Origin: Bacteroidales bacterium UBA2800
GTDB lineage: Bacteria > Bacteroidota > Bacteroidia > Bacteroidales > Paludibacteraceae
Direction: 5' to 3'
DNA length: 64,000 bases
NCBI GenBank assembly: GCA_002351925.1
Contig: DEHM01000019.1
Coordinates: 14,942-78,941, forward strand
Shown here: positions 1-64,000 of the stretch, piece by piece
How the letters are laid out: every line of letters starts with the position of its first letter
Position numbering within the stretch: position 1 is the first letter of the stretch
Made by a program: the position numbers and the translations under genes
The notes under the pieces: model-generated
What the model saw: only the letters and a program-made list of their open reading frames with translations
Told to the model about the DNA's origin: nothing
The model's database searches: none

Positions 1-1460
1 CTAACCCCTTCGAGGAACTGGGTATTCCCGAGAGTGTGCAGATCGTGCCCGTGGCACTGACTACGCTTACCAAGGAGGCCCTCAAAGACTCCGGCATGGA
101 CAATAAGTCGATGCTCAAGTCGCGTAACATGTTCGCCCTGGGACTCATCTGCTGGCTCTTCGACCAACCGATGGACGAAGCAATCCACCTGCTGGAGGAT
201 AAGTTCAAGAAGAAACCGGCTCTCGTGGCGCCGAACACCAAGGTGATGGTCGATGGCTACAACTACGGTCAGAACCTGGCCCTCAGTATCCACCAGATTC
301 GTCTGGATGGTAAGCCCAACGAGGCACACGGTACCTATACCTCTATCGCCGGCAACAAGGCGACGGCGTGGGGACTGATAGCTGCGGCGGAGAAAGCGGG
401 CATGCACCTGTTCCTCGGCTCGTATCCTATCACTCCGGCTACCGATATCATGCACGAGTTGGCAGGACGCAAAGACCAGAACGTCATGGTCGTTCAGGCC
501 GAAGACGAGATAGCCGGTGTGTGCACCGCTATCGGTGCTGCTTTTGCCGGCGACCTGGCCTGCACCTCCACGTCAGGCCCGGGTCTGAGTCTGAAGTCCG
601 AAGCCGTAGGCTTGGCTGTCATGGCCGAACTGCCGCTCGTCATCATCGACGTGCAGCGTGGCGGACCTTCTACGGGTCTGCCTACCAAGACCGAACAGAC
701 CGACCTCTTGCAGGCGCTCTACGGCCGTAACGGCGAGTGCCCGGCGGTCGTCCTTGCCGCTTCTACCTCGGCTAACTGCTTCGACTACGCCTACGAGGCC
801 TGCCGCCTCGCGCTGGAGAACATGACGCCCGTCATCCTCCTTACCGATACGTATCTGGCTAACGGTACCGCCCTCTGGCGTATCCCCAAGATGGCCGAAC
901 TGCCGGCTATACGGCCGCAGTCGGTGCCCGAAGAGCTGAAGGGACATTTCAACCCGGCGCTGCGCGACGAACGCGGCGTACGCTACTGGGCTTTCCCTGG
1001 CATGGAGGGCTATGAGCACCGTAACATCGGTCTAGAGCGCGACGCGGAGAAGGGTACTATCTCCACCAATCCGGAGAACCACGAGAAGATGGTGCGTGCC
1101 CGTCAGGCGAAGATAGCCCAGGTGGCCAACCGGATACCCGACCTGCAGGTGCAGGGCAACGCCGAGAGCGATACGCTGCTCGTGGGCTGGGGGTCGACCG
1201 AAGGACACCTGCACGCAGCAGCCAACCAACTCGGTTGTGCGCTCGCGCAGTTCAACTATATCCTGCCGCTGCCGCGTAACACGCGCGAGGTGCTGAGCGC
1301 CTACAAGCGTATCATCGTCTGCGAACTCAACACCGGTCAATTTGCCGCCTATCTGCGTGCACAGTTCCCCGATATCCCGATGACGCAGTACAACGAGATA
1401 CAGGGACAACCCTTCGCCGTGGAGCGTATTGTTAACCATGTTAAATCGATAGCCGACTAG
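1..1460 (+). CDS. korA: 2-oxoacid:ferredoxin oxidoreductase alpha (KorA-type) subunit; 5' end lies outside the window
   Basis: The frame is open from nt 3 (NPFEELGIPES...), so the GTG at 36 in the ORF track is not the real start. Motifs GSYPITPATDIMHEL, EDEIAG and GGPSTGLPTKTEQTDL are typical of OFOR alpha subunits. The TPP-binding beta subunit follows 10 nt later. Confidence 0.85.
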   Translation, partial: NPFEELGIPESVQIVPVALTTLTKEALKDSGMDNKSMLKSRNMFALGLICWLFDQPMDEAIHLLEDKFKKKPALVAPNTKVMVDGYNYGQNLALSIHQIRLDGKPNEAHGTYTSIAGNKATAWGLIAAAEKAGMHLFLGSYPITPATDIMHELAGRKDQNVMVVQAEDEIAGVCTAIGAAFAGDLACTSTSGPGLSLKSEAVGLAVMAELPLVIIDVQRGGPSTGLPTKTEQTDLLQALYGRNGECPAVVLAASTSANCFDYAYEACRLALENMTPVILLTDTYLANGTALWRIPKMAELPAIRPQSVPEELKGHFNPALRDERGVRYWAFPGMEGYEHRNIGLERDAEKGTISTNPENHEKMVRARQAKIAQVANRIPDLQVQGNAESDTLLVGWGSTEGHLHAAANQLGCALAQFNYILPLPRNTREVLSAYKRIIVCELNTGQFAAYLRAQFPDIPMTQYNEIQGQPFAVERIVNHVKSIAD

Positions 1461-1470
1461 TTAGAGAATT

Positions 1471-2502
1471 ATGGAAGCAAGTCAATTCAAATCCGATCAA
1501 TATGTACGTTTCTGCCCGGGCTGCGGCGACCACGCTATCTGTATGGCGCTGCAGAAAGCCATGGCGCAGATAGGTATCCCCACCCACCAGGTGGCTGTCA
1601 TCTCCGGTATCGGCTGCTCTAGCCGTATGCCGCACTATCTGAACACCTACGGGTTCAATACCATCCACGGTCGCGGCGGCGCGGTGGCTACGGGTGTCAA
1701 GACCAGCCATCCCGAACTGACTGTCTGGCAGATGTCCGGCGACGGCGACTGTCTGGCTATCGGCGGCAACCATTTTATCCACGAGATACGTCGTAACGTG
1801 GACCTCAACGTCTGTATGTTCAACAATCGTATCTATGGTCTCACGAAAGGTCAGTATTCGCCTACGAGCCCCAAGGGTTTTGTCTCTAAGTCCTCGCCGT
1901 TTGGTACGGTAGAGCGTCCGTTTGTGCCTGGTCAACTCATCCTCGGCGCAGGCGGCACCTTCTTCGCCCGCACGCTGGATGTCGATATGCCGACCACCGT
2001 CGACTGCCTTGTCGCGGCGCAGCAGCACAAGGGCTGCTCTATCGTAGAGTGCCTCGTCAACTGCGTCATCTTCAACAACGGTACCCACGCCTGGATAGCT
2101 GACCGTGAGCAACGCGCCGAGCACAGTATCATCCTCCGCCATGGCGAGAAGATGATCTTCGGTAAGGATAACGACAAAGGACTGGCCGTGGAGATCGACC
2201 CGCAGACCTTTGTGCCGAAGATGATTGTGGTGGCTGCCGACGACCCGCGGGTGCTGACCCACGATGCAACGCAACCCGATCCGACGCTCCATCGTCTGCT
2301 GGCCCTCATGGGACAACAGCGTTTCGTCAGCGTAGACGCCGAAGTGACCGACGAACTGCCGGTAGCACTGGGTGTGATACGCAATGTGGAAGCGGAGACC
2401 TACGACGAAGCCGTCAACCGCCAGATAGCGGAAGTGCGCGACAAGGCGAAGGCGAAGAACTTCGACGAGCTCACCGCCACGCTGGAGAGTTGGACCATCT
2501 AA
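1471..2502 (+). CDS. korB: 2-oxoacid:ferredoxin oxidoreductase beta (TPP-binding) subunit
   Basis: 343 aa with an N-terminal CPGCGDH motif and the TPP loop SGDGDCLAIGGNH. Tightly linked to korA. Confidence 0.88.
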   Translation: MEASQFKSDQYVRFCPGCGDHAICMALQKAMAQIGIPTHQVAVISGIGCSSRMPHYLNTYGFNTIHGRGGAVATGVKTSHPELTVWQMSGDGDCLAIGGNHFIHEIRRNVDLNVCMFNNRIYGLTKGQYSPTSPKGFVSKSSPFGTVERPFVPGQLILGAGGTFFARTLDVDMPTTVDCLVAAQQHKGCSIVECLVNCVIFNNGTHAWIADREQRAEHSIILRHGEKMIFGKDNDKGLAVEIDPQTFVPKMIVVAADDPRVLTHDATQPDPTLHRLLALMGQQRFVSVDAEVTDELPVALGVIRNVEAETYDEAVNRQIAEVRDKAKAKNFDELTATLESWTI

Positions 2503-3452
2503 CGATACTTGCTCTCGGTACAGTCACCGAGCAGCGAGAGATAAGATTCGTAACGGGAGACAGCAATGTCGCCCGTTATTATTTTGTCCTGCACGGCGCA
2601 ACCCGGCTCGCCGGTGTGGGTGCAGTCGCTGTAGCGGCACTCGCGTGACGCACGGAAAATCTCCGGGAAATAATGACCTACTTCCTCGCGCTTGAAGTCG
2701 ATGGTACCGAAACCTTTGATACCCGGCGTGTCAATCACGGCGCCGCCGTCCGGCAGGAAATACATCTCTGAGAAAGTAGTGGTATGTTTGCCCGTGTCGT
2801 GGGCGTCAGATATCTCTCCGATACGCGTCATCTCCCTGCCAAACAGGGCATTGAGCAGCGTGCTCTTGCCTACGCCGGAGTTACCGCTCAGCAGCGTCGT
2901 CTTGCCGGCCAGCAGCTTGCGCAACGCCGCGTGGCTGTGCGTCCATTGGTCGGCAGGTGTCTCCGCCATCTGACGGGCAGAGATAGAGAAGGTGCGGTAG
3001 CCGATACCGGAATAGAGTTCTACGTCGAGGAAGAGCTCCATGTGCTCCTCCTCCGTCAGCAGATCGGTTTTGTTGAAAGCCAGGATAGCCGGCACACGAT
3101 AGGCCTCACAGGTGGCCAGAAAACGGTCGATGAAGGTGAGGTTGGTGTAGGGGTGACGCAGCGTAACCAGCAGCACTACCTGGTCGATATTGGCCGCCAG
3201 GATGTGGCTCTCTTTGCTTAGGTTGGTGGACTTGCGTATGATATAGTTGCGCCTGTCTTCTATCTCCGTGATCCAGTTGGTGCCGTCGGCCAGGGTCTGT
3301 ACCTCCACATAGTCGCCTACGGCCACCGGATTGGTGCTACGGATGCCGCGGATACGGAAATTGCCTTTTATGTGGCACTCCGTATCCCTACCGTCCTCCA
3401 TGCGGACGATATAGCTGCTACCCGTAGATTTAATAACGAGACCTCTCACCAA
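2499..3452 (-). CDS. rsgA: Ribosome small-subunit-dependent GTPase A
   Basis: Circularly permuted GTPase order NKTDL (G4), GNSGVGKSTLLNAL (G1), DTPG (G3), with a C-terminal zinc finger CRYSDCTHTGEPGCAV. The track start is TTG 3452; GTG 3449 (MRGLVIKSTG) is equally possible. The stop overlaps the convergent korB stop. Confidence 0.88.
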   Translation of the reverse strand: MVRGLVIKSTGSSYIVRMEDGRDTECHIKGNFRIRGIRSTNPVAVGDYVEVQTLADGTNWITEIEDRRNYIIRKSTNLSKESHILAANIDQVVLLVTLRHPYTNLTFIDRFLATCEAYRVPAILAFNKTDLLTEEEHMELFLDVELYSGIGYRTFSISARQMAETPADQWTHSHAALRKLLAGKTTLLSGNSGVGKSTLLNALFGREMTRIGEISDAHDTGKHTTTFSEMYFLPDGGAVIDTPGIKGFGTIDFKREEVGHYFPEIFRASRECRYSDCTHTGEPGCAVQDKIITGDIAVSRYESYLSLLGDCTESKYR

Positions 3453-3477
3453 TTATCAATGATCAATCACCAATGAC
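3450..3477. repeat. Heptad word repeat CAATNNN x4 (caattat caatgat caatcac caatgac)
   Basis: Read directly. It fills the frr/rsgA gap and overlaps the rsgA start. Confidence 0.9.
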
Positions 3478-3479
3478 AG

Positions 3480-4043
3480 TTATATTGTCATGATCTCTTT
3501 TTCCTTGGCGGCGTAGAGAGCTTCTACCTTGGCGATATATTTGTCGTGCACCTTCTGGATGTCCTCTTCGGCATCTTTCTCGATGTCCTCGCTCAGGCCG
3601 TTCTTGACGAGTTTCTTAAACTCCTCGATGGCGTCACGGCGGGCGTTACGAATTGACATCTTACCCTGCTCGGCCTCTGCCTTACATTGCTTGCAGAGTT
3701 CACGACGACGCTCTTCGGTCAGCGGCGGCAATACCAGACGTATCGTCTCGCCGTTGTTCGACGGTGCCAGACCGATGTTTGAGTTGATGATGGCGCGCTC
3801 GATGTCGCCTATCAGTTTCTTCTCCCACGGCGTGATAGCGATGGTGCGTGCGTCCGGCGTCACGATAGTAGCGCAACTGCTCAGCGGCGACATAGTGCCA
3901 TAGTAGTCTATCTTGATAGGGTCAAGAATACGCGGGTTGGCCTTGCCGGCACGGATGTGTTGAAGGGTGTCGTCCAGATGAGCGACAGCGTTCTGCATCT
4001 GCTCTTCGGCAGCGTTCTGATACAATTCAAGTTCGTCTTCCAT
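3480..4043 (-). CDS. frr: Ribosome recycling factor
   Basis: 187 aa. Motifs [30 protein letters not shown] and IRNARRDA. Forms the classic pyrH-frr pair. Confidence 0.92.
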
Positions 4044-4047
4044 ACTA

Positions 4048-4752
4048 TTAGGGTTTTACGAGAGTGCCAATGGCCTCTCCGTTAATAACTTTCTCCAGGT
4101 TGCCGTACTCATCCATGTTAAATACATAGATGGGCAGACCGTTCTCACGAGCCATGGCGGTGGCGGTGATGTCCATCACTTTCAGTCCGCGCCGGATGAC
4201 TTCGTCATAGGTGATCTCGCTGAACTTCGTGGCTGTGGGGTCTTTCTCCGGGTCGGCGGTGTAGATACCGTCCACGCGGGTACCCTTCAGCATGATGTCG
4301 GCTTTGATCTCCAGCGCACGCAGCGACGAACCCGTGTCGGTCGTGAAATACGGAGCACCCGTGCCACCGGCCAGGATCACTACATTGCCTTTGTCCAGTA
4401 GTCGTTGCGCCTTGGCGGGGTTGTAGAAGTCGCCTACCGGCTCCATACGTATCGAGGTCAGTACGCGTACCGGCTGACCGATGGCTTCCAGCGCCGAAGA
4501 GAGCGCCAGGGCGTTGATGACCGTAGCCAACATACCCATCTGGTCACCTTTCACGCGGTCGAACCCTTTCTGTGCACCGCTCAGGCCGCGGAAGATATTG
4601 CCGCCGCCTATCACGATACCTATCTGCACACCGCGTTGCGCGATGGATTTCACTTGCTCGGCGTACTGGCTGAGCCGCTCGGTGTCGATACCTTGCTTAC
4701 TCGCCCCCGCGAGGCTCTCGCCGGAGAGTTTCAATAAGATTCTCTTAAACAT
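4048..4752 (-). CDS. pyrH: UMP kinase
   Basis: 234 aa, amino-acid-kinase fold with ILLKLSGE and [10 protein letters not shown]. Lies 4 nt upstream of frr. Confidence 0.92.
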
Positions 4753-4785
4753 AACAGTTTAACGTTTTTATATAATAAAAACCAT

Positions 4786-4821
4786 TTTAACCGTTTAACG
4801 TGACGCAGTCACCATCTTAAC
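4786..4821. repeat. TTTAAC words flanking the 13-nt hairpin GTGAC-GCA-GTCAC
   Basis: TTTAAC cg TTTAAC GTGACGCAGTCAC catc TTAAC. There is an extra TTTAAC at 4758. The last word contains the LbH stop codon. Confidence 0.9.
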
Positions 4822-5341
4822 GGTACCAAGAGGCGTACATGGCGTAGTTGTTGGCTATTTTTTTGTTAATCTCTGCGGTCTGCGCAGGGTCGGCTTTCTT
4901 GATGAACTTCGCCGGCACACCGCCCCATATCTCGTGCGCACCTATCTGTGTGTTGGAGAGCACCAGCGCACCGGCAGCCACGATGGCTCCTTCGCCTACG
5001 TGCGCACCGTCGAGTAGGGTAGCGCCCATCCCTATCAGCGCGTAGTCGTCTACGTCGGCGCCGTGTATCGTGACGTTATGTCCGACGGATACGTAGTCGC
5101 CCAGACGGATCGTGGATTTCTGATAGAGCGTGTGGAGCACCGCACCGTCCTGTATGTTACAATGCTTGCCGACGACGATGGTGTTTACGTCGCCCCGCAG
5201 CACACTGTTGAACCACAGACTCGAGCCCTCGCCCACCGTCACATCGCCGACCACGGTGGCGTTCTCAGCCATGAACACGTCGTCAGCAATATGCGGTGTG
5301 AGGATCTCTCCGTTGCGATTGATGGTCTTGACTAAAGCCAT
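4817..5341 (-). CDS. Gamma-carbonic-anhydrase-like hexapeptide-repeat (LbH) protein (YrdA/PaaY family)
   Basis: 174 aa made of left-handed beta-helix hexapeptide repeats. Contains GHNVTIHG and a C-terminal helix. Confidence 0.8.
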   Translation of the reverse strand: MALVKTINRNGEILTPHIADDVFMAENATVVGDVTVGEGSSLWFNSVLRGDVNTIVVGKHCNIQDGAVLHTLYQKSTIRLGDYVSVGHNVTIHGADVDDYALIGMGATLLDGAHVGEGAIVAAGALVLSNTQIGAHEIWGGVPAKFIKKADPAQTAEINKKIANNYAMYASWYR

Positions 5342-5344
5342 AGT

Positions 5345-5376
5345 TTTCTAGATTTCTAGATGTCTAGAGTTCTAGA
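5345..5376. repeat. Octad repeat NNTCTAGA x4 (tttctaga tttctaga tgtctaga gttctaga)
   Basis: Read directly. It occupies essentially the whole tpiA/LbH gap. Confidence 0.95.
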
Positions 5377-6126
5377 TTATCGCGCAGCGATGATGGCCAG
5401 GAACTTCTCTGCTACCAGCGCAGCACCGCCGATCAGACCACCGTCGATGTCCGGGCAAGCAAACAGCTCAGCAGCGTTCTTCTCGTTGCAGCTGCCGCCG
5501 TAGAGGATCGTGGTGTCCTCGGCTGCCTCTTTGCCGTATTTTGCGGCTACGAGGCTACGAATATAGGCGTGAATCTCCTGTGCCTGCTCCGGCGTAGCCG
5601 TCAGACCCGTACCGATAGCCCATACCGGCTCGTAAGCCAGCACGATCTGTTTCCATTCCTCAGCACTCAGACCGAACACCGAACCCTCCAGTTGGGCCTT
5701 TACTACCTCGTTCTGCTTGCCTGCTTCGCGCTCCTCTTTCACCTCGCCGATGCAGAAGATCACCTTCAGACCGTTAGCCAGCGCCAGACGCACTTTCTCG
5801 GCCAACATCTCGTAGCTCTCAGCGTAGTACTGACGACGCTCCGAGTGACCCAGGATGACGTATTCCGCACCCGTCGACTTCACCATCTCGGCGCTCACCT
5901 CACCGGTGTACGCACCCTTCTCGTGGTCGGCGCAGTTCTCGGCAGCCACCTTGATAGCGCTACCCTTCAGCAACTCGCTGACCGTAGCCAGATGGATAAA
6001 CGGCGTACCGATGACTACGGCACACTTAGGCGATTTAACAGCTTCTTTCAACTCGGTAGCCAGTGCTACACCTTCTTGCAGGTTCTTGTTCATCTTCCAG
6101 TTACCTGCTACCATTTTTGTTCTCAT
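5377..6126 (-). CDS. tpiA: Triosephosphate isomerase
   Basis: 249 aa with [24 protein letters not shown] and YGGS motifs. Confidence 0.93.
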
Positions 6127-6166
6127 AGATGTGTATGTATTTTTTTGTTATTAGCAATTTTGCCTG

Positions 6167-6198
6167 CAAAATTACAAAAATATTTTCATATATCCAAA
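6167..6198 (-). promoter_or_regulatory. Bacteroidetes sigma-A promoter for tpiA (TTG-N20-TAATTTTG)
   Basis: Reverse complement of caaaatta at 6167-6174. A TTTG lies 20 nt upstream, and the promoter is 41 nt from the tpiA ATG. Confidence 0.65.
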
Positions 6199-6223
6199 AA
6201 TTTGTGAAAATTAATCGAATTTG

Positions 6224-6255
6224 TTTGCAAATGAGAAATAATTTCACTAATTTTG
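6224..6255 (+). promoter_or_regulatory. Promoter for the His-rich membrane protein and trmN6 (TTTG-N20-TAATTTTG)
   Basis: TTTG at 6224-6227 and TAATTTTG at 6248-6255. Confidence 0.65.
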
Positions 6256-6281
6256 CAGCCGTTTTTGCAAATCGACTACTT

Positions 6282-7013
6282 ATGGTACAAGTTTTTACGG
6301 CGCTGTTGCTGGGTCTGCTCACTATTCTTGATCCGTGCACACTCATGACCAGCATCACCGCTATCGGCTATATCGACAAGGAGATCAACAACCGCCGTCT
6401 GGTGCTCACCAACGGTCTGATGTTCGTGCTGGGCAAGCTGGCGACCTATGTGTTGCTCAGTATTCCTTTCCTCATGGGTGCGCAGACCGCCGGTATCCAG
6501 CACGTGCTGGGGCATTACGGTGAACCTATCCTGGCTGGCTTCATGCTCGTCTGCGGTGTCGTGCTGCTCTTCAGCGGCCATCATCACCATGAGCATGACC
6601 ACGGTATCAGCCGCTGGCTCAAGGAGACCGACAGCAAGGAGAGCTGGCTCTGGTCGTTCATCCTCGGTATCTTCTTCGCCATCGCTTTCTGCCCCCACCG
6701 TCTCGTGTATTTCCTCACGATGATCGATATCACACTCACGCTGCCGAGCACCTGGAATTGGGTCATGCCCGTCGTCTTCGGCCTCGGCACGGGTCTGCCT
6801 ATCATGCTCATCGCCTGGCTCGTCAGCTATAGTGCCGTCAGCATCGGCAATCTCACGCAGAAGATGGGTGCCTTCGAGAAATGGTTCCGCCATATATGTG
6901 CCGTGCTCTTCCTCGTCCTGGGTGTCTATCTGACTATCCACTGCATCATCGAGTATCATGAGCACCAGCACGGCGGTTGCTGCGACCATCCCCACTATGA
7001 GCTTTCGCTTTAA
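6282..7013 (+). CDS. Polytopic membrane protein with a His-rich loop and His/Cys-rich C-terminal tail; putative metal transport or handling (DsbD_2/CcdA-like, function uncertain)
   Basis: ATG 6282 lies 27 nt downstream of a TAATTTTG -7 box. The track start at 6129 would run through the promoter. There are several hydrophobic segments. Motifs are ILDPCT, SGHHHHEHDHG and a C-terminal EYHEHQHGGCCDHPHY. Confidence 0.6.
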   Translation: MVQVFTALLLGLLTILDPCTLMTSITAIGYIDKEINNRRLVLTNGLMFVLGKLATYVLLSIPFLMGAQTAGIQHVLGHYGEPILAGFMLVCGVVLLFSGHHHHEHDHGISRWLKETDSKESWLWSFILGIFFAIAFCPHRLVYFLTMIDITLTLPSTWNWVMPVVFGLGTGLPIMLIAWLVSYSAVSIGNLTQKMGAFEKWFRHICAVLFLVLGVYLTIHCIIEYHEHQHGGCCDHPHYELSL

Positions 7014-7713
7014 GCAGTTCTATATCGACGACAGCCGTTGCGCCATGAAGGTCGGCACCGATGGGGTGCTGCTTGGTGCGTGGTGCCCAATCACTAACCC
7101 CCTAACCACTAATCCCCTAACCCGTATCCTCGACGTAGGCACGGGCAGCGGACTGATAGCCCGCATGTTGATGCAACGCTGTCCGGAGGCGGAGGTGGAG
7201 GCCATCGATATAGACCCGGCAGCCGTAGAGCAAGCCCGCGAGAATGGCGTCAATGCCTTCTGCTCCTCCCTCCAGGACTGGCAAATCGTCAATCGTCAAT
7301 CGTCAAATCGTCAATTATACGATCTCATCGTCAGCAACCCTCCATATTTCCAAAACAGCCTCAAGAACCCGGACAAGGGGCGTCAGACGGCGCGACATAC
7401 CGATACGCTCAGCTATGCAGAGCTGATACACCATAGTGCCCGGCTGTTGACCGAGCATGGTAGGTTAGCGCTGATACTACCGGCAGAAGCCGAGGCGGAG
7501 GTACGTCAACTGGCTGCGGCGGCCAACCTTTTCCTCACGCGTCTTACGCGCGTATATAGTAAGGAGTCGAAACCCGCCCGCCGCGTCTTGATGGCCTTCG
7601 AGATGTCGAGTTCTCGAGATCTCGAGATCTCGGTCGACTCGCTCACGCTGGAAGACGAAAAAGGCGGCCGTTCAGCCGCCTATTCGGAACTCTGCAAAGA
7701 ATTCTACTTATGA
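6997..7713 (+). CDS. trmN6: tRNA1(Val) (adenine37-N6)-methyltransferase (YfiC/TrmN6 family)
   Basis: FRFKQFYIDDSRCAMKVGTDGVLLGAW, SAM motif I LDVGTGSG and motif IV SNPPYF. The start is chosen at MSFRFKQF and overlaps the upstream gene by 17 nt. Three word-repeat segments lie inside the gene. Confidence 0.8.
   Translation: MSFRFKQFYIDDSRCAMKVGTDGVLLGAWCPITNPLTTNPLTRILDVGTGSGLIARMLMQRCPEAEVEAIDIDPAAVEQARENGVNAFCSSLQDWQIVNRQSSNRQLYDLIVSNPPYFQNSLKNPDKGRQTARHTDTLSYAELIHHSARLLTEHGRLALILPAEAEAEVRQLAAAANLFLTRLTRVYSKESKPARRVLMAFEMSSSRDLEISVDSLTLEDEKGGRSAAYSELCKEFYL
7092..7123. repeat. Octad repeat around CTAACC x4, in frame in trmN6 (encodes TNPLTTNPLT)
   Basis: cactaacc ccctaacc actaatcc cctaaccc. 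Confidence 0.9.
7282..7318. repeat. CAA(A)TCGT / CAATNNN repeat x5, in frame in trmN6 (encodes QIVNRQSSNRQL)
   Basis: caaatcgt caatcgt caatcgt caaatcgt caattat. Confidence 0.92.
7598..7638. repeat. Octad repeat TCGAGNNN x4.5, in frame in trmN6
   Basis: tcgagatg tcgagttc tcgagatc tcgagatc tcggtcgac. It carries CTCGAG, AGATCT and GTCGAC palindromes. Confidence 0.9.
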
Positions 7714-7740
7714 TCCGCCATCCTTGGCGGATTTATTTTG
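7713..7740 (+). terminator. Rho-independent terminator between convergent trmN6 and rny
   Basis: Stem ATCCGCCA (7713-7720) pairs with TGGCGGAT (7725-7732), with loop TCCT. TTATTTTG follows on the plus strand. Confidence 0.6.
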
Positions 7741-9265
7741 CCACATTCACGGCGCGCACCTCACGGATGACGGTCACCTTGATCTGTCCCGGGTAGGTCA
7801 TCTCGTCCTGGATACGTTTGGCCAGGTCGAACGAGAGCAGCTCGGTATCTTTGTCGCTGATCTTGTCGGCACCCACGATGACACGCAGTTCACGACCGGC
7901 CTGCAGGGCATAGGTCTTCACTACGCCGGGGAACGACATCGCCATGTTCTCCAGGTCGTTCAGTCGTTTCACGTAGCTCTCTACGATCTCGCGGCGGGCA
8001 CCAGGACGGGCACCGGAGATAGCGTCGCAGGCCTGTACGATAGGAGCTATCAGACTCTTCATCTCACACTCGTCGTGGTGTGCACCTACGGCGTTGCAGA
8101 TATCCGGTTTCTCGCCGTATTTCTCGCAGAGTTTCATTCCCAGCTCGGCGTGCGGCAGCTCGACGTCGTCGTCAGCCACTTTACCGATATCGTGTAGTAG
8201 ACCGGCGCGTTTGGCGGCCTTCACGTTCAGACCCAGTTCACCGGCCATGGCGGCACAGAGGTTAGCTGTCTCACGGCTGTGCTGCAGCAGGTTCTGTCCG
8301 TACGACGAGCGGTACTTCATCTTTCCTACCAGTCGTACCAGTTCGGGGTGCAGACCGTGTACGCCCAGGTCGATGGTCGTACGTTTGCCTACCTCGATGA
8401 TCTCCTCTTCCACTTGTTTGGTCACCTTAGCCACCACCTCTTCGATACGGGCAGGGTGGATACGACCGTCTTGCACCAGTTGGTGCAGCGCCAGACGCGC
8501 TATCTCGCGACGTACGGGGTCGAAGGCGGAGAGGGTGATGGCCTCCGGGGTGTCGTCCACTACGATCTCCACGCCGGTAGCGGCCTCCAGGGCACGGATG
8601 TTACGTCCCTCGCGACCGATGATACGACCTTTCACCTCGTCGTTCTCGATATGGAAGACGCTGACGGTGTTCTCTGCTGCGGTCTCCGACGACACGCGCT
8701 GTATCGTCTGGATAATGATTTTCTTGGCCTCTTTGTTAGCCTCCAGACGGGCGTTGTCCATGATCTCGTTGATGTACGACATCGCGGCGGTCTTCGCTTC
8801 GTCTTTCAGTGCCTCCACCAGTTGTTTCTTAGCCTCTTCGGCCGACATACCGCTCAGTTGCTCGAGCTGTTTCTCGGCCTCGTGGTGCATTTTCTCCACT
8901 TCCTGCTGCTTGTAGTCGAGCGCCTGCTGACGCTGGTCTACCTGCTGTATTTTCTGGTTCACTTCGTTGAGGCTGCGCTGTACATCTCCCTGTCGCTGGT
9001 TGAGCTGCTGCTCGCGTTGCTGCAAGCGCTGTTCCTGTTGCTGTATACGCTTGTCCTGTTCACGGACGGCGTTGTCGTGCTCCAACTTCAGGGCGATGAA
9101 TTTCTCTTTAGCCTCAACAATCTTGTTCTTTTTCATCACCTCGGCTTCTTCCTCTGCTTTCTTCAGCAGGTTGGTCGCAGCGATACGGGCGATGAGGTAG
9201 TAGATGCCGGCTCCGAGAACGAGGCCGCCTACTGCCGCAATAATCAGTAAGATTGCTGTGTTCAT
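7733..9265 (-). CDS. rny: Ribonuclease Y
   Basis: N-terminal TM helix, long coiled coil, KH domain ([15 protein letters not shown]) and HD domain (LLHDIGK, GAHH). ATG 9265 (MNTAILLII) is preferred over the TTG at 9277 in the track. Confidence 0.92.
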
Positions 9266-9284
9266 AAAAATTATCAATTAGTAT

Positions 9285-9336
9285 TTTAACGGTTTAACTA
9301 TTTAACGTCGCGCAGCGACCATTTTAACCTTTTAAC
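9285..9336. repeat. Second copy of the TTTAAC-word / hairpin element (GTCGC-GCA-GCGAC)
   Basis: TTTAAC gg TTTAAC ta TTTAAC GTCGCGCAGCGAC cat TTTAAC ct TTTAAC. It spans the rny/zapA junction. Confidence 0.9.
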
Positions 9337-9614
9337 GCATTCAGCACCTCTTTGTTAAGGTGCTTGAGTGCCGCTTCTACGGGAACGAGACTCTTCTCTC
9401 TTGCGTCCGACTGGAGTGCTACGGCTACTTCCAGCGCCGTGTACATCCAGAGTTGCTCGGCCGAAGCGGTGGGACGAAGCTTCAGGTAGTACTGATAGCG
9501 CTGGTTGAGCAGCTCCGCTGCCTTGCGGTAGTTAGGCTCCTGCTCACGCGGCACATCCAGCCCCACGGTGTGGGCATCCAGATGCAAGTTGATATGTTGC
9601 TTGTCGCTTATCAT
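9324..9614 (-). CDS. zapA: Cell division protein ZapA-like
   Basis: 96 aa. The size and the position directly upstream of rny match the arrangement common in Bacteroidetes. The assignment is from memory of the family and is not verified. Confidence 0.65.
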   Translation of the reverse strand: MISDKQHINLHLDAHTVGLDVPREQEPNYRKAAELLNQRYQYYLKLRPTASAEQLWMYTALEVAVALQSDAREKSLVPVEAALKHLNKEVLNALKG

Positions 9615-9620
9615 CTCTTA

Positions 9621-9685
9621 TCTTACAGCGAAGCGGTCTTACAGTGTAACGGTCTTACAGCGAAGCGGTCCTACAGCGTCAGCGG
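9621..9685. repeat. 16-nt tandem repeat TCTTACAGCGAAGCGG x4
   Basis: tcttacagcgaagcgg tcttacagtgtaacgg tcttacagcgaagcgg tcctacagcgtcagcgg. It fills the gap between zapA and the coiled-coil gene. Confidence 0.95.
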
Positions 9686-9961
9686 TCAGCGCCGCAAGGC
9701 GCTAATGGCCCTATCCACCTGCGCGATGAGCGCGTTGATACGCTTGGTGGCCTCCTCTGCGCTTTCGGCGGAGGTGAGTGCATTGGCGGTGGCTATGCGG
9801 CGGTTCTTCTGCTGCAGCTCCGCCAGTTCGCTATGCGTGCGAATCAGTTCCTGCCGTTGGCGCTCTACGTCCTCACGCAGTGCCGCGTTCTCCTGCTGCA
9901 ACGCCTCATAGCGCTCCAGCAACACGTGCACGTTGCGCGAAAGATCATCGAGAGCCTGCAT
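9686..9961 (-). CDS. Small coiled-coil protein upstream of zapA (a ZapB-like role is inference only)
   Basis: 91 aa, almost entirely heptad coiled coil (LLERYEALQQENAALREDVERQRQEL). Confidence 0.6.
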   Translation of the reverse strand: MQALDDLSRNVHVLLERYEALQQENAALREDVERQRQELIRTHSELAELQQKNRRIATANALTSAESAEEATKRINALIAQVDRAISALRR

Positions 9962-9962
9962 C

Positions 9963-11174
9963 TTAGAAACTATATCCTACGCCAATACCGATGACTCCTT
10001 TGAACTGCACGCGCTCGGACATCACACCTTCCTTATTGGCAATAAGCGTCCCCGGATAGTACTTCAGGCTGGTTTGCAGCGTCACCTGCAGACATTTCAG
10101 GAACTGATAGCTCAGCGCTACGTCCCAGTCGACGTCGAACATACCTATGAAGCGGTTCTTATTCGAGTATTCGAAATAGCGGTCCTCTGCCGGCAGTGCA
10201 GCCCAGTCCGCCTCCGTGCGGGTCAGGTCAGCAGCCATCCATGCATCTTTCACCTTGAAGCCCTTACCCTGATACGGGGTAAAGAGTGCCAGCGTGGTGC
10301 TCAGCTTGAAGTCCTTGTACGCGTAAGCTATCGAGCCCTTGAGGCTGAAACCGAACTCAGCGCGGTAGTTGCGGTAGTGCTCTGCGCCGTCCGATGCGAA
10401 GTAGGTCGTACCTATGGTGCGTTGCAGCTCGCTGCGCACGTCGGCGTGGGTAGCCATCAGGTTGTCGTAAACGGCCGGTGTCCAGTCAGCCTCCGTACGC
10501 GTCGGGTCAGCCGCCAACCATGCCTGCTTGGTGTAACGCTCGTTCCAGCTGTTGCCGATATAGGCGGTCGTGATACGACCTGCTACCGGGGAGATATAGA
10601 GCGAGAAGTCCGCACCCTTGTAGCTGTACTTATAGTCGATACCGACAGAGATATCGGTGTACGACGGAGCTAACCATTTGGAGATAAGCGGGTTGTGACC
10701 CTCCTGGTAGTTGAAGCCCGGAGCGTACTGGCTCTGGAAACCGCCCAATACGGTCAGATACCAGTTCTTCTTGAACTCCCAACCGAACTTGGTAGCCAGC
10801 TTGATGTTGTCGCTCGATTTCTGGAAAGCGTCCTCTTTTTGGTCGATCCAGGTGATACCGAAGTCGGTGTCGAAATTGGTATCCCAGGCAATGCCGTTCT
10901 TGTGGTAGAGCAGGTGCAGCTTCGCATAGGCGATACCGTTCACGTTGTTCTTACCGCCGGCAGCCCAGTTCACCAGACCCGTGGCTGCAGCATTCAGGCC
11001 TACCGTACCGTCGAATTTCCAGGCTTTCTCGGCCTGCTCCAGCTTCTTCAGGTCATCGCCTGCCTTGGCTGCAGCCTCTGCATTCTCAGTCACTACGGCT
11101 TTATCTACTTCTTGAGCACTCATACTCAGCGCCGCCATCATACACAGCGCTACAGATAAAAATGTACGTTTCAT
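9963..11174 (-). CDS. Outer-membrane beta-barrel protein (resembles the DUF3078 family)
   Basis: Internal ATG 11174 gives the signal peptide MKRTFLSVALCMMAALSMSAQE. The track start at 11312 would cross the promoter and terminator. The protein shows an alternating beta pattern and a C-terminal GVGYSF. It also contains an internal duplication, W(M/L)AAD(L/P)TRTEADW. Confidence 0.65.
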   Translation of the reverse strand: MKRTFLSVALCMMAALSMSAQEVDKAVVTENAEAAAKAGDDLKKLEQAEKAWKFDGTVGLNAAATGLVNWAAGGKNNVNGIAYAKLHLLYHKNGIAWDTNFDTDFGITWIDQKEDAFQKSSDNIKLATKFGWEFKKNWYLTVLGGFQSQYAPGFNYQEGHNPLISKWLAPSYTDISVGIDYKYSYKGADFSLYISPVAGRITTAYIGNSWNERYTKQAWLAADPTRTEADWTPAVYDNLMATHADVRSELQRTIGTTYFASDGAEHYRNYRAEFGFSLKGSIAYAYKDFKLSTTLALFTPYQGKGFKVKDAWMAADLTRTEADWAALPAEDRYFEYSNKNRFIGMFDVDWDVALSYQFLKCLQVTLQTSLKYYPGTLIANKEGVMSERVQFKGVIGIGVGYSF

Positions 11175-11224
11175 GTTATTCAAAAAATTGTTGTTTGTTA
11201 TTGTTCGTTTATGATTTTGCGCTG

Positions 11225-11255
11225 CAAAATTACTACTTTTTTTTGATATATGCAA
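11225..11255 (-). promoter_or_regulatory. Promoter for the DUF3078-like gene (TTG-N20-TAATTTTG)
   Basis: The reverse complement reads cTTGCATATATCAAAAAAAAGTAGTAATTTTGCAG. Confidence 0.65.
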
Positions 11256-11291
11256 GCAAAAAAGAAAAAAACGCACCCGAAGATGCGTTTT
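11255..11291 (-). terminator. Rho-independent terminator after the S41 peptidase gene
   Basis: The minus strand reads AAAACGCA-tcttcggg-TGCGTTTT followed by TTTTTTCTTTTTT. It lies 28 nt after the stop. Confidence 0.65.
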
Positions 11292-11318
11292 GGGAGTCTT
11301 TTCCCTTGCCATTTCGTA

Positions 11319-12644
11319 TTAATTACCCGTGCGGATGAATTGCAATGCGCGGTCGATTTGGTTATCGGCCCCGGCACCCTTGTTCCACGTAGCGGCATCG
11401 AAGGGGATTTCGATATCTGGCGTGACGCCGCGGCCTTCAATGATTTTGTTGTCAAGAGTGAACGCCACTTCCTGCGGGATATAGCAGAAGACCGAAGTGA
11501 CATTTTGTTCACCGACAAAGCCGGCGTAGTTATTGGTGTATGTCTCCTTGCCGGATAGTGCACAGAATCCGCCGTACGTGCGTGTGCCGATGAGGCATCC
11601 GTTATCAAGCACTTTCGCACTATACGCGGTGTGCTCGCCCATGCTGACGGTAGCGCAGTTACCGAGCACTGCGATAGGTTCTGTCACCGTGACATGCTCG
11701 TCAGGGAAAGTATTCATTGTCTGCGGCAGAATAGGCGAGTAGTCGAGCCGTCCTGTTCCGCGTTTGAATCGTGCGTTCGATTCGAGCATGCCGCCAGAGG
11801 GTACCAGTGCACCGATGACCAGTTGATAATCGGCGAGCAGACCACCTCCATTGGAGCGCACATCGATGATGACGCCTCCCAGATCACCGGCTTTATGGTG
11901 CTCCTGGATGGCATCGAACCACGCGTTCCAGGTGTCGCGTATACCCGTAATAATAGCGAGTGCTGTTGAATCGGCGTCCGGGAACTTCTGCGCCGCAATG
12001 TCCGGATCGACATAAAACAAGAGCGAGAAATGATTGAATCCGAAGTAGGCTATATTGTCGTCAAACAGCGCATAGGTAACAGACAGCGGATTGGCCAAGA
12101 ACGGAGCATAAGAGTATGTCTGGTCGACATCGGTCGTCGAACACTTTTTGTACGCTTTGAGTTTACCGCTTGTTTGGTAATGGTCCAGAATAGGTTCCTT
12201 TCCGTAAACCATAGCATGCTCTTCTCCTCGCTCGCGCTGAACACGCATATACCCCGGACTCGAAGTGACGTAAGTGCCCGTTTGATGGTTCTTCATCTGA
12301 ATAGCGAGGTGTCCGTCGTGCAAGGGTGCTACGACGGAATCCAGCAGCGCCTTGAGCTGCGCATTCGTTACCGGATCTTGCTGTTTGTCCAGCGCCTCGA
12401 ATTTCGGCAAATACGCGTCATAGACCTTGTCCCAATCGAGCCCTTGTTCGTATTCGTAGTCCCAAAGCGCATAGTTGGCACTCATGCCGCGCCACATGAC
12501 CTCGAACTTGCCGGCATAACTTCTATTCGCTTCGCCGAAGGCCATATTATCGTTATAGGCATAGCTCAGCACCTCATCGCTCTTCTGACGGCAACCAGCC
12601 AAAGCGAGAGCACAAAGAATAAAGAATAAAATATATCTTTTCAT
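11319..12644 (-). CDS. S41 family peptidase (C-terminal processing protease-like lipoprotein)
   Basis: Internal ATG 12644 gives the lipoprotein signal MKRYILFFILCALALAGC. The S41 core is IIDVRSNGGGLLADY. Confidence 0.78.
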   Translation of the reverse strand: MKRYILFFILCALALAGCRQKSDEVLSYAYNDNMAFGEANRSYAGKFEVMWRGMSANYALWDYEYEQGLDWDKVYDAYLPKFEALDKQQDPVTNAQLKALLDSVVAPLHDGHLAIQMKNHQTGTYVTSSPGYMRVQRERGEEHAMVYGKEPILDHYQTSGKLKAYKKCSTTDVDQTYSYAPFLANPLSVTYALFDDNIAYFGFNHFSLLFYVDPDIAAQKFPDADSTALAIITGIRDTWNAWFDAIQEHHKAGDLGGVIIDVRSNGGGLLADYQLVIGALVPSGGMLESNARFKRGTGRLDYSPILPQTMNTFPDEHVTVTEPIAVLGNCATVSMGEHTAYSAKVLDNGCLIGTRTYGGFCALSGKETYTNNYAGFVGEQNVTSVFCYIPQEVAFTLDNKIIEGRGVTPDIEIPFDAATWNKGAGADNQIDRALQFIRTGN

Positions 12645-12661
12645 ACTATCTCTTTTCGCTG

Positions 12662-13339
12662 TTAGAAAATATAACTGATACCGGCTTGCAGGCCTATCGT
12701 GGTGTGATAGCGATAGTCCTTCTGGTGGTCCATATACGGCTTGGTGGCACTGATAACGCTGTAGTAACACACGGCTTCAATCTGCGCCAGCCAGTGCGGA
12801 TGGAACTTATACTCGATACCCAAGCCGCCGGTGTAACCGAAGTCACCTCGCTGGTCTTTGAGATTACTAAACACAATCTGTTCGCTGATGTTATGCCCCG
12901 TACCACTAATGGAGGAGTACTCCTGTCCTGAGCGTTTGCCGGTCAGCCACGCACCTCCATAGACGCCGAGGTCGACGAAACCGCGCACTTTCTGACCGCC
13001 GAAACTGAAATTGACCGTCACGGGGAAGAGCAGATAGTTGTTCACATAGCACATATCCAGTCTGTCTGCGTATGCACCGCGCGTATGACGGTAGTTACGC
13101 TGCGCAAAGAACGCACCGGCACGAAGGCCGAGCCAGTCGAAGAAGTTATACTGGGCTGTCAGTCCTGCCGTTCCGCCCCATTGTTCGTCAAAGCGATAGT
13201 CGGTGGCGTACTGTTTGTCCACTGAATAGTGGTTCCAAGTGGCACCGCCATTAACACCCAAACGCCATTGAGCCTGGGTAGTAATAGCCAATGGCGAAAG
13301 GAGCATCAACGCCACGAGAAACAAGAATTTTTGTCTCAT
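12662..13339 (-). CDS. Small outer-membrane beta-barrel (porin-family) protein
   Basis: 225 aa with a signal peptide ending AITTQAQ, amphipathic beta strands and a C-terminal ISYIF. Confidence 0.7.
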   Translation of the reverse strand: MRQKFLFLVALMLLSPLAITTQAQWRLGVNGGATWNHYSVDKQYATDYRFDEQWGGTAGLTAQYNFFDWLGLRAGAFFAQRNYRHTRGAYADRLDMCYVNNYLLFPVTVNFSFGGQKVRGFVDLGVYGGAWLTGKRSGQEYSSISGTGHNISEQIVFSNLKDQRGDFGYTGGLGIEYKFHPHWLAQIEAVCYYSVISATKPYMDHQKDYRYHTTIGLQAGISYIF

Positions 13340-13442
13340 AAATCATATTTTACAGATTCTCTTCTACAAAGGTGTACGATGAGAGTTCGAAGTCGCCTTG
13401 GTATATGATCAATATTTAAAAGTAAAACTTTGGAAGTTGCTG

Positions 13443-13450
13443 CAAAAGTA
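13443..13450 (-). promoter_or_regulatory. -7 box TACTTTTG upstream of the small OM barrel gene
   Basis: The reverse complement of caaaagta is preceded by AAAAAAGTAG, as in the other promoters. No clear TTG sits at N20. Confidence 0.5.
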
Positions 13451-13506
13451 CTACTTTTTTCTGTTCATTCTCGTTCCCATCTCGTTCGCATGGCGGACGC
13501 TCGCGG

Positions 13507-14316
13507 TTAGCTACTTTTTTGAAGGCGGAGGAGGCACCAGTCGTTGGTGGAGCGGGTGTCGAGGAGGTGCAGACCATGGGCTTCGGCGGCGGTGATGAGT
13601 GCAGGGGCATCGGCCGTGTAGAAACCGCTGAGCCAGAGTTGACCGCCATCGACCAGCGAGGCGGCATAGTCGGGCATATAGTGGAGAAGGATGTTGCGAT
13701 GGATGTTGGCGAGGATTAAGTGGAAAGATGAAAGATGAAAAATGAAAGATGACGCGTGTTGCACCTCGACGTCTTCGCCATTGAGGGCGGCGTTCTCGCG
13801 GGCATTGATGACACTCTTCTCGTCGATATCGGCCGCCACGACACGTGTCGCGCCGAGTCGCTTGGCGAAGATAGCCAGTACGCCTGTGCCGGTGCCGTGG
13901 TCGAGGACGGTGTAGGGGGTAGGGGGTAGAGGGTTAGAGGTTAGAGGGGAGAGGTTTATCAATGCATCGATCATCATCGAGGTAGTCTCGTGGTGGCCGG
14001 CGCCAAAGGCGCAATGGGGTACAATACGGATGCCGAGCGGCAGCTGTTGCTCGGGATGGTCGGCCTCCCAAGCAGCGTTCCAGTTCTCATCGGGACAAGC
14101 CTCGACAGAAAGGAGTTGCGCGGACTGATCCATGGCATATTCAACGCCGATAGTAGCGCGTATGAGTTTTTCTTTCTGCTCCCATATCTCCGAGGGCAGG
14201 TAATAGTCGTCTCCATCGATGGTATCGACACCGATATTACAAAGTATCTGGTCGAAGACGGCCTTTCGCCATTCTTCCGGGAAAGCGGTCTTAATGTGTA
14301 AAACGTGATAACGCAT
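13507..14316 (-). CDS. prmA: Ribosomal protein L11 methyltransferase
   Basis: PrmA pattern HHETTSMMIDAL, SAM motif LDHGTGTGVLA, ADIDEKSV and LANI. Contains two in-frame word-repeat segments. Confidence 0.82.
   Translation of the reverse strand: MRYHVLHIKTAFPEEWRKAVFDQILCNIGVDTIDGDDYYLPSEIWEQKEKLIRATIGVEYAMDQSAQLLSVEACPDENWNAAWEADHPEQQLPLGIRIVPHCAFGAGHHETTSMMIDALINLSPLTSNPLPPTPYTVLDHGTGTGVLAIFAKRLGATRVVAADIDEKSVINARENAALNGEDVEVQHASSFIFHLSSFHLILANIHRNILLHYMPDYAASLVDGGQLWLSGFYTADAPALITAAEAHGLHLLDTRSTNDWCLLRLQKSS
13721..13752. repeat. Heptad repeat TGAAAGA x4, in frame in prmA (coding strand TCATCTT, encodes SSFIFHLSSFH)
   Basis: tggaaaga tgaaaga tgaaaaa tgaaaga. Confidence 0.9.
13912..13954. 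repeat. Heptad repeat TAG(G/A)GGG / TTAGAGG x5-6, in frame in prmA (coding strand CTAACC-type words, encodes SPLTSNPLPPTPYT)
   Basis: gtaggggg taggggg tagaggg ttagagg ttagagggga gagg. Confidence 0.9.
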
Positions 14317-15526
14317 AACCTACTAAATAATTGCTGCCGCCGATGAAGATAGCGTCTTCGGGTGCGGCGTGGGTTTGTGCATAGCGGATGGCCTCTTCGG
14401 GATCGTCGATAGCGAGTCCCTCTTTGCCCCAGAGACGGAGCATCTCTTCCGCGCTGCGAGCACGCGGGGTGTCCGGGCGCGTGAAGATATAATGATAACG
14501 CTCGCCGCACGGGAGGAGCGTCATGACGGTTTCGGTATCTTTGTCGTTGACCATGCCGAAGACGATATAGACATGGGGGGTGGGCAGTTGGCTGAGTTGC
14601 CGGGCTACATAGCGCAGTCCGTGGCTGTTGTGGCCGGTGTCGCAGATAGTGAGCGGTCGTTCGCACACGATTTCCCAGCGGCCCCTTAATCCCGTCATCG
14701 TACAAACTTTCTCAAAGCCCTCTCTGATTGCTAAATCCGGAATCCTGATAGCTCTTAGTGCCACGAAGGCGGTCTGGAGGTTGTGTTCTTGGTAGATGCC
14801 TTGGAGTTGGCAGTCGGGCGCTACGCGGAGACGGGTGCGGCGGAGGTATTCGCACTGGTCGGCGAACCAGATAGGCGACTGACACGCCTGTGCGCGTGCG
14901 GTGAAGACCGGTTCGGTAGCCGGGGCGGTCTCGCCGATGACGACGGGTACACCGGGTTTGATGATGCCGGCTTTCTCAGCGGCTATCTGCGGGAGCGTCG
15001 TACCGAGAAACTCGGTATGGTCGAGACCGATATTGGTGATGACGGAGAGGACGGGCGTAAGGACATTGGTGCTGTCGAGTCGTCCGCCGAGTCCTACCTC
15101 GATGACGGCTATGTCAACTTGCTGCCGGACAAAATAGGCGAAGGCGAGTGCGGTCATCGTCTCGAAGAACGAGGGTTGGAGGGCGTCGAGTTGGGAGCGA
15201 TAGGTCGTGACGAAAGCGGCCACCTCGGCTTCGGGGATAGGTTGTCCGTTGATACGGATACGCTCGCAGAGCGAGACGAGGTGGGGCGAGGTGAAGAGTC
15301 CGACACGCAGTCCGGCGGCCTGTAACGCTGCGGCGATGAGGTGGGAGGTAGAGCCCTTGCCATTGGTGCCGGCTACGTGGATAGCGCGCAGCTGACGATG
15401 AGGATTGCCCACCAGCTCCATGAGGCGGAGAGTGGTGTTGAGTCCGGGCTTATAGGCCGCTGCGCCGACCTGGTGGAACGGCGGGCGGGAGGAGTACAAA
15501 TAAGAGACCGCTTCGCTGTAAGACAT
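14291..15526 (-). CDS. folC: Folylpolyglutamate synthase / dihydrofolate synthase
   Basis: 411 aa, Mur-ligase fold with P-loop AGTNGKGST and N-terminal YSEAVSYLYS. The 3' end overlaps the prmA start by 26 nt. Confidence 0.88.
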   Translation of the reverse strand: MSYSEAVSYLYSSRPPFHQVGAAAYKPGLNTTLRLMELVGNPHRQLRAIHVAGTNGKGSTSHLIAAALQAAGLRVGLFTSPHLVSLCERIRINGQPIPEAEVAAFVTTYRSQLDALQPSFFETMTALAFAYFVRQQVDIAVIEVGLGGRLDSTNVLTPVLSVITNIGLDHTEFLGTTLPQIAAEKAGIIKPGVPVVIGETAPATEPVFTARAQACQSPIWFADQCEYLRRTRLRVAPDCQLQGIYQEHNLQTAFVALRAIRIPDLAIREGFEKVCTMTGLRGRWEIVCERPLTICDTGHNSHGLRYVARQLSQLPTPHVYIVFGMVNDKDTETVMTLLPCGERYHYIFTRPDTPRARSAEEMLRLWGKEGLAIDDPEEAIRYAQTHAAPEDAIFIGGSNYLVGYALSRFTH

Positions 15527-15554
15527 TAGACCGCTTCGCTGATAGACGTTAGAC
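15505..15554. repeat. 23-nt duplicated unit containing the reverse complement of TCTTACAGCGAAGCGGTCT; spans the folC start and the folC/dnaE gap
   Basis: agaccgcttcgctgtaagacatt / agaccgcttcgctgatagacgtt / agac. The first copy encodes the folC N-terminus MSYSEAVS. Confidence 0.9.
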
Positions 15555-18500
15555 TTGTTCCTTACTAATCACACTAAAATCGAGGAGGCCTTCGGCGCGG
15601 CGTTGGCTGAGCCATTTGTAGAACGGCGGCGTGACGCGGATGGGTAGGGAACGACTGGTGAGTGCCACCTGTTGCCGGTTGATGGGGTCGTAGATGGTTA
15701 CATGGAGCCGTCCCTGACCTGGGTTGGCGTGTATAGTGTCAGCCAGATCGTCGATGAGTTCGGGCGTGACGGTGTCGAGCGAGAGACGCACCTGGAGTCC
15801 CTCGACGCGTTTGGCCTGCGTCTCGTTGAGCATCTCGACGGCCTGTACGACGAACTCGAACTCCGCCTTGTCGTCTTCGGTCTCGCGGAACCATTTCTGT
15901 CCGGCCCCTTTCTGCTGGACGACTCCGGAGACAAGGACATAGAGGTCCCTGAGCATGAGGTGCCCGAAGCGGCTGTAGGCGTTGCCGAAGAGTGCGAACT
16001 CGTAGCTGCCGGTATAGTCCTCGATGACATATCGGCCGTAGGGGTTGCCCTTCTGGCTGATACGCGATTCGGCCGAGGTGATGAGTCCGCCGATGAGGCA
16101 GGGCTGGTTCTTATGGGCCGCGATGAATTCAGACGGCAGCAGGGGTTTCTGTTCCAGCTCGTCGCCTCCTTCGGCTATCTCGATACGGATGCGTTTCTCG
16201 GCTTCGGCGCGTTCGTCGGGTTTGCGCCAGTGGTCGAAGAGGGAGAGCTCGGCGGCGTTGACGTTACACAACTCGCGTATCTCGAACTCATACTCGTCGA
16301 GCGGGTGGGCAGAGAGATAGATGCCGATGAGGTCTTTTTCGCGGTTGAGTCGTTCGATGGTGTCCCATCGCGGCACGACGGGCAGGTCGGGATGTTTGAT
16401 CTCAATGGCGTCGTTGAGGTCGCCGAAGAGCGAGTTGGCGTTGTTGGCGCGGTCGGCCTGCCATTTCTGGCCGTAGTTCATGAGCAGGTCGAGTCCGCTG
16501 TTGCCGGTTTCGTCCACGCCGAAGAACTGCTCGCGGTAGATATCGCCGAAGCACTCGAAAGCGCCGGCCTGGGCGAGACACTCGATGGTCTTACGGTTGC
16601 AGGACTGGAGGTTGACACGCTCGAGGAAATCGAAGATAGTGCGGTACTTGCCGTTTTTCTCGCGCTCGACGATGATGGCTTCTGCAGCGCCTTCGCCGAC
16701 GCCCTTGATACCTCCGAGACCGAAGCGGATGTCGCCTTTGCTATTAACCGTGAACGATAGCTCCGACTCGTTGACATCGGGCTCGAGCACACTCAGTCCG
16801 AGCGCACGGCACTCGTCCATGAGCTTGGTGACCTCCTTGATATCGTCCTTGTGGACGGTGAGGTTAGCCGCCATGAACTCGGCAGGGTAGTGGGCCTTGA
16901 GATAGCCGGTCTGGTAGGCCACCCACGAATAGCAGGCAGCGTGCGACTTGTTGAAGGCATAGGAGGCGAACTTCTCCCAGTCGGCCCAGATCTTGTTAAG
17001 CACCCGTTCGTCGTGTCCGTTTTTCTTACCGCCCTCCATGAACTTATCCTTGAGCGAGGCGAGGACGGCCATCTGCTTCTTACCCATCGCCTTACGTAGC
17101 TTATCGCTCTCGCCTCGGGTGAAGTCGGCCAGCAGACGACTGAGCAACATGACCTGCTCCTGGTACACCGTGACACCATATGTGTCCTTGAGGTATTTCT
17201 CCATGACGGGAATGTCGTACGTCACGGGCTCGATACCCTGTTTGCGCTTGATGAACTGCGGGATATAGTCCATCGGCCCGGGCCGATAGAGGGCGTTCAT
17301 GGCGATGAGGTCGCCGATGACGGTCGGTTTGAGTTCGCGCAGGTACTTCTGCATACCGGCCGACTCGAACTGGAAGACAGCGACGGTGCGACCTTCTTGG
17401 AAAAGTTTGTAGGTCAGCTCGTCGTCGATAGGGATATGGTCGATGTCGATGTCGATGCCGTGTGCACGCTTGATGTTACGCAGACACTCCTTGATGATGG
17501 TGAGGGTGATGAGGCCGAGGAAGTCCATCTTGATGAGTCCTACGGACTCTACCACGTGGCCGTCGTACTCGGTGACGAGCACCCGTTTCTTGGCGTTCTT
17601 ATCCTCGACGGACGAGAGGGGCGCGAAATTGGTGAGGTCGTCGGCACCGATGATGACGCCGCAGGCGTGTACGCCCACTTGGCGGATAGTGCCCTCAAGA
17701 CGCGCTGCGTACTGCAGCATGGTGCGCGTGTTAAGATCGCCCTGCTCGTACTCGCGCTTGAGTTCGTCGATATACCTATAGCAGTTGTTGAGGTTGACCT
17801 TAGGCGACTTGCCCTTGTCGTCCTTGATGTTGCCGGGGAACTCGCGGTCGGGTATGAGGCTCTTGAGCTCGTTGACACGGGCGAGGGGTATCTGCTGGAC
17901 GCGTCCCACGTCGGCCAGAGCCGACTTGGTAGCCATCTTACCATAGGTAACGATATGAGCCACATGGGTCTCGCCGTACTTACGGCTGACATAGTCGAGC
18001 ACTTTACCGCGTCCGCAATCTTCGAAGTCGGTATCGATATCGGGCAGGGAGATACGGTCGGGATTGAGGAAACGCTCGAACAGGAGGTCGTACTGCAGGG
18101 GGTCGAGGTCGGTGATCTTCAGACAGTAGGCCACCACACTACCGGCCGCCGAGCCACGTCCGGGACCTACCGACACGTCGAGTTCTTCGCGTGCGGCACG
18201 GATGAAATCCATGACGATGAGGAAATAGCCCGGGAAACCCATAGAGATAATGGTGTTGAGCTCGAACTCGATACGCTCTTTGAGCACCTCGTCGGTGTCG
18301 AGTCGCTCTTGTCCGTAGCGCTCCAGTGCACCCTGCATGGTGAGGTGGCGTAGGTAGGCCGACTCGAAGGCGAGACGGTCGGGATAGTCCTCTTCGCGAC
18401 CGAAACTCTCAGGAATGTCGAACTTAGGCATGATAGGTCCGTGGTCGATATCGTAAATCTCCACCTTGTCGACTATCTCCTGAGTGTTCTCCAGCGCCTC

Positions 18501-19355
18501 GGGCAGGTCGCTGAAGATAGCGGCCATCTCGTCGGGCGTCTTGATCCACTCCTGCTTGGTATAGTGCATGCGGTTGACATCGTTGACGTAGTGGTTGGTG
18601 CTGAGGCAGATGAGTCGGTCGTGCGCCTCGGCGTCCTCCTCGTTGACGAAGTGAGCATCGTTGGTAGCGATGAGCTTGATACCATATTTGCGTGCGAGGT
18701 CGATGAGGACCGGGTTGACCTGTTTCTGCCGCTCGTAGACCTCTTGGTCACCGCCGGGTTTCTGCGTCTCGTGGCGCTGCAACTCGATATAGTAGTCGTC
18801 GCCGAAGAGGTTCTTGAACCATTGTACCGTCTCTTCCGCCTCAGTGAAGTCGCCGCCTCTGGCGATACCGTCGAGTATCTTCTGCGGCAGCTCACCACCC
18901 AGACAGGCGGAGCAGCAGATGATACCTTCGTGCCAGCGCTCCAGCAACTCGCGGTCGATACGCGGGGTATGGTAGAACGCGTCGGACATATAGCCGTGGG
19001 AGACGAGTCGGCAGAGGTTGTGGTAGCCGGTGATGTTCTTCGCCAGCAGGATGAGGTGCCAACCGGAGCGGTCGATGGTATAGGTGCGCCCCTCGCCGTT
19101 GACGGCTTTGTCGTCGAGCATAGAGTGGCGTCCGCGGCGGGCACAATAGGCCTCAGTACCGACGATAGGCTTGAATCCCTCTTTCTTCTTGCAGTAGTCG
19201 AGCAGGTCCTTGATGCCGTACATGTTACCATGGTCGGTCAGCGCCACAGCATTCATGCCGGAGGCGATACACTTGTCGACAATCTCGTCTACCTTGGATA
19301 GTCCGTCGAGCAGCGAATAGTGGGAGTGAACATGCAAATGGGTAAAATTCATCAT
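15549..19355 (-). CDS. dnaE: DNA polymerase III alpha subunit
   Basis: 1268 aa. N-terminal PHP domain (FTHLHVHSHYSLLDG), polymerase core, HhH and OB-fold C-terminal region. Confidence 0.95.
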   Translation of the reverse strand: MMNFTHLHVHSHYSLLDGLSKVDEIVDKCIASGMNAVALTDHGNMYGIKDLLDYCKKKEGFKPIVGTEAYCARRGRHSMLDDKAVNGEGRTYTIDRSGWHLILLAKNITGYHNLCRLVSHGYMSDAFYHTPRIDRELLERWHEGIICCSACLGGELPQKILDGIARGGDFTEAEETVQWFKNLFGDDYYIELQRHETQKPGGDQEVYERQKQVNPVLIDLARKYGIKLIATNDAHFVNEEDAEAHDRLICLSTNHYVNDVNRMHYTKQEWIKTPDEMAAIFSDLPEALENTQEIVDKVEIYDIDHGPIMPKFDIPESFGREEDYPDRLAFESAYLRHLTMQGALERYGQERLDTDEVLKERIEFELNTIISMGFPGYFLIVMDFIRAAREELDVSVGPGRGSAAGSVVAYCLKITDLDPLQYDLLFERFLNPDRISLPDIDTDFEDCGRGKVLDYVSRKYGETHVAHIVTYGKMATKSALADVGRVQQIPLARVNELKSLIPDREFPGNIKDDKGKSPKVNLNNCYRYIDELKREYEQGDLNTRTMLQYAARLEGTIRQVGVHACGVIIGADDLTNFAPLSSVEDKNAKKRVLVTEYDGHVVESVGLIKMDFLGLITLTIIKECLRNIKRAHGIDIDIDHIPIDDELTYKLFQEGRTVAVFQFESAGMQKYLRELKPTVIGDLIAMNALYRPGPMDYIPQFIKRKQGIEPVTYDIPVMEKYLKDTYGVTVYQEQVMLLSRLLADFTRGESDKLRKAMGKKQMAVLASLKDKFMEGGKKNGHDERVLNKIWADWEKFASYAFNKSHAACYSWVAYQTGYLKAHYPAEFMAANLTVHKDDIKEVTKLMDECRALGLSVLEPDVNESELSFTVNSKGDIRFGLGGIKGVGEGAAEAIIVEREKNGKYRTIFDFLERVNLQSCNRKTIECLAQAGAFECFGDIYREQFFGVDETGNSGLDLLMNYGQKWQADRANNANSLFGDLNDAIEIKHPDLPVVPRWDTIERLNREKDLIGIYLSAHPLDEYEFEIRELCNVNAAELSLFDHWRKPDERAEAEKRIRIEIAEGGDELEQKPLLPSEFIAAHKNQPCLIGGLITSAESRISQKGNPYGRYVIEDYTGSYEFALFGNAYSRFGHLMLRDLYVLVSGVVQQKGAGQKWFRETEDDKAEFEFVVQAVEMLNETQAKRVEGLQVRLSLDTVTPELIDDLADTIHANPGQGRLHVTIYDPINRQQVALTSRSLPIRVTPPFYKWLSQRRAEGLLDFSVISKEQV

Positions 19356-19375
19356 CGTAATCGTTTAGCGGGTGC

Positions 19376-19406
19376 AAAGGTACTACTTTTTTCGCATGTA
19401 TGCAAA
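19376..19406 (-). promoter_or_regulatory. Promoter for dnaE (TTG-N20-TACCTTTG)
   Basis: The reverse complement reads TTGCATACATGCGAAAAAAGTAGTACCTTTGCACCC. Confidence 0.65.
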
Positions 19407-19433
19407 AAAAAACGCATGTTGGTGCAATTTTTC

Positions 19434-19464
19434 TTGTTTATGTCAAAAAAATGTAGTACTTTTG
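19434..19464 (+). promoter_or_regulatory. Promoter for the kinase-RapZ fusion and MurU-like gene (TTG-N20-TACTTTTG)
   Basis: cTTGTTTATGTCAAAAAAATGTAGTACTTTTGCACG. Confidence 0.68.
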
Positions 19465-19504
19465 CACGCAAAATTGGATGAGGCGAAACACGCCGAATTA
19501 GCTT

Positions 19505-20854
19505 ATGATCAAACAGCAAGGAAGCAACCGTGTCTATACGCGAGAGACGAACGCCGCGGGGCGCAGCGTGATACGCGTGGTAGGCACCAATAGGGACGAG
19601 AACCGTGCGTTCCTCTATATGGCGCGCCATTTCCACGCCTTGGGACTACCCGTGCCGGAGGTGTACAGCGTGAGTGAGGACGAGATGAGTTATACCCAGG
19701 AGGACCTGGGCGACACCCTGCTTTTCAGCCGTCTGGAGCCCACGCTACTGGAGCGTACTATACGCGCGCTGGCACATGTGCAGGTGGAGGGCGCGAAAGA
19801 TTTCGACTGGAGCGTGTGTTTCCCCGTGCCGGCGATGGACGAGCGGTCGATACGCTGGGATCTGAACTACTTCAAATACTGCTTTCTGAAGGGCACGAAG
19901 ATCGAGTTCTCGGAGCCGAAACTGGAGGATGAGTTCGACCGACTGGTGCAGGTCATCCTGGCGCAACCGGCCGACACGTTCCTCTACCGCGACATGCAGA
20001 GTCGCAACGTGATGATCAAAGACGAGCAACCGTATTTCATTGATTTCCAGGGCGGTCGGCGCGGTCCGACGCAGTACGACGTGGCGTCGTTCCTCTGGCA
20101 GGCCAAAGCGAATCTGGCCCCCGCCTTGCGCGAACAGCTGATAGAGGCCTATCTGGACGAACTGCGAAAGCTGCAACCCGAGCTGGACGAAGCCGCTTGG
20201 CGTGCGGCGCTGCCGCATTTCGTATTGTTCCGAACACTGCAGGTGCTGGGGGCGTACGGCTACAGGGGCTATTTCGAGCGGAAACCGCATTTCCTGGAGT
20301 CGATACCGCTGGCGTTGCGTAACCTGCGAGAGGTGCTTGCCGGCCTAAACGACTACCCCTATCTGCGGGAGTTAGCCGAGAGTCTGACAGCCCAAGGCGG
20401 TCCGGCAGTGAAACGGTCTGTCAGCACCAGCGGTCTATCAGCCGCAGGCGGTCTGACCGTCACGGTCTATTCGTTCTCGTTCAAGAAAGGTGTGCCGGCC
20501 GATGAATCTGGTAACGGCGGCGGATATGTGTTCGACTGCCGCAGTACGCACAATCCCGGCAAGTATGAGGAATATAAGACGCTGACGGGTCTGGACCAGC
20601 CGGTTATCGACTTCCTGGAGCAGGACGGCGAGATACGTACGTTCTTGGAGTCGGTGGATAAACTGGTAGACCACCACGTAGAGCGATTCCTGGAGCGCGG
20701 CTTCAGCCATCTGCAGGTGGCTTTCGGCTGCACGGGCGGTCAGCACCGGTCGGTCTATAGCGCCGAACATCTGGCGAAGCGGCTCAGGGAGAAATATGGG
20801 GTGCGGGTGCATCTTATTCACCGAGAAAGGGGGATAGAACGATGGTTGGAATGA
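19505..20854 (+). CDS. Fusion protein: APH-fold sugar kinase (AmgK-like) plus RapZ C-terminal-type domain
   Basis: The N-terminal ~300 aa form a phosphotransferase (APH) fold (QGSNRVYTR, FLYRDMQSRNVMI, FIDFQG). The C-terminal ~135 aa align from memory with the E. coli RapZ C-terminal domain: FSFKKGVP/FGFKHGIP, YVFDCR..HNP/YVFDVRFLPNP, LTGLDQPV/MTGLDKPV, FGCTGGQHRSVY/IGCTGGKHRSVY. An in-frame TAG at 19499 fixes the start. Confidence 0.75.
   Translation: MIKQQGSNRVYTRETNAAGRSVIRVVGTNRDENRAFLYMARHFHALGLPVPEVYSVSEDEMSYTQEDLGDTLLFSRLEPTLLERTIRALAHVQVEGAKDFDWSVCFPVPAMDERSIRWDLNYFKYCFLKGTKIEFSEPKLEDEFDRLVQVILAQPADTFLYRDMQSRNVMIKDEQPYFIDFQGGRRGPTQYDVASFLWQAKANLAPALREQLIEAYLDELRKLQPELDEAAWRAALPHFVLFRTLQVLGAYGYRGYFERKPHFLESIPLALRNLREVLAGLNDYPYLRELAESLTAQGGPAVKRSVSTSGLSAAGGLTVTVYSFSFKKGVPADESGNGGGYVFDCRSTHNPGKYEEYKTLTGLDQPVIDFLEQDGEIRTFLESVDKLVDHHVERFLERGFSHLQVAFGCTGGQHRSVYSAEHLAKRLREKYGVRVHLIHRERGIERWLE
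20414..20468. repeat. CGGTCT-word repeat x4 (periods 17, 18, 14) forming the interdomain linker of the kinase-RapZ fusion
   Basis: CGGTCTgtcagcaccag CGGTCTatcagccgcagg CGGTCTgaccgtca CGGTCT. Confidence 0.85.
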
Positions 20855-21564
20855 TTTTTGCAGCGGGCTTGGGTACGCGTCTGAAACCCCTGACCGATAC
20901 GATGCCGAAGGCCTTGTTGCCGCTGGCCGGCAAACCGCTGCTGCAGTGGCAAGTAGAGCAGTTGCGCGAAGCGGGTGTCAGCGACATCATCGTCAACGTG
21001 CACCATTTTGCCGACATGATCATCGACACCATCCGTGCGAACGACGGCTGGGGCTGCCGTATCGAGGTGTCGGACGAACGCGACGAACTGCTGGAGACCG
21101 GCGGAGGACTCCGAAAAGCGATTACAGGGCAGGGCTTACAGGGCGCGGACGAACCGATACTGGCCTGCAACGTAGATATACTTAGCAATATCCGGATACG
21201 CGAGCTGGTGGATCGCTACGCCCGCAGCGGAGTGAGTCAACTGGTGGTCAGCGAGCGCCAGACGCAGCGTTATCTCTGTTTCGACGCGACAGACCGGCTG
21301 TGCGGCTGGACCAATATCGCCACCGGCGAACTCAAGGGCCACGAAGGCCGGCATCTGGCATTCAGCGGGATGCAGTTACTGAGTCCCGAAGCGCTGCAGC
21401 AGTTGCAGCAGAAGCCGGCGGGTAAGTTCTCCCTGATAGCGTTCTATCTGGACCACATGAACGACCTGCCGCTGCAGGCCTTCGTGCCGACCGACTACCG
21501 GATGATGGACGTCGGCAAGATAGACCAATTGGCCGATGCCGAACGGTTCGCGGAGAGCCTCTGA
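20842..21564 (+). CDS. Sugar-1-phosphate nucleotidyltransferase (MurU-like)
   Basis: AAGLGTRLKPLT nucleotide-binding motif. It overlaps the upstream kinase; ATG 20851 (ATGA overlap) is an alternative start. The kinase plus nucleotidyltransferase pairing resembles AmgK-MurU, but LicA/LicC-type alternatives are not excluded. Confidence 0.7.
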   Translation: MVGMIFAAGLGTRLKPLTDTMPKALLPLAGKPLLQWQVEQLREAGVSDIIVNVHHFADMIIDTIRANDGWGCRIEVSDERDELLETGGGLRKAITGQGLQGADEPILACNVDILSNIRIRELVDRYARSGVSQLVVSERQTQRYLCFDATDRLCGWTNIATGELKGHEGRHLAFSGMQLLSPEALQQLQQKPAGKFSLIAFYLDHMNDLPLQAFVPTDYRMMDVGKIDQLADAERFAESL

Positions 21565-21585
21565 CGCAAAAAAATAGAGTAAAAA

Positions 21586-21617
21586 TTTGCATATATGCAA
21601 AAAATGTAGTACTTTTG
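21586..21617 (+). promoter_or_regulatory. Promoter for fumarate hydratase (TTTG-N20-TACTTTTG)
   Basis: TTTGCATATATGCAAAAAATGTAGTACTTTTGCACG. The 14-nt palindrome TTGCATATATGCAA (21587-21600) overlaps the -33 element. Confidence 0.7.
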
Positions 21618-21651
21618 CACGCTCAATTGAAATCATTAACACACAAATACT

Positions 21652-23289
21652 ATGGAATTTAAGTATGCACCGATGTTCCAACTCGGCAAGGACGAGACGG
21701 AGTATTATCTGCTGACCAAGGACTATGTGTCGGTCAGCGAGTTTGAAGGACACGAGATTTTGAAAGTGCAGCCGGAAGCGCTGACCTTGATGGCGCAACA
21801 GGCTTTTCATGACGTCAGTTTCATGCTGCGTCGCTCGCACAACGAGCAGGTAGCGAAGATCCTTCGCGACCCGGAGGCTTCGGCCAACGATAAGTATGTA
21901 GCGCTGACTTTCCTGCGCAATGCGGAGGTGGCTTGTAAGGGCCAGCTGCCGCTCTGCCAGGACACCGGAACGGCTATCATCCATGGCGAGAAAGGCCAGG
22001 AGGTCTGGACCGGTTTCTGCGACGAAGAGGCGCTGAGCCGTGGTGTGTTCAACACCTATACCGAGTGCAACCTGCGTTACAGCCAGAACGCGCCGCTCAA
22101 CATGTACGACGAGGTGAACACCAAGTGTAACCTGCCTGCGCAGATCGACCTGGAGGCTACCGAAGGTGCGGAGTATCGTTTCCTGTGCGTGACGAAAGGG
22201 GGCGGTTCGGCCAACAAGACCTACCTCTATCAGGAGACCAAGGCGCGTATCCAGAACCCGGGTACACTGATTCCGTTCCTCGTGGAGAAAATGAAATCCC
22301 TCGGTACCGCTGCTTGTCCGCCGTATCATATCGCGATCGTCATCGGTGGTACGAGTGCGGAGAAGAACCTGCTGACGGTGAAACTCGCTTCGACCCATTA
22401 CTACGACGCACTGCCCACGACGGGCGACGAGACGGGTCGTGCGTTCCGCGATGTAGAGCTGGAGAAACAGCTGCTGCAGGAGGCCTATAAGATAGGGCTG
22501 GGTGCACAGTTCGGCGGTAAGTATATGGCGCACGATGTGCGTGTCGTTCGTCTGCCGCGTCACGGCGCCAGCTGTCCGATCGGTCTGGGCGTGAGCTGCT
22601 CGGCTGACCGAAATATCAAATGTAAGATCAACCGCGACGGTATCTGGATTGAGAAACTCGACAACAACCCTGCGAGCCTCATTCCCGAAGAACTGCGTCA
22701 GGCCGGCGAAGGCGACGCCGTACGTATCAACCTCAACCAGCCGATGGCGGATGTATGTAAGATACTGACGAAATACCCGATCGGTACGCGTCTGAGCCTG
22801 AACGGCACAATCATCGTGGGTCGCGACATTGCCCATGCGAAGATCAAAGCCCGTCTGGACGCCGGCGAGCCGATGCCCGAATATCTGAAGAACCATCCTA
22901 TCTACTATGCCGGTCCGGCGAAGACTCCGGCAGGTATGGCGTGCGGTTCGATGGGCCCGACCACTGCCGGTCGTATGGATCCGTATGTAGACGAGTTCCA
23001 GGATCACGGCGGCTCGATGATCATGCTCGCCAAGGGTAACCGCTCCATCGACGTCACCAACGCTTGCCAGAAACACGGCGGTTTCTATCTGGGCTCTATC
23101 GGAGGCCCGGCTGCTATTCTGGCGCAGAACAATATCAAGTCGATTGAGTGCGTAGAGTACCCCGAACTGGGTATGGAGGCTATCTGGAAGATCGAAGTGG
23201 AGAACTTCCCCGCCTTCATCCTGGTGGACGACAAAGGCAACGATTTCTTTAAACAACTCAAACCCTGCGCGGGTTGCACCATCCTCTAA
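21652..23289 (+). CDS. Class I (Fe-S) fumarate hydratase
   Basis: 545 aa, the length class of FumA/FumB. Contains the LCQDTGTAI motif and a C-terminal beta-subunit-type domain. Confidence 0.9.
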
Positions 23290-24098
23290 TGGCAGACAGT
23301 AGACGCAAATATCGCTTGGCGATGCTGGAAGATCGCACGTTGCGTGAGGTCTTCCACATCCGCATGAGTGCGCTGGGTGCGTTCTCGTTTCTGACGCTGG
23401 TCTTTGTGCTGCTCATATGTCTGCTGTCGGTGCTCATCGTCTATACGCCGGTGCGAAATATCCTGCCGGGTTACAGCGAGAGTATTCGTCAGCAACTCAT
23501 CGATGAGTCGGCGCGGGTGGACAGTCTGCAGACCGACCTGAGTCTGCAGCGCCGTTATCTGGATGTCATCAAGCAGTTGACGGCCGGCGATATCCAGTCC
23601 GATAGTGTGCAGAGTCTGGACAGTCTGCAGCGCGTGGAGCGTACGCAGATACTGGAGCAACGCAATGAGGCGACCGATGAGTTTATCTCCCAGTACGAGC
23701 AGAAAGAGCGCGACCGTTTGATGCTCTTCGACACCCAGACACCGACGACGTCGCAGACCCTTTTCCGTCCCGTACGCGGCACCATCACCCAGCGCCCGGA
23801 TTTCCAGCGGCACGAGTATGCACTGGCGTTGCGAGTAGCTAAGAACGAGAACGTGGCATCGGTGCTGCGCGGCACCATCGTCTACGAGGAACGCGCACTG
23901 GATAACACCTCTACCATCGTCATCCAGCACCACCAGTACGTCAGCACCTATCGTCATGTGTCCAGCGTGCTCAAGCCGGTAGGCACACGCGTAGAGGCGG
24001 GTGAGTCAATCGGATTGATGGACGGCACCCACGAGCTGCTGTTCGAGCTCTGGAAAGCCGGTCAGCCCGTGCAACCCGAAGAAGTGATAATGTGGTAA
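23289..24098 (+). CDS. Membrane-anchored degenerate LytM (M23-like) domain protein
   Basis: ATG 23289 overlaps the fumarase stop (TAATG). There is one TM helix, a coiled region and a C-terminal LytM fold in which the metal ligands are replaced (see findings). Confidence 0.72.
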   Translation: MADSRRKYRLAMLEDRTLREVFHIRMSALGAFSFLTLVFVLLICLLSVLIVYTPVRNILPGYSESIRQQLIDESARVDSLQTDLSLQRRYLDVIKQLTAGDIQSDSVQSLDSLQRVERTQILEQRNEATDEFISQYEQKERDRLMLFDTQTPTTSQTLFRPVRGTITQRPDFQRHEYALALRVAKNENVASVLRGTIVYEERALDNTSTIVIQHHQYVSTYRHVSSVLKPVGTRVEAGESIGLMDGTHELLFELWKAGQPVQPEEVIMW

Positions 24099-25252
24099 TG
24101 ATGCAAAAGAAACAACTCTGTATATTAGGTTCGACGGGTTCGATAGGTACGCAGACGCTGGACGTGGTGCGTCGTCATCCCGACCGCTACGAGGTGTACG
24201 CTATCTGTGCGCATCGCAGTATAGATTTGCTTATCGCGCAGGCGCGTGAGTTTCGGCCGGATGTGGTATGTATCGCCGACGAGAGTCTGTATGCGCCGCT
24301 GCGTGACGCACTGGCCGACATGCCGGTGAAGGTGTGGAGTGGGGCAGACTCAATCGCCGAGATGGTCACCATGCCGAGTATCGACATCGTGGTGGCATCG
24401 ATGGTGGGCTATGCCGGTCTGCGACCGACGATAGAGGCTATCAAAGCCGGTAAGACAATTGCCCTGGCCAACAAAGAGACGCTGGTCGTTGCCGGCGAGA
24501 TCATCTGCGACCTGGCGGTGCGTCATCACACGCCTATCCTGCCAGTGGATAGCGAACACAGCGCTATCTTCCAGAGTCTGGTGGGCGAAGACCGCAGCGA
24601 GATAGAGAAGATACTCTTGACCGCGAGCGGCGGACCGTTCCGTACCTACTCGCTGGAGCAGATGAAGACGGTCACAGCCGCCGACGCACTCAAGCATCCT
24701 AACTGGGACATGGGTGCGAAGATAACCATCGACAGCGCCAGCATGATGAACAAGGGCTTCGAAGTGATAGAGGCCAAATGGCTGTTCGGCGTGCCGGTGG
24801 AGAAAGTGCAGGTGCTCGTTCACCCGCAGTCGATCGTCCATTCGGCTGTGCAGTTCACCGATGGCGCTATCAAGGCGCAACTCGGAGCACCCGACATGCG
24901 GCTGCCGATACAGTACGCCCTCTCGTTCCCCGAACGTCTGAAGAGTGACTTCCCCCGTGCCGACCTCTTCGCGCTGAAGGACCTCACGTTCGAAGAACCC
25001 GACTTGGCGCGTTTCCCCAACCTGGCGTTGGCCTATGAGGCCATGCGGCAGGGCGGAAATATGCCCTGTGTGCTCAATGCGGCCAACGAGGTGGCCAACC
25101 TCGCCTTCCGCCAAGGACGCTGCGGCTTCCTGCAGATGAGCGACATCATCCGCACCACGATGACAAGAACCGACTTTATTCACAAACCTACATACGACGA
25201 CTATGTGGCTACCGACGCTGCTGCGCGGCGGATAGCTGAGGAATTATTATGA
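24098..25252 (+). CDS. dxr: 1-deoxy-D-xylulose-5-phosphate reductoisomerase
   Basis: LGSTGSIGTQTLDV, LANKE, DSEHSA and NKG motifs. The start is chosen at MMQKKQL (TAATG overlap); the track start at 24092 is also possible. Confidence 0.92.
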   Translation: MMQKKQLCILGSTGSIGTQTLDVVRRHPDRYEVYAICAHRSIDLLIAQAREFRPDVVCIADESLYAPLRDALADMPVKVWSGADSIAEMVTMPSIDIVVASMVGYAGLRPTIEAIKAGKTIALANKETLVVAGEIICDLAVRHHTPILPVDSEHSAIFQSLVGEDRSEIEKILLTASGGPFRTYSLEQMKTVTAADALKHPNWDMGAKITIDSASMMNKGFEVIEAKWLFGVPVEKVQVLVHPQSIVHSAVQFTDGAIKAQLGAPDMRLPIQYALSFPERLKSDFPRADLFALKDLTFEEPDLARFPNLALAYEAMRQGGNMPCVLNAANEVANLAFRQGRCGFLQMSDIIRTTMTRTDFIHKPTYDDYVATDAAARRIAEELL

Positions 25253-26676
25253 TTCAAGCACTTCAACTCATACTTGCCCTCGCGTTTCTCGTACTGATAC
25301 ACGAGCTGGGGCATTTTACGTTCGCAAAGATTTTTCGCGTGAGGGTAGAGAAGTTCTACCTCTTTTTCAACCCCTGGCTCTCGCTACTGAGGGCGAAGAA
25401 GTTTGACGGCCAATGGCATTTCAAGTTCTTCAACCGCAACGAGGAGGACGAACTCTGGGCACAACATCCCGATGCTACCGAGTGGGGTATCGGCTGGCTG
25501 CCGCTGGGCGGTTATTGCGCCATAGGCGGCATGGTCGATGAGACCCATTCGACGGAGGATCTGTCCACCGAGGTGCAGCCCTGGGAGTTTCGTAGCAAAC
25601 CCGCCTGGCAGCGTATGCTGATCATCCTGGGCGGTATACTCGTCAACTTCATCGGCGCACTGGTCATCTTCACCATCCTGCTCTGGCATTGGGGCCAGGA
25701 CACCCTACCGCTTAGGAACGTCACCGGCGGACTCTACTATTCGGAGCTTATGCAGGCGGAGGGCTTCCGTCAGCAGGACCGCATACTGGCTATCAATGGT
25801 ACCGAACCCGTCTATCTGCAGGATGTCATGCAGGCGCTTATCATCGAGGGCCAACGCGACGTGATCGTGCTGCGTGGCAAGGACACCGTCGCGCTGACGA
25901 TGTCGGAGGACCTGGGTACCCGTTATCTGGCGCTGCAGAACGATTTCGCACGCGCCGAACGCGACAAAGCCCGTGCCGACCGTAACTACCAGAAGCGCAG
26001 CTACGTGCTGATAGCCGAGTGGTTGCCGTTTGTGGTGGACAGCGTGCTGCCCGACAATGCCGCGGCCTATGCCGGCATCGAGAAAGGCGACAGCATAGTG
26101 GCTATCGACGGCGTGTCGACACCCTGTAACATCCTGCTGACCGAAGAACTGCAACGTCATCCCTGCGACAGTATCACGGTCGACTACTACCGCGCCGGTG
26201 AGCTGCAGACCGCACACGCCTTCCTCGGCGACCAGTGCAAACTGGGTATCGTGCCGCGTATCAACTTCCGGTTCGAACATACCGACTACTCGTTCCTGGA
26301 GGCTATCCCCGCCGGTATATCCTACGGCTGGAACGTGCTGGCGATGTACGTGAAGCAATTCCGACTGGTGTTCACCAAAGAGGGTGCACAGTCGCTTGGT
26401 GGCTTCGGAGCAATCGGCTCGATGTTCCCGGCTACGTGGAGCTGGTATCTGTTCTGGCATATGACGGCCTTCCTCAGTATCATCCTCGCCTTCATGAACT
26501 TCCTGCCGATACCGGCTCTGGACGGCGGATATATACTGTTCCTGCTCGTAGAGATGATCACGCGCCGCAAACCCAGCGATAAGTTCCTGGAGAAAGCCAA
26601 CGAGATAGGCTTCTGGCTGCTGATCGTCCTGCTGGTGCTGGCGAACGGAAACGATATTTTGAAACTGTTCTTCTAA
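25249..26676 (+). CDS. rseP: RIP (site-2) zinc metalloprotease RseP
   Basis: HELGHF motif, PDZ region and C-terminal NFLPIPALDGG. ATGA overlap with dxr. Confidence 0.9.
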   Translation: MIQALQLILALAFLVLIHELGHFTFAKIFRVRVEKFYLFFNPWLSLLRAKKFDGQWHFKFFNRNEEDELWAQHPDATEWGIGWLPLGGYCAIGGMVDETHSTEDLSTEVQPWEFRSKPAWQRMLIILGGILVNFIGALVIFTILLWHWGQDTLPLRNVTGGLYYSELMQAEGFRQQDRILAINGTEPVYLQDVMQALIIEGQRDVIVLRGKDTVALTMSEDLGTRYLALQNDFARAERDKARADRNYQKRSYVLIAEWLPFVVDSVLPDNAAAYAGIEKGDSIVAIDGVSTPCNILLTEELQRHPCDSITVDYYRAGELQTAHAFLGDQCKLGIVPRINFRFEHTDYSFLEAIPAGISYGWNVLAMYVKQFRLVFTKEGAQSLGGFGAIGSMFPATWSWYLFWHMTAFLSIILAFMNFLPIPALDGGYILFLLVEMITRRKPSDKFLEKANEIGFWLLIVLLVLANGNDILKLFF

Positions 26677-26682
26677 AATGAC

Positions 26683-26724
26683 CAATCATCAATGAGCAAT
26701 AACCAATCATCAATGACCAATTAT
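26683..26724. repeat. Heptad word repeat CAATNNN x6
   Basis: caatcat caatgag caataac caatcat caatgac caattat. It spans the rseP/acetyltransferase junction and includes both candidate ATGs. Confidence 0.95.
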
Positions 26725-27231
26725 TTTGTCCACGAGTCGTCCTACGTAGACGAAGGTTGCACCATCGGTCGGGGCACCAAGATCTGGCATTTTAGCCATA
26801 TCATGTCCGGCTGCACCATCGGTGAGAATTGCAACATCGGCCAAAACGTCGTTATCTCACCCGATGTCGTACTGGGACGCAACTGTAAGATACAGAACAA
26901 CGTGTCAGTTTATACCGGCGTGCGTTGCGAGGACGATGTGTTCTTGGGGCCCAGTATGGTGTTCACCAATGTCATCAACCCCCGTGCAGCGGTGAGCCGC
27001 AAGGACGAGTACAAACCGACTCTCATCAAGCGGGGCGCTTCGGTGGGCGCTAACGCCACTATCGTCTGCGGACACACGCTCGGCGAGTACTGCCTCATCG
27101 GTGCCGGCTCGGTGGTCACCAAAGATGTGCCGGCCTATGCACTCATGGTAGGCAATCCCGCCAGGCAGATAGGCTGGGTCAATGCCCACGGCGACAAATG
27201 TGCTTCCCTCGAAGAAGCGATAAAAAACTGA
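26713..27231 (+). CDS. Hexapeptide-repeat N-acetyltransferase (WbpD/WlbB-like)
   Basis: LbH repeats. [30 protein letters not shown] resembles UDP-2-acetamido-3-amino-2,3-dideoxy-glucuronate N-acetyltransferases. The second ATG (MTNYFVHE) is preferred because the first 7 codons of the track ORF lie inside a CAATNNN repeat. Confidence 0.72.
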
Positions 27232-27250
27232 ATACTGAATACTGAAAACT
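27227..27250. repeat. Heptad repeat ACTGAAT x3
   Basis: actgaat actgaat actgaaa act. It contains the acetyltransferase stop codon. Confidence 0.9.
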
Positions 27251-27254
27251 TTTT

Positions 27255-27740
27255 ATGATACAGCGAGTTCAGACATTGTATTTATTGGCCATCGTGGCAC
27301 TGGGCATTGCCCTGATCTTTCTTCCCGTACTCCAACTGGTAACGCCGGAAGATGCGGACGAACTGCGTATATACACCTTAGGCGCCAGCGGCATGGAGCT
27401 CATCACCAACGAGGACTGCCAGCCTGTTGTCTGCCTGCAGGGCCTCTGGGGATTGTTGCTCACCACCGCGCTCATACCCCTGTTGGCTTTCGTCGACATC
27501 TTCCTCTACCACAAGCGTCTGCTGCAGGCGCGCCTCAACATCTTCCTGGCCTTGCTCTGCCTGGGTTACTACGGCGTGCTGGCTATCTATGTATGGCAGG
27601 CTAAACTGGCGCTGGGTGTCGACTGGCATATCCTGCCCTGGGCTTCGTTCCCGCTCGTGTGCTTCGTACTGACCCTCATGGCTACGCGGCGTATACTCAA
27701 AGATGAAGCGCTGGTGCGTGCCGCCGACCGTATTCGTTAA
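27255..27740 (+). CDS. Small polytopic membrane protein (DUF4293-like)
   Basis: 161 aa with 4-5 TM helices. The N-terminus MIQRVQTLYLL is recognised from memory of the family and is unverified. Confidence 0.6.
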   Translation: MIQRVQTLYLLAIVALGIALIFLPVLQLVTPEDADELRIYTLGASGMELITNEDCQPVVCLQGLWGLLLTTALIPLLAFVDIFLYHKRLLQARLNIFLALLCLGYYGVLAIYVWQAKLALGVDWHILPWASFPLVCFVLTLMATRRILKDEALVRAADRIR

Positions 27741-27758
27741 CGTTTATATCCTCTCCTT

Positions 27759-28775
27759 ATGCTTCTCTTAGACGACCTACAGAATCTGACAGTGGCTGCG
27801 GCGGCTGTACAGGAACAACAGAGACTGACTCCCGACTCCGTGCGTCAGGGTGCACGGCAGATGATCGAGTATGCCCGTACCGATCCGGAAGGTTTCTGGC
27901 AGATATTCGTAGAGAAAATCACGCAGTTCGGCCTCAAATTGCTGGCGGCGCTGCTGATTCTCTTTATCGGTATATGGCTCATCCGCTGGATCAAGAGTCT
28001 CCTCAAGCGGATGTTCGATAAGCGCAATACGGAGCCTACGATCGCTTCGTTTGTTACGTCGTTTGTCAGCATCACCCTCTCCGTCCTGCTTGTCGTCATC
28101 TCCATCGGCACCCTGGGCGTAGACACCACCTCTCTGGCAGCTCTGCTGGCAGCCGGCGGTTTGGCTATCGGTATGGCGCTCTCCGGTACGGTACAGAACT
28201 TCGCCGGAGGAATCATGTTGCTGGCCTTCAAACCTTTCAAAGCCGGCGATATGATCGAGGCGCAAGGCTGTTTCGGTAAGGTCATCGAGGTCAATATCAC
28301 GGCCACCAAGATCCTGACGACCGACAACCGCGTCGTCATCCTGCCCAACGGTGCCCTCTCCAATGGCACCATCAACAACTACAGCGGCCGGCCGTTGCGC
28401 CGCGTCGAGTGGACCGTCAGCGTGTCCTACGGCGTCGATGCCGCGGCATGCAAGGAGGCTATACTCGCTATCCTCAACAGCGATGCGCGTGTGCTGCCGG
28501 CCGATACCGACATCGAGGCGCTGTACCGCGAACTCAATATCAGTGCGTTCCAGCTCTCTACGGTCAACTATCGCATGGACGCTATCCCCGCACCTTTTGT
28601 GGCACTCAAGTCGCTTAACGAAAACGATATATCCTTTATAGTACGCGCGTGGGTGCGCGGTACGGACTACTGGGATGTCTTCTTCGGACTGCAGGAACGT
28701 TTCTATACCGAACTGCCGCCGCAAGGCTTCACCTTCGCCTATCCGCACGTCGATGTCACGATGCTGAAAGACTAA
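27759..28775 (+). CDS. Mechanosensitive ion channel (MscS family)
   Basis: TM helices followed by the MscS beta domain (PFKAGDMIEAQGCFGKVIEVNITATKILTTDNRVVILPNG). Confidence 0.85.
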   Translation: MLLLDDLQNLTVAAAAVQEQQRLTPDSVRQGARQMIEYARTDPEGFWQIFVEKITQFGLKLLAALLILFIGIWLIRWIKSLLKRMFDKRNTEPTIASFVTSFVSITLSVLLVVISIGTLGVDTTSLAALLAAGGLAIGMALSGTVQNFAGGIMLLAFKPFKAGDMIEAQGCFGKVIEVNITATKILTTDNRVVILPNGALSNGTINNYSGRPLRRVEWTVSVSYGVDAAACKEAILAILNSDARVLPADTDIEALYRELNISAFQLSTVNYRMDAIPAPFVALKSLNENDISFIVRAWVRGTDYWDVFFGLQERFYTELPPQGFTFAYPHVDVTMLKD

Positions 28776-29788
28776 TGGACGTTCTCCTGGGAAAGACACT
28801 GGCTGAATTGCAAGACGTGGCGCTGAGCGTCGGATTGCAGCGTTTCGCGGGTAAGCAACTCGCCGAATGGCTCTACGTGCGCCGCGTCACCTCGTTCGAT
28901 GAGATGACCAATATATCGCTCCGTGGACGCGAAGCGCTCAAGGCCCGTTATATTGTCGGTCGCCATGCGCCGGTCCGCGAAGCCGTCAGCCAGGATGGCA
29001 CCCGCAAATACCTCTTTGCCGTCGGAGACCAGTTCATCGAATCGGTTTATATTCCTGAAGACGATAGGGCTACGCTCTGCGTCTCTACCCAGGCGGGCTG
29101 TAAGATGGGTTGCCGGTTCTGCATGACCGGCACTCTCGGCTTCCACGGCCACCTCTCTGCCGCCGAGATTCTCAATCAACTGTTCTACTTTGACGACTTG
29201 ACGAACGCGGTTTTTATGGGTGAAGGAGAGCCTATGGATAATATCGACAATGTCCTGCGGGCACTGGAGATCATGACAGCCGACTACGGCTGCGCCTGGT
29301 CGCCAAAGCGTATCACCGTCTCTACGGTGGGCATCCCCGCCATGCAGCGTTTCCTCGACGAGAGTGAGTGCCATCTGGCGGTGTCGATGCACAATCCTTT
29401 TCCGGCCGAACGCAGTGCTATCATGCCGGCGGAGAAACTGCTGTCCATCACCGATGTCGTGGCCCTGCTCCGCCACTACGACTGGTCCCACCAGCGGCGC
29501 GTCAGCTTCGAGTATATCTGCTGGGCGGGACAAAACGATACGCCGCGTCATGCCAAAGAGCTGTTGCGGCTGCTGCGTGGACTCAACTGCCGTGTCAACC
29601 TTATCCGTTTCCACGAAGGCGTAGAGACTATAAAAAACGAACGCCGTTTTCCGGCGTCCGATGAGAAACAGATGACTTGGTTCCGCGACTACCTGACCGA
29701 TAACGGACTCACTACCACTATCCGTCGTTCACGCGGAGAGGATATCCTGGCGGCCTGCGGCATGCTTGTCAATGCCCTCAATGTCTAA
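28775..29788 (+). CDS. rlmN: 23S rRNA/tRNA (adenine-C2)-methyltransferase RlmN (radical SAM)
   Basis: The start at MDVLLGK overlaps the mscS stop (TAATG). Radical SAM motif GCKMGCRFCMTG and the downstream GEGEP motif. Confidence 0.9.
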   Translation: MDVLLGKTLAELQDVALSVGLQRFAGKQLAEWLYVRRVTSFDEMTNISLRGREALKARYIVGRHAPVREAVSQDGTRKYLFAVGDQFIESVYIPEDDRATLCVSTQAGCKMGCRFCMTGTLGFHGHLSAAEILNQLFYFDDLTNAVFMGEGEPMDNIDNVLRALEIMTADYGCAWSPKRITVSTVGIPAMQRFLDESECHLAVSMHNPFPAERSAIMPAEKLLSITDVVALLRHYDWSHQRRVSFEYICWAGQNDTPRHAKELLRLLRGLNCRVNLIRFHEGVETIKNERRFPASDEKQMTWFRDYLTDNGLTTTIRRSRGEDILAACGMLVNALNV

Positions 29789-29794
29789 TCCTTC

Positions 29795-29815
29795 GTCCAT
29801 TGTCCTTTGTCCTTT
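29795..29815. repeat. Heptad repeat GTCC(A/T)TT x3
   Basis: gtccatt gtccttt gtccttt. It fills the gap between the convergent rlmN and LytTR genes. Confidence 0.88.
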
Positions 29816-30613
29816 CTATAGCATTCTGCTCAACTGGTCGTAGTATTTCGGTGAAACCGGTACGGGCTTCATGTTAGCCACATCCAGCTCGGCTTGTATC
29901 ACTCCCTCTTTGTCTCTACGCAGCACTTTTACGTGACGCGGGTTGACGAAGTACGAGCGCTGACAGCGCACGATACCGTGTTTCTGCATCAACTCTTCTA
30001 TTCCTCTCATCGACTGACGCAGCACGTATTCCTTCACGATGCCGGCTTCCAGATAGTGGATGCTCACGTAGTTCTCTTGCGCGATGATATAGAGTAGCAC
30101 CTCGCGCGCAATCACCAGTTTCAGTCTGCCGGTGTTGTCGGCAAAACGCACCAGGTCCGCATCGGCCAGCTCCTGCTCGTCCGGATGCGTCGTACATATC
30201 ACAAAGTCGATGATCAGGTACGGGTAGGCTATCGTCGAGGCCACCAGCACCATACAGCGTCCCAGTGCAGGGAAATAGCCGAAATTGCCGTACAGCAAGG
30301 CCATATACAGCGCCATGAAGCAGGCACTCACAACCCACTCGGTGCCCGACCACAGTATATACTGCAACCACGACAGACTGCCGCCTTCTCTGCCCTGCAG
30401 CGTCATCGCTATTCGCGAGAGCGCCATCACACCCGCCATGATACTCGCCAGTATCAGCGTATTGATCACCGTACCGTTGATCGGCTCATCCAGAAAACGC
30501 AGCATCCATGCACTCTCGTAGAGCAGTATGAAGCATAGAAAGAATATCGGAATCACGATGATATGTAGCATCATCGACGTTACAGATAGTACCGATGAGG
30601 GAATTTTAGTCAT
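29816..30613 (-). CDS. Membrane-bound LytTR-domain DNA-binding protein
   Basis: The N-terminal ~150 aa hold 4-5 TM helices. The C-terminal LytTR domain is LLYIIAQENYVSIHYLEAG...IVRCQRSYFVNPRHV. Confidence 0.8.
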   Translation of the reverse strand: MTKIPSSVLSVTSMMLHIIVIPIFFLCFILLYESAWMLRFLDEPINGTVINTLILASIMAGVMALSRIAMTLQGREGGSLSWLQYILWSGTEWVVSACFMALYMALLYGNFGYFPALGRCMVLVASTIAYPYLIIDFVICTTHPDEQELADADLVRFADNTGRLKLVIAREVLLYIIAQENYVSIHYLEAGIVKEYVLRQSMRGIEELMQKHGIVRCQRSYFVNPRHVKVLRRDKEGVIQAELDVANMKPVPVSPKYYDQLSRML

Positions 30614-30658
30614 ATTCTTGTCACTTTTTATGGTGTGACGAAATTAGTTTATTCGATT

Positions 30659-30687
30659 TTTAGTCACTATATAACTAATTTAGTCAT
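30659..30687. promoter_or_regulatory. Direct repeat TTTAGTCA(C/T) x2, 20 nt start-to-start; candidate LytTR operator
   Basis: TTAGTCAC at 30660-30667 and TTAGTCAT at 30680-30687. A third TTAGTCAT at 30606-30613 overlaps the LytTR gene start. The site lies 50-75 nt upstream of the divergent promoter. Confidence 0.35.
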
Positions 30688-30735
30688 CAAATCACGTATT
30701 TTAATCATTATTTCTTTTCTGCTCGTCACAAATAG

Positions 30736-30766
30736 TTGTGTGGGGCGAAAAAATGTAGTACTTTTG
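30736..30766 (+). promoter_or_regulatory. Promoter for the hypothetical gene 30797 (TTG-N20-TACTTTTG)
   Basis: TTGTGTGGGGCGAAAAAATGTAGTACTTTTGCATC. Confidence 0.65.
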
Positions 30767-30796
30767 CATCGTCAAACAAATAAATCCTATACAGCT

Positions 30797-31285
30797 ATGG
30801 ACAAAACAATTATTATTCAGCCTGAGAGCGGTTTGCAGTACGACTGGAAAGCAATTGCCGCAAATCCGAGTGCATTACACGAGCCTAAGATGGACCTTGT
30901 TGCCTACAAGGCACTTTATATAAATAAGATCGCGCAAGCACGCGCATGTAGTCAAGAGCCCGTCTTGATGAGCCTGCCTATTATCGACGAGAACCGTTAC
31001 TTTGCTTCTATCACTCGCGGTATGTCTATGCAGGAGCGCAAGAACGTCCTCTACTGGCTGGGCGGTACTACCGAGCGTCTGCGCAATATCCATGCTTTGT
31101 ACAACTTGGCTCTGTTCCGTCTGGCGGCGCAACACTGTGTTCACATTGTTGATGTCACCAGTCCGATGTTGGCCAGTCTCCGTTACGACACGCTCCTCGA
31201 GCAGGACGGAGTTACGCTTTCGTCGGCAGGCAATGCTCTCGTGGAGCGCGAACTGACAAAGGTTCGCGCCCACGAGTCGGCTTAA
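30797..31285 (+). CDS. Hypothetical protein (162 aa)
   Basis: ATG 30797 lies 31 nt downstream of a canonical -7 box. The track start at 30635 would run through the promoter. The C-terminus QDGVTLSSAGNALVEREL faintly resembles SGNH block V but lacks the His. Confidence 0.55.
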   Translation: MDKTIIIQPESGLQYDWKAIAANPSALHEPKMDLVAYKALYINKIAQARACSQEPVLMSLPIIDENRYFASITRGMSMQERKNVLYWLGGTTERLRNIHALYNLALFRLAAQHCVHIVDVTSPMLASLRYDTLLEQDGVTLSSAGNALVERELTKVRAHESA

Positions 31286-33186
31286 CGCCTACTTGCCTTG
31301 GCTTGCTCGCGGGCCAGACGTTGCTGCTCGCGCTGCATCTTTTCCAAGCGCTCCATAAAGCCGGACTTAGGTTTCCCGGCTTTTTTCTTTTTGTTCTCCT
31401 CAATCTCCTTGAGCATCTTCGCGTCGTCCAACGACCAGCGGAAGATCATCGTCTGCACAATGGTGATGAAGAGCGATACCAGGTAGTAGTAGCTCAGACC
31501 GGCTGCATAGTCGTTGAAGATGAAGAGGAACATGAACGGCATAGCGTACATCATGTATTTCATGAACTTCATGTTCGGGTCCGTCGCTTGCGACTGCATT
31601 GTGATATAGGTATAGACGATGTTGACGATGGTCATCAGGAGGCAGAACAAACTCAGGTGGTCACCCAGCAGCGGGATGTTGAAGTTCCAGTGGAACACAG
31701 CGTCGTAGGTCGAGAGGTCAGGTGCCCAGAGTAGCGACTTACCACGCAGCTCGATAGCCGTCGGCAGGAACCAGAACATAGCCATCAGCACCGGGAATTG
31801 GAACAGCATCGGCAGACAGCCGCTCATCGGGTTGACGCCGGCCTGCTGGTAGAGTTGCATCGTAGCCTGCTGGCGCTCCTGCATCTTCTCCGCCGGATAC
31901 TGCGCATTGATAGCCTCTATCTGCGGACGCAGCACACGCATCTTCGCGCTCGACTTATAGCTGACGAACACAAACGGCAGAATGATTAGTTTGATGACGA
32001 GTGTCATCAAGAGGATCACGATACCGATATGCAGTCCCCAACCGGTGAACAGGTCGAACATCGGGATGACGAGCGCCGTATTGATCCAGCTCACTATCTT
32101 CCAGCCCAGCGGCACCAATTTGTTCAGACGCAGACGGTCCTCTTTGGCCACGCCCTCGTCGTACGCCTTGAGCGTGTGGTAGTGGTTCGGGCCCAGGAAA
32201 AAACGCATGCCTACCGGTGTCTTGCCGCTCAGGTCGAAGGGAACCGTCGTCTGGGTGGTATATTGCTTGATATAGCCCGAGTATTTGCCTTGCAGGTTGG
32301 AGTGGAACTCCGATGAAGAGAACGCATCGTCGGCAATGAGGACGGTGGAGAAGAACTGGTCCTTATAGGCTATCCAGCGCACGCGCGCAGACTCTTTCTC
32401 CGCGTCGTCTTTCGACTCACTCAGTTTCTCTATGTCGCCGCCCACCAGCATGTACTGCAACTGTGCGTAGCGCTCCTCGAACTTACGTCCCTGCTCTTGT
32501 TGCGGGATCAGCTGTTGCCAGCGCATCTCCATCGAGTTGACGTTCTGTGCCAACTCGGTCTGCATGTTGTGGGGCACCAGACTCAGGTGCACCATGTAGT
32601 TGTCCGACAGGTCGTATATCCAGTCCATATACGCATCCGGCGAAGCGGTCTGCAGACGCAGGATAGCGCGGCCGGGCACGTCTGTCTCCACGGGAGTGAA
32701 ATACAGATTCGAGGTCTGCAGGATACGGTTGTTGGCGGTGATCAGGGTGAAGGCCATCTCCGACTCCTCACCGCGGAAGAGCGTCAGCGGGTTGACGCTG
32801 TCGCCGGCAGCATGGTAGCCGAGCAGCTCGGCGCGCTGTATCATCGCGCCGTGCGTCGAGAGGGTCAGACGCAGATGTGCGTTCTCCAGTGTTACCAGTT
32901 GTTCCTCGCCCTGTGCGGCCGGCGCAAAACTGCCGTAGGCAGCCTGCAGACGAGCCTGCACTTCTTCGTCAGAGACTTGTTCCGTAGCTTGTTGGGGCGC
33001 AGCGGCTACCAACTGCAGCGAATCGCTCAGGCGTTGTGCCTCGGCCTCTGCCATACGCAGGGCCATGATGGAGTCTTGTTGCTGCTGACGACGCGCCAGT
33101 TCTTCTTTCGAAGGACGGTTCAGCATCGTAAAGCCCACAATAATTGCGGCTATCAAGAGAAAGCCGATCCAAGTGTTTTTATCCAT
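31282..33186 (-). CDS. yidC: Membrane protein insertase YidC
   Basis: 634 aa with an N-terminal TM helix, a large periplasmic domain and a C-terminal 5-TM core (GCLPMLFQFPVLMAMF). Confidence 0.92.
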   Translation of the reverse strand: MDKNTWIGFLLIAAIIVGFTMLNRPSKEELARRQQQQDSIMALRMAEAEAQRLSDSLQLVAAAPQQATEQVSDEEVQARLQAAYGSFAPAAQGEEQLVTLENAHLRLTLSTHGAMIQRAELLGYHAAGDSVNPLTLFRGEESEMAFTLITANNRILQTSNLYFTPVETDVPGRAILRLQTASPDAYMDWIYDLSDNYMVHLSLVPHNMQTELAQNVNSMEMRWQQLIPQQEQGRKFEERYAQLQYMLVGGDIEKLSESKDDAEKESARVRWIAYKDQFFSTVLIADDAFSSSEFHSNLQGKYSGYIKQYTTQTTVPFDLSGKTPVGMRFFLGPNHYHTLKAYDEGVAKEDRLRLNKLVPLGWKIVSWINTALVIPMFDLFTGWGLHIGIVILLMTLVIKLIILPFVFVSYKSSAKMRVLRPQIEAINAQYPAEKMQERQQATMQLYQQAGVNPMSGCLPMLFQFPVLMAMFWFLPTAIELRGKSLLWAPDLSTYDAVFHWNFNIPLLGDHLSLFCLLMTIVNIVYTYITMQSQATDPNMKFMKYMMYAMPFMFLFIFNDYAAGLSYYYLVSLFITIVQTMIFRWSLDDAKMLKEIEENKKKKAGKPKSGFMERLEKMQREQQRLAREQAKASRR

Positions 33187-33187
33187 T

Positions 33188-34135
33188 CTATTGTGTGTTT
33201 GATTCTTTTTTCTTCTTCGTCATGTGTCCGAACAGCAGTCCGATGTACAGCCGCGGTCCGGAGGGGGTGATAAAATTGCTCCAGTTGACATCTTTGGCAA
33301 TGCCGTTGGCGGTGCCGAACTGCAGCATATAGTCGATACGTATTAGTAATGCCATGCTCTTGCTCTTACCCAGCAGTATCTCCAGTCCTGCATAAGGGTC
33401 GAGCAGAAAATACGGGGTGCTGGTGTACGAAGCGTTGTACACCGTGCTGTCCGGCGTGGTCACTATCTGTGCTTTCTCCGGCACAAACAGACGTTTGATG
33501 GTACCACCGCCTACGGTCATACCTATCAGCGGACGCACCTTACCCCAGGTGGTGTAGAAGTCGCAGTGTGCGCCTCCCCATATGTTGCGCAGGTTCGAAC
33601 CGGTGCGCATCAGCGGCATCGTGCTGATGTTGGTCTCTACACCCAGGTGGATATGATCCAGAAAATGTACGCGGAACATAGCGCCTATACCCATACACAC
33701 ACCCGAACGCGGCAACCCTTTCACGTAGTCCTCGCTGCCCAGCCCGTTGTTGCTGAAGAGCTTGTCGGGCGAGTCGGAAAAGAGGTAGCCGCCGTGTATC
33801 GTCAGTCCGCTCGAGAAGCCGGTGAAGATCTCTGCGGCCGACTTCTTCTGCTTCTTCTTCTCCGGCTCAGCTTGTTGCTCGGCCTGTTGAGGCTGCTGTT
33901 GCTGCTCCTGATAGACGTACTGCTGTTGCGGCTGCTGTTGCTGTTGTTGCGGATAGACGTATTCCTGCTGTTGTTGCGGATAGACGTACTCCTGTGTAGG
34001 CTGCGTCGCGGGCGCAGTCTGCGTGGGCTGTTCCGGCGTATAGCCGTAGTCCGACGACGACACCTGCTCCTCCTGGGCGCTGAGCCACAGGGGGAACAGG
34101 GTCATCATCAGTATAATGAGAATCTCTCGACGCAT
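33188..34135 (-). CDS. Secreted/outer-membrane protein with a Gln-rich low-complexity repeat
   Basis: Signal peptide MRREILIILMMTLFPLWLSAQE, then a QEYVYPQQQQ repeat region, a KKKQKK stretch and a beta-rich C-terminal half. Confidence 0.65.
   Translation of the reverse strand: MRREILIILMMTLFPLWLSAQEEQVSSSDYGYTPEQPTQTAPATQPTQEYVYPQQQQEYVYPQQQQQQPQQQYVYQEQQQQPQQAEQQAEPEKKKQKKSAAEIFTGFSSGLTIHGGYLFSDSPDKLFSNNGLGSEDYVKGLPRSGVCMGIGAMFRVHFLDHIHLGVETNISTMPLMRTGSNLRNIWGGAHCDFYTTWGKVRPLIGMTVGGGTIKRLFVPEKAQIVTTPDSTVYNASYTSTPYFLLDPYAGLEILLGKSKSMALLIRIDYMLQFGTANGIAKDVNWSNFITPSGPRLYIGLLFGHMTKKKKESNTQ
33880..33995. repeat. CAG/CAA-rich tandem repeat with three copies of ATAGACGTA (coding strand: QQQ..YVY repeats)
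   Basis: ctgttgttgcggatagacgta(t/c)tcctg occurs twice, plus a third ATAGACGTAC. It encodes QEYVYPQQQQEYVYPQQQQQQPQQQYVYQEQQQQ. Confidence 0.85.
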
Positions 34136-34138
34136 CGT

Positions 34139-34852
34139 TTAGATAATGTCGAATGCTACGTCCATCATATTGGTGAACGAGGTCTGACGCTCTTGAGCCG
34201 ACATAGCCTCACCGGTCACGATGTTGTCCGACATGGTGATCATCACCAGTGCCTTCTTGCCGGCACGGGCTGCGTTCATATACAGTGCAGGAGCTTCCAT
34301 CTCGACGCACAGCACACCCATGTTGATCCATTTGTCGTTGTGGGCGTTCTCGGTGTAGAACGAGTCGGACGAGAAGACGTTACCTACGCGGTAGCGGTAG
34401 CCGAAGCGCTCTGCGCTCTCTGCAGCCTTGCGGCAGAGGTCGAAGTCGGCGATGCATGCGTACGTACCCGGCAACTCATACTGTACACCGTAGTTGCTGT
34501 TGTGGCATGCGCCTTGTGCCAGCACGATGTCTCCCAGGTGCAGGTCTTTGTGCAGCGAACCGGCCGAGCCTACGCGGATGATGGTGTCTACATCGTAGAA
34601 GTTGAACAACTCGTACGAATAGATACCAATCGACGGAATACCCATTCCGTGACCCATCACCGTCAGACGCTTACCTTTGTAGTCGCCCGTGAAAGCCAAC
34701 ATACTGCGCACGTTGTTCACCTGTACGGCGTTCTCCAGATAACGCTCTGCCATTAACTTGGCACGCAACGGATCGCCTGCCATGATCACCGATTTTGCAA
34801 TTTCTCCATACTGCGCACCAATGTGCGGGGTAGGACATTGATTTTTTGCCAT
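34139..34852 (-). CDS. deoD: Purine nucleoside phosphorylase, DeoD type
   Basis: 237 aa. Contains TPHIGA, GDPLRAK, MGHGMGIPS and VEMEA. Confidence 0.9.
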   Translation of the reverse strand: MAKNQCPTPHIGAQYGEIAKSVIMAGDPLRAKLMAERYLENAVQVNNVRSMLAFTGDYKGKRLTVMGHGMGIPSIGIYSYELFNFYDVDTIIRVGSAGSLHKDLHLGDIVLAQGACHNSNYGVQYELPGTYACIADFDLCRKAAESAERFGYRYRVGNVFSSDSFYTENAHNDKWINMGVLCVEMEAPALYMNAARAGKKALVMITMSDNIVTGEAMSAQERQTSFTNMMDVAFDII

Positions 34853-34903
34853 AATTGTTTGTGTTTTTTGTTAAAAAGGTTAATAATATAATATGTTGTC
34901 TTT

Positions 34904-34931
34904 AAACTCTAAACTCTAAACTCTAAACTCT
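34904..34931. repeat. Heptad repeat AAACTCT x4 (perfect)
   Basis: aaactct x4. It ends in the kdsB stop codon, in the kdsB/deoD gap. Confidence 0.95.
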
Positions 34932-35680
34932 CACCCGTTAATCTTATACCACTCAATCGCCCGTGCCAGATCTTCCGGTGTGTCGATGCCTATGGTCTCC
35001 TGGTCGGTCACGCCTACGCGGATGCGGTAGCCGTTCTCCAGCCAGCGCAGCTGCTCCAGCCGTTCTTCTATCTCCAACTTGCTCTGCGGCAACCGGGTGA
35101 TCTCGGCCAGCACGTCTGCCCGGTAGGCATAGATACCTACGTGGCGGTAGTGGCTGCCGTCGGCGCAGGCTATCACCTTACGCGAGAACATCTTCGCCTC
35201 GCCTGTCCGCTTGTCCCATTCCACTTTCGGTGTGTTGGGGTTCTCCAGTGCCTCCTGGCTGTCTTGGTCGGTGTACGGCCTTACGAGGGTGGCTATCTGT
35301 GTGTCCGGCTGGTCGAAGCACTTCATCAGCGCCTCTATCTGCTCCGGTTGTACGAAGGGTTCGTCGCCCTGTATGTTGATCACCACGGTGTCGGTGTCGT
35401 TCTGCGCCCGCCAGGTCGGCGTCGTGATGGCGTAGTAGGCCTCCAGACAGCGCTCGGTGCCGCACTTATGGTCGGGGCGCGTCATCACCACCTTACCGCC
35501 AAACGACTCCACGGCGTCGTATATACGCTCGTCGTCGGTAGCCACTACCACGGTGTCCAGCGCTTTGCTGGCTTGCTCGTACACACGGTGCACCACCGTC
35601 TTGTGGCACAACTCCGCCAACGGTTTACCCGGGAAACGGGTGGACGCATAGCGCGCCGGTATGATTCCTATATATTTCAT
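34931..35680 (-). CDS. kdsB: 3-deoxy-manno-octulosonate cytidylyltransferase
   Basis: 249 aa. Contains IIPARYASTRFPGKPL, NIQGDEP and ENGYRI. Confidence 0.92.
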   Translation of the reverse strand: MKYIGIIPARYASTRFPGKPLAELCHKTVVHRVYEQASKALDTVVVATDDERIYDAVESFGGKVVMTRPDHKCGTERCLEAYYAITTPTWRAQNDTDTVVINIQGDEPFVQPEQIEALMKCFDQPDTQIATLVRPYTDQDSQEALENPNTPKVEWDKRTGEAKMFSRKVIACADGSHYRHVGIYAYRADVLAEITRLPQSKLEIEERLEQLRWLENGYRIRVGVTDQETIGIDTPEDLARAIEWYKING

Positions 35681-38600
35681 ATCTCGTTTCTCTCGATCTT
35701 CGAGAGCAATGTCGTTGCTCCTGCTATTGTCTTTACGTTTTGTATCGACGCATAGCGTCGTCCGGTCTTCTGACCCTTCTTGTCACGCTCTTCCACCAGC
35801 ATACAACGTTCCGGTCGGTTCACGGCGTATTGCACAATCTTGCCAAACGCTTCCGACTGCCAGTAGGCATCTTTCTTCTGCACAAAATAGATGGTCATGC
35901 GCTCGCCTTTCAGCAGTATCTTCTCTATGCCCAGCCGGCAGCAGAGCCAACGGAGCGGCACTACGCTCAGCAGTTCTTCGGCAGGCTCGGGTAGCACTCC
36001 AAAACGGTCGATCAGTTTCTTGCGGAAGTCCAGCAGTTGGTCGTCGCTCCGCAGGCTGTCCAGTTCGCGATACAACGTCACACGCTCGCTGATGTTCTCT
36101 ATGTAGTCGCTCGGGAAGCACACCGGCAAGTCGGTCTCCAGCTGACAGTCCTGGCACCATAATGGAGCCTCTCCCCATCCCTCCCCTGAAGGGAAGGGAG
36201 TTGCGGATTGAGCCCCTCCTTCCAGGGAGGGGTTGGGGTAGGCCTCTTCCTCCTTCAGCTCCTCCACGGCCTCGTTCAGTATCCGCTGATAGGTCTCGTA
36301 GCCCAGGTCGGCAATAAAGCCCGACTGTTCTGCGCCCAGCATGTTGCCTGCGCCGCGGATGTCCAGGTCCTGCATCGCCAGGTTGAAGCCTGCGCCCAGT
36401 TCGGCAAACGTGCTCAGCGCTTCCAGTCGGCGGCGGGCATCTTCGGTCAGCAGCTCTTTGTCGGGTGCGATCAGGTAGCAGTAGGCTTTGCGGTTGCTGC
36501 GGCCTACGCGTCCGCGCAGTTGGTGCAGGTCGGCCAGTCCGTACTGTTGCGCCGAGAAGATCAGGATGGTGTTCACGTTCGGTATGTCCACACCCGACTC
36601 GATGATAGTCGTCGAGATGAGGATGTCGTAGTCGTAGTTGATAAACGCCTCCAGCCGTTGCTCCATCTCGTCGGCGGGCAACTGACCGTGGGCTATCACG
36701 ATACGCGCTTCCGGGCAGAGCCGTCGGATACGGTGCTCTATACGCGGCAACATCTCGATGCGGTTGTTCACTACGAACACCTGTCCGTTGCGGCCCATCT
36801 CCTGTTCTATCGCCTCGCGGATGATGTCCTCGTCGTCCAGTGTGATCAGTTCGGTCTGTACCGGATAACGGTTCTGGGGCGGGGTAGTCATCACGCTCAG
36901 GTCGCGTGCGCCCAGCAGCGAGAACTGCAAGGTCCTCGGTATAGGCGTCGCGGTAAGGGTCAGTACATCAATGTTCGCACGCATACTCTTCAGTTTCTCC
37001 TTTACGGCCACACCGAATTTCTGCTCTTCGTCAATGATCAGCAAGCCCAAGTCGTGCCATTTCACACTCTTGCCCACGATCTTGTGGGTACCGATCAGTA
37101 TGTCTATCTTGCCGGCTTCCAGTTCGGCCAGCAGTTGTTTGGTCTCTTTGGCGCTCTTCAGTCGGCTCAGATATTCTATCCTCACCGGCATGTTGGCCAT
37201 CCTTTCGCGGAAGGTGTTGTAGTGCTGCAGGGCCAGCACGGTCGTCGGCACCAGCACCGCCACCTGTTTGCCGTCGGTGGCCACTTTGAAGGCAGCACGC
37301 ATCGCTACCTCGGTCTTGCCGAAGCCTACGTCGCCGCAGACGAGTCGGTCCATCGGCATCGGACTCTCCAGGTCTCGCTTCACGTCGGCCGTCGCCTTGG
37401 CCTGATCGGGCGTGTCTTCGTAGAGGAACGAGGCCTCCAGTTCATGCTGCATATAGCCGTCCGGACTGTAGGCAAACCCTTTCTGCTGCTTGCGCGTGGC
37501 GTACAGGCGTATCAGGTCGCGCGCGATGTCCTTCACCTTGTCTTTCGTCCGCTCTTTCAGTCGTTCCCATGCACCGCTGCCCAGCCGCGCTATCGTCGGC
37601 TCCGAGCCCTCACGCCCTTTGTATTTGCTGATGCGGTGGAGGTTGTGGATGCTCACAAACACATTCGCCCCGTCGCGGTAGTTTAGTTTGATCATCTCCT
37701 GCGGCTTGCCGTTCACCGGCGTCGTCACCAGTCCGCCAAAACGGGCTATACCGTGGTCACTATGCACCACGTAGTCGCCTATCTGCAGCTGATTGATCTC
37801 CTTCAGCGTGATGATCGCCTTGCCGCGTCGTGCGTTCTCACTGGCCATCGTCACGCGGTGGTAACGCTCAAAGATCTGGTGGTCGGTGTAGCAGCAAATC
37901 TTCAGCCCCCTGTCCACAAACCCCTCATGCAACGTCGCGTTGATGCCTTGGAACCAAACTCCCTTCCCTTTACGGGTGAAGAGCTCTGCTCGATCGGACT
38001 GCCGATGGCCGTCCGTAGAACATTGCTGGGGGTAGGCTTCCATAATCGCCTTCAGGCGATCGAGCTGCTTCTGCTGTTCGGCCAGTATATACACCTTGTA
38101 GCCCTCTTCTATATGCCGTCTCAGGTCGTCGGTCAGCAGGTCGAACTGCTTGTGGAACACCGGTTGCGGACTCGTCTCAAAACTGATCTTATTGTGCTCC
38201 GCAAACGTACTCTTCTCGTTCAGCTCAATGGTCTTCCTCTTTCCTGGGTCTCCTAGGCTCCCTAGGACTCCTAGGCCGTCTAGTTTGAATCGAACGATAG
38301 AGAAATCGTTCGACACCCACACCGTCTCCTCGCTCAGATAGTCCACTATAGTTTGTCCTACAGGCGAAGCCGGTCCTGGTCGGACCTGGTTAGCGGTCTT
38401 ACAGTCGCTCTGCGACGGTCCTACAGCCGAAGGCGGTCCGACAAGGTCGGCCTTCTCGACCTTGTTCTTCGACAATTGGTCTTCTATATCAAACTCCCTG
38501 ATCGAGTCTATCTCGTCGCCGAAGAAATCCAGTCGGTAGGGGGCGTCGTGGCTGTAGCTGTAGATGTCTACTATGCCTCCGCGTATGGCGTATTGCCCGG

Positions 38601-39111
38601 GCGAGTACACGAAGTCCACCCGCTCAAAGCCCAGGTCCGCGAGTTGCTGACCCAGCGTGGTCTGCTGGATGGTCTGCCCTGTCTTCACCTGAAAACTGAT
38701 AGCCGACAGCTCCTCTCTCGCCGGTACGGCCTCTGCCACCGCCTCCGGATAGGTCACGATGATACGGGGCATCGTCGTCAGCGTCTCCGTGCGCTGTATC
38801 TGCGCCGCGTCATCCACAGCCCTTCTCTTCTTCGCCGCTGGAAAGAACCCCACTTCTCCTACAGGCGAAGCCGGTCCTACAGCCTTAGCGGTCAGTGATC
38901 GTAGATCACTATAAAAGTATTGTGCTGCTTCCGCATTGTCAAAGATCACAAACAGGGGTTTCGCTATGTGTGCGAGTGCTAACGCCCTCGCGCTCGCGTG
39001 TAGCCCGCTCAGTAACACATGTGCGTCCCGGTGCGCCAACTCTTTCCTCACGGCGGCCAGCTCCGGATGCTCCCCAAATAGTATGTTCAGTTCTTCTATA
39101 CTCACACGCAC
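35677..39111 (-). CDS. mfd: Transcription-repair coupling factor
   Basis: 1144 aa with a UvrB-homology N-terminus, a CarD/RID domain (GDYVVHSDHGIARFGG), SF2 helicase motifs (GDVGFGKTEVA, DEEQKFG) and a TRG/D7 C-terminus. Carries four repeat-derived in-frame insertions. Confidence 0.93.
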   Translation of the reverse strand: MRVSIEELNILFGEHPELAAVRKELAHRDAHVLLSGLHASARALALAHIAKPLFVIFDNAEAAQYFYSDLRSLTAKAVGPASPVGEVGFFPAAKKRRAVDDAAQIQRTETLTTMPRIIVTYPEAVAEAVPAREELSAISFQVKTGQTIQQTTLGQQLADLGFERVDFVYSPGQYAIRGGIVDIYSYSHDAPYRLDFFGDEIDSIREFDIEDQLSKNKVEKADLVGPPSAVGPSQSDCKTANQVRPGPASPVGQTIVDYLSEETVWVSNDFSIVRFKLDGLGVLGSLGDPGKRKTIELNEKSTFAEHNKISFETSPQPVFHKQFDLLTDDLRRHIEEGYKVYILAEQQKQLDRLKAIMEAYPQQCSTDGHRQSDRAELFTRKGKGVWFQGINATLHEGFVDRGLKICCYTDHQIFERYHRVTMASENARRGKAIITLKEINQLQIGDYVVHSDHGIARFGGLVTTPVNGKPQEMIKLNYRDGANVFVSIHNLHRISKYKGREGSEPTIARLGSGAWERLKERTKDKVKDIARDLIRLYATRKQQKGFAYSPDGYMQHELEASFLYEDTPDQAKATADVKRDLESPMPMDRLVCGDVGFGKTEVAMRAAFKVATDGKQVAVLVPTTVLALQHYNTFRERMANMPVRIEYLSRLKSAKETKQLLAELEAGKIDILIGTHKIVGKSVKWHDLGLLIIDEEQKFGVAVKEKLKSMRANIDVLTLTATPIPRTLQFSLLGARDLSVMTTPPQNRYPVQTELITLDDEDIIREAIEQEMGRNGQVFVVNNRIEMLPRIEHRIRRLCPEARIVIAHGQLPADEMEQRLEAFINYDYDILISTTIIESGVDIPNVNTILIFSAQQYGLADLHQLRGRVGRSNRKAYCYLIAPDKELLTEDARRRLEALSTFAELGAGFNLAMQDLDIRGAGNMLGAEQSGFIADLGYETYQRILNEAVEELKEEEAYPNPSLEGGAQSATPFPSGEGWGEAPLWCQDCQLETDLPVCFPSDYIENISERVTLYRELDSLRSDDQLLDFRKKLIDRFGVLPEPAEELLSVVPLRWLCCRLGIEKILLKGERMTIYFVQKKDAYWQSEAFGKIVQYAVNRPERCMLVEERDKKGQKTGRRYASIQNVKTIAGATTLLSKIERNEI
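36165..36250. repeat. GC-rich double-hairpin (REP/MITE-like) segment, in frame in mfd
   Basis: Hairpin 1 is tccctcccc-tgaa-gggaaggga (36178-36199). Hairpin 2 is cccctcc-ttccag-ggagggg (36213-36232). The flanks are imperfectly inverted (gagcctctcccca / tggggtaggcctc). Confidence 0.8.
38248..38283. repeat. 9-nt repeat NNNCCTAGG x4, in frame in mfd (encodes LGVLGSLGDPG)
   Basis: gtctcctagg ctccctagg actcctagg ccgtctag. Confidence 0.9.
38355..38449. repeat. GTCCTACAGGCGAAGCCG-family words x5, in frame in mfd
   Basis: gtcctacaggcgaagccg gtcctggtcggacctggttagcg gtcttacagtcgctctgcgacg gtcctacagccgaaggcg gtccgacaaggtcg. Confidence 0.85.
38857..38891. repeat. TCCTACAGGCGAAGCCGG / TCCTACAGCCTTAGCGG, in frame in mfd
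   Basis: Same word family as 9621-9685 and 38355-38449. It is followed by the hairpin AGTGATC-gta-GATCACT. Confidence 0.85.
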
Positions 39112-39160
39112 TCGCCTTCTGTACCCACGCGTACATGCGCACTATTCCAAAATTAGCGTG

Positions 39161-39191
39161 CAAATTTACTGCTTTTTTTTTATATACACAA
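39161..39191 (-). promoter_or_regulatory. Promoter for mfd (TTG-N20-TAAATTTG)
   Basis: The reverse complement reads TTGTGTATATAAAAAAAAAGCAGTAAATTTGCACGC. Confidence 0.6.
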
Positions 39192-39217
39192 ATTATTTCC
39201 GAAAAATCGTCTTTTTC

Positions 39218-39248
39218 TTGCGCATGTACATTTTTTTTTGTATTTTTG
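39218..39248 (+). promoter_or_regulatory. Promoter for the MalY/PatB-like gene (TTG-N20-TATTTTTG)
   Basis: TTGCGCATGTACATTTTTTTTTGTATTTTTGCAAGG. Confidence 0.62.
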
Positions 39249-39268
39249 CAAGGTAAAATCGATATACC

Positions 39269-40429
39269 ATGTTAGAATTTGTAGATCGTAAGGGTTCCGA
39301 CTGCTATAAGTGGGACTCGGAGTGTGCGCAGGGGTGCCTGCCGTTGTGGGTGGCCGATATGGATTTTGCTGCCGCCCGTCCTATTCGTGAGGCCATGCGC
39401 CGCCGCCTCGAACACGGCGTCTTCGGCTATTCTATCGTGCCGCAGGCTAACTACGATGCCGTCGCCTCGTGGTTCCAGCGTCGCCACGGTTGGACCGGTA
39501 TCACGCGCGACAACCTGCTCTATACCACGGCTGTCGTGCCCGCTGTCTCGGCTATCTTTGCCGCCCTCAAGGAGCGCATGCATACCGACTGTCTGCGGGT
39601 GCTGACCTTCACTCCGGCCTACAACTGTTTCTTCTCCTGTATCGAGAACATGGGCTGTGCCCTGGTGGCCTCGCCGCTCGTGCTGCGTGACAACCGCTTC
39701 GAGATCGACTGGCGCGATGTGGAGGAGAAAGCTGCCGAGGCCGATGTGTTCCTGCTCTGCAACCCACATAACCCCACGGGACGCGTCTGGAGTCGCGACG
39801 AACTCGAACACCTCGCCGCTATCATGCGCCGCGAGCACCTCTTCTGCCTCTCCGACGAGATCCACTGCGAGTTCGCCTTCCCCGGTCATGCCTACACGCC
39901 GTTCGCCTCTATCGTCATCGACGATACCGACTTCTGCGTCTGCACTTCCGCCAGCAAGGCGTTCAACATCGCCGGCCTGCTCTGCGCGAATATCTACGTA
40001 CCCAATAAGGAACTCTTCGCCCAGATCAACCATGCGCTCGAGATACACGAGGTCAACGGTCTCAACCCCTTCGGTCTGGTCGCCCAGGTGGCTGCCTACA
40101 ACGAGTCGGAGGCCTGGCTCGACGAACTGAACGAATATATCTACGCCAATTTCTGTTACCTCCGCGATTTCCTGGGACGTGAACTGCCCATGCTCCGGCT
40201 CCACGAGACCGAGGGCACCTATCTGGCCTGGGTCGATATCTCCGCCCTGGGTATGTCGGCTGCAGCGTTCTGCCGCTCGATGGCACGCGAGGGACATGTG
40301 CTCTTCAACCCCTCGGAGATGTACGGCGCCGAGCACTATATCCGCATCAATCTTGCCACCTCTAAACAAATACTGGCAGAAGCGCTGCAACGCCTCTGCC
40401 AGTATGTAAAAACTCATCCTACCGCTTAG
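39269..40429 (+). CDS. MalY/PatB-family PLP-dependent C-S lyase (aminotransferase class I/II fold)
   Basis: 386 aa with N-terminal DRKGSDCYKWD and the PLP lysine in SASKAFNIAG. The ATG is 21 nt after the -7 box. Confidence 0.82.
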   Translation: MLEFVDRKGSDCYKWDSECAQGCLPLWVADMDFAAARPIREAMRRRLEHGVFGYSIVPQANYDAVASWFQRRHGWTGITRDNLLYTTAVVPAVSAIFAALKERMHTDCLRVLTFTPAYNCFFSCIENMGCALVASPLVLRDNRFEIDWRDVEEKAAEADVFLLCNPHNPTGRVWSRDELEHLAAIMRREHLFCLSDEIHCEFAFPGHAYTPFASIVIDDTDFCVCTSASKAFNIAGLLCANIYVPNKELFAQINHALEIHEVNGLNPFGLVAQVAAYNESEAWLDELNEYIYANFCYLRDFLGRELPMLRLHETEGTYLAWVDISALGMSAAAFCRSMAREGHVLFNPSEMYGAEHYIRINLATSKQILAEALQRLCQYVKTHPTA

Positions 40430-41589
40430 TCCTGACGGTTGTTTTGGGCGAGCCATTCGCTCGGCGTCACGCCCGTCTCGCGAGAGAAGATACGCGAGAA
40501 CACCGCGGGCGACGAGAAGCCGCAATGCTCGGCTATATCCTGTAGCTTCATATCCGGATGCTCGGTCTTCATGCGCTTGGCTTCATTGATGCGCAGCGTG
40601 TTGACCCACTGGTAGAATCTGCAGCCGTATTCGGTGTTGATGAATTGGCTGAGGTAGGTGCGGTTGAGTGGCAGCACCTGGCGTAAGTCGCTCAACTGGA
40701 AATCGGGATTGAGATAGGGTTTGTCCTTTTCGATCCACTCTTCCAGAGTAGCACGATAGCCGATGTCGGCAGGGGGCTGTTCTTTCGGTTCGTCCTCTGC
40801 CGTACTATGCAAGCGTTTCCACGGATCGGGACGGAAGAGCACACGTTCGGTGGTATAGGCTATGATGAAGGTGAGAAACCATTGTTGCGTGAACGCACGT
40901 GCAGGTTGCTTGGATATACATAGCCAGTAGAACACCAGTCCCGCCAATATCACCATTATGATATAGCGCACGATCCATTGTGCGTCTATGTCGTCCAGCG
41001 TCGAGAAGTTATCCTCGCACCAGAGGCGGTATTTGCGTATGTGCCGAATCAGCAGTGCCAGCAAGGCTATCGGATACATGCCGATGAGCCATCTGAGGTC
41101 AATCGGTACGACGTAATCCACCACGCCTAAAACCACCAATGGCGCTAACTGCATCAAGGAGCGTGGCCAGTTGAGCCAGCCGGGACGCAAGACCTCCGTA
41201 GGGTAGATAAACAGCAACCATGCGAACAGACAAGCCAGCACCATCGTCGTGCCGGACATGGTGTTGGTACCCACCTCCATGATGGCCGAGTTGAGCGTAG
41301 CCGAAGCCACCACCATCACGATCTCCCATGTGCCCCAAGCTATCAGCATCGAGGCCCACGATCGACGCACTCGGATGCCGTCGTGATGTTTGAGGCATAG
41401 CGCTCCGCCGAAGAAGCATATTCCCGCAAAAGCAAGACTCATAGCCGGATTGATAAAAAGGTCAAACAGCGCTGCCGGTATGTAACGCGACAACAGCATA
41501 CTCACCACCAGTACTGCCGATAGTACCAAGCCGAAAACGACCTCCGATTGGTAGGAAAACCATATGTTTTTGAATGTATTTTTCTTCAT
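40426..41589 (-). CDS. Membrane-embedded AraC-family transcriptional regulator (paralog 1)
   Basis: The N-terminal ~260 aa are polytopic membrane domain. The C-terminal AraC HTH is LSQFINTEYGCRFYQWV...IAEHCGFSSPAVFSRIFSRETGVTPSEW. ATG 41589 (MKKNTFKN) is preferred to the TTG at 41598. Confidence 0.8.
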   Translation of the reverse strand: MKKNTFKNIWFSYQSEVVFGLVLSAVLVVSMLLSRYIPAALFDLFINPAMSLAFAGICFFGGALCLKHHDGIRVRRSWASMLIAWGTWEIVMVVASATLNSAIMEVGTNTMSGTTMVLACLFAWLLFIYPTEVLRPGWLNWPRSLMQLAPLVVLGVVDYVVPIDLRWLIGMYPIALLALLIRHIRKYRLWCEDNFSTLDDIDAQWIVRYIIMVILAGLVFYWLCISKQPARAFTQQWFLTFIIAYTTERVLFRPDPWKRLHSTAEDEPKEQPPADIGYRATLEEWIEKDKPYLNPDFQLSDLRQVLPLNRTYLSQFINTEYGCRFYQWVNTLRINEAKRMKTEHPDMKLQDIAEHCGFSSPAVFSRIFSRETGVTPSEWLAQNNRQD

Positions 41590-41608
41590 CCCACGCAAAA
41601 AACGGGTG

Positions 41609-41639
41609 CAAAATTAATACAAAAAAATGACATATGCAA
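41609..41639 (-). promoter_or_regulatory. Promoter for AraC paralog 1 (TTG-N20-TAATTTTG)
   Basis: The reverse complement reads TTGCATATGTCATTTTTTTGTATTAATTTTGCACCC. Confidence 0.65.
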
Positions 41640-41804
41640 GAGCGTATGCCACTTTTTCTGCATTTTTTTTCGTGCTTTTAACCCGGAGCGTCCTCCCGAT
41701 TGACGGGAGGAAGTCCGTGACCGCTCCGCCGAGAAGGGCTTAACCATTGTTCTGGTCGTAAACTGCGAATCGGTGTATTTTTGGAGTGTTGTCGGGAGAA
41801 TATC

Positions 41805-41862
41805 GGGGCATGAACGGGGCATGAACGGGGCATGAACGGGACCATTACGGGACCACGTCCCG
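41805..41862. repeat. 11-nt repeat GGGGCATGAAC x3, followed by GGGACC x2 and the hairpin CGGGAC-cac-GTCCCG
   Basis: Read directly, in the 560-nt AraC-AraC intergenic region. Confidence 0.92.
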
Positions 41863-41927
41863 AGAACGACCTAATCACACCCATACCATACCGCAACCGG
41901 TACGCACCGTTAGAGGTCTATAAGCAA

Positions 41928-42011
41928 CTTGACTTTGCGTAAAAAAGTTGTAGCGTAATTCTTGACTTTGCGTAAAAAGTTGTAGCGTAATTCTTGACTT
42001 TGCGTAAAAAA
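41928..42011. repeat. 32-33-nt direct repeat CTTGACTTTGCGTAAAAA(A)GTTGTAGCGTAATT x2.6
   Basis: Units lie at 41928-41960 and 41961-41992, with a partial unit at 41993-42011. It ends 15 nt before the -33 of the AraC paralog 2 promoter. Confidence 0.95.
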
Positions 42012-42025
42012 TCGGACGCTACCTC

Positions 42026-42056
42026 TTGCATGTATGCAGAAAAATGTGTATCTTTG
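42026..42056 (+). promoter_or_regulatory. Promoter for AraC paralog 2 (TTG-N20-TATCTTTG)
   Basis: TTGCATGTATGCAGAAAAATGTGTATCTTTGCG. Confidence 0.65.
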
Positions 42057-42161
42057 CGTCTCGTTTGGCAAATGGGCCGAAATGTTTGAATAGGAGTTAG
42101 CGAAATGGGAATCCTAAGAGTCACAGAATCAACCTTTTCTGCTAAAGCAGAAGGAAAACGG

Positions 42162-43349
42162 ATGAGTTTTCGGACGTTCTACTCCGACTACGAAACCGAG
42201 ATTTGGTTCGCTATCTTGCTCTTGGCAGCAGTGGTAGCGAGCGATTGTTTTGCAGGCCTGATACCTGCGGACTTGTATGAAAACGGTATCAGCCAGATAC
42301 TGAACGGCTGTGTGGCAACCGTCAGTCTGGCGGGTGCATGGCTGGTTGCGCGTCACCATAAAGACATTCGTGCGCGTAAGGTGTGGGCCGGTGTGCTGCT
42401 GGTGTGGGCGGTGCTGGCTACCTTGCTGCTAATGCGGCTGATAGTCTACAACAGCGAGCGTTCTGACGTGGGACTGATCAGTCTGCGCGGTTGGGAACTG
42501 GTAGTAGGCAATATCTATGCATGGCTTTTGTTGCTCTATCCGGCGGAGGTGCTGCGTCCGGGCAGCCTGACGCTCAAGCGTACGGTGCTGCATATGCTGC
42601 CGGTGTTTATCATCGCCGCGCTCAACTACTGGCTGCCGATCGACCTGCGCTGGATGCTGGCGATTTATCCGGTCATGCTGGTGGTCTTCCTGACTTCCCA
42701 TATACGGGCCTACCGCAGGTGGTGCGAGGAGAACTACTCGAAGATGGACGACATCGACGTGCAGTGGATATGGCGCTATCTGACGATGTTCCTGATATCG
42801 GGTGGGCAGTATATCGTGCTCAGTTTTAGTACGACGCAGGCCCATCTGTTTACCCAGCAGTGGCTGTTGCTGCTGATGCTGGCGTACAGCACCGAGCAGA
42901 TCGTCTTCCGCGCCGATCCTTGGACGATGATGCGTAGTACGCGGCATAAGGAAGAACAGACCGTCGCGAAGCCGGAGGCGTCCGGCGAAGAGGACGGCGA
43001 TGCCGGGGAATGGTCCTCCTATAAGGCTGCGCTCGAACAGTGGATGGAGCGCGAGAAACCCTATTGCAATCCCGAGTTCCGACTGCTCGATCTGTGCGAA
43101 GTGCTGCCGCTCAACCGCACCTATCTCAGCCAATTCATCAACACCGAATACGGCTGCAGTTTCTACCAGCTTGTGACCAACTACCGTATCGAAGAAGCCA
43201 AGCGGCTGATGGATGAGAATCCCGAGATGAAACTGCAGGATATTTCCGAACAATGCGGCTTCTCGTCGCCAGTAGTGTTCTCGCGTATCTTCTCCCGCGA
43301 AACGGGTATGACACCGCGTGAATGGAATACAAAACTTGATAATTCGTAA
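42162..43349 (+). CDS. Membrane-embedded AraC-family transcriptional regulator (paralog 2)
   Basis: Same architecture as paralog 1, with shared motifs YPxEVLRPG, PIDLRW, HIRxYRxWCE, DDIDxQWI, FTQQW and FRxDPW. The start MSFRTFYSDY is chosen by alignment to paralog 1; ATG 42105 is also possible. Confidence 0.78.
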   Translation: MSFRTFYSDYETEIWFAILLLAAVVASDCFAGLIPADLYENGISQILNGCVATVSLAGAWLVARHHKDIRARKVWAGVLLVWAVLATLLLMRLIVYNSERSDVGLISLRGWELVVGNIYAWLLLLYPAEVLRPGSLTLKRTVLHMLPVFIIAALNYWLPIDLRWMLAIYPVMLVVFLTSHIRAYRRWCEENYSKMDDIDVQWIWRYLTMFLISGGQYIVLSFSTTQAHLFTQQWLLLLMLAYSTEQIVFRADPWTMMRSTRHKEEQTVAKPEASGEEDGDAGEWSSYKAALEQWMEREKPYCNPEFRLLDLCEVLPLNRTYLSQFINTEYGCSFYQLVTNYRIEEAKRLMDENPEMKLQDISEQCGFSSPVVFSRIFSRETGMTPREWNTKLDNS

Positions 43350-43380
43350 ATTTTTGCCTGTTTTTCTTAACTCTAATACA

Positions 43381-43447
43381 AAAATTCGAATCAGTTCTTG
43401 CATATGTGCGTGAAAAGCAGTACCTTTGCAGCGTTGATTCGAATTTT
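43381..43447. repeat. 13-bp perfect inverted repeat AAAATTCGAATCA / TGATTCGAATTTT bracketing the pilus promoter
   Basis: The arms are 43381-43393 and 43435-43447, separated by a 41-nt spacer that holds the -33 and -7 boxes. The arms extend to TAC(A)/GTA with a one-nt bulge. Confidence 0.95.
43398..43428 (+). promoter_or_regulatory. Promoter of the pilus operon (TTG-N20-TACCTTTG)
   Basis: TTGCATATGTGCGTGAAAAGCAGTACCTTTGCAG. It sits inside a 13-bp perfect inverted repeat (43381-43393 / 43435-43447). Confidence 0.65.
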
Positions 43448-43449
43448 GT

Positions 43450-44859
43450 ATGAACAGAGGAATAGGAAACATGTCAACGGTATGTCGTCTGGGAGCGTTC
43501 TTTTTTTGTGTGCTCTTGTCTTTAGCGGGCGCCTATGCGCAAGAAAACAGTAGCCAAGAGCCTCAAGAGCAGCTGGCGCAGCAAGAGAAGCAGAAGCGCG
43601 AAGTAGTGGCCCTGAAGACCAACCTGCTCTACGACGCTATCGCGACGCCCAACCTGGAGCTGGAGATACGTCTGACGCCTAAGTGGACGCTGGAGCTGGG
43701 TGCCGGTTTCAATCCCTTCCCGCTCGACGATACCCATTTCCCCAAGTGGCGCCATGTGTCGGCCTGGATAGCGCCGCGCTACTGGTTCTGCCATGTTTTC
43801 CATCGTGGTTTCCTCTCGTGGAACGTAGCCTATGCCCACTACAACGTGGCGGGTAACGCCTGGCCGGTCAGCTGGATGTACAAGCAGGTGAAGGACAGCC
43901 GTTACGAGGGCGACGCCGTCATGGCGGGTCTGAGCTACGGATGGCATTTCGCTATCTCGCCGCATTTCAGTATCGAGCTGGAGGGTGGAGTGGATGCCGG
44001 TTACTCGTGGTACAAAGAGTACGAGTGCAAGCACTGCGGTAGCAAGAAGGCGCAGAGCGGACGCTGGATGGTGCTGCCTAAGCTGGGCGTCAACCTGTCG
44101 GTGCCGCTGGGCGGCGACGAGGCGAGTCTGGCGCGCCGTTGCGACTGCGAGCGGCTGGAGGAGAAACCCGAGGAGCCCGCAGAGCCGCTGATGCCTGCCG
44201 AGCGTCTGGAGCCCGTCTGGGAGCAGCCTGCGCCGGTAGTGGCATGGGTGCCGCCTATGGAGGTGAAGGCCGACAACATGCGTCAGCTGCGTAGCCGTCT
44301 GCTGCGTGACGACGATGAGTATGAGACCTACGACGCGGGCATGGCCCTGAGCGCAGACCCGCGCAACGTGTTCCTTTTCTTCGATGTCAACGTCACGAAG
44401 ATGGACCGCTCGTTTATCCAGAACGACCTGCTCATGGATAGTATCATGCATATCCTGGGCGATGCCTGGAACGATCCCGACATCCGTATCACCCATATCC
44501 GTATCGTGGGCTTCGCGTCCTTCGACGGTAGGCTGAGCTACAACGAGCGTCTGGCCGGTAGCCGTGCGCAGACCATCAAGGAGTATATGCAGTCTATCTA
44601 CCCGCTGCCGGACAGCATATTCGATGTCTGCAACGGTGGCGAGAGCTGGGCAGAGCTCAAGTACGGCTTGCAGAACGTAGAGTTCGAGGGGCGTGATGAG
44701 GTGTTCGAGATCATCGACACCGAGCCCGATGCCGATACACGTGAGAAGAAGATCAAGGCGCTGCATAAGGGCGCTACCTACCGCTATATGCGCGACGAAC
44801 TGAAACATATACTTCGCAACCTTGGTTGCATTACCATCTATTGCGAAACGATTTATTAA
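43450..44859 (+). CDS. DUF3575-like beta-barrel plus OmpA-like C-terminal domain protein; first gene of the pilus operon
   Basis: Signal peptide ...LSLAGAYAQE. The N-terminal VALKTNLLYDAIATPNLELEIRL pattern resembles DUF3575. A Pro/Glu-rich linker follows, then a C-terminal OmpA-like region (VGFASFDGRLSYNERLAGSRAQTIKEYM). ATG 43471 is an alternative start. Confidence 0.7.
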   Translation: MNRGIGNMSTVCRLGAFFFCVLLSLAGAYAQENSSQEPQEQLAQQEKQKREVVALKTNLLYDAIATPNLELEIRLTPKWTLELGAGFNPFPLDDTHFPKWRHVSAWIAPRYWFCHVFHRGFLSWNVAYAHYNVAGNAWPVSWMYKQVKDSRYEGDAVMAGLSYGWHFAISPHFSIELEGGVDAGYSWYKEYECKHCGSKKAQSGRWMVLPKLGVNLSVPLGGDEASLARRCDCERLEEKPEEPAEPLMPAERLEPVWEQPAPVVAWVPPMEVKADNMRQLRSRLLRDDDEYETYDAGMALSADPRNVFLFFDVNVTKMDRSFIQNDLLMDSIMHILGDAWNDPDIRITHIRIVGFASFDGRLSYNERLAGSRAQTIKEYMQSIYPLPDSIFDVCNGGESWAELKYGLQNVEFEGRDEVFEIIDTEPDADTREKKIKALHKGATYRYMRDELKHILRNLGCITIYCETIY

Positions 44860-44898
44860 TCAACATAACACAACTAATTAACCCTATTTATTAACCAA

Positions 44899-46686
44899 AT
44901 GTTCAAACAAATGAAAAAAGTAACATTTTTTGCTTGCGCAGCTATGCTGGCAAGTGTTGCCCTGACAGGATGTTCGGGTAACGACGCTAACGTATCCGGT
45001 GGCGCTAATTATGTTCCGTCGGTAACGACCGACATCAACATCTCGTTGCCGGCCAATGCAACCGGTGGTCCTCGTAAGATGCCGGGAGATAAAGTGCAAG
45101 TCACCAATGGTGTAAGTGATTTCCAAGGTATTGGTAGCATCTGCCTTATTCCTTTCGGATTGGCAAAAGGCAATGTCGTTGATGGAGGTGACACAAAGCT
45201 TGGTACAAAGCTCAGTGGAATTACCGACATCGCTCTTACCAGTGAATTGGCAGCTACCAGTAAAGCTAAGAAGTACGCCGATGTATCTGTTCCGACCGGA
45301 ACATCCGCTTTCTTGTTCTATGCAGAATCGAAAGCTACTGGATCAAAGTTCGAGAAAGGTTCTTTGACTTATGTAGAGGCTACAACAACGGCTAATACCG
45401 CTAAGTTTGAGTTGGAGGCTATTCAGCCGAACTCTATCGCTACAAATGAGGCATTGGTTGGTTTGGTTGCTTATGTACAGTCTGTGGCTGACGCTACGGA
45501 TGGCACTAAGGCGTGGAAGAATTATACGACTTCTGACAACGAAGGTTTCAAAAAGTTGTTCGACGAGTACAAAACGACCAAGAACCTCAATTCGTTTAAT
45601 ATTCAGCGCATGATGAACGATTTGTTGGCTACTATCGCTTTGACGGAAAATACTTTGGCAGACAATATGCGTACGGCTATTAAGAGCAGTACCTACGTTA
45701 CCTACGACGACGGAACGAAAAAGGTTACCTTAAAATCGCCGTACAATGCCTTCCCTGCTTCCCTCAATTTGCCGGACGGTGCTATCGCTATTGCATACGA
45801 CAACGATCCGACCGATGGTAAGTTCGGTTCCTCTGCGGACAAGAATTTTGTTAATAGAAACGGCGTGGATGCTATGAATGTAGCTCCCACCCTCCAGTAT
45901 GCATATCCGTCTTCTCTTTGGTATTATGCCAACACGACCATCTATACCTCGAATGAGTCTGAGAATGCGGCTCTTACGGATGCCACTCATGATTGGGCTT
46001 GGGTACTTACCCAATATACCACCACGAACGGATCGGTTGATTCCAAAACCCGCTCTCTGGCATTGGTTAATCCGATTAACTACGCTGTAGGTCGTTTTGA
46101 TGTGAAAGTTAAATTGAGCTCCGCTTCTCTTGAGGATGCAGCATTACCTACTCCCGCTACTATCGCTTGTAACGAAGATGGCAAACGCTTCCAGCTGACA
46201 GGTGTATTGGTAGGTGGTCAAAAGAACGTTGGTTTCGACTTCACCCAGGAAACCTATGGTGGTAGTGCAACCAGTGCTTACACGATCTATGATAAGGAGA
46301 TGACGTCGACGATTAATGTAACAACCTCCTTTGGTTCGGCCAACAGCACCTTGGTTCTGGAGACTCCGACAAGTGGTCAAACAGGTGCTGATATCATGAT
46401 TGCTATTGAGCTGCTTAACAATACGACTTCTGACTTCATCGGTGCAGACGGTGTCGTTCCTGCAGGCGGCAAATTCTACCTGGTTGGTAAGCTGGTCGCT
46501 GCAAATGCAACTACTACGCCGAAGAAGGTGTTCTTGAAGGACTACACTACTACTGCTGAATTGAATATTGTAGACCTGAAACATGCTTACAATGGTATTC
46601 CGGACCTCCGTACTCCGACTCTGGAGATTGGTTTGTCTGTTGATTTGAACTGGACGGCAGGTACAACATACACAGTTAATCTCTAA
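44899..46686 (+). CDS. Mfa1-like major subunit of a type V pilus (lipoprotein precursor)
   Basis: 595 aa with lipobox ALTGCSG and an Arg-containing segment (GGPRKMPGD), as expected for Arg-protease maturation. The size, composition and gene order match Mfa1-family pilins. ATG 44911 (MKKVTFF) is an alternative start. Confidence 0.65.
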   Translation: MFKQMKKVTFFACAAMLASVALTGCSGNDANVSGGANYVPSVTTDINISLPANATGGPRKMPGDKVQVTNGVSDFQGIGSICLIPFGLAKGNVVDGGDTKLGTKLSGITDIALTSELAATSKAKKYADVSVPTGTSAFLFYAESKATGSKFEKGSLTYVEATTTANTAKFELEAIQPNSIATNEALVGLVAYVQSVADATDGTKAWKNYTTSDNEGFKKLFDEYKTTKNLNSFNIQRMMNDLLATIALTENTLADNMRTAIKSSTYVTYDDGTKKVTLKSPYNAFPASLNLPDGAIAIAYDNDPTDGKFGSSADKNFVNRNGVDAMNVAPTLQYAYPSSLWYYANTTIYTSNESENAALTDATHDWAWVLTQYTTTNGSVDSKTRSLALVNPINYAVGRFDVKVKLSSASLEDAALPTPATIACNEDGKRFQLTGVLVGGQKNVGFDFTQETYGGSATSAYTIYDKEMTSTINVTTSFGSANSTLVLETPTSGQTGADIMIAIELLNNTTSDFIGADGVVPAGGKFYLVGKLVAANATTTPKKVFLKDYTTTAELNIVDLKHAYNGIPDLRTPTLEIGLSVDLNWTAGTTYTVNL

Positions 46687-46707
46687 TCAATTAGCAACGC
46701 GTATAAC

Positions 46708-47718
46708 TTGAAACGGTTATTCGTCATATTATTTCCCTTGTTCTTCGTCGCATGCAACCTGATTGACGACAATCTGAGTGTGTGCGGTGAGGAACTGGTG
46801 ATCGACTATCAGCTGCAGCTGCGTACCGAACTGAGTACGCAGTTGCAGACTGAGTTGTCGGAAGAGACGGATAGCGTGGTGCGCGAAGCCTTGCGCGGGT
46901 GGTTGTCGCCGGTATTTACCGATAAGGCGAAAGATATTGATCTCCATTTCTTTAACAAGGAGACCGATGAGCTTCGTCACCGAATATTGGATGTGATTAA
47001 CGCGAGCCAGACCAGTTATACGCTTAAGTTACCCAAAGAGAACTACACCCATCTGGCCTTGGCGAATATCGCGGACAACAACCAGATGTCGCTGGCTGAT
47101 CGCGACCACTCGGCTACGATGTGCTTGAGCCTACCGACCTCGTCGGCCTTGAAGTCGATGAACACCGGAGTGTTCTCGGCGCGAATGGACATGACGGTGG
47201 ACGACAGCTCCAAGCAATTCAATGTGTATCTGTATATGGTGAATGCCGCTGTGGCGCTTGTAATCGATACTACTGCCTGCGACTCGCTGGTATCGCTAAG
47301 CGGAACGCTGAACAACATAGCATGCGGCTTCTCCATGCGCGACAGCGCGTACCGCTTTGATCGCGCCTGCGCCTTCGAACTGGAGAATGTGCCCATCAGT
47401 CGTGCAGCCGGTGCTCCGGCAGCGCAGGGACGTGCAAAAGCAGCGGACGTACCAGCTACGACGGCTTGTCTGGCTACAGTGGGAATGCCCTCTCGTGATG
47501 ATGAGCCCTGGACGCTGACGGTAAAAGCGACATTGATAGGCGACCGCTATACGACGAGTAAACTAACGATGAATGAATCGCTTGGAGCAGGTGAGTTACG
47601 TATCATTCGTATACGGATGAATGAAGACGGTTCGTTGATGCCGGTACAACATACAGAGGCAAGCGTGAGTATCACGCTCGACTGGCAGGACGGCGGATCG
47701 CATGAGATAAACTTATAG
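46708..47718 (+). CDS. FimB/Mfa2-family pilus anchor/length-regulator subunit
   Basis: TTG start. Lipoprotein signal MKRLFVILFPLFFVACN. 336 aa, directly after the major pilin as in mfa1-mfa2 loci. Confidence 0.6.
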   Translation: MKRLFVILFPLFFVACNLIDDNLSVCGEELVIDYQLQLRTELSTQLQTELSEETDSVVREALRGWLSPVFTDKAKDIDLHFFNKETDELRHRILDVINASQTSYTLKLPKENYTHLALANIADNNQMSLADRDHSATMCLSLPTSSALKSMNTGVFSARMDMTVDDSSKQFNVYLYMVNAAVALVIDTTACDSLVSLSGTLNNIACGFSMRDSAYRFDRACAFELENVPISRAAGAPAAQGRAKAADVPATTACLATVGMPSRDDEPWTLTVKATLIGDRYTTSKLTMNESLGAGELRIIRIRMNEDGSLMPVQHTEASVSITLDWQDGGSHEINL

Positions 47719-47720
47719 CA

Positions 47721-48788
47721 GTGAAAAAAATCGCGACATACATATTATTATTGATTCTCCTTGTGAATGTAGGATGTTCACCGGAAGAGAAAACGAAGGT
47801 GGGTATGCCGTTCTCATTGTGCCTTCCGGCAACGGAGGTACATTCGGCGAGCCGTGCCCCTATGCGTCGCGTTTTGAGTGACCCGGGTATGACCGAGTAT
47901 TTTTCGTTGCCGCATTATTTATATATTATCGTTCTTAAAAAGAACGGAGTCAACTGGGAACTATGGAATACAATGGAGCGTACGTTAACAGATGAGGACT
48001 GGCTGTTAACGCATTATAATGGTACGCTCGAAACAGAAGGAGATAGCGTATATCAATATTTAGGGCAATTGAATCTCCTGCTGTCCAATGAAAAAATAGA
48101 GGGGCGTGTATATGCTATAGCCTCTGCAGTACCTCTGACGCTTAGTCAACCTATAGGTACGATATCCAGCCTTAGTGATGTACTGAATCTTACGTTCTCT
48201 ACATCATCCGAAACGATGCAAGAGAATTTACAACACATATATACAACACCTTATAACTATAAAGTATCAGGTGACTATTATGGATCTTTTAGTAGCGCAA
48301 CCCATCGGGTACCGCATGTGAGCCTTATGCTTTACCATGTGGCGGCGAAGGTAGATATCATCTGGAATGTGCCTAATGATGATCGTATAAAAGCCAATCC
48401 TGCTGAGGCGGTACGTCTTACTTATATGGAGGTGCGCCGTCTGTACAATGGGGATGCGTATTGCTTCCGCCCGCTCAAAAATGAGATGGCTTCTCTACCG
48501 ACTTCGGGAGGATACGACATTCCGGATATGGTAAGAGCAAACGATGAAGGCCTCTGGTGGGAAGGTCGAACCTATTTCTACACCATTCCGTATTACGTGG
48601 CGGGAGAGGCAAATTATTTTCCCGTTCAAATGGTGCTTTGCACGAATGGCACTGCCAAAGCGGATGGGTATAAACTGACACTGAAACAACCATTTGATAC
48701 AACGGCAGTTTTTGTGCCTTGGGTAAGGGGAATATTTAATCTCACGCAGCCCTTGGCGAATACAGAAGAAACTAAGACTTGGGATTGA
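47721..48788 (+). CDS. Fimbrillin-fold accessory lipoprotein (Mfa3/Mfa4-like position)
   Basis: GTG start 2 nt after the upstream stop. Lipobox LVNVGCS, an Arg cluster (SASRAPMRR) and a YHVAAKVDIIW motif of the kind seen in FimA/Mfa-family pilins. Confidence 0.55.
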   Translation: MKKIATYILLLILLVNVGCSPEEKTKVGMPFSLCLPATEVHSASRAPMRRVLSDPGMTEYFSLPHYLYIIVLKKNGVNWELWNTMERTLTDEDWLLTHYNGTLETEGDSVYQYLGQLNLLLSNEKIEGRVYAIASAVPLTLSQPIGTISSLSDVLNLTFSTSSETMQENLQHIYTTPYNYKVSGDYYGSFSSATHRVPHVSLMLYHVAAKVDIIWNVPNDDRIKANPAEAVRLTYMEVRRLYNGDAYCFRPLKNEMASLPTSGGYDIPDMVRANDEGLWWEGRTYFYTIPYYVAGEANYFPVQMVLCTNGTAKADGYKLTLKQPFDTTAVFVPWVRGIFNLTQPLANTEETKTWD

Positions 48789-48790
48789 GA

Positions 48791-48822
48791 ATTTGTAGAT
48801 TTGAAGATTTGAAGATAAGACG
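48791..48822. repeat. Octad repeat ATTTG(T/A)AG x3 plus ATAAGACG at the junction with the giant ORF
   Basis: atttgtag atttgaag atttgaag ataagacg. It contains the candidate TTG start at 48809. Confidence 0.9.
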
Positions 48823-51800
48823 TTACATAGTATTATTAGTAATGTTCGTGTGGGCGTGCGCATGTGCGTACGCGCAGACCAACGATACGATTCGTTATGT
48901 CCATCCGGATGGCTCTTATAGCAACAACGGACGCAGTTGGGCAACGGCGAAGAACCGCGTGCAGGACGCTATCAACGATCTGCACGAATATATGCTTACC
49001 TACGGCAAGACCTCCGGTTCCGTATATATCGCCGCCGGTACATATACGCCGACCGAATCGACCGAGTCGAGTGGTGGTTCGATGCTCAACACGTCCTTTA
49101 AGATCTACGCCGGTATCCATGTCTATGGTGGCTTCGACCCCGATGCTCCGGAGTCCCGTCCGGGCCTGCGTATCATGGCCAACGACAAGACCTGCGAGGA
49201 GAACTGGTCCGACCCTTCGGGTATCGGTACTACCTCCGGTACGGAGATTGCTTCACAGTGGGATTTGAAGCACAAGACTATCCTTACCGGAAACCACTCC
49301 GGTGCAGCCGTTTCCTTTGTGTTCGACTCCATCCGCGGACGATATACCACCACCTATCCGGCCAGCTCCTACCACGTAGTCTGGTTCGCTACCAATGGCA
49401 AATACGACACCTCAGACGATGCGCTCAAGGACCATTACAAGCCGCTGCAGTATCCGGCGTCGCTGGACGGATGTGTGATCTCCTCGGGTAATGCTTCCAG
49501 CCGTAGCACCACTATCCGCGAGCATACGGCCTACGGTGGCGGTGTGTATATGGTGGGCAATAGTTCGATGCGCGCCTGTATCGTGGAGCGCTGTAACGCT
49601 ACGCTGCGAGGCGGTGGTATCTACGCCGACGGCGGTGGTGACATCGAGTTCTGCTATATCCATACCTGTCAGTCGCCCGGTGTGGGTGTGGTACAAGGCT
49701 ACGGTGGCGGTGTGTGTATCGACCATGAGGGCTCTATCGGCCACAGCCAGATTTCCTGCTGTGCCGCTCGTTGCGGTGGTGGTCTGATGATTAGCCACGT
49801 CAGCGACGAATATCCGTGGACCGAACGTGTGGCTGCGGCTGTGCTCGGCGTCAACGACACTATCACCAGCAATTACTCGCCTCATACGACCGCATGCGTC
49901 ATCAATAATAATACCGCCAATGCCGAAGGCGGCGGTATCTATCTCGCCGAAGGCGGAACGGTCAACCATGCCACGGTCTGCGGCAACAACTGCTCCGGTC
50001 TGGACGTCACCTACTACGGTCGTCGTCACGGTCGTACGGGCGGTATCTATGTCCGCAACTGCGGTATGATGTTCAACTCCGTCTTCTGGGGCAACCGTTG
50101 CGATGCGAACAACGATATCCAGTTCGCTTCCGTGCGTCAGAAGACTGGTGCAGCCGCTGCGGGCTTTGAGATCTTCGCCTACCATACCGCCTTCATGAAC
50201 CACGATATCTCCGACTGGACCGGCGTGACCAAAGAGGCGGTGTACTCGCTCGATCATAGTAATATGCCGACGCAGAGTTCCAGTGCCAACCACCCCTGTT
50301 TCTTCCATCCGACGGTAGACCCCAATAACTGGGACAGCGTGAACACGACGGTAGGTATCTACGGCGCGGGTGTGCTGATGCATATGCGCCCTGTGGACTA
50401 TCCCGGTCCGCGTATCTGGCACTTGACCTCCTATTCCGGCTTGGACCAAAAGGGCGTGCAGTGGAACGAAGCTGTACAAGGTGCTTCCCCGTGGCTGATT
50501 CATGCGCATACGGACTATGGCGTCGTATCTAACCCGTACGAACCGGTATCAACGCTCGGTGCCTTGGTGCGTAAACCCGATCAGTTGAGGTATGAACTTG
50601 TCATTCCTCAATCCAAGGAATACGACAGAAACCCGGCGCCCATCCCGACGCTGTTCGTGGATCCGAATAGGAAGGGCAGCTATGATGAGAATGGTAATTT
50701 CGATCCGCAAGATCACGAAGGTGACTCATGGGACGCACCTATCAAGGACCTTGGTGAGGCCATCTCCTTCTTCCGCCAGTATCTGGTAGCCGATGAGGAT
50801 AACCGTGAGAACCACCACTATATGATTCCGGCCTTGGACGAAGACGGTAGGCCTACCGGTGAACCGACACGCTATGACTACGTCCAAATCCTCGTCAAAG
50901 AAGGTACGCTGACCACGGTGGGACCGGGTAACTACCTCGACCGTAATATCCGTACGGCGGCTGTTCGTATAGAGAGTCATATGCGTATGTACGGCGGATA
51001 TCCCTCTACGCTGACCGGTACGAATACCGAGGGACGTAACCCGCGTGAATACAAGTCCATCATCACGGCGAACATCACTGGAAACACGGGAGATGCGGGA
51101 TACCGCAATAACTCGGCGCACGTTATTGCGATGGTCAATGCCGAACATGCAATCGTGGATGGTTTCACGCTCTCCGATGCCAATACGCATAATGTCTATC
51201 TGTCTAATTCGGCCAAAGCTGGTGGCGGTCTGCTGCTCAATAACGCTTCTATCCCTCAAGCAGAGCGTATCGACATGACCGGTAACCAGTTGCGTAATAG
51301 CGTCATCAACAACTGTACCTCGCCCAAAGGTGCGGCCGTCTATGTGAATGGAGAGTGGGAGAGATGGGACGGAGAGATCTGTTATGCTGAGTTGATGCTC
51401 GTCAACTGCGTGGTACGCAATAATACCGCGGACTATTCGCTAGAAGAAGGAGATTATGTCAACGACCACGGTATCATCACCGCAAACGGTCGTGCCTACG
51501 TCCATGTGGAGCACTGTACCGTCGTCAACAACGTGGGCTTTCCTTTCAAGGCCGAGAGTAAAGATACTGAAACCGACGAACCGATTCAATGTCATCATTC
51601 CGAGCATGGATTCCAGACGCCTTACCACGGGTATATCCGTGTGGATAACTCGATCATATTCTGTAACTCCGACCGCTCCGTGGAGGACCATTCTAACCTC
51701 GGTGAAGTGGCAAACGTGCTGTCGGTAAACCCGGACGGACAGGATCATGTGTTCGGTAAATACAATATGTTCGATGCCGATATCGTGCTGCATAAAAGCG

Positions 51801-54800
51801 ATGTACACAAGCCGAGCGGTTTCTTCCAGGAAGACTATCATGTGCCTATCCCCGGCGATTTCCTCCCGGATGGTATCAGTTCACACTTCACAGATGATAT
51901 AGCGGCAATCCCTTCCGATAGTGCGGCGCGCGATAACAAATGTTTCTTGACGCGTACCGATATGAACGCTGCTACCTATCCGACTTTCGTCAACCCTTCG
52001 CGTAACGTAGGCCATTCTACGAGTGGTGATAAAGCCCTGTATGGCGGTAATGTAGCCTATACGCCGATGACCACCAACCCTGTCGTCAATGCTGCCGGAC
52101 GCGATGAATACACGACCTATTATGACTATGACCGCTCGGATGTAACAAAACGTGATCGAGGTGGCGCACCGGATGTGGGAGCTATCGAGAATACTGATCT
52201 GCCCGAAGCCGGTTCCGTCATTTATGTCACCCCGGAGGGCGCAGGCAAACGCGATGGTTCGTCGTGGTCTAATGCCATCGCCGGAAATACGGTGTATGTG
52301 CTGGATAGTATAGCCGGTCCTGCTCTGGCTACCGGCGATCAGATAGATGCGGAACCTACCTGCAACCGCGTGCTTGATAGCGAAGGCAATCCGATTCACA
52401 CTACCAACGAGAAATACAACGGAGGTTGGGGTAGAGTGTGGTTTACTGAGAAAAAGACAGGTGCTACATCTACCACTACCGTCACCAAGACATGGACAAC
52501 AGAGAAGAACGTATATGACAATGGAACCAGAGCAGGCGAAGAGGAGTCTATACAAGATAATGTCTATTCCGAGAGTACGAATACGATAAGCACATCAGGA
52601 AGTGCACAAGAAGGTTTTGTAGCCGGCTACGATTACGATCCGCGCTATCCGTATGGTGAGATATCCGGTGCTTCGCGTACCTTCTGGCGCGCGAATCCCT
52701 ATCCGGGGAATGCCAGCTCCTATAACATAAATTCGTTTACGGCCGGTTGTAAAGCAAATGGTTGGATTAACAATACCCGCGCGGAGCGCTATGTCGGCGG
52801 TTTGCAGTATGCGGTAGAGAAGGCTTCTGCGCGCAACAAAGCCAACAAGGATTCTGTCCAGGTATGGGTGGGAGCCGGTCAGTATACCGATTATAAGGGT
52901 TTCATCATGCGCGATAGCGTATCCGTCTACGGTGGCTTCCCAGTACGTAAGTATCCGGCTCCTGGTATGGCGGAACGTCAGGCCTTGATGTCCGACCCGG
53001 ACGTAGTAAGTATTCCTAAATCGAAGCCGGCCAAAGACTTCGATGCCACAGACTATGAGACGATACTACAGATTTCGGATGTGAATCCGAAGGGCACTAA
53101 TACGGCTTTGAATACCGATGCAGTAAAGTATTGGGACGATGACTATTCTTACTCAGAAGCAACACAAACAACTCAGTACGAATACAAAAGCCGCACGATT
53201 GTACATCACTACGAATATAACGAAGTGGAACAAGTGGGTGAGGATGTGCAGGATACGTACATGCAGTATGCCAATATGACGAAAAGCGGCGGCACTAATG
53301 TAGTAACCACTAAATCTACCTCTTATTCCGGAGACAATAGTACTGTTTTTGTTACCTTTGGTACTGAAGGCGACTTGGATTGTTGGCATGTGTCGTACCC
53401 TAATAAAGAGAATTTTGTCGTCTATGTAGAAACGAATAGTAACGCCACCGGCAAGACGAGAGATATATATAATCCATCGAACAACCAGAAAATACCTGCC
53501 CCCAATACCTATTCGGGGAACTGGATATTCTTAGGTAATGGCTCCATGGCGGGCTTGAATCTATGGCAGGAGATGCGCAATATGCCTGCTGGCCAATATC
53601 GAATGTCTTTTGATTTAGGTGGAGAATATAAGAATAAGATTTTTGCTAATGATCCTCTCAATATTTTCGTATGTGTGGTAGATGGGAATGGGGAGGGCAT
53701 TTCTGATACAATAAGTCTTAAATCTCGTACCAATAACAAAGATCAAAACCGTAATTCAGCCTATCGCTTTACAGTTGATTTTAATCTGCCTTCAGCGGGA
53801 AATGCGGTATTTAAGTTGTTTATAGGCGATGGAAACAAAAATACCAAAGCCAACAATCCCACGTACGGAACAGATACCGGTGTTGACCCTGACGAGATTC
53901 CATGTTTGTATGTTAATAAAGAAAATAAGAATGTTTGCCCGTCAAAAGAGGCAGATAAATGGGGCTCGTACAATCCGAATGCTCGTGAGTTCTGGCTCTC
54001 CAATATTCATATCAAACCGTTAATCCCTGCCGGGACATACGGACTCATAAGTACCGATGATAATACGGTAGAGAAGGGAGATGTTCCGCACGAAGATCCG
54101 GTGATTTCGGAAACAAAAATATATACGCCTCAAACTCATCGTACCACGCTGCGTAAGCGCGTATTGACCATGCCGGATGTGTGTGTGCCTACCTTCGGCG
54201 GCGGTGGTATCGGTGACCCTGTGACGATGGCGTATGCTTTCACGCAAGATGCTTTACCGCATACCGATCGTGTAAAAGGCCCGAGTAAAGATAAACGTAC
54301 AGCGGCTACATTGGCGAAACAAGAAGATCTGCATTATGTAGAATATAATGATGTTAACTGGGATGGTTTTACCATTCGTCACGGATTTTTGTATGACGAA
54401 TCGATGGCGCATGGCGGTGGTGCAGGTGTCAATATGTACGAAGGAGCTCACCTGCGCAACTGTATCGTCATTGACAATCTGTCAGCCTGCTCGCGTATAA
54501 AAGGTGGCGGTATATTCTGTGATGGCGCCACATCCACTATCGAAGGCTGTTTCGTGCTGAACAATGCATCTAAAGGTGGTACTCAAGTCTCCCAGCAACA
54601 GGTATTTGCTGGCGGTATGTTCATGTATGAGGGTACGTGTTTCAACTCCCTCTTTGCTAACAACTATAGTTACGGTTCAGCCGGTGGTCTGGGCTTCTGT
54701 GTAGGTCGATTCTTCAATAATACCATCGCTTATAATACCGCTACTTTGGTAGAAGCTGGAAGTAGCAGTATCAGCGGTGGTGCCATTTCGCTTGCTACGG

Positions 54801-57800
54801 CTTCCAACCCGAACCTCTTTGTGGCAAACACCATCATCTTTGGTAATAACGGTATAGCCATCCGTGACCGTAATACCGCAGTTGGCAATGTAAACCCCTT
54901 CCTCTATTGCTATATTCAGTCCGCAGCTTCACAGCCGTATAACGCGACCAAGCAAAATGTTACTAACTGGACCCCGTCCGCAACAGGCAACTACGGAATA
55001 GGAAATACCTTCCTCAATGGTGTTGCTCCTTCGGCAGAGAACACGCCTTTTGCCGCAGACTTTGACGAGGAAGGCAACTATGTAGCCGGTCGTGCGGCTT
55101 CGCTCAATGACTTCCGTCTCCGCGACGATGTGCCGTGTGTCAACAAGGGTACCGAGGAGTTCGCCGCTGAATTCTATACGGCTTTGATACATAAAGGCAA
55201 GACTGACAGCCAAATCCGAAACTCCTTCATCTATAAGAGTGTGGAGGCGGCAGTATTGCCGGATAATGATGTGGCGTTTGCACATCGTGTGCAGGACTGC
55301 CAGATTGATATGGGCGCATATGAGTACAATGCGGCGTATAATATCATGCCGGATACCACGACCCACCCGGGACACGCTATCTTCTATACTACCTATGTCG
55401 CGCCGGGTGGTGACGCGTCGGCTCGCTCGCCGGAAAATGCGGCTTGTATGCAGAAGTTGCAACTCGTGCTCGATGCCGCCGGACGATACAAGAACCGACT
55501 GATGACCGAGGCGCAGTACGACAAAGGCAATACGACCGACTTTGTGTCCCAAGATCCGAATAAGTACTGGACGGTAGAGGTATGGCTCGAGGGTAATAAC
55601 GAGGGTACAACAACTACCAATGAATATAAGGAAGGCTATGTCCCGACCCGCTCGACCCGCCATAGCGAAGCTACCTATCAGGACAATACGCTCGACTACT
55701 CCTTCATGGTGCCCCATGGCGTACACGTCATGGGTGGCTTCCAGGATAATTTCTACCATTATGAGGACGCCGCGGGCAACCGCTATACTGCTCCCGGCAA
55801 AGGCCGCTTTATCGTCGATGACCGCGACCCGCTGACCTTCCGCACCGTGCTCTCGGGTAACATCACGTCCTCTACCGGCGCGAAGGGTCAGACCTACCAC
55901 GTCGTCACTTTCGTCAACGACCTCTTCAGTCCGGACGACGAGAAAATCATCGGCGACGGCAACCAACTGGCTACCCTTACCAACGAGCGCGACCGTGCCG
56001 TCTTGGACGGTCTGTTCCTCATGGACGGTAAGGCCAATGCCCCCGATCCGGAAGGGCAGATAGGTGGCGCCTGCGTCGTGACCGACTACGCCCACGTGCG
56101 CAACTGCGTCATCCAGAACAACTCTGCCGACCTCTATGGCGGCGGTCTCTACCTCAAGCCCCGTGCCCTCGTCAGCGGTACCATCGTCAAATACAACACC
56201 GCCAACGTCGGTGGCGGTATCTATGTCGAGGCACCGGCAGTGAGCCCCAAGATGAACGACTCACTTGCCTATGTCTTCTATACCACCGTCTGCGAGAACA
56301 CAGCTCGTGCGTCTGCCGGCGGTCTGTTCTTCGCCAATACCTACGCGCGTATCAACTCCTCGGCTATCTGGCACAACAGCGCCAACGATAATGCCAACGT
56401 AGCGGGTAACTTCGCCCGCTCGGCAGATTCGATTCCTTACCCGCTCAACTGCTGCGCCGTAGAGTCGCGTCGTCTGGAGGGACAGGGCAATATCGAGCTC
56501 TCGCCGCGCGAGAAGGAGGGCGTGCGTTGGGATCGTCAGGATCCGTTTAACGCTATCCTCTATTACCCCATCGAGATGTCGTCCACCCTTGCACGTGCGG
56601 GTATCAGCTATTCGGAGTGGGACAATTTCTGTGCCACCTTCGCTACACTCGACTCCATCGATATCGCCGGTGTGAGCCGTAAGCGTTGGACATCCGATGG
56701 CTCCGAGCGTGGCTTCGCGTGGGGCAGCGATACGCTCGTCACCAAGAACAACGACGTCATCGATATCGGTGCGCGCGCGATCAACAAGGACTTCCAGGTC
56801 CATGTTGATACCAACCATGTGATGCACCGTATCTACGTGGTCCATACCGAGCTCATCGACTCCCGTGCCGCCCGTGCACTCCAGGATAACCCCTTGGACA
56901 ACGATGTCGCCAATATGTATCGCCAGTTGGGTTCGTGTATCTACAATCCCTTCCACCGTCTTAGCGATGCGTTCGAGTACGTCATCGCGGCGCGTATGGC
57001 GCAGCCGGATAAATACCGTAACACGCGTTTCGAGATATTCGTGGAGCAAGGTACCTACTATCCTTTCCGCGATGCATACCGCCGTCAGGGTGCCGTACGT
57101 ATGAATACCTTCCTCGTGCCGGAGGCGGTGCTTGTCGTCGGCGGTGTTGACTCTCGTCCTGCCGACCATAAGTATGGTCAGGAGGGCTTCAAGTCACCGT
57201 TCTCTACTGTCCATATGATTGGCGATGGTTCCGATGTGGCGATCGAAGGAACAACCGATCCGTCGACGGGCGAACCGTATAAGATCCATTTTGAGTATAC
57301 CGATTCAATCCGTCTGCGTGACGCGCGCCACCGTCCGATGCGTGACAACAACCTCAACTCCGTCATCGAACCGTGGGAACTCGAGCGACAGACCATCCTC
57401 TCGGGTAATGCCGTGGCCGGTGAAGACTTCACCCACGTCTACCACGTCATCACCTGTCATGCCGACAACCGTTACGTAGGTCCGCGCCCCATCAAGTATG
57501 GTGCTATCAATCCTACTTATGGCTATCCGGGACATGAGGATGAGCAGGTACTTACAGAACCTCTTCCGGATGATGTGCCCGAGCGTTGGGTAGAGGAGAA
57601 CGATCTGTCTATCCTGGCTCGTACCATCGGTTTCGACGGCCTGCAGATCACCGGTGGTTACGCCAACCATATCGACTCTACGGATGCCAAAGACGTGTTC
57701 GTAACCAAGACCTACTTCCGTGGTGGCGGTATCTTTGTCGATGGCAACTGGTGGGAAGGGGCAGAAGACACCCCGCCCGATATGACCCAACCGGCACAGA

Positions 57801-60800
57801 ACAATATCCCTATCGTGGTAGAGAACTGCTTCTTTACCAATAATATGGCTGGTAACGGTGGCGCTATCTACTCCAATGGCGGTATCTATGCCTACGGCAA
57901 CCGCTTCACGCAGAACTACTCGCAGGGCCCGATAACTAAGCTCGACCAGAACTATATCCCCTGGACAGCCGGTGGTTGTATCGCTACCAATGCCTTCTGC
58001 GGTGTGTCCAATAGCTTGTTCGACAACAACGAGGCGCGCCGTGGTCTCTATCCGCTCAAAGCCGTATCGGCCGATCCTATCCCCAATGCAGATGCACGTC
58101 AGGGATTCGGCGGATGTCTCTCTATTGCCGATAAGTCCACCACGCGCGTCGTCAACTGCCACTTTATGAAGAACAAAGCGGTGGCCTATTCCGCCATGTA
58201 TAACTTCTATCCCAACAACCGCTATGTGGGCGATGCAGATCATCCACGGTCCGACTCGATGCAGTATGCCTTCAATACCATCTTCTGGGGTAACGAGGTA
58301 TTCGAGGTGGATCACCTGACCGACTTAGAGCACGGTACGGAGGGCTGGGATGCAGAAGACGATGCCTTGCTCACGGCCTCGAGCGCCACCTTCGACACCA
58401 ACTACAAAGCGTCTCGCGCCGGTGTGTTCCACTACGACGGCGAAGAGTGGGATAAATACGAGAAACTCTTCCACGAGTACGACAGTATCTACAACTATTG
58501 GACCTCGTCCGACCGACCCTTGGGACAGCGAACACCGTTCCATCCTACCGCCTTGGCAAAACTTGCTGAACTGCGAGCGCAGGGAAATAAGATAGAGGGA
58601 CTCTATTTCTGCTCCTATCGTAAGACCTATGGTCCTACGGGTATGAAGCCGACTTCGGAGGGATACCTGCTCACACCGGAAGAACACGCTGCATGGAAAG
58701 ATCCGCGAAGCAGAACGGTGAAGACCAAGACCGATGCCAACAACGATAAGGTGGAAGACTATACCGACATGTGGACGCAGGTCAGCGGAAACAACAATAC
58801 GCTTATCAACCGTATCAATACCGCCACCGACGGACCTAACTTCCGACAACCGTCCTTCGTAGCCGGTATCGATGGCTATATGCAGAATGCCGACTGGCTT
58901 CAGGCCCGTATGAACCTCACTACCGACCAAGGCTGGGGATTCCTCAAACAGACCGTAGAACGCGGTATATCCTACTATATCACCCGTCATACGGGTACCA
59001 CGCAGTTCGATAATGCAGCCGATGCGTTAGAGGCGGCGCAGAAAGCACATCCGGGCGCCACCGCGGCCGACGTCTTCCCTGTCTACGGTCACCCCGTTGC
59101 TTCGTTCCGGCCGGCAATAGAGCAGACCGATACGGCCATGTACAACTTCCTGGCATGGCGCTACGGACGTATGATGTCCGAGTCCAACGCCCCGCTGCCG
59201 CTGGGCGACCAGTACTACATGAACTATACCCAATCGTCGAGCGACTCGGAGACAAGCGGAAACATGGACCGTATATCCAAACACCCGAAGATGGGCGAGA
59301 CCGAAGTCTATATCGACCTCGGTATATACGAATACCAGTACGTCCAACTCGATATCAAGGGACAGGAGATCGATACCGTCTGGGTAGCTACCAAAGCCAA
59401 AGATCCGCTCCACCAGGACGGTCTGACGTGGGAGACGCCTACTACCGATCTGCAGGCGGCTATCGACCTGCTCATGTCCTCCCACAACAACCACGATAAG
59501 TACGTCTGCTTCTTGGGCAACGAGGAAGGCGAGACCTTCTCGCCGCAGAACGTCATCGACAACCGTCGTGGCTATATCATCACCTCTTCGTCCCATTCGC
59601 CGCTGCTGCCCGATAGCGCCCAGACCGACTACGACTACGGCGTCAATAGTCTGAACTTCCTCGGCGGATATAGCTTCGATGTCAAGACCGCGAAGCGTGA
59701 CCCGCAGAGCCATCCCGTAGTCATCGAGATGCCTGATGTCGGCAATGAGAACCAGCGTAACCAGCTCTTTATCATCGAGGATATGACCCGACAGATGCTC
59801 CAGGCCAACTTCGTCGGCAAATATACCTCGCGCGACTCCGTCGTCATACCTATCGTCTTCGATGGTATCACCTTCATCAACCCGTACTCCACGAAAGACC
59901 CGGCACCGGAAGGAACGCTTAATAACCTCGGTGGTTCGATGAGCAAGAAGGGTGGTGCGGCTATCTACTATCGTTGGCAACGCCGCTACGAGGACGACGG
60001 TACCCATACCGGTACGCCTAATTTCCGCTTGGCGCTCCATCCCGACTCGGCCCTCATCGACGGACGTAAGGTCACGCTGCCTAAACTGACGATATCCAAC
60101 TGTATCTTCATGGATAACGGTAAGCGTACGACGAACCATGCCGAGCGTTCGCCGGCCGTACGTATTGACCATGGTGGCGGTTCCAGCCTTATCGTCAATA
60201 CCCTCTTCCATTCCAATGCGGGTGCGCCCGTCTATGCGCGTACCTATGATATTCTCGAACAAGAGAACGACCTGGCTGCCGTACCAAACGATGTCGTGAT
60301 GGTCAACGTGACGTCGGCCCTCAACGACGGACATATACGTCTCGAGTCGGAGAATAGCGAGGTGCACAACTCTCTCATCTGGATGGATGACCTCCATAAC
60401 GACACGACAATCCAGCTCCAAATGGGTGCTTCCGACCAATGGGATAAGACTACCAACAAGAATCGCGAAGGCATCGACGGACGAATGTCCTATAACGCCG
60501 TATGGGGATGCTTCCAGGTACCGGCATGGGGTGAAGAGAATAGTACCGGTGATCCGGTGGGCTTTAACCACCCGCTGTCTTCCGACAACAACGACGTTTA
60601 TAAGGGACCGGGCTTCCTGTCGCCGCACGTCACGGCTACTACTTCCGAGCAACGGCGCGAGCGCTCGTTCCGACTCAACCCCTCTATCCGTACCCACGAG
60701 AAAGCCAATCGGGAGATATACCTCAGCCGTGTCTTCTTCCGCGTTTATCCCGACACCTGCGCCGCAACCCACAATAAGTACTGGCGTCGCTCCAACGGAT

Positions 60801-63658
60801 TCAAGTCGCTCTCATTTACGGGTATAGTCGACGAGCTGGCTAACGACTCCGACCTCGCCTCCAAACCGCGTGTGTCCGGTGAAGGCATGGAGCGTGGTGC
60901 CTACGAGTGTCTGGCCGTCCTCCAGCGTGTGCTCTACGTCCGTCCGGAACTGCCTGCCTCCAGCGCTGGCGACGGCTCGTCCTGGGAGAACGCCTTCGGA
61001 CAAGGACAACTCCAGAACGCCATCGATGCCGCCGCGGTATATACCTATATGTACCAGAATCTGCCGCGGGAGGACAGAAAAGCCTATGTCTTCGTCAAAG
61101 GTACCGGTAGTTCCACCGAGCACTACGATATCGTGGCGCGTGATGGCGTCTATGTATATGGCTCCTTGCCCGGCTACTTCCTCGACGAGGCTTGGAAGGA
61201 TGAGGATAAATTTACCAACGAGGAGTGCCACCGCTATGTCAACTACGTTCGTGCCACAACGCTGGGTGTAGCGGCTCCGAATGCACCGCAGACCAAGATC
61301 AACTCTATCCGCATCACCGGTGATGAATTCAAGACAGGCTTCCTGCTGGACGGATTTGTCATCACCAACCCCACCCGCGAGTTGACGATGTCGCCCGTGC
61401 TGATCGACAACGATAGTGCGGCTGTGCGCAACTGTCTCATCGTCGACAACCGCATCGCCGGTCCCGACCACCCGATAGCCAATGTGAAGCACGGCTTGCT
61501 CTACAACTGCCTCTTCTACAACGACTCCGCAGCGGTGATGGTCAAGGTGGGCGCCGACGGACTGGTGCTCAACAATACCATTGTGACGAATAGTTCGGAT
61601 GTGACTCCCATGGACGATACCGAGGCAACAGCCGGAGCCGTGCAGAACAACATCAGCGGACGACTGTCGTCGCTCACCTGCTTCGCGCCATACATGACAG
61701 CCAACAACCCCTACACGCTGCCCGCATACCTGACCAACCACGAGCCGCTCGCCTTCCAACTCCATGAGCAGAGTATGATGCTCAATAGCGGAACAATGGA
61801 TACCGCACTGCCGTCCCTCTTCGACGACTATAAGGCGGATAATATCATCAACTTCAAGTGGGACCGCGATGTGCTCGGCAACCCGCGTAAGATCAGCTCG
61901 TCGGTCGACAAGGGTGCACTCGAGACTTGGTATGTGGCCAAGAACAAAGGCCAGGAGATAACGGCCATCACCAACCGTGTGCCTTATACCGAAACCGATG
62001 ACGTGGCGCGCGATACGGCTTACACCAAGAACTTCGGCGGACACTATTATCCGCACGCCGGTTCGGTAGTCTATCTCATGGATAGCAGTGCCATGTCGAT
62101 GCAGTATGCGACGGCCGATGACTTCAAGGACTTCCGCAATCAGGATATCGTCTTCAGTCCGGGATTCCTGCTGCTCAAACCCGCTGCGTCGTTCTACGGC
62201 AACGGCCATCTCGCCCAGATAGAATATATCGCGGCAGAGAAGCGCTTCAAGAACCAGCGCTATTCGATGACTGCCTTCCCGTTCGACTACTCGAAGGCCA
62301 ATATCACTATGTCGCATTACGATCCGGGAACAGGAGCTCTCAACTCTCAACTCTCAACCTTCAACTTTAATACCTACCGCTACAACGGTGCTGCGCGTTC
62401 GGCCAAGGACTATGTCTTCCAGACCGACAACTCCTCGCTCTGGCAGTCGGTAGCTACACCTAACCGCACCGCCACCGACGGCTACCTCATGGACTTTGGT
62501 TCCACTCTTACCGATACCGTCCTTCGCTTCAACGCCTTTGCTCCGGTGGACAACCAATATGTCTATACCGAGGGTGAAGATGAGGACTCCGACGGCTATC
62601 CCGACGACAAGTCGGTCTACCTCACCCAGTACGACAACCGCACCGCCGGTACCGGCTCCGAACTCAACTTCACCAGCATGGAGAACATGGGCTGGAACAT
62701 GAAGGGTCTGCCCTGGCTCGTGTCCAACTACCGCACCGATACCATCCTCTGGGCCGATAACTTCCTGCGCCAGATGTATATCCCCCATGTGATCTACCAG
62801 ATGGACGGCGCAGGCGAGTATATCACCGAGGGCGACAAGGTCTATACCTCGCGTTCGTGGGATCGCGGTTCTACCGTCTCCATGGGTAACGCGTTCTTCA
62901 CCCAGACGGCTACCAAGCAGGATCAGGAAGAGGTGATCTTCCATCTGCCCTACTATGCACGCAACGAGAAAGCCAGTCGTCCGCTCTTGCGGATGGTGGC
63001 ACGCCGACCCAATAGTGCGCCGACACGTCAGGGCGCAAGTGCCTCTACCGTGATGTCCGATATCCTTACCGTCATGCCCGATCCCGAGGCCGCTAAGACG
63101 GTGGTCTATGCGTACGGTCGTGATGGGGTCAAGTGGCAGTCCGACGCCGGCACCTCCCAACTCTATATGCTCGATTCGAAGCGACAGTCGCGTATCTCGC
63201 TCCTCGGTGCTGCGCCGACCGAAGTCGACATACCGCTCGGCGTATCTATACCTTCCGACGGGGCATTCTCCTTCTCGCTGCCCGAGAAAGAGGCCTTTGC
63301 CGGCTACGACTTCGTATGGCTCATCGACTACGAGCGCAACCGCTATACCAACCTCATGGACGAGGACTACGAGGTAGCCATCCCGCAGGGCGAGAACAAC
63401 CATCGTTTTGCCTTGCGTATCGGTGGCTTCCCCAAGACAGACGAGAAGGGACAACGCCAGTATATCGTCTTTGCCGACGATGGTCATCTGTACGTACGCG
63501 GACTTGTGCCCGGCGACCGTATCACCGTCTATTCCGCAGCTGGACATCTTATCTGCTCGGCCGTAGCCGGAGGTACCGAGTGGTCCACGCCGCTGGCATG
63601 GCAGGTGGGCTACGTAGTACGTGTCAACGAGAAAGCGTACAAAGTGATTTATCGATAA
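48809..63658 (+). CDS. Giant secreted surface protein (~4,950 aa): signal peptide, at least 7 tandem right-handed beta-helix (Pmp/choice-of-anchor-Q-like) modules, non-helix inserts and a T9SS C-terminal sorting domain
   Basis: The frame is uninterrupted from 48779 to 63658. In-frame TTG 48809 gives MKIRRYIVLLVMFVWACACAYAQ, a good signal peptide. TTG 48779 and ATG 48842 are alternative starts. There are more than 20 GG[GA][ILV][YF]-type turns. The module-opening motif resembles YV.P.G.G.DGSSW...LQ.AI. The last ~68 aa match the T9SS CTD pattern. Confidence 0.85.
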   Translation: MKIRRYIVLLVMFVWACACAYAQTNDTIRYVHPDGSYSNNGRSWATAKNRVQDAINDLHEYMLTYGKTSGSVYIAAGTYTPTESTESSGGSMLNTSFKIYAGIHVYGGFDPDAPESRPGLRIMANDKTCEENWSDPSGIGTTSGTEIASQWDLKHKTILTGNHSGAAVSFVFDSIRGRYTTTYPASSYHVVWFATNGKYDTSDDALKDHYKPLQYPASLDGCVISSGNASSRSTTIREHTAYGGGVYMVGNSSMRACIVERCNATLRGGGIYADGGGDIEFCYIHTCQSPGVGVVQGYGGGVCIDHEGSIGHSQISCCAARCGGGLMISHVSDEYPWTERVAAAVLGVNDTITSNYSPHTTACVINNNTANAEGGGIYLAEGGTVNHATVCGNNCSGLDVTYYGRRHGRTGGIYVRNCGMMFNSVFWGNRCDANNDIQFASVRQKTGAAAAGFEIFAYHTAFMNHDISDWTGVTKEAVYSLDHSNMPTQSSSANHPCFFHPTVDPNNWDSVNTTVGIYGAGVLMHMRPVDYPGPRIWHLTSYSGLDQKGVQWNEAVQGASPWLIHAHTDYGVVSNPYEPVSTLGALVRKPDQLRYELVIPQSKEYDRNPAPIPTLFVDPNRKGSYDENGNFDPQDHEGDSWDAPIKDLGEAISFFRQYLVADEDNRENHHYMIPALDEDGRPTGEPTRYDYVQILVKEGTLTTVGPGNYLDRNIRTAAVRIESHMRMYGGYPSTLTGTNTEGRNPREYKSIITANITGNTGDAGYRNNSAHVIAMVNAEHAIVDGFTLSDANTHNVYLSNSAKAGGGLLLNNASIPQAERIDMTGNQLRNSVINNCTSPKGAAVYVNGEWERWDGEICYAELMLVNCVVRNNTADYSLEEGDYVNDHGIITANGRAYVHVEHCTVVNNVGFPFKAESKDTETDEPIQCHHSEHGFQTPYHGYIRVDNSIIFCNSDRSVEDHSNLGEVANVLSVNPDGQDHVFGKYNMFDADIVLHKSDVHKPSGFFQEDYHVPIPGDFLPDGISSHFTDDIAAIPSDSAARDNKCFLTRTDMNAATYPTFVNPSRNVGHSTSGDKALYGGNVAYTPMTTNPVVNAAGRDEYTTYYDYDRSDVTKRDRGGAPDVGAIENTDLPEAGSVIYVTPEGAGKRDGSSWSNAIAGNTVYVLDSIAGPALATGDQIDAEPTCNRVLDSEGNPIHTTNEKYNGGWGRVWFTEKKTGATSTTTVTKTWTTEKNVYDNGTRAGEEESIQDNVYSESTNTISTSGSAQEGFVAGYDYDPRYPYGEISGASRTFWRANPYPGNASSYNINSFTAGCKANGWINNTRAERYVGGLQYAVEKASARNKANKDSVQVWVGAGQYTDYKGFIMRDSVSVYGGFPVRKYPAPGMAERQALMSDPDVVSIPKSKPAKDFDATDYETILQISDVNPKGTNTALNTDAVKYWDDDYSYSEATQTTQYEYKSRTIVHHYEYNEVEQVGEDVQDTYMQYANMTKSGGTNVVTTKSTSYSGDNSTVFVTFGTEGDLDCWHVSYPNKENFVVYVETNSNATGKTRDIYNPSNNQKIPAPNTYSGNWIFLGNGSMAGLNLWQEMRNMPAGQYRMSFDLGGEYKNKIFANDPLNIFVCVVDGNGEGISDTISLKSRTNNKDQNRNSAYRFTVDFNLPSAGNAVFKLFIGDGNKNTKANNPTYGTDTGVDPDEIPCLYVNKENKNVCPSKEADKWGSYNPNAREFWLSNIHIKPLIPAGTYGLISTDDNTVEKGDVPHEDPVISETKIYTPQTHRTTLRKRVLTMPDVCVPTFGGGGIGDPVTMAYAFTQDALPHTDRVKGPSKDKRTAATLAKQEDLHYVEYNDVNWDGFTIRHGFLYDESMAHGGGAGVNMYEGAHLRNCIVIDNLSACSRIKGGGIFCDGATSTIEGCFVLNNASKGGTQVSQQQVFAGGMFMYEGTCFNSLFANNYSYGSAGGLGFCVGRFFNNTIAYNTATLVEAGSSSISGGAISLATASNPNLFVANTIIFGNNGIAIRDRNTAVGNVNPFLYCYIQSAASQPYNATKQNVTNWTPSATGNYGIGNTFLNGVAPSAENTPFAADFDEEGNYVAGRAASLNDFRLRDDVPCVNKGTEEFAAEFYTALIHKGKTDSQIRNSFIYKSVEAAVLPDNDVAFAHRVQDCQIDMGAYEYNAAYNIMPDTTTHPGHAIFYTTYVAPGGDASARSPENAACMQKLQLVLDAAGRYKNRLMTEAQYDKGNTTDFVSQDPNKYWTVEVWLEGNNEGTTTTNEYKEGYVPTRSTRHSEATYQDNTLDYSFMVPHGVHVMGGFQDNFYHYEDAAGNRYTAPGKGRFIVDDRDPLTFRTVLSGNITSSTGAKGQTYHVVTFVNDLFSPDDEKIIGDGNQLATLTNERDRAVLDGLFLMDGKANAPDPEGQIGGACVVTDYAHVRNCVIQNNSADLYGGGLYLKPRALVSGTIVKYNTANVGGGIYVEAPAVSPKMNDSLAYVFYTTVCENTARASAGGLFFANTYARINSSAIWHNSANDNANVAGNFARSADSIPYPLNCCAVESRRLEGQGNIELSPREKEGVRWDRQDPFNAILYYPIEMSSTLARAGISYSEWDNFCATFATLDSIDIAGVSRKRWTSDGSERGFAWGSDTLVTKNNDVIDIGARAINKDFQVHVDTNHVMHRIYVVHTELIDSRAARALQDNPLDNDVANMYRQLGSCIYNPFHRLSDAFEYVIAARMAQPDKYRNTRFEIFVEQGTYYPFRDAYRRQGAVRMNTFLVPEAVLVVGGVDSRPADHKYGQEGFKSPFSTVHMIGDGSDVAIEGTTDPSTGEPYKIHFEYTDSIRLRDARHRPMRDNNLNSVIEPWELERQTILSGNAVAGEDFTHVYHVITCHADNRYVGPRPIKYGAINPTYGYPGHEDEQVLTEPLPDDVPERWVEENDLSILARTIGFDGLQITGGYANHIDSTDAKDVFVTKTYFRGGGIFVDGNWWEGAEDTPPDMTQPAQNNIPIVVENCFFTNNMAGNGGAIYSNGGIYAYGNRFTQNYSQGPITKLDQNYIPWTAGGCIATNAFCGVSNSLFDNNEARRGLYPLKAVSADPIPNADARQGFGGCLSIADKSTTRVVNCHFMKNKAVAYSAMYNFYPNNRYVGDADHPRSDSMQYAFNTIFWGNEVFEVDHLTDLEHGTEGWDAEDDALLTASSATFDTNYKASRAGVFHYDGEEWDKYEKLFHEYDSIYNYWTSSDRPLGQRTPFHPTALAKLAELRAQGNKIEGLYFCSYRKTYGPTGMKPTSEGYLLTPEEHAAWKDPRSRTVKTKTDANNDKVEDYTDMWTQVSGNNNTLINRINTATDGPNFRQPSFVAGIDGYMQNADWLQARMNLTTDQGWGFLKQTVERGISYYITRHTGTTQFDNAADALEAAQKAHPGATAADVFPVYGHPVASFRPAIEQTDTAMYNFLAWRYGRMMSESNAPLPLGDQYYMNYTQSSSDSETSGNMDRISKHPKMGETEVYIDLGIYEYQYVQLDIKGQEIDTVWVATKAKDPLHQDGLTWETPTTDLQAAIDLLMSSHNNHDKYVCFLGNEEGETFSPQNVIDNRRGYIITSSSHSPLLPDSAQTDYDYGVNSLNFLGGYSFDVKTAKRDPQSHPVVIEMPDVGNENQRNQLFIIEDMTRQMLQANFVGKYTSRDSVVIPIVFDGITFINPYSTKDPAPEGTLNNLGGSMSKKGGAAIYYRWQRRYEDDGTHTGTPNFRLALHPDSALIDGRKVTLPKLTISNCIFMDNGKRTTNHAERSPAVRIDHGGGSSLIVNTLFHSNAGAPVYARTYDILEQENDLAAVPNDVVMVNVTSALNDGHIRLESENSEVHNSLIWMDDLHNDTTIQLQMGASDQWDKTTNKNREGIDGRMSYNAVWGCFQVPAWGEENSTGDPVGFNHPLSSDNNDVYKGPGFLSPHVTATTSEQRRERSFRLNPSIRTHEKANREIYLSRVFFRVYPDTCAATHNKYWRRSNGFKSLSFTGIVDELANDSDLASKPRVSGEGMERGAYECLAVLQRVLYVRPELPASSAGDGSSWENAFGQGQLQNAIDAAAVYTYMYQNLPREDRKAYVFVKGTGSSTEHYDIVARDGVYVYGSLPGYFLDEAWKDEDKFTNEECHRYVNYVRATTLGVAAPNAPQTKINSIRITGDEFKTGFLLDGFVITNPTRELTMSPVLIDNDSAAVRNCLIVDNRIAGPDHPIANVKHGLLYNCLFYNDSAAVMVKVGADGLVLNNTIVTNSSDVTPMDDTEATAGAVQNNISGRLSSLTCFAPYMTANNPYTLPAYLTNHEPLAFQLHEQSMMLNSGTMDTALPSLFDDYKADNIINFKWDRDVLGNPRKISSSVDKGALETWYVAKNKGQEITAITNRVPYTETDDVARDTAYTKNFGGHYYPHAGSVVYLMDSSAMSMQYATADDFKDFRNQDIVFSPGFLLLKPAASFYGNGHLAQIEYIAAEKRFKNQRYSMTAFPFDYSKANITMSHYDPGTGALNSQLSTFNFNTYRYNGAARSAKDYVFQTDNSSLWQSVATPNRTATDGYLMDFGSTLTDTVLRFNAFAPVDNQYVYTEGEDEDSDGYPDDKSVYLTQYDNRTAGTGSELNFTSMENMGWNMKGLPWLVSNYRTDTILWADNFLRQMYIPHVIYQMDGAGEYITEGDKVYTSRSWDRGSTVSMGNAFFTQTATKQDQEEVIFHLPYYARNEKASRPLLRMVARRPNSAPTRQGASASTVMSDILTVMPDPEAAKTVVYAYGRDGVKWQSDAGTSQLYMLDSKRQSRISLLGAAPTEVDIPLGVSIPSDGAFSFSLPEKEAFAGYDFVWLIDYERNRYTNLMDEDYEVAIPQGENNHRFALRIGGFPKTDEKGQRQYIVFADDGHLYVRGLVPGDRITVYSAAGHLICSAVAGGTEWSTPLAWQVGYVVRVNEKAYKVIYR
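62337..62371. repeat. Heptad repeat CTCTCAA x3 perfect plus 2 degenerate, inside the giant ORF
   Basis: ctctcaa ctctcaa ctctcaa ccttcaa ctttaat. It encodes ALNSQLSTFNFN. Confidence 0.92.
63452..63655 (+). other. T9SS C-terminal sorting domain (CTD) coding segment of the giant ORF
   Basis: QRQYIVFADDGHLYVRGLVPGDRITVYSAAGHLICSAVAGGTEWSTPLAWQVGYVVRVNEKAYKVIYR fits the Por_Secre_tail pattern (..I.VY...G.L.........L..G.Y.V.V......K.I.). Confidence 0.75.
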
Positions 63659-63664
63659 GGATTC

Positions 63665-64000
63665 TTAGAACTTAGCACGGAGCAGGAGATGGATGTCCGT
63701 GCGAGAGAGTGGGCGGTCGTGATCGATCGCCCACCGGCGTGTATAGAGGGTCTCTGAGACGCGCAGATAGAGGGCGAGCTGAGGGATGACCTGCCAGTGC
63801 AGGCACAGATAGGCCCGTCCGCCGACGCCATAGACGGCGGGGATGGAGAAGGCGTAGAGGACGTCGTTCTCGTAGCAGTAGATGCGGTTGTCCCACTGCC
63901 GGGCATCGAAGAGCTGCAGGCGCAGCCGCAACGAGAGAGGGGCAGGACGGGCCAGCGGGAGGGAAGAAAAATCGAACATCAAGTCCTCGTACACGGTGAC
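63665..64000 (-). CDS. C-terminal part of an outer-membrane beta-barrel-type protein; 5' end lies outside the window
   Basis: The frame is open to the window edge. The protein ends ...IHLLLRAKF, an aromatic C-terminus typical of OM barrels. Convergent with the giant ORF across a 6-nt gap. Confidence 0.5.
   Translation of the reverse strand, partial: VTVYEDLMFDFSSLPLARPAPLSLRLRLQLFDARQWDNRIYCYENDVLYAFSIPAVYGVGGRAYLCLHWQVIPQLALYLRVSETLYTRRWAIDHDRPLSRTDIHLLLRAKF

Follow-up and report, generated by a model that had tools for sequence, protein, structure and literature searches.

The gene that occupies positions 19505 to 20854 of the window (the whole stretch of 64,000 nucleotides of Bacteroidales bacterium UBA2800 that was analysed) raises the question of why a sugar kinase of the AmgK type should carry at its C-terminal end a domain of the kind known from RapZ, and of what this domain contributes to the salvage of cell-wall sugars. 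AmgK and MurU form a recycling bypass known from Pseudomonas putida and Pseudomonas aeruginosa, and also from Caulobacter, Legionella and Tannerella forsythia. The two enzymes bypass MurA, the target of fosfomycin, and in Pseudomonas the step that gives MurNAc from MurNAc-6-P is carried out by MupP. To our knowledge, in MurNAc auxotrophs such as T. forsythia this pair constitutes the sole route to UDP-MurNAc. RapZ (YhbJ), for its part, is in Escherichia coli both an RNase E adaptor and a sensor of GlcN6P, with homologues in Bacillus subtilis (YvcJ) and Xanthomonas (HpaP). The explanation favoured here, to which we assign a probability of about one half, is that the protein is the AmgK of Bacteroidota provided with a module that dimerises, takes a phosphorylated sugar as its ligand and in this way modulates the salvage of MurNAc.

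Architecture of the locus

The locus and its fused protein comprise the following features.

19505 to 20854, plus strand: AmgK-like APH-fold kinase joined to a RapZ C-terminal-type domain, 449 amino acids and a stop codon (open reading frame, Pfam APH and PapZ_C, AlphaFold2)
19505 to 20404, plus strand: kinase domain, residues 1-300 (APH PF01636, AmgK models best, match to 3csv)
20405 to 20452, plus strand: linker, residues 301-316, disordered and hypervariable (pLDDT, conservation, tandem repeat)
20453 to 20827, plus strand: RapZ C-terminal-type domain (PapZ_C), residues 317-441 (PF22740, match to 5O5S)
20842 to 21564, plus strand: MurU-like sugar-1-phosphate nucleotidyltransferase gene, best NCBIfam model MurU (open reading frame, NF045761, Pfam NTP_transferase)
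19356 to 19504, no strand assigned: intergenic region common to the kinase gene and the divergent dnaE, presumably the promoter region of the operon (flanking open reading frames)
15549 to 19355, minus strand: dnaE, divergently transcribed (open reading frame)

The pairing of an APH kinase with a RapZ C-terminal domain in one protein is confirmed, with scores far beyond chance. The original prediction had assigned residues 1-300, approximately, to an APH-fold kinase and residues 315-449 to the RapZ C-terminal type, and both assignments are borne out: Pfam APH (PF01636) matches residues 6-224 (E 6.8e-17, 62 bits for a cut-off of 23), and PapZ_C (PF22740, 'RapZ C-terminal domain') matches residues 317-441 (E 5.3e-36, 124 bits for a cut-off of 27), so that the RapZ-family match on which the second assignment was staked is indeed there. 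The NCBIfam model of complete RapZ (NF003828) aligns at its positions 156-277 only (E 3.3e-31; 108.8 bits where 244 are required). In agreement with the further proposal that an APH kinase has taken the place of the P-loop domain, the RapZ N-domain (PF03668) is absent from the protein, from its own genome and, above cut-off, from 401 sampled Bacteroidota genomes. The AlphaFold2 model of the full-length protein reaches a pLDDT of 93.6 and a pTM of 0.81.

The overlapping neighbour with a GxGTRL motif that had been described as MurU-like was recovered as well. Its translation (MVGMIFAAGLGTRL...) includes this motif, its residues 3-131 correspond to Pfam NTP_transferase, and its top NCBIfam match is MurU (NF045761, E 1.3e-34, 120 bits, positions 1-224 of 226). 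The kinase and MurU-like genes overlap by 13 nt, and if the second ATG (20851) is taken as the start of the latter, the overlap becomes an ATGA shared with the stop codon of the kinase at 20852-20854. As read from this overlap, the MurU-like gene is translationally coupled to the kinase gene. Scans for sigma-70 promoters and terminators around the operon gave no informative signal.

The kinase and its nucleotidyltransferase partner

The kinase domain displays the elements expected of an active APH-fold enzyme, namely a G-loop-like GSNRVYTR (residues 6-13), the catalytic RDMQSRN (162-168) and IDFQGG (179-184). Among 83-88 family representatives, Q182 never varies and each of R162, D163, Q165, R167, N168, I179, D180 and G183 is kept in at least 90%, the catalytic loop residues D163 and N168 and the metal-binding D180 of the 'DFx' motif being intact. 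The top PDB matches of this domain are small-molecule kinases of the APH fold, and the closest of them is 3csv, a structural-genomics entry from Silicibacter sp. TM1040 described as a putative aminoglycoside phosphotransferase; phmmer finds it with E 9e-11 and Foldseek with E 3e-12 and, across 305 columns, a target-normalised TM of 0.72. Unlike the window protein, 3csv is a single-domain protein of putative function without a RapZ-type domain. The clade to which the window kinase belongs lacks some 25 N-terminal residues that most relatives possess.

The best NCBIfam models for the kinase are the two AmgK equivalogs, NF045759 and NF045698, although its scores lie far under their cut-offs (49.1 bits against 550 and 32.9 against 500). 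The same holds for the partner, with 120 bits against the 250 demanded by NF045761 and 102 against the 370 demanded by a second MurU model (NF045697). Because of these low scores we infer the substrates from family knowledge, according to which the kinase would phosphorylate MurNAc/GlcNAc at C1 and the MurU partner would uridylylate the product. The shortfall of both scores, together with the functional diversity of APH-fold kinases, also leaves room for a pair that uses another substrate, be it a different sugar or choline/ethanolamine with a LicC-like transferase, and that has no part in a MurNAc bypass. The original prediction had named the choline/LicC type as the outcome that would speak against it; the highest-scoring models are those of AmgK and MurU, and the Pfam and NCBIfam matches of the two proteins include neither a choline-kinase nor a LicC model. 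Moreover, unfused kinases of the same phylum score higher on the AmgK model (115-119 bits) and form a bridge to the fused branch. A substrate outside the MurNAc route is thus quite unlikely.

This judgement is reinforced by experiments with T. forsythia, whose AmgK and MurU work on MurNAc and, when placed in E. coli, yield peptidoglycan precursors from MurNAc probes (PMC10941766, PMC13691567). The fused architecture occurs in proteins of Tannerella sp. metagenome-assembled genomes, the enzymes of the experiments being those of T. forsythia. An abundant fused cluster of 476 amino acids had also been considered as Tannerella; this was rejected, the cluster belonging to Parabacteroides. The assignment of the locus to the AmgK-MurU pathway therefore draws on the best-scoring models, the coupling of the two genes, their linkage in related loci (73/80, see below), the unfused pairs, the Tannerella data and the presence of MurA in the window's own genome. 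Like the bypass of other bacteria, the locus consists of an APH-fold kinase with conserved catalytic motifs followed by a translationally coupled small sugar-1-phosphate nucleotidyltransferase, and AmgK and MurU are the best curated models for the two. It differs from the proteobacterial enzymes, which lack the 135-residue RapZ-C-type domain seen here, and from the Pseudomonas-type route in that no AnmK was found in the window's genome.

Fold, conservation and pocket of the RapZ C-terminal-type domain

Two short segments of the domain deserve their own entries.

20507 to 20524, plus strand: subfamily-specific Gly-rich insertion S335-G-N-G-G-G340, before Y341-V-F-D344 and C345-R346
20729 to 20752, plus strand: putative anion-binding loop C409-T-G-G-Q-H-R-S416, of the form CX5R(S/T), equivalent to C247-S254 of RapZ

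Residues 317-440 align with residues 160-277 of E. coli RapZ (phmmer against PDB sequences, E 5e-18), and the four motifs highlighted in the original prediction fall into register: SFSFKKGVP of the window with SFGFKHGIP of RapZ, YVFDCRSTHNP with YVFDVRFLPNP, TGLDQPV with TGLDKPV and GCTGGQHRSVY with GCTGGKHRSVY. When residues 310-449 are modelled with AlphaFold2 (pLDDT 95.4), the result overlays the crystal structure of the RapZ C-terminal domain (5O5S) with a Z of 19.7 in VIA-align and, in Foldseek, with TM scores of 0.81/0.92, an rmsd of 1.9 A and 38% identity; over all comparisons the rmsd is 1.7-1.9 A and the identity 38-40%. This settles in the affirmative the structural comparison that had been suggested.

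Conservation is higher in this domain than in the attached kinase, both in mean top-residue frequency (0.65 against 0.49) and in identity among relatives (60-85% against 51-70%). None of C409, T410, G411, G412, H414, R415 and S416 in the putative anion-binding loop varies among the 88 representatives, nor do C345 and R346; other invariant polar positions of the pocket are N350, R398 and H439. GNGGG constitutes a five-residue insertion with respect to E. coli RapZ, with G338 and G340 present in 88/88 and G339 in 87/88 representatives. The strand Y341-V-F-D344, which corresponds to the Y179-V-F-D182 dimer strand of RapZ, has F/Y in 86/88, V in 68/88, F in 87/88 and D in 87/88 sequences. The C-terminal tail of the domain is variable and often missing among relatives. 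Since the domain exceeds the kinase in conservation and its invariant residues are those of a polar pocket, a ligand site is suggested rather than a plain scaffold.

In RapZ, the pocket has been defined by H190, T248, G249, H252 and R253, with C247 nearby (PMC5737377, PMC9841335); it binds sulphate or malonate, and the C-terminal domain binds GlcN6P (PMC5737377, PMC7073468, PMC9841335). The window domain shares with RapZ the fold, the YVFD dimer strand, the GCTGGxHRSVY loop with its functionally essential Cys and a setting in amino-sugar and cell-wall precursor metabolism. In an alignment whose canonical RapZ reference is that of E. coli only, it retains T248, G249, H252 and R253 and has a conserved K/R327 as the counterpart of K170. 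It departs from RapZ in the APH kinase that stands in the place of the P-loop N-domain, in its ability to stand alone or to join MurU, and in the addition of the GNGG-type insertion and of the invariant Cys345 and Arg398. Furthermore, His190 is replaced by the invariant Gly352 and Trp191 by Arg/Lys, and loop 190-197 is remodelled. These changes in the pocket (H190 to Gly, the GNGGG insertion, the second Cys and the added Arg) make what is known of the RapZ ligand an uncertain guide here and, together with the loss of RNA-binding residues, imply that the ligand need not be GlcN6P.

The same comparison bears on whether the domain has kept the RNA-binding and RNase-adaptor role of RapZ, which would tie MurNAc salvage to post-transcriptional control. 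The fold, the pocket that in RapZ also accommodates a phosphate backbone and the K/R327 counterpart of K170 are compatible with such a role. However, K270, K281, R282 and K283, whose mutation abolishes RNA binding by RapZ, have no conserved basic counterparts (V433, I444, E445 and R446 in the window), H190 and its loop have been remodelled, the N-domain required for the RapZ tetramer is missing, and an Rfam search of the window, intergenic region included, matched no RNA family. From the lack of counterparts to the basic RNA-binding residues and the absence of the RapZ N-domain in the 401 genomes it follows that an RNA adaptor is highly improbable.

The kinase and the RapZ-type domain are connected by a linker whose residues 302-312 have a pLDDT below 50 and whose mean top-residue frequency is 0.08; in the congener G075 the linker is absent and the gene is split. 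In the corresponding DNA, Tandem Repeats Finder reports a 17-nt unit repeated 2.4 times in tandem at 20414-20455, and across the window the word GCGGTCT is found 20 times for 11.8 +/- 3.6 expected, a number reached in 4/100 shuffles. An intergenic repeat of the CGGTCT word was considered as the source of the fusion and rejected: the fusion is common to many families with unrelated linkers, so the repeat accounts for local linker variation only.

Distribution and alternative arrangements

The fusion is present in at least 8000 proteins and in about 55/401 of the sampled Bacteroidota genomes, spread over many families of Bacteroidales. In 73/80 related loci with a MurU-like gene on the same strand, this gene lies at most 150 nt downstream. 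It is important to remark that the fused form is not the only one. In three species of one genus, the domain is encoded between amgK and murU by a separate gene (ctd) with its own ATG; in the congener G075, kinase and domain are overlapping split open reading frames; eight triple fusions of the order APH-PapZ_C-NTP_transferase were found; one protein (P0127), which may be a gene-call artefact, joins PapZ_C to NTP_transferase; and stand-alone PapZ_C forms of 140 amino acids occur. A copy of the domain unlinked to both amgK and murU is found in the genome G257, and a large Bacteroidota family has amgK-murU without any RapZ-type domain. The existence of this last family within the same phylum indicates that the domain is dispensable for the core chemistry. 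The separate, stand-alone and sandwiched forms argue in turn that it takes part in the AmgK-MurU system as a third member in its own right and not as an appendage of the kinase, and on this point the original prediction, which had proposed a sensing or oligomerising module in control of an amino-sugar kinase, has to be revised. Literature searches found no paper on the AmgK-RapZ-C fusion, as had been anticipated for this architecture. The fusion is thus common in Bacteroidota and unstudied, and it is a variant of the known AmgK-MurU system.

Regulators normally act in cis, and the separate or unlinked copies and the MurU-side fusions are no harder to reconcile with an enzyme or scaffold than with a cis regulator. 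A scaffold would be a pure dimerisation piece that joins AmgK to a 'minimal' MurU and channels MurNAc-1-phosphate between them, with neither ligand nor catalysis. The domain stands between kinase and MurU in the order of the genes as well as within the triple fusions, which agrees with this idea, as does the conservation of the strand through which the RapZ C-terminal domain dimerises (PMC5737377), and the pTM of 0.81 of the two-domain model may hint at a defined packing. Nevertheless, it leaves unexplained why the pocket (two Cys, His, three Arg and Gly-rich loops) should be invariant while surface and tail vary, and it has no place for copies unlinked to amgK and murU such as that of G257. 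We consider a mere scaffold unlikely.

A possible enzymatic role for the conserved cysteine

The invariant loop can also be read as an active site, in which case the domain would be a cysteine-dependent enzyme that acts on a sugar phosphate and adds a third catalytic step between AmgK and MurU, for example as a phosphatase or phosphotransferase giving MurNAc from MurNAc-6-P or as a proofreader of anomeric sugar phosphates. This is a real rival, absent from the original prediction, because the RapZ literature itself points to a possible chemical function of the conserved Cys: the C247A and even the C247S variants of RapZ are inactive, and the -SH group may have a specialised catalytic function (PMC9841335). 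In the window family, the CX5R(S/T) pattern formed by C409, R415 and S416 shares its invariance with C345 and H414, and the domain surpasses the kinase in conservation. To be encoded by a gene of its own, to exist as a stand-alone protein and to occupy the middle of triple fusions is, besides, the usual pattern of consecutive pathway enzymes. The RapZ homologues YvcJ and HpaP have been reported as phosphatases (cited in PMC7525490 and PMC9742497), although in the literature found, the passages that mention this activity do not assign it to the C-domain.

The loop lies between strand 402-409 and helix 415-431 of the AlphaFold2 model, and the arrangement C-X5-R-S on a strand-loop-helix recalls, purely as a pattern, the dual-specificity and low-molecular-weight tyrosine phosphatases, the equivalent element of RapZ being a binder of sulphate/phosphate. 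Several dual-specificity phosphatases do appear among the weak structural matches of a wide VIA search, in which DUSP28, DUSP14, DUSP15, DUSP5 and VSP obtain Z scores of 4.7-5.0, but this range is common to unrelated folds and amounts to noise. A Foldseek search with the RapZ-type domain returned RapZ only, with no Cys phosphatase among the matches. No general-acid loop was identified in the window domain, unlike the Cys phosphatases; what exists is a resemblance and not a membership. In addition, the equivalent loop of RapZ binds phosphate groups with no known turnover.

The genomic context bears on the choice of substrate. Neither AnmK nor MurQ was found in the window's genome, which is 83.5% complete, and B. 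thetaiotaomicron, used as a control, has the RapZ-type domain and no AnmK match, so that the obvious source of MurNAc-6-P is missing; a role as MurNAc-6-P phosphatase is weakened accordingly. Taking both sides together, a third catalytic step is a serious rival, in our judgement clearly less probable than the preferred reading. It would be more tentative still to regard the RapZ-C-type domain at large as a small Cys-dependent enzyme and the 'sensing' by RapZ in E. coli as a relic of its ancestral chemistry.

A proposed model for a third component of MurNAc salvage and its implications

The AmgK with a sugar-phosphate-binding module stays the preferred reading. Starting from the observed architecture, fold, conservation pattern, gene linkage and coexistence of split and fused forms, we hypothesise that the RapZ-C-type domain binds a ligand, dimerises and regulates. 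The kinase and the coupled MurU-like uridylyltransferase would convert salvaged MurNAc into MurNAc-1-phosphate and this into UDP-MurNAc, along a route parallel to the de novo pathway that passes through MurA. The 135-residue domain, joined to the kinase by a floppy linker, would be a third, self-sufficient member of the pathway. By analogy with RapZ, where the YVFD strand is essential for the self-interaction of the C-terminal domain (PMC5737377), it would dimerise through its conserved Y/F-V-F-D strand, and the basic pocket on the C-T-G-G-x-H-R-S loop would hold a phosphorylated, strongly anionic ligand. Candidates for the latter are amino-sugar phosphates or nucleotide sugars, for example MurNAc-6-P, MurNAc-1-P, GlcN6P or UDP-MurNAc. 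Ligand binding would then adjust the flux through AmgK and MurU to the pool of precursors, and the domain would have no role as an RNA adaptor.

In the Bacteroidota of the gut and the mouth, the AmgK-MurU route is nearly always accompanied by this conserved and unstudied extra domain, hence the two-enzyme textbook picture of MurNAc salvage is probably incomplete for abundant human-associated bacteria. The locus also offers a natural experiment on the C-domain of RapZ, which here appears fused, split and alone, and freed in all these forms from the RNA-binding and P-loop parts; this freedom should make the ligand or the chemistry of the domain much easier to find. The outcome bears on why Cys247 of RapZ is essential and on the fate of GlcN6P in the pocket, a question that has already been raised (PMC9841335). 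Should the domain turn out to be an enzyme, the MurNAc salvage of Bacteroidota would gain a third catalytic step, for example a sugar-phosphate phosphatase or phosphotransferase supplying or correcting the AmgK-MurU route.

Gene arrangement and domain assignment

The kinase gene and its MurU-like neighbour lie on the same strand and overlap, with dnaE on the opposite strand.

Window 19505..20854, + strand: kinase-RapZ-C ORF, 449 aa
Window 20842..21564, + strand: MurU-like ORF, 240 aa, overlapping the kinase ORF
Upstream of the kinase ORF, opposite strand: dnaE

Two starts are possible for the MurU-like gene, ATG 20842 or ATG 20851; with the latter, start and kinase stop codons share an ATGA. 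At window 19457-19464, 41 nt 5' of the kinase start codon, there is TACTTTTG, which we take to be a putative match to the Bacteroides-type -7 promoter element TAnnTTTG. At the kinase N-terminus (window 19505-19540), about 25-28 residues that most family members have (470-500 aa) are missing from the window protein and those closely related to it (445-460 aa), and no extended ORF is possible upstream of the kinase start in the window.

Pfam assigns residues 6-224 to APH (PF01636) and residues 317-441 to PapZ_C (PF22740, 'RapZ C-terminal domain', E 5.3e-36), thereby fixing the domain limits sketched in the original prediction, and the RapZ model of NCBIfam matches exclusively through its C-terminal positions 156-277. 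In a phmmer search of PDB sequences, residues 160-277 of E. coli RapZ align to residues 317-440 (E 5e-18), an alignment in which all four RapZ motifs noticed at the outset are matched; aligning against E. coli rapZ from NC_000913.3 gave the same mapping. The top NCBIfam model for the 20842..21564 product is MurU, and the top kinase models are two AmgK equivalogs with scores well under their cut-offs; both proteins stay below the curated equivalog thresholds, for AmgK and for MurU. The proposed fusion of kinase and RapZ-C-type domain (C-domain) beside a MurU-like gene is thus fully confirmed by ORFs, Pfam, NCBIfam and phmmer.

Predicted structure and linker

An AlphaFold2 model of the full-length protein, built on an 83-sequence alignment, reached a mean pLDDT of 93.6 and a pTM of 0.81, with disorder limited to residues 1-3 and 302-312 (linker). 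The structure nearest to the kinase part is 3csv (Silicibacter, putative APH-family kinase), followed by other small-molecule APH-fold kinases. Modelled separately (pLDDT 95.4), the C-domain superposes on the RapZ-CTD crystal structure 5O5S (TM 0.81/0.92, rmsd 1.9 A, Z 19.7 when 48,161 representative chains were searched). All other matches, which include P-loop-like designs, phosphofructokinase, polynucleotide kinase and, near Z 5, some dual-specificity phosphatases, stay at Z 6.8 or below, the noise range according to the tool's notes.

The linker is hypervariable and carries a 17-nt tandem repeat (x 2.4) at window 20414-20455. It is absent in G075, a congener of the window's organism, where the kinase ORF overlaps a C-domain ORF read in another frame. 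The motif GCGGTCT shows no clear enrichment in the window (20 observed vs 11.8 +/- 3.6 expected).

Window 20405-20452: linker site
Locus L082, 3390-3445: linker site

The C-domain compared with RapZ

Among 88 representatives of 50%-identity clusters, conservation of the C-domain exceeds that of the kinase (mean top-residue frequency 0.65 vs 0.49; linker, 0.08). Eighteen positions are invariant in 88/88: S323, F324, G338, G340, C345, R346, N350, P351, G352, R398, C409, T410, G411, G412, H414, R415, S416 and H439. The tail beyond H439-R440 is variable or missing.

It has been reported that the RapZ pocket, proposed as the site for the ligand phosphate, holds malonate or sulphate and that residues 179-182 are needed for CTD self-interaction (PMC5737377), and that the CTD alone binds GlcN6P (PMC7073468). 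With E. coli RapZ as reference, the C-domain retains pocket positions T248, G249, H252 and R253 together with the adjacent C247, as well as K170 (K/R327) and the self-association strand YVFD. Other positions differ: an invariant Gly stands in place of H190, Arg/Lys in place of W191, and the positions of V183 and N236 are taken by an invariant Cys and Arg, respectively; a five-residue insertion relative to RapZ forms an S-G-N-G-G-G loop.

In the RapZ-GlmZ complex, RNA backbone phosphates occupy these same pockets (PMC9841335), and joint mutation of K270, K281, R282 and K283 abolishes RNA binding (PMC7073468). These four residues are without conserved counterparts in the C-domain, and a role in RNA binding is less likely for it. 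A RapZ-like N-domain scored above cut-off in 0/401 genomes of the phylum; it was not found in the window's own genome (1.79 Mb, 83.5% complete), which has one PapZ_C, nor in the control genome of B. thetaiotaomicron, which is also PapZ_C positive. Since both the defining N-domain and the RNA-binding residues were tested and are absent, the locus is not a RapZ.

Distribution and gene arrangements

Fusion-type proteins number at least 8000 in a word-indexed search, and PF22740 accompanies PF01636 in 120/120 among the matches listed, where the only name given is 'phosphotransferase'. Named genomes carrying the fused gene come from Paludibacteraceae (to which the window probably belongs), Bacteroides, Phocaeicola, Muribaculaceae, Parabacteroides, Tannerella sp., Prevotellaceae, Dysgonomonadaceae and others; one ESM Atlas cluster suggests that it may also occur in Gemmatimonadota. 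Of 401 genomes sampled evenly across the phylum, 49 contain one full-length match, and another six contain both parts, in split form or joined by a long linker. Automatic annotation already lists the architecture (precomputed Pfam lists, ESM Atlas cluster names), and our literature search turned up neither experiments on the extra domain or fusion nor any conceptual discussion of them.

Kinase and C-domain share one frame in 91/100 related loci, and the MurU-like gene lies at most 150 nt downstream in 73 of the 80 loci having one on the same strand. In three species of one genus, the C-domain (MLHI..., about 135-150 aa) is encoded separately from an ATG of its own, 50-110 nt past the kinase stop and ahead of murU. 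The domain is not present everywhere: amgK is directly followed by murU without it in 86 of 87 sampled genomes of one large family (f24) and in two further genomes, and such kinases score 115-119 bits on the AmgK model, compared with 49 bits for the window's kinase.

L083, L084, L100 (genomes G271, G027, G211): separate C-domain gene
L107-L112 (six genomes of family f24): amgK-murU without C-domain

In genome G257 the C-domain gene is on a different contig from the AmgK-like kinase (L085). There, at L086, the stand-alone gene (1530-1940, -) overlaps the start of an MFS transporter gene (247-1533, -) without NCBIfam assignment, a neighbourhood that may tie the C-domain to sugar or muropeptide import.

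A query with the C-domain only gave 4031 hits among 1.84 billion cluster representatives (251 at E <= 1e-30). The best 150 of the 4031 are mainly kinase fusions of 465-500 aa, together with eight APH-PapZ_C-NTP_transferase triple fusions by Pfam (714-768 aa), one PapZ_C-NTP_transferase protein (387 aa) and stand-alone C-domains of 140 aa. The subfamily signatures recur in the stand-alone and split forms, which are therefore, judged by sequence, members of the AmgK-linked subfamily. Two further architectures, C2185-like_N with PapZ_C (P0128, 346 aa) and 3'-5' exonuclease with APH and PapZ_C (P0134, 718 aa), may be gene-call fusions.

The separate-gene and triple-fusion forms would also fit a C-domain that is itself a cysteine-dependent enzyme, the main rival reading. 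This agrees with hints from RapZ: C247A and C247S are inactive, the authors suggesting a specialised catalytic function for the thiol (PMC9841335), and NTPase and phosphatase activities of the homologues YvcJ and HpaP are cited in passages of PMC7525490 and PMC9742497. Such an enzyme would have no clear source of substrate: neither AnmK, nor MurQ above cut-off, was found in the window's own genome (83.5% complete), and the organism appears to be without an obvious MurNAc-6-P source. We consider this reading rather improbable; the C-domain as a pure scaffold is also less likely.

Implications for MurNAc salvage

T. forsythia AmgK and MurU enable MurNAc probe incorporation in E. coli (PMC10941766, PMC13691567), and nothing was found in our literature search joining AmgK with RapZ, or RapZ with MurNAc in a pathway sense. 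From family knowledge, the AmgK-like and MurU-like pair probably turns MurNAc into UDP-MurNAc; action on another substrate is less likely. Since MurA is present in the window's own genome (C2:49463-50761), the pair would constitute salvage beside de novo synthesis, and the organism appears to have both routes to UDP-MurNAc. As the likeliest mechanism, to which we give a probability of about 0.5, the C-domain would dimerise and be occupied by a strongly anionic, phosphate-carrying ligand, whose binding would adjust the AmgK-MurU pathway. The locus would work like the AmgK-MurU bypass, supplemented by a module that the RapZ family has lent.

Follow-up and report, generated by a model that had tools for sequence, protein, structure and literature searches.

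The locus described here raises the question of what a giant protein, predicted to be exported by the T9SS, contributes as the last product of a cluster of genes for pilin-like lipoproteins, and whether it forms part of the pilus. The window (the whole 64-kb stretch of Bacteroidales bacterium UBA2800 DNA that was analyzed) contains a region best explained as a type V (Mfa-like) pilus operon in the chromosome, with one Bacteroidetes promoter and an AraC regulator upstream. The features on which this reading is based are given below with their coordinates, strand, and content.

40426-41598, minus strand: second AraC gene, divergent
42105-43349, plus strand: AraC-family regulator gene, directly 5' of the operon
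43381-43447, no strand: perfect 13-nt inverted repeat, arms AAAATTCGAATCA and TGATTCGAATTTT, flanking the operon promoter
43397-43428, plus strand: Bacteroidetes-type promoter, with the -33 element CTTG at 43397-43400 and the -7 box TACCTTTG at 43421-43428
43450-44859, plus strand: g1, signal peptide, DUF3575 outer-membrane beta-barrel, Pro/Glu-rich linker, and weak OmpA-like C-terminal domain
44899-46686, plus strand: g2, putative stalk pilin, 595 aa, lipoprotein with lipobox LTGC
46708-47718, plus strand: g3, Mfa2/FimB-type anchor pilin, 336 aa, TTG start, lipobox FVAC
47721-48788, plus strand: g4, predicted accessory or tip-type pilin, 355 aa, GTG start, lipobox NVGC
48809-63658, plus strand: g5, giant secreted protein; frame open from 48779, likely start TTG 48809
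48809-48874, plus strand: Sec signal peptide of g5, predicted cleavage between AYA and Q
48875-61933, plus strand: body of g5, predicted to hold about seven divergent Pmp-like right-handed beta-helix modules with cap motifs
~52406-54208, plus strand: largest lineage-specific insertion of g5 (about residues 1,200-1,800)
61934-63145, plus strand: conserved C-terminal module of g5, with motifs PGYLLLK.GASLYGNG, ENMGWNLKG.PWLVS, and AFFTQTA
63146-63655, plus strand: predicted RemA/RemZ-like pre-CTD domain and type A T9SS CTD of g5, the CTD being the last ~67 aa (63455-63655)

Operon layout, promoter, and first gene

The five ORFs g1 to g5 are arranged in tandem on the plus strand, with intergenic spacings of 39, 21, 2, and 20 nt, the last value assuming that g5 starts at TTG 48809. 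One promoter followed by five closely spaced genes of the same strand had been described in the first-pass annotation, and this layout was confirmed, with the -7 box beginning at 43421. The -33 element has one mismatch to TTTG and stands 20 nt 5' of the -7 box TACCTTTG. The strict pattern TTTG-N15-25-TAnnTTTG was observed 8 times in the window against 0.56 expected, every time 5' of a gene; therefore, the Bacteroidetes promoter pattern is informative in this genome. The operon promoter is close in sequence to other promoter matches of the genome, e.g., TTTGCATACATGCGAAAAAAGTAGTACCTTTG. Before g5, a single -7-like box (48796) with a poor -33 element was found 13 nt 5' of the start codon. The scan for sigma-70 promoters and terminators detected no terminator-like site 3' of g5.

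The operon promoter is enclosed by the arms of the inverted repeat, the right one stopping 2 nt 5' of the g1 ATG. This geometry is kept in the closest relatives (loci L006, L039, and L050), where the arms differ in sequence and retain their complementarity; the repeat was not found in more distant loci, and the exact ATTCGAAT pair is present in no relative. The regulator gene directly 5' of the operon matched Pfam HTH_18 (4.7e-18) and HTH_AraC (6.6e-10), and an AraC gene occupies the same position in loci L001-L005 and in 18 of the 57 testable loci. Apart from the two AraC-type regulators, the neighbors in the window are housekeeping genes (DnaE, Mfd, YidC, fumarase, RseP, Dxr, and RNase Y), so the locus is chromosomal and not obviously mobile.

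The product of g1 matched PF12099 (DUF3575) at 2.1e-43 over residues 51-216, and a g1 homologue is located upstream of the pilin genes in 57 of 63 loci. The DUF3575 half of its previous description as a DUF3575/OmpA-like protein is therefore secure, while the OmpA match of residues 339-389 (4.3e-4) was below the cut-off. A DUF3575 gene also stands beside Mfa1-type genes in the B. thetaiotaomicron region BT4227-BT4236 (PMC10434189). In the literature searched, DUF3575 was otherwise met only in gene lists, this B. thetaiotaomicron case being the single one beside Mfa1-type genes.

Three lipoproteins of a putative type V pilus

A lipobox Cys, as expected of the lipoproteins of a type V system, is present in g2, g3, and g4, and the type V fold was indicated for g2 and g4 by Foldseek searches with AlphaFold (AF2) models and for g3 by the Pfam Mfa2 family. 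Recognizable lipoboxes were found in 59 of 63 members of the g2 family, in at least 49 of 64 members of the g3 family, and in 70 of 71 members of the g4 family. Sequence searches of the PDB with the three proteins and with their family profiles returned nothing.

The g3 protein exceeded the Pfam Mfa2 cut-off narrowly (1.9e-4, 21.6 bits with a cut-off of 21.2), the match covering positions 23-271 of the 277 in the profile, and 18 of its 36 homologues from related loci matched the same family (best 6.1e-9). Its description as an Mfa2/FimB-like anchor encoded at 46708 is thus upheld. No conserved Arg site follows the lipobox Cys of g3, and its C-terminal motif, V-T-L-D-W-K-x-G-G, is similar to that of g2.

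For g2, no match to Pfam, NCBIfam, or PDB sequences was obtained, and a 34-sequence profile was likewise null against the PDB. The protein has an A1-like strand, a conserved R/K loop (GGPRKMPG), a helical insertion at about residues 184-261, and the conserved C-terminal motif E-L-G-L-S-V-D-L-x-W; a basic residue about 35 aa past the lipobox Cys is conserved in about 80% of the family. With the AF2 model (pLDDT 82), the best Foldseek matches in the PDB were all type V pilins, 4gpv (1.7e-4, probability 1.0) being followed by 3up6, and the proteins listed were BACEGG_00536, BACOVA_04078, PG0181, Mfa4, FimA, Mfa2, and Mfa1. The TM-scores were low (0.28-0.46), as may be expected of a protein that has two domains and, as modeled, a helical insertion. 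Support for g2 as a type V pilin comes from this predicted fold. Of the proposal that gene 44899 encodes an Mfa1-type lipoprotein pilin, the lipobox LTGC and the predicted pilin fold stood, whereas all pilin HMMs failed. The g2 family comprises more than 557 members and is unnamed; its database homologues carry no Pfam domain.

The g4 protein has a conserved RAPxRRVxGDPG loop and lacks the C-terminal motif of g2 and g3. It matched no curated pilin family, and its database homologues (the family has 452 members) are without a Pfam domain. Foldseek of the AF2 model (pLDDT 78) retrieved 4gpv (2.6e-8), PG0181, BDI_3522, Mfa4 (5dhm), and Mfa3 (5nf4), each with probability 1.00, a value reached by 19 of the 20 best matches; the E-values of the type V pilins, Mfa4 and Mfa3 included, lay between 1e-6 and 3e-8. 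Comparison of the g4 and g2 profiles with hhalign gave a probability of 93.8% (E=1.7e-7). These matches to type V pilins, including Mfa3 and Mfa4, together with the lipobox NVGC, bear out the view of g4 as a third pilin-fold lipoprotein.

The three families differ in two further respects. About 80% of the g2 family and 80-90% of the g4 family keep a basic residue in a loop, modeled with low confidence, that follows the first strand, and no such residue is conserved in g3; the C-terminal motif (GLSVxLxW / SVTLDWK), which may correspond to the donor strand that stalk and anchor pilins have and tip pilins lack, is common to g2 and g3 and absent from g4. According to the sequences, this distribution of loop and motif matches the published pattern of stalk, anchor, and tip pilins (PMC8512630; PMC12632263), with g2 as the likely stalk, g3 as the anchor, and g4 as the likely tip.

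Architecture of the giant protein

From TTG 48809, the uninterrupted g5 ORF of 4,959 codons encodes a protein of 4,949 aa with a roughly estimated mass of about 540 kDa. Its signal peptide, which had been noticed before, was read directly from the sequence as MKIRRYIVLLVMFVWACACAYA followed by Q and is canonical; the homologues have the same N-terminal layout, consisting of a signal peptide, usually an A-Q junction, and then a conserved IRYV motif.

In the body of g5, N-cap motifs (DGxSW..A...LQ.AI) and C-cap motifs (D.GA.E, 'choice-of-anchor Q'-like) recur along with rung motifs of the type GGG[IV]Y. Sub-threshold matches to Beta_helix or Chlam_PMP were obtained in 5 of 10 segments (E=0.009-0.06), and the sole NCBIfam match was to NF041518 ('choice-of-anchor Q'), at 5.5e-4 and also sub-threshold. 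The whole protein matched no Pfam family, and phmmer detected no relevant PDB chain at E<=1. Among 11 full-length family members scanned, 3 matched PF13229 (Beta_helix), the best at 3.7e-20. The proposal that g5 is built of beta-helix modules thus has moderate support from the cap motifs and from the matches of the relatives, its own matches being sub-threshold. Chlamydial Pmp and autotransporter adhesins are comparable in their GGA/GGG-[ILV] rungs and right-handed beta-helix passenger-like modules; unlike them, the giant has no autotransporter barrel, appears to depend on a CTD and the T9SS for export, and would hold about seven modules in one chain.

Several domain types were not detected. 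VWA was absent from g5 at E<=0.1 for the whole protein and at E<=1 in ten segments, and none was found in 10 full-length relatives or among the 11 full-length family members scanned, which is in agreement with the first-pass observation that no MIDAS/vWA motif could be seen in the giant. No lyase or hydrolase family was matched by g5 or its relatives at the thresholds used. Self-BLAST was negative for internal repeats at E<1e-3, as was the search for tandem repeats in the DNA; a repeat-array adhesin is ruled out by these two results. The protein is collinear with 10 full-length relatives of 3,667-4,816 aa (29-51% identity) and, lineage-specific insertions aside, is evenly conserved from end to end.

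Among the best 150 matches listed, the conserved C-terminal module was confined to the C-terminal end of giants or their fragments. It showed no profile similarity to the g2 and g4 pilin families, and a pilin-like strand-exchange domain at the end of g5 is accordingly unsupported.

The last 100 or 200 aa of g5 itself matched neither PF18962 (Por_Secre_tail) nor TIGR04183, even at E<=10. Homologues were considered at the family level: 68 were recovered with the last 600 aa of g5, and 31 were included in the alignment. TIGR04183 matched 13 of these 31 at E<=0.01, always in the last ~50 aa; two aligned homologues were above the curated cut-off (23 bits), and one of these two is named a T9SS type A sorting-domain protein by NCBI. 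The C-terminal family profile, compared with the PDB, matched RemA (8gl6_D, 3.9e-15, residues 1256-1423 of 1436) and RemZ (8gl8_D, 6.1e-14, residues 960-1100 of 1114), both of them proven type A T9SS substrates. To our knowledge, neither RemA nor RemZ is encoded with pilin genes. The study from which 8GL6 and 8GL8 originate describes type A substrates trapped in the F. johnsoniae T9SS translocon, RemZ among them, and a near-invariant Lys in the CTD (RemZ K1110), four residues before the end (PMC10994853). The g5 protein ends with ...KAYKVIYR and has a conserved Lys 4 residues before the C-terminus, the counterpart of RemZ K1110. The giant and RemA/RemZ are thus homologous at the profile level over the last ~165 residues (pre-CTD domain and type A CTD), with the Lys kept, and differ in that RemA and RemZ are 1,100-1,450 aa long and RemA is a lectin-type gliding adhesin (PMC10994853). 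At the family level, a type A CTD can be regarded as established by profile and alignment. The T9SS CTD assigned to g5 in the first-pass annotation is retained on this basis, although the g5 C-terminus alone fails the CTD models.

No T9SS gene (SprA/Sov, PorV, PorU, or PorK-N) was present among the 20 context ORFs scanned in the 64-kb window, and the T9SS of the host is therefore assumed from taxonomy. The genomes of Paludibacter and Prevotella carry T9SS genes.

Conservation of the locus and the place of the giant

A profile search of 1.84 billion representative proteins with the g5 C-terminal module yielded 254 at E<=1e-30. Most of the full-length giants listed are 3,600-5,600 aa long and carry the module at the very C-terminus, and 94 of the 142 newly retrieved representative proteins with this module have at least 3,500 aa. 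Module carriers of 900-3,500 aa were considered as possible Mfa5-sized relatives and rejected, since all of them begin mid-protein and are fragments. When one genome per species was scanned for the N-terminal module of the giant, relatives were detected in at least 154 species-representative genomes, and 80 of the loci were retrieved for comparison. Most carriers are rumen Bacteroidales. The closest belong to rumen Bacteroidales and Paludibacteraceae MAGs (identity up to 81%), and the more distant ones to Prevotellaceae, including the cultured Hallella mizrahii, Hallella absiana, Segatella bryantii DSM 11371, and three Prevotella strains.

Synteny was evaluated by comparing HMMs of g1-g4 with the translated upstream DNA, and only loci with enough upstream sequence were counted. 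In 73 of 77 testable loci, a g4 homologue precedes the giant by no more than 600 nt; g3 was present in 62 of 72 and g2 in 58 of 66. The median distance from the end of the g4 frame to the start of the giant match is about 60 nt in the relatives, and the pilin-plus-giant arrangement exists in at least 70 species-representative genomes. Since the flanking genes vary between lineages and differ from locus to locus, it is the cassette that forms the conserved unit. One subgroup of Prevotellaceae has four or five other genes, on the same strand and coding for 370-430 aa each, in place of g2 and g3; g4 and the giant are kept in these loci, as is g1 in most of them. Hence, the g4-giant pair is the conserved core. 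It had been anticipated that a giant with its own promoter and unlinked to pilin genes in all relatives would contradict the pilus-operon reading. The reverse was observed, with linkage in almost every relative examined, and this linkage is the strongest new support for that reading. All checkable parts of the first-pass reading were upheld, those on g2 and on the CTD of g5 through predicted fold and family-level comparison beyond the HMM test that had been proposed.

The closest parallel in gene order is the P. gingivalis mfa1-mfa5 cluster, where a stalk pilin, an anchor, and an accessory pilin likewise come before a final gene whose product carries a Sec signal and a T9SS CTD. Both sets of pilins are lipoproteins with a basic cleavage loop (a putative one here) in the stalk and accessory pilins and none in the anchor. 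The P. gingivalis cluster has two accessory pilins (Mfa3 and Mfa4) compared with one here, and the DUF3575/OmpA-like first gene is extra in the present operon. Mfa5 is about 1,200 aa long. The giant is about four times longer, is without vWA and Ig-like domains, and is apparently made of beta-helix modules; its placement in the Mfa5 position as a fourfold larger protein is correct, since it is the last gene of the cluster and has 4,949 aa. Among the traits of the Mfa5 family, g5 thus has the last place in an mfa-type cluster and, at the family level, a T9SS CTD, and it lacks vWA. Mfa5 requires its CTD and the T9SS and is located at the pilus tip (PMC8512630); in a review of the Mfa system, mutant data are taken to suggest, not conclusively, that the vWA domain links Mfa5 to other accessory proteins.

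Two other systems share parts of this organization. Like the giant as predicted here, SprB of F. johnsoniae is a very large, T9SS-exported, fibre-like surface protein encoded in an operon with dedicated accessory genes. It is repeat-rich, its CTD is of type B, and it relies on a carrier of the PorP/SprF type; the giant differs in its predicted type A CTD, its pilin-fold lipoprotein partners, and its lack of internal repeats. In the Bacteroides type V loci with DUF3575/DUF3868 genes, a DUF3575 gene adjoins Mfa1-type pilin genes and the same tip-stalk-anchor logic applies (PMC12632263); there, however, the adhesive ligand-binding domain is fused to the C-terminus of the tip pilin, whereas here a separate giant would arrive via another secretion system.

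On these grounds, we lean towards an association of the giant with the pilus, in the Mfa5 slot of a type V system, an assignment made by analogy. In the mechanism proposed, g2 would be the stalk pilin, g3 the lipid-anchored Mfa2-type terminator and anchor, and g4 an Mfa3/Mfa4-like accessory pilin. The three pilins would reach the cell surface as lipoproteins, the N-terminal strand of g2 and g4 would be removed at the conserved Arg/Lys loop, and strand exchange would polymerize the pilins onto the uncleaved g3 anchor. The T9SS would carry the giant across the outer membrane separately, and g4 would capture it at the distal end of the pilus, as may be supposed from Mfa5, so that a very long adhesive fibre is displayed. 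The role of adaptor is proposed for g4 in view of the Mfa5 analogy and of its near-constant pairing with the giant. For this host, we infer the cleavage, the polymerization, and the T9SS dependence, and above all, by analogy with Mfa5, that the giant is physically joined to the pilus. Pilus association is spoken against by the absence of vWA, a C-terminal module of the giant that is unlike pilins, and the ability of type A cargo to dispense with a pilus. The failure of the g5 C-terminus with the CTD models, the lack of T9SS genes in the window, and the negative pilin HMMs and low TM-scores of g2 also count against the overall model.

The giant might instead be a T9SS cargo of the usual type A kind that, once its CTD has been removed, is bound to lipopolysaccharide or released, and that is only co-regulated with the neighboring pilus as both serve attachment. 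Type A substrates exit the translocon bound to PorV, after which they are either released or attached to lipopolysaccharide at the surface (PMC10994853), and the giant has neither a vWA nor a pilin-like domain, both of which would suit this explanation. We nevertheless consider it doubtful, as co-regulation alone leaves unexplained the g4 adjacency in 73 of 77 loci across several families, the persistence of the g4-giant pair despite the swap of the stalk and anchor genes, and the very short g4-giant gaps (20 nt here, a median of about 60 nt in the relatives). The invariance of this pair, with g1 usually kept and g2 and g3 replaceable, would also be compatible with a short outer-membrane pedestal or assembly platform made of the pilin-fold lipoproteins and g1, the giant itself being the fibre; the fixed collinear architecture of the giant family is what would be expected of a structural fibre. 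Such a pedestal is improbable given that g2 has the full set of stalk-pilin features (lipobox, basic loop, and C-terminal motif common to the anchor) and that its family is as widespread as that of the giants.

A different function was considered as well, namely, that the giant is mainly an enzyme array of pectate-lyase-fold modules for plant cell-wall breakdown in the rumen and not an adhesin. Pectate lyases do have the right-handed beta-helix fold, and the carriers are mostly rumen Bacteroidales, but no lyase or hydrolase family was matched at the thresholds used, and the GGG[IV]Y rungs and the Chlam_PMP and choice-of-anchor Q similarities are motifs of Pmp-type surface proteins, which makes an enzyme array very unlikely. 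This explanation concerns activity only and is compatible with pilus association. Finally, many database homologues are fragmentary, as would be the case if the long ORF had arisen through misassembly or misannotation or belonged to a decaying gene. That possibility is effectively refuted by the unbroken frame of 4,959 codons, the 94 of 142 module carriers with at least 3,500 aa, and the full-length collinearity with relatives, cultured isolates included; the fragments start mid-protein at contig ends.

As regards the proposed pilus association, the principle that an mfa-type cluster can include an accessory protein dependent on the T9SS is already known. The full-text literature search found work on Mfa5 and nothing on a giant beta-helix T9SS cargo in pilus loci, in line with the first-pass statement of being unaware of any described type V pilus with such a component. 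Undescribed in the literature searched are the giant component, its size and architecture, its partner pilin g4, and the breadth of its distribution. A more specific proposal is put forward tentatively: g4 and the giant may be a dedicated hand-over pair that places a type A substrate of ~540 kDa on a vWA-free type V pilus tip. The outcome would be a composite of pilus stalk and beta-helix fibre, widespread among Bacteroidales of the rumen and gut and perhaps used for attachment to plant particles or other cells. If this were true, T9SS-type V pilus coupling would be a general design and not a peculiarity of P. gingivalis, and Segatella bryantii and Hallella would become cultured models of the g4-giant hand-over.

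The entry of a T9SS substrate into a type V pilus has so far been studied only with Mfa5, in one oral pathogen. With the present locus, candidate pilus-associated T9SS cargo gains a second class, which is much larger and free of vWA; the tightly conserved partner g4 and the cultured carriers of this class make the hand-over testable by comparison and genetics. Three large unannotated families were mapped: g2 (more than 557 members), g4 (452 members), and the giants (254 representatives at E<=1e-30). For the rumen carriers, surface attachment is central to fibre degradation, and pili and the T9SS may cooperate well beyond the single known case of P. gingivalis.

Promoter region and flanking genes

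The pilus operon is preceded by two back-to-back AraC-family regulator genes, and its promoter is flanked by a perfect inverted repeat. Two AraC matches were also observed at each of the related loci L016 and L039. The features of this region and the counterpart repeats (locus coordinates) are as follows:

40426-41598 (-), AraC-family regulator gene
42105-43349 (+), AraC-family regulator gene
43381-43393 and 43435-43447, arms of the 13-nt inverted repeat
L006 4570-4632, L039 2434-2496, and L050 about 1950-2020, counterpart inverted repeats

The arms are separated by a 41-nt spacer, and the right end of the repeat lies 2 nt 5' of the start codon of g1, the first gene of the operon. The same geometry was found in the three closest relatives (L006, L039, and L050), whose arms differ in sequence yet stay complementary, i.e., show compensatory change. 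The repeat might act as paired operators of the adjoining AraC regulator or as a leader hairpin silencing read-through transcripts. It could also be a very small invertible element, which is less fitting since the spacer seems too short.

Elsewhere in the window, adjoining genes encode a DUF3078 protein (9963-11312, -) and an S41 peptidase (11319-12770, -) among otherwise housekeeping neighbours; this pair is unrelated to the pilus-operon finding.

Start codons and an insertion in the giant protein

The apparent starts of three consecutive genes are TTG for the anchor gene g3 (46708), GTG for the accessory pilin gene g4 (47721), and TTG for the giant gene g5 (48809). In the aligned g3 and g4 homologues of loci L001-L005, the first residue, at the equivalent position, is Met. 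The giant protein contains a lineage-specific insertion:

about 52406-54208, residues ~1,200-1,800 of g5

It is missing from 70-93% of ten aligned relatives, and its sole match was weak and DUF5013-like (E=0.014). The insertion may be an added ligand-binding domain.

Cassette composition among related loci

In seven Prevotellaceae-type loci (L052, L056, L070, L073, L075, L076, and L085; upstream 10 kb), g4 and the giant gene are retained, as is g1 in most of them. The space between them is taken up by four or five further genes on the same strand, each about 370-430 aa, which the HMMs of the putative stalk pilin (g2) and g3 did not recognize and which may represent an alternative pilin set.

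A protein of the g1 type (43450-44859 in the window), in which an OmpA-like tail follows a DUF3575 barrel, is encoded by the opening gene of the cassette in 57 of the 63 loci. Bacteroides thetaiotaomicron is not known to have a T9SS. In this species, DUF3575 adjoins Mfa1-type genes (PMC10434189). The DUF3575 protein may serve in the assembly or anchoring of type V pili as a so far uncharacterised component.

What the first reader, a model, noticed from the sequence alone, without database searches (positions are those of the whole stretch)
48809..63658. Concatenated architecture of the giant ORF: at least seven beta-helix modules with a recurring opening motif
Seen: segments resembling (I/L/V)(Y/F)V.P.G.....(D)GSSW..A...LQ.AI..A recur at about nt 48890 (IRYVHPDGSYSNNGRSWATAKNRVQDAINDL), 50650 (LFVDPN...GDSWDAPIKDLGEAISF), 52216 (VIYVTPEGAGKRDGSSWSNAIAGN), 55380 (YVAPGGDASARSPENAACMQKLQLVLDAA), 56826 (RIYVVHTE...HRLSDAFEYVIAA), 59378 (VWVATKAKDPLHQDGLTWETPTTDLQAAIDLL) and 60928 (LYVRPELPASSAGDGSSWENAFGQGQLQNAIDAA). 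Each is followed by runs of GG[GA][ILV][YF] and N-rich turns (GGGIYA, GGGLYL, GGAIYS, FxxN). Established: these are hallmarks of right-handed parallel beta-helix surface proteins (chlamydial Pmp-type GGA[ILV]/FxxN repeats, Bacteroidetes T9SS beta-helix cargo). Inference: the protein looks like several complete single-module beta-helix adhesins fused head to tail. The modules are divergent rather than recent duplicates, and there is one signal peptide and one CTD.
Basis: partly seen in the sequence, partly recalled or inferred. Interest (0 to 1): 0.7.

Follow-up and report, generated by a model that had tools for sequence, protein, structure and literature searches.

The report
Giant seven-module beta-helix surface protein
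A real, intact 4,949-residue gene of a rumen Bacteroidales bacterium encodes seven anciently diverged beta-helix modules and a type IX secretion tail, and it is the last gene of a conserved fimbria-like gene cluster, so it is probably a giant sugar-binding surface fibre or pilus tip.

Summary
The ORF at 48779-63658 is uninterrupted, with a likely TTG start at 48809. All seven "opening motifs" lie in frame at the stated positions.

Profile comparisons link all seven modules at 93-99% probability. AlphaFold2 models of modules 1+2 and of module 7 plus the C-terminus are confident, and their closest solved structures are right-handed beta-helices.

There are exactly seven modules. Each ends in a D-x-G-A-x-E motif. 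Module 3 is split by two inserted domains. About 500 non-helix residues and a type A T9SS C-terminal domain follow module 7.

The frame is not an assembly artefact. Colinear orthologues of about 4,000-4,600+ aa occur in dozens of Paludibacteraceae and Prevotellaceae genomes. These include several Segatella bryantii isolates, where the 4,128-aa orthologue is annotated "T9SS type A sorting domain-containing protein".

The gene is the fifth in a conserved cluster: DUF3575/OmpA, a 595-aa lipoprotein, an Mfa2-family anchor, a 355-aa lipoprotein, then the giant protein. This mirrors mfa1-mfa5 of Porphyromonas gingivalis, where Mfa5 is the T9SS-secreted pilus tip protein.

Most likely it is a T9SS-exported, glycan-binding adhesive fibre, possibly mounted on a type V pilus. 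The function is inferred, not shown.

The parts
42105..43349 (+). AraC-family regulator (414 aa) with a hydrophobic N-terminal half, upstream of the cluster
   Evidence: Pfam HTH_18 and HTH_AraC. A homologue sits upstream of the cluster in 21 of 80 related loci, all of them Paludibacteraceae-type loci (L005-L068) apart from a partial match in L081.
43450..44859 (+). Gene 1 of the cluster: DUF3575 beta-barrel-type protein with a weak OmpA-like C-terminal part (469 aa)
   Evidence: Pfam DUF3575 at 2e-43; OmpA at 4e-4, below cut-off. Present upstream in 60 of 80 loci.
44899..46686 (+). Gene 2: 595-aa lipoprotein, candidate stalk subunit
   Evidence: Lipobox LTGC|S. The family has more than 557 members of about 580 aa, none with a Pfam domain. 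Conserved RRMPG/PRKMP Arg site about 35 residues after the Cys. The N-terminal pro-segment is shared with the 355-aa protein (hhalign probability 94.5). The last 22 aa are shared with the Mfa2-like protein (probability 79). No PDB sequence match.
46708..47718 (+). Gene 3: FimB/Mfa2-family anchor-type lipoprotein (336 aa)
   Evidence: Pfam Mfa2 PF08842 at 21.6 bits, above the 21.2 cut-off. 17 of 34 orthologues match, best 6e-9. Lipobox FVAC|N. The Hallella orthologue is named 'Fimbrillin-A associated anchor protein Mfa1 and Mfa2' in UniRef.
47721..48788 (+). Gene 4: 355-aa lipoprotein, candidate tip or adaptor subunit, immediately upstream of the giant gene
   Evidence: Lipobox NVGC|S and a conserved R-x-x-G-D-P-G site. 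Adjacent to the giant gene in 76 of 80 loci. 1 of 37 orthologues weakly hits Mfa_like_1. The S. bryantii orthologue is named 'Fimbrillin family protein' in UniRef.
48809..63658 (+). Gene 5: the giant ORF (4,949 aa from TTG 48809; the frame is open from 48779)
   Evidence: Colinear orthologues.
48809..48874 (+). Signal peptide, with predicted signal peptidase I cleavage at AYA|Q
   Evidence: Read from the sequence. 'AQ' just before T-x-D-T-I-R-Y-V is conserved in at least 80% of 51 family members, whereas the Cys residues are not. No signal-peptide predictor was run.
48884..50596 (+). Module 1 (aa 36-606), beta-helix; the most conserved module
   Evidence: AF2 model with Foldseek. hhalign to all other modules at 93-99%. 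16.8% of positions are at least 94% invariant.
50642..52207 (+). Module 2 (aa 622-1143), beta-helix; ends in DVGAIE
   Evidence: Sub-threshold Pfam Beta_helix.
52214..55348 (+). Module 3 (aa 1146-2190), a split beta-helix: cap A 52214-52318, cap B 52784-53218, core 54329-55348; ends in IDMGAYE
   Evidence: hhalign: cap A matches the module 1 and module 7 caps; cap B matches module 1 aa 61-169; the core matches module 1 aa 219-439 at 98.9%. Weak choice_anch_Q hit at aa 2160-2184.
52319..52783 (+). Insert 1 in module 3 (aa 1181-1335), a domain of unknown fold
   Evidence: No similarity to any module. Absent (0 aa) in the cultured Prevotella-type homologues. GC3 0.48.
53219..54328 (+). Insert 2 in module 3 (aa 1481-1850), the most variable part of the protein; candidate ligand-binding domain
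   Evidence: No similarity to any module. Reduced to 23-66 aa in the cultured homologues. The same site holds an F5/8 type C (discoidin) domain in Prevotella sp. P5-92, at 8e-29. GC3 is 0.42, against 0.66-0.74 in module 4 through the stalk (0.61 in the CTD). No PDB or Pfam match.
55370..56788 (+). Module 4 (aa 2198-2670), beta-helix; degenerate opening motif; ends in IDIGARA
   Evidence: hhalign to module 1 at 99.4%. Sub-threshold Chlam_PMP repeat.
56825..59344 (+). Module 5 (aa 2683-3522): beta-helix at about 2714-3229 plus a tail of about 290 aa; ends in IDLGIYEYQ
   Evidence: hhalign to module 1 at 99.2% over 389 columns. Sub-threshold Beta_helix and Chlam_PMP.
59372..60913 (+). Module 6 (aa 3532-4045), beta-helix; ends in MERGAYE
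   Evidence: hhalign to module 2 at 96.8% over 280 columns and to module 7 at 96.9%.
60920..61933 (+). Module 7 (aa 4048-4385), a short beta-helix; ends in VDKGALETW
   Evidence: AF2 pLDDT above 90 in this part. HK620 tailspike is the top match. hhalign to module 1 at 97.3%. Sub-threshold Beta_helix and DUF1565.
61934..63418 (+). C-terminal beta-rich stalk (aa 4386-4880), not a beta-helix and not repeated elsewhere in the protein
   Evidence: Its HMM hits only itself. The AF2 model is all-beta. Roughly the last 185 aa of this stretch (about aa 4695-4880), together with the CTD, are sequence-homologous to the last ~270 aa of Flavobacterium RemA, at 1e-13.
63419..63655 (+). T9SS type A C-terminal sorting domain (about aa 4881-4959)
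   Evidence: Foldseek to the RemZ CTD 8gl8_D: probability 1.00, TM 0.68, rmsd 3.1. Profile hits to RemA and RemZ. TIGR04183 matches 7 of 12 orthologous C-termini, best 1.7e-7. Motifs B, D and E are visible in the alignment. The window's own copy does not reach the models at E<=1.

Best explanation
Shown:
- The gene encodes one 4,949-aa polypeptide.
- It consists of a Sec signal peptide, seven homologous but anciently diverged right-handed beta-helix modules, a beta-rich stalk of about 500 aa, and a type A T9SS C-terminal domain.
- Each module runs from an (I/L/V)(Y/F)V...DGxSW...LQxAI cap to a D-x-G-A-x-E closing motif.
- Module 3 carries two inserted domains.
- This architecture and the gene order DUF3575/OmpA, 595-aa lipoprotein, Mfa2-family lipoprotein, 355-aa lipoprotein, giant protein are conserved across rumen and gut Paludibacteraceae and Prevotellaceae.

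Inferred:
- The protein crosses the inner membrane by Sec and the outer membrane by the T9SS, guided by its CTD.
- The CTD is removed by the PorU-type sortase.
- The mature chain is displayed as a long, semi-rigid string of beta-helices, with module 1 and the variable module 3 insert as the exposed binding parts.
- It probably binds glycans (plant cell wall, mucus or other microbes).
- The cluster copies the logic of mfa1-mfa5 of P. gingivalis: lipoprotein stalk, anchor and adaptor subunits with Arg-cleavable pro-segments and C-terminal donor strands, plus a last gene for a non-lipoprotein T9SS cargo. The most specific reading is therefore that the giant protein is the Mfa5-equivalent accessory or tip adhesin of a type V-like pilus.

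Rough probabilities: architecture and T9SS cargo about 0.9; adhesive, non-catalytic role about 0.6; physical association with a pilus about 0.45.
For: - Intact frame and motifs.
- Module homology.
- Fold.
- CTD. The S. bryantii orthologue is named 'T9SS type A sorting domain-containing protein'.
- Reality of the giant ORF: the frame stays open for at least 4,370 aa in about 37 loci with a full downstream flank. Complete 4,029-4,296-aa ORFs occur in cultured isolates, and 4,128-aa copies occur in at least six S. bryantii/baroniae records. More than 100 representative clusters are 3.7-5.6 k aa long.
- Colinearity of orthologues.
- Synteny.
- Mfa2 family membership of gene 3.
- Lipoboxes, Arg sites and shared terminal strands.
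- Glycan-binding hint: a discoidin domain occupies the module 3 insert site in Prevotella sp. P5-92.
- Invariant residues are mostly Gly and Asn, that is, structural.
- Literature: Mfa5 is a tip protein with a signal peptide and a T9SS CTD (PMC7835359). It is T9SS-secreted and PorU-cleaved, and Mfa3 acts as adaptor (PMC5954841). T9SS cargo with 1-3 pectin-lyase-fold domains is common in P. intermedia (PMC11969387).
Against: - No Pfam model reaches its threshold anywhere in the giant protein.
- The window's own CTD is not detected by TIGR04183 or PF18962 at E<=1.
- The 595-aa and 355-aa lipoproteins have no detectable sequence relation to solved type V pilins or to fimbrillin Pfam families, apart from 1 weak hit in 37.
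- The giant protein has no vWA domain, so it is not an Mfa5 homologue.
- No T9SS machinery gene lies in the window.
- The closest beta-helix structures are mostly enzymes, so catalysis is not excluded.
- Several relatives carry frameshifts or stop codons, so the gene may be dispensable.
Confidence: 0.62

Rival explanations
1. It is a free-standing T9SS surface fibre. The giant protein is secreted and attached covalently to surface lipopolysaccharide through PorU, like most type A CTD cargo. The upstream lipoproteins and the DUF3575/OmpA protein form a separate structure or a dedicated outer-membrane platform, and are merely co-regulated with it.
For: A type A CTD is sufficient for anchoring in known systems (PMC11969387). 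There is no recognisable pilin domain or donor strand in the giant protein. The stalk and adaptor candidates are not demonstrably pilins.
Against: The 355-aa lipoprotein gene is adjacent to the giant gene in 76 of 80 loci, across two families. The cluster composition closely parallels mfa1-5, including a bona fide Mfa2-family member.
Confidence: 0.25
2. It is a multi-catalytic polysaccharide-degrading enzyme. Some or all of the beta-helix modules are lyases, hydrolases or esterases acting on pectin-like or other plant or host glycans, tethered to the cell by the T9SS.
For: The nearest structures are carbohydrate-active beta-helix enzymes: tailspike endoglycosidases, GH136 LnbX, BT_1002, pectin methylesterases, chondroitinase B and AlgE4. 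The hosts are rumen polysaccharide degraders.
Against: No CAZyme-type Pfam family is hit, even weakly. Positions invariant across 51 orthologues are dominated by Gly, Asn and Cys, with no obvious conserved acidic clusters. The genomic neighbours are fimbrial-type genes, not SusC/SusD or CAZyme genes.
Confidence: 0.1
3. It is an assembly artefact or a pseudogene: the long frame joins separate genes, or it is a decaying relic.
For: Some related assemblies show stops or frameshifts: L001, L002, L003, L013, L023, L029, L033, L037, L043, L044 and L068.
Against: The frame is intact in the window and in most loci, including isolate genomes with identical 4,128-aa products in several independent assemblies. 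The breaks lie at different positions, several of them (for example L023 and L029) with jumps in identity that suggest chimeric metagenome joins. Conservation is high along the whole length.
Confidence: 0.03

Closest known systems
T9SS cargo built from pectin-lyase-fold (right-handed beta-helix) domains, as catalogued in Prevotella intermedia (PMC11969387)
   Same: Signal peptide, beta-helix domains and a C-terminal type A CTD with motifs B, D and E. Same bacterial order.
   Different: The described cargo has 1-3 beta-helix domains. This protein has seven, plus two inserted domains and a ~500-aa stalk. It is 4-5 k aa long and sits in a fimbrial-type cluster.
Mfa5 of Porphyromonas gingivalis (fifth gene of the mfa1 type V fimbria operon)
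   Same: It is the last gene of a cluster that also encodes a lipoprotein stalk candidate, an Mfa2-family anchor and an accessory lipoprotein. It is not a lipoprotein itself. It has a signal peptide and a T9SS CTD.
   Different: There is no sequence homology. Mfa5 has a vWA domain and Ig-like domains with an isopeptide bond and is about 1,200 aa long. This protein is all beta-helix and four times longer. The cluster here has one accessory lipoprotein rather than two, and adds a DUF3575/OmpA gene.
RemA / RemZ (Flavobacterium johnsoniae T9SS-secreted cell-surface proteins; PDB 8gl6, 8gl8)
   Same: The last ~145-265 residues are sequence-homologous, at 1e-13 and 2.6e-12. The CTD fold matches with TM 0.68.
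   Different: The passenger regions are unrelated.
Chlamydial polymorphic membrane proteins (Pmp)
   Same: GGA(I/L/V)- and FxxN-type beta-helix repeats. There are sub-threshold Chlam_PMP hits in modules 4 and 5.
   Different: Pmps are autotransporters with a C-terminal beta-barrel and a single passenger helix. This protein has a T9SS CTD and seven capped modules. The repeat model's threshold is not reached.
Single-module 'right-handed beta-helix plus choice-of-anchor Q' proteins (NCBIfam NF041518; Pfam DUF1565 and Beta_helix)
   Same: The opening cap (YV..G.D..G.SW...LQ.A) and the closing D.G.R....D.GAYE motif of each module look like those of such one-module proteins. There are weak hits at aa 2160-2184 and in module 7.
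   Different: Here seven such units are chained in one polypeptide. All hits are below the curated cut-offs.

Membership tests
Right-handed parallel beta-helix (pectin lyase fold) | A three-stranded right-handed beta-helix fold | tested here: met
   AF2 models of aa 33-1145 (pLDDT 82.6) and aa 4040-4959 (pLDDT 85.4). The top Foldseek matches in the PDB are CBA120 TSP1, LnbX, BT_1002, Rhombotarget A, pectin methylesterases and the HK620 tailspike. Modules 3-6 were not modelled; they are linked to modules 1, 2 and 7 by hhalign at 93-99%.
Right-handed parallel beta-helix (pectin lyase fold) | A Pfam Beta_helix (PF13229) match above the gathering score | tested here: not met
   Only 13-16 bits in modules 2, 5 and 7, against a cut-off of 25.9. 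Some homologues carry precomputed PF13229 hits.
T9SS type A CTD cargo | A C-terminal beta-sandwich of about 70-80 aa with motifs B, D and E | tested here: met
   Foldseek to 8gl8_D at probability 1.0, TM 0.68. Profile hits to RemA and RemZ at 1e-13 and 2.6e-12. The alignment shows V-Y-x-x-x-G, G-x-Y-I-V and a terminal K.
T9SS type A CTD cargo | A match to TIGR04183 or PF18962 | tested here: inconclusive
   The window's own C-terminus gives no hit at E<=1. 7 of 12 orthologous C-termini match TIGR04183, best 1.7e-7. The S. bryantii orthologue is named accordingly by NCBI.
T9SS type A CTD cargo | An N-terminal Sec signal peptide | tested here: met
   Read from the sequence: MKIRRYIVLLVMFVWACACAYA|Q, with a conserved A-Q junction in the family. 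No dedicated predictor was available.
T9SS type A CTD cargo | T9SS machinery in the genome and T9SS-dependent secretion | not testable with these tools
   No T9SS component was seen in the ORFs of the 64-kb window that were scanned. The rest of the genome is not available.
Chlamydial Pmp family | Chlam_PMP repeats above threshold and a C-terminal autotransporter barrel | tested here: not met
   Chlam_PMP scores 14-15.9 bits, below the 20.6 cut-off. The C-terminus is a T9SS CTD, not a barrel.
Mfa5-type fimbrial tip protein | Encoded downstream of stalk, anchor and accessory lipoprotein genes of a type V pilus cluster | tested here: inconclusive
   The anchor gene is met (Pfam Mfa2 above cut-off; 17 of 34 orthologues). 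The stalk and accessory candidates are lipoproteins with Arg sites and shared terminal strands, but no pilin fold or family was demonstrated.
Mfa5-type fimbrial tip protein | A vWA domain with MIDAS plus Ig-like domains | tested here: not met
   No vWA or any other Pfam hit. The protein is therefore analogous in position to Mfa5, not a member of its family.
Mfa5-type fimbrial tip protein | Physical incorporation into the fimbria | not testable with these tools
   This needs fractionation, immuno-electron microscopy or interaction assays.
Choice-of-anchor Q domain (NF041518) | An HMM match above the curated cut-off at the end of a beta-helix region | tested here: not met
   20.1 bits against a cut-off of 25, at aa 2160-2184 only. 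The D-x-G-A-x-E motif does recur at the end of every module.

The most novel reading that the evidence does not exclude
Rumen and gut Prevotellaceae and Paludibacteraceae build a hybrid organelle. A type V (Mfa-like) pilus is assembled from lipoprotein subunits, and its tip is a 4-5 k-aa, seven-beta-helix, glycan-binding rod delivered separately by the T9SS. The coupling of T9SS and type V pilus, so far known only for Mfa5 of P. gingivalis, would then be a general and ancient design with an exchangeable giant tip. The variable insert in module 3 (unknown fold here, a discoidin domain in Prevotella sp. P5-92) would set ligand specificity.
Probability: 0.4. Interest if true: 0.72.

Novelty: new variant of a known kind. 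Interest (0 to 1): 0.55.

Why it matters
Prevotellaceae and their relatives dominate the rumen and many guts, yet how they attach to plant fibre, mucus or other microbes is poorly known. This family is large: 952 proteins at E<=1e-30 among the cluster representatives, and more than 100 giant representatives in the top 150 listed. It is conserved, and it is essentially unannotated. No Pfam domain is found in 4-5 k residues, and public names go no further than "T9SS type A sorting domain-containing protein" or "hypothetical".

If the link to a type V-like pilus holds, it would generalise the little-understood hand-over between the T9SS and type V pili. It would also offer tractable cultured models (Segatella bryantii B14, Prevotella sp. 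P5-92, Hallella mizrahii) for testing it.

Separately, the seven capped modules with sharply conserved junctions are a clean natural example of chaining beta-helix domains into a long fibre.

Tried and rejected
- A homologue search with the whole protein timed out, so I searched with parts instead.
- I first read P0010/L002 as a compact 1,107-aa homologue in the same operon. Reading the locus showed four consecutive fragments of a giant homologue fused to a DUF3575 fragment, so I withdrew that idea.
- Self-BLASTP found no internal repeats. Profile methods were needed.
- Pfam and NCBIfam on the whole protein and on single modules gave nothing above threshold.
- PDB sequence searches were empty for the three lipoproteins, both as single sequences and as profiles, and for insert 2.
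- hhalign of the 355-aa family against the Mfa2-like family matched only the signal peptide.
- No inverted repeats that would suggest an invertible promoter lie upstream of the cluster. No terminator-like site was found after the gene.
- Literature searches found no paper describing this family. That library is incomplete.
- Chlamydial Pmp membership and Mfa5 homology were considered and rejected (see the membership tests).
Full report
**Observation.** The + strand carries an uninterrupted frame from 48779 to 63658, 4,959 codons. The ten codons before 48809 overlap the end of the preceding gene. TTG 48809 gives a credible signal peptide, MKIRRYIVLLVMFVWACACAYA|QTNDTIRYV, so the product is probably 4,949 aa. 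Two regular expressions for the motif match five of the seven sites and none of 2,000 shuffles; the sites opening modules 4 and 5 are degenerate. GG[GA][ILVM]x runs occur in modules 1-5 but not in modules 6 and 7.

**Are these modules?** Self-BLASTP finds no off-diagonal match at E<=10, so nothing is a recent duplicate.

Profile methods do see the repeats. HMMs built from homologue alignments of modules 1, 2 and 7 hit the other modules in register. The cap part of each HMM falls on each opening motif and the core falls on each GG/N-rich region. These hits score 6-40 bits, against a maximum of 4.5 bits in 100 window-shuffled copies of the protein.

I then aligned 50 orthologues with the window protein and ran hhalign on module slices. 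The probabilities were:

| Pair | Probability |
|---|---|
| M1-M2 | 98.8% |
| M1-M3 core | 98.9% |
| M1-M4 | 99.4% |
| M1-M5 | 99.2% |
| M1-M6 | 93.0% |
| M1-M7 | 97.3% |
| M2-M6 | 96.8% (280 columns) |
| M6-M7 | 96.9% |

The next opening motif follows within about 3-20 residues. Both motifs are conserved in the family consensus. The count is therefore exactly seven.

Module 3 is split. Cap A (aa 1146-1168) and cap B (aa 1342-1430) align to consecutive parts of the module 1 and module 7 caps, and the core (aa 1852-2023) aligns to the module 1 core. The stretches between them, aa 1181-1335 and 1481-1850, match no module. The last ~570 residues are unique within the protein.

**Fold.** The AlphaFold2 model of aa 33-1145 (48-row alignment) has pLDDT 82.6 and pTM 0.82. 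Its best PDB matches are all right-handed beta-helix proteins: CBA120 TSP1, lacto-N-biosidase LnbX, BT_1002, Rhombotarget A (TM 0.49), pectin methylesterases, AlgE4 and chondroitinase B.

The model of aa 4040-4959 (96 rows) has pLDDT 85.4. Module 7 matches the HK620 tailspike. The last ~77 residues match the CTD of the T9SS substrate RemZ in the translocon structure 8gl8 (probability 1.00, TM 0.68, rmsd 3.1 Å) and also match PorZ. Modules 3-6 were not modelled because of the prediction cap; their fold rests on homology to modules 1, 2 and 7.

No Pfam family reaches threshold anywhere in the protein. There are only sub-threshold hits: Beta_helix in modules 2, 5 and 7, Chlam_PMP in modules 4 and 5, and DUF1565 in module 7. 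A weak choice-of-anchor-Q hit lies at the end of module 3.

**C-terminal domain.** The window's own tail does not reach TIGR04183 or PF18962 at E<=1. Other evidence supports a CTD:
- Seven of twelve orthologous tails match TIGR04183, best 1.7e-7.
- The alignment shows CTD motifs B, D and E as defined in PMC11969387.
- A profile of the region hits the C-termini of RemA (1e-13) and RemZ (2.6e-12) among PDB sequences.
- NCBI names the S. bryantii orthologue "T9SS type A sorting domain-containing protein".

**Is the frame real?** A scan of species-representative genomes returned 80 loci. They come from rumen Paludibacteraceae and other Bacteroidales MAGs (50-75% identity) and from Prevotellaceae (32-41%). 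The Prevotellaceae include cultured Prevotella sp. AGR2160, P. lacticifex, Hallella mizrahii, Segatella bryantii DSM 11371 and Prevotella sp. P5-108 and P5-92.
- In about 37 loci with a full 10-kb downstream flank, the frame stays open for 4,370-4,610 aa to the end of the stored DNA.
- Complete ORFs of 4,029-4,296 aa are present in ten loci, including cultured isolates.
- At least six independent S. bryantii/baroniae records hold the same 4,128-aa product.
- The exhaustive representative search found 952 proteins at E<=1e-30. Most of the top 150 are 3.7-5.6 k aa long with 5-17 matched stretches.

Some relatives are broken: L001, L002, L003, L013, L023, L029, L033, L037, L043, L044 and L068. 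The breaks are frameshifts or single stops at different positions. Several of them (for example L023 and L029) coincide with abrupt changes in identity to the window, which suggests chimeric metagenome joins or occasional decay.

**Age of the architecture.** Complete Prevotella-type homologues align colinearly with the window protein over module 1, module 2, the module 3 core, modules 4-7 and the C-terminus. Every module is closer to its positional counterpart in another family than to any sister module. The chain of seven was therefore already in place before Prevotellaceae and Paludibacteraceae diverged.

The main length difference lies in module 3. Insert 1 is absent and insert 2 is reduced to 23-66 aa in the cultured homologues. 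In Prevotella sp. P5-92 the insert 2 site holds an F5/8 type C (discoidin, galactose-binding-like) domain at 8e-29. In the window, insert 2 is the least conserved part (median identity 33%, no invariant position). Its GC3 is 0.42, against 0.66-0.74 from module 4 to the end of the stalk (0.61 in the CTD).

Whether the seven arose by internal duplication or by fusion of separate genes cannot be decided from these data.

**Context.** The rest of the window is ordinary chromosome: DnaE, YidC, fumarase, RNase Y and Mfd. Directly upstream, on the same strand, lie four genes:
- a DUF3575 protein with a weak OmpA-like end;
- a 595-aa protein;
- a 336-aa protein that passes Pfam's Mfa2 threshold;
- a 355-aa protein.

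All three of the latter have lipoprotein signals. This five-gene order is conserved. Upstream of the giant gene I found the 355-aa gene in 76 of 80 loci, the Mfa2-like gene in 65, and the 595-aa and DUF3575 genes in 60 each; many of the remaining loci lack enough upstream DNA.

Seventeen of 34 orthologues of the 336-aa protein match Pfam Mfa2, best 6e-9. UniRef names orthologues of genes 3 and 4 "Fimbrillin-A associated anchor protein" and "Fimbrillin family protein".

The 595-aa family has more than 557 members and no Pfam domain. It shares two features with its neighbours:
- With the 355-aa family it shares an N-terminal lipobox, a strand and a conserved Arg site (RRMPG; R-x-x-GDPG), at hhalign probability 94.5.
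- With the Mfa2-like family it shares the last 22 residues (LEIGLSVDLNW..G..Y..L), at probability 79.

In type V pili the stalk and tip subunits are lipoproteins that an Arg-specific protease cleaves after their first strand. C-terminal strands are needed for polymerisation. Mfa2 is the anchor. Mfa5, the fifth gene, is not a lipoprotein but a T9SS cargo cleaved by PorU and integrated through the adaptor Mfa3 (PMC7835359; PMC5954841).

The cluster here fits that logic point by point. However, the pilin fold of genes 2 and 4 is not demonstrated: sequence and profile searches of the PDB and Pfam were negative or marginal.

**Mechanism proposed.**
- Shown: the domain architecture, the secretion signals, conservation and synteny.
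- Inferred: Sec export; T9SS translocation guided by the CTD; CTD removal; and display of a long chain of beta-helices with module 1 (the most conserved, 16.8% invariant positions) and the variable module 3 insert at the exposed end.

Invariant positions are mostly Gly and Asn, which points to a structural scaffold rather than seven active sites. The discoidin swap points to sugar binding. I consider a glycan-binding adhesive fibre most likely. Mounting on a type V-like pilus is the most specific reading, at about 0.45.

The rivals are a free-standing LPS-anchored fibre, a multi-enzyme, and an artefact or pseudogene.

**Comparison with what is known.**
- Beta-helix T9SS cargo with 1-3 pectin-lyase domains is described for P. 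intermedia (PMC11969387). This protein is a much larger, seven-module version in a fimbrial context.
- It is analogous in position and secretion route to Mfa5, but not homologous to it, because it has no vWA domain.
- It is not a chlamydial Pmp: the repeat model is below threshold and there is no autotransporter barrel.
- I found no paper on this family in the searchable library.

**Verdict.** The thing itself is a new variant of a known kind. Interest is moderate and would be higher if the pilus link is real.

Noticed in passing
window 44899-46686, 47721-48788 and 50597-55369: The two candidate pilin genes (GC 0.46 and 0.45) and modules 2-3 of the giant gene (GC3 0.42-0.57) are markedly poorer in GC than the flanking genes (0.56-0.58) and than modules 4-7 (GC3 0.66-0.74). 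Identities to related loci are mosaic. For example, L023 has DUF3575 at 88% and Mfa2-like at 87%, but the 595-aa protein at only 50%; L032 has the 595-aa protein at 73% but DUF3575 at 42%. This looks like allele exchange of surface-exposed parts, as with fimA genotypes.
   Followed up: partly
L023, L029, L043, L068, L013, L044, L033, L037 (giant-gene homologues): The broken homologues are frameshifted at different places. Several breaks coincide with jumps in identity to the window (62% to 78.5% in L023; 57% to 88% in L029). This suggests chimeric strain joins in metagenome assemblies rather than true split genes.
   Followed up: partly
L002 5887-13324: In one 95-kb metagenome contig, a C-terminal fragment of the DUF3575 gene is followed directly by the end of module 4 of a giant homologue, which continues in four frameshifted pieces. 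This is a large deletion or rearrangement that removes genes 2-4 and modules 1-3.
   Followed up: partly
L001 1-4452 (94% DNA identity to window 59520-64000): A close relative has a deletion inside the opening motif of module 6 (after TWETPTTD) that shifts the frame. The last 920 aa are 99% identical, but aa 3592-4040 are much less so.
   Followed up: partly
L079 13571-14608 (Prevotella sp. P5-92): F5/8 type C (discoidin) domains occupy the same insertion site in module 3 that holds an unannotated domain in the window.
   Followed up: yes
proteins P0359-P0409: A second subfamily of 3.7-4.4 k-aa proteins matches the module 1 profile only from about residue 440-490 onward. These proteins carry an extra N-terminal region of about 450 aa that the window protein lacks.
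   Followed up: no
window 46621-46686 and 47653-47718: The 595-aa lipoprotein and the Mfa2-like lipoprotein end in the same 22-residue motif ((L/A)(E/S)(I/V)(G/S)(L/I)(S/T)(V/L)D(L/W)..G.....(N)L). This is a candidate donor strand for subunit-subunit joining.
   Followed up: partly
window 40426-41598 (-) and 42105-43349 (+): Two divergently placed AraC-family regulators precede the cluster. The second has a long, hydrophobic, probably membrane-embedded N-terminal half, which is unusual for AraC proteins. A homologue is kept upstream of the cluster, almost exclusively in the Paludibacteraceae-type loci.
   Followed up: partly
window 54929-63547, minus strand: Long antisense ORFs (up to 581 aa, for example 59027-60772 and 60812-62350) run inside the giant gene. 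They coincide with the high-GC3 half of the gene and are most likely a by-product of codon bias, not genes.
   Followed up: no
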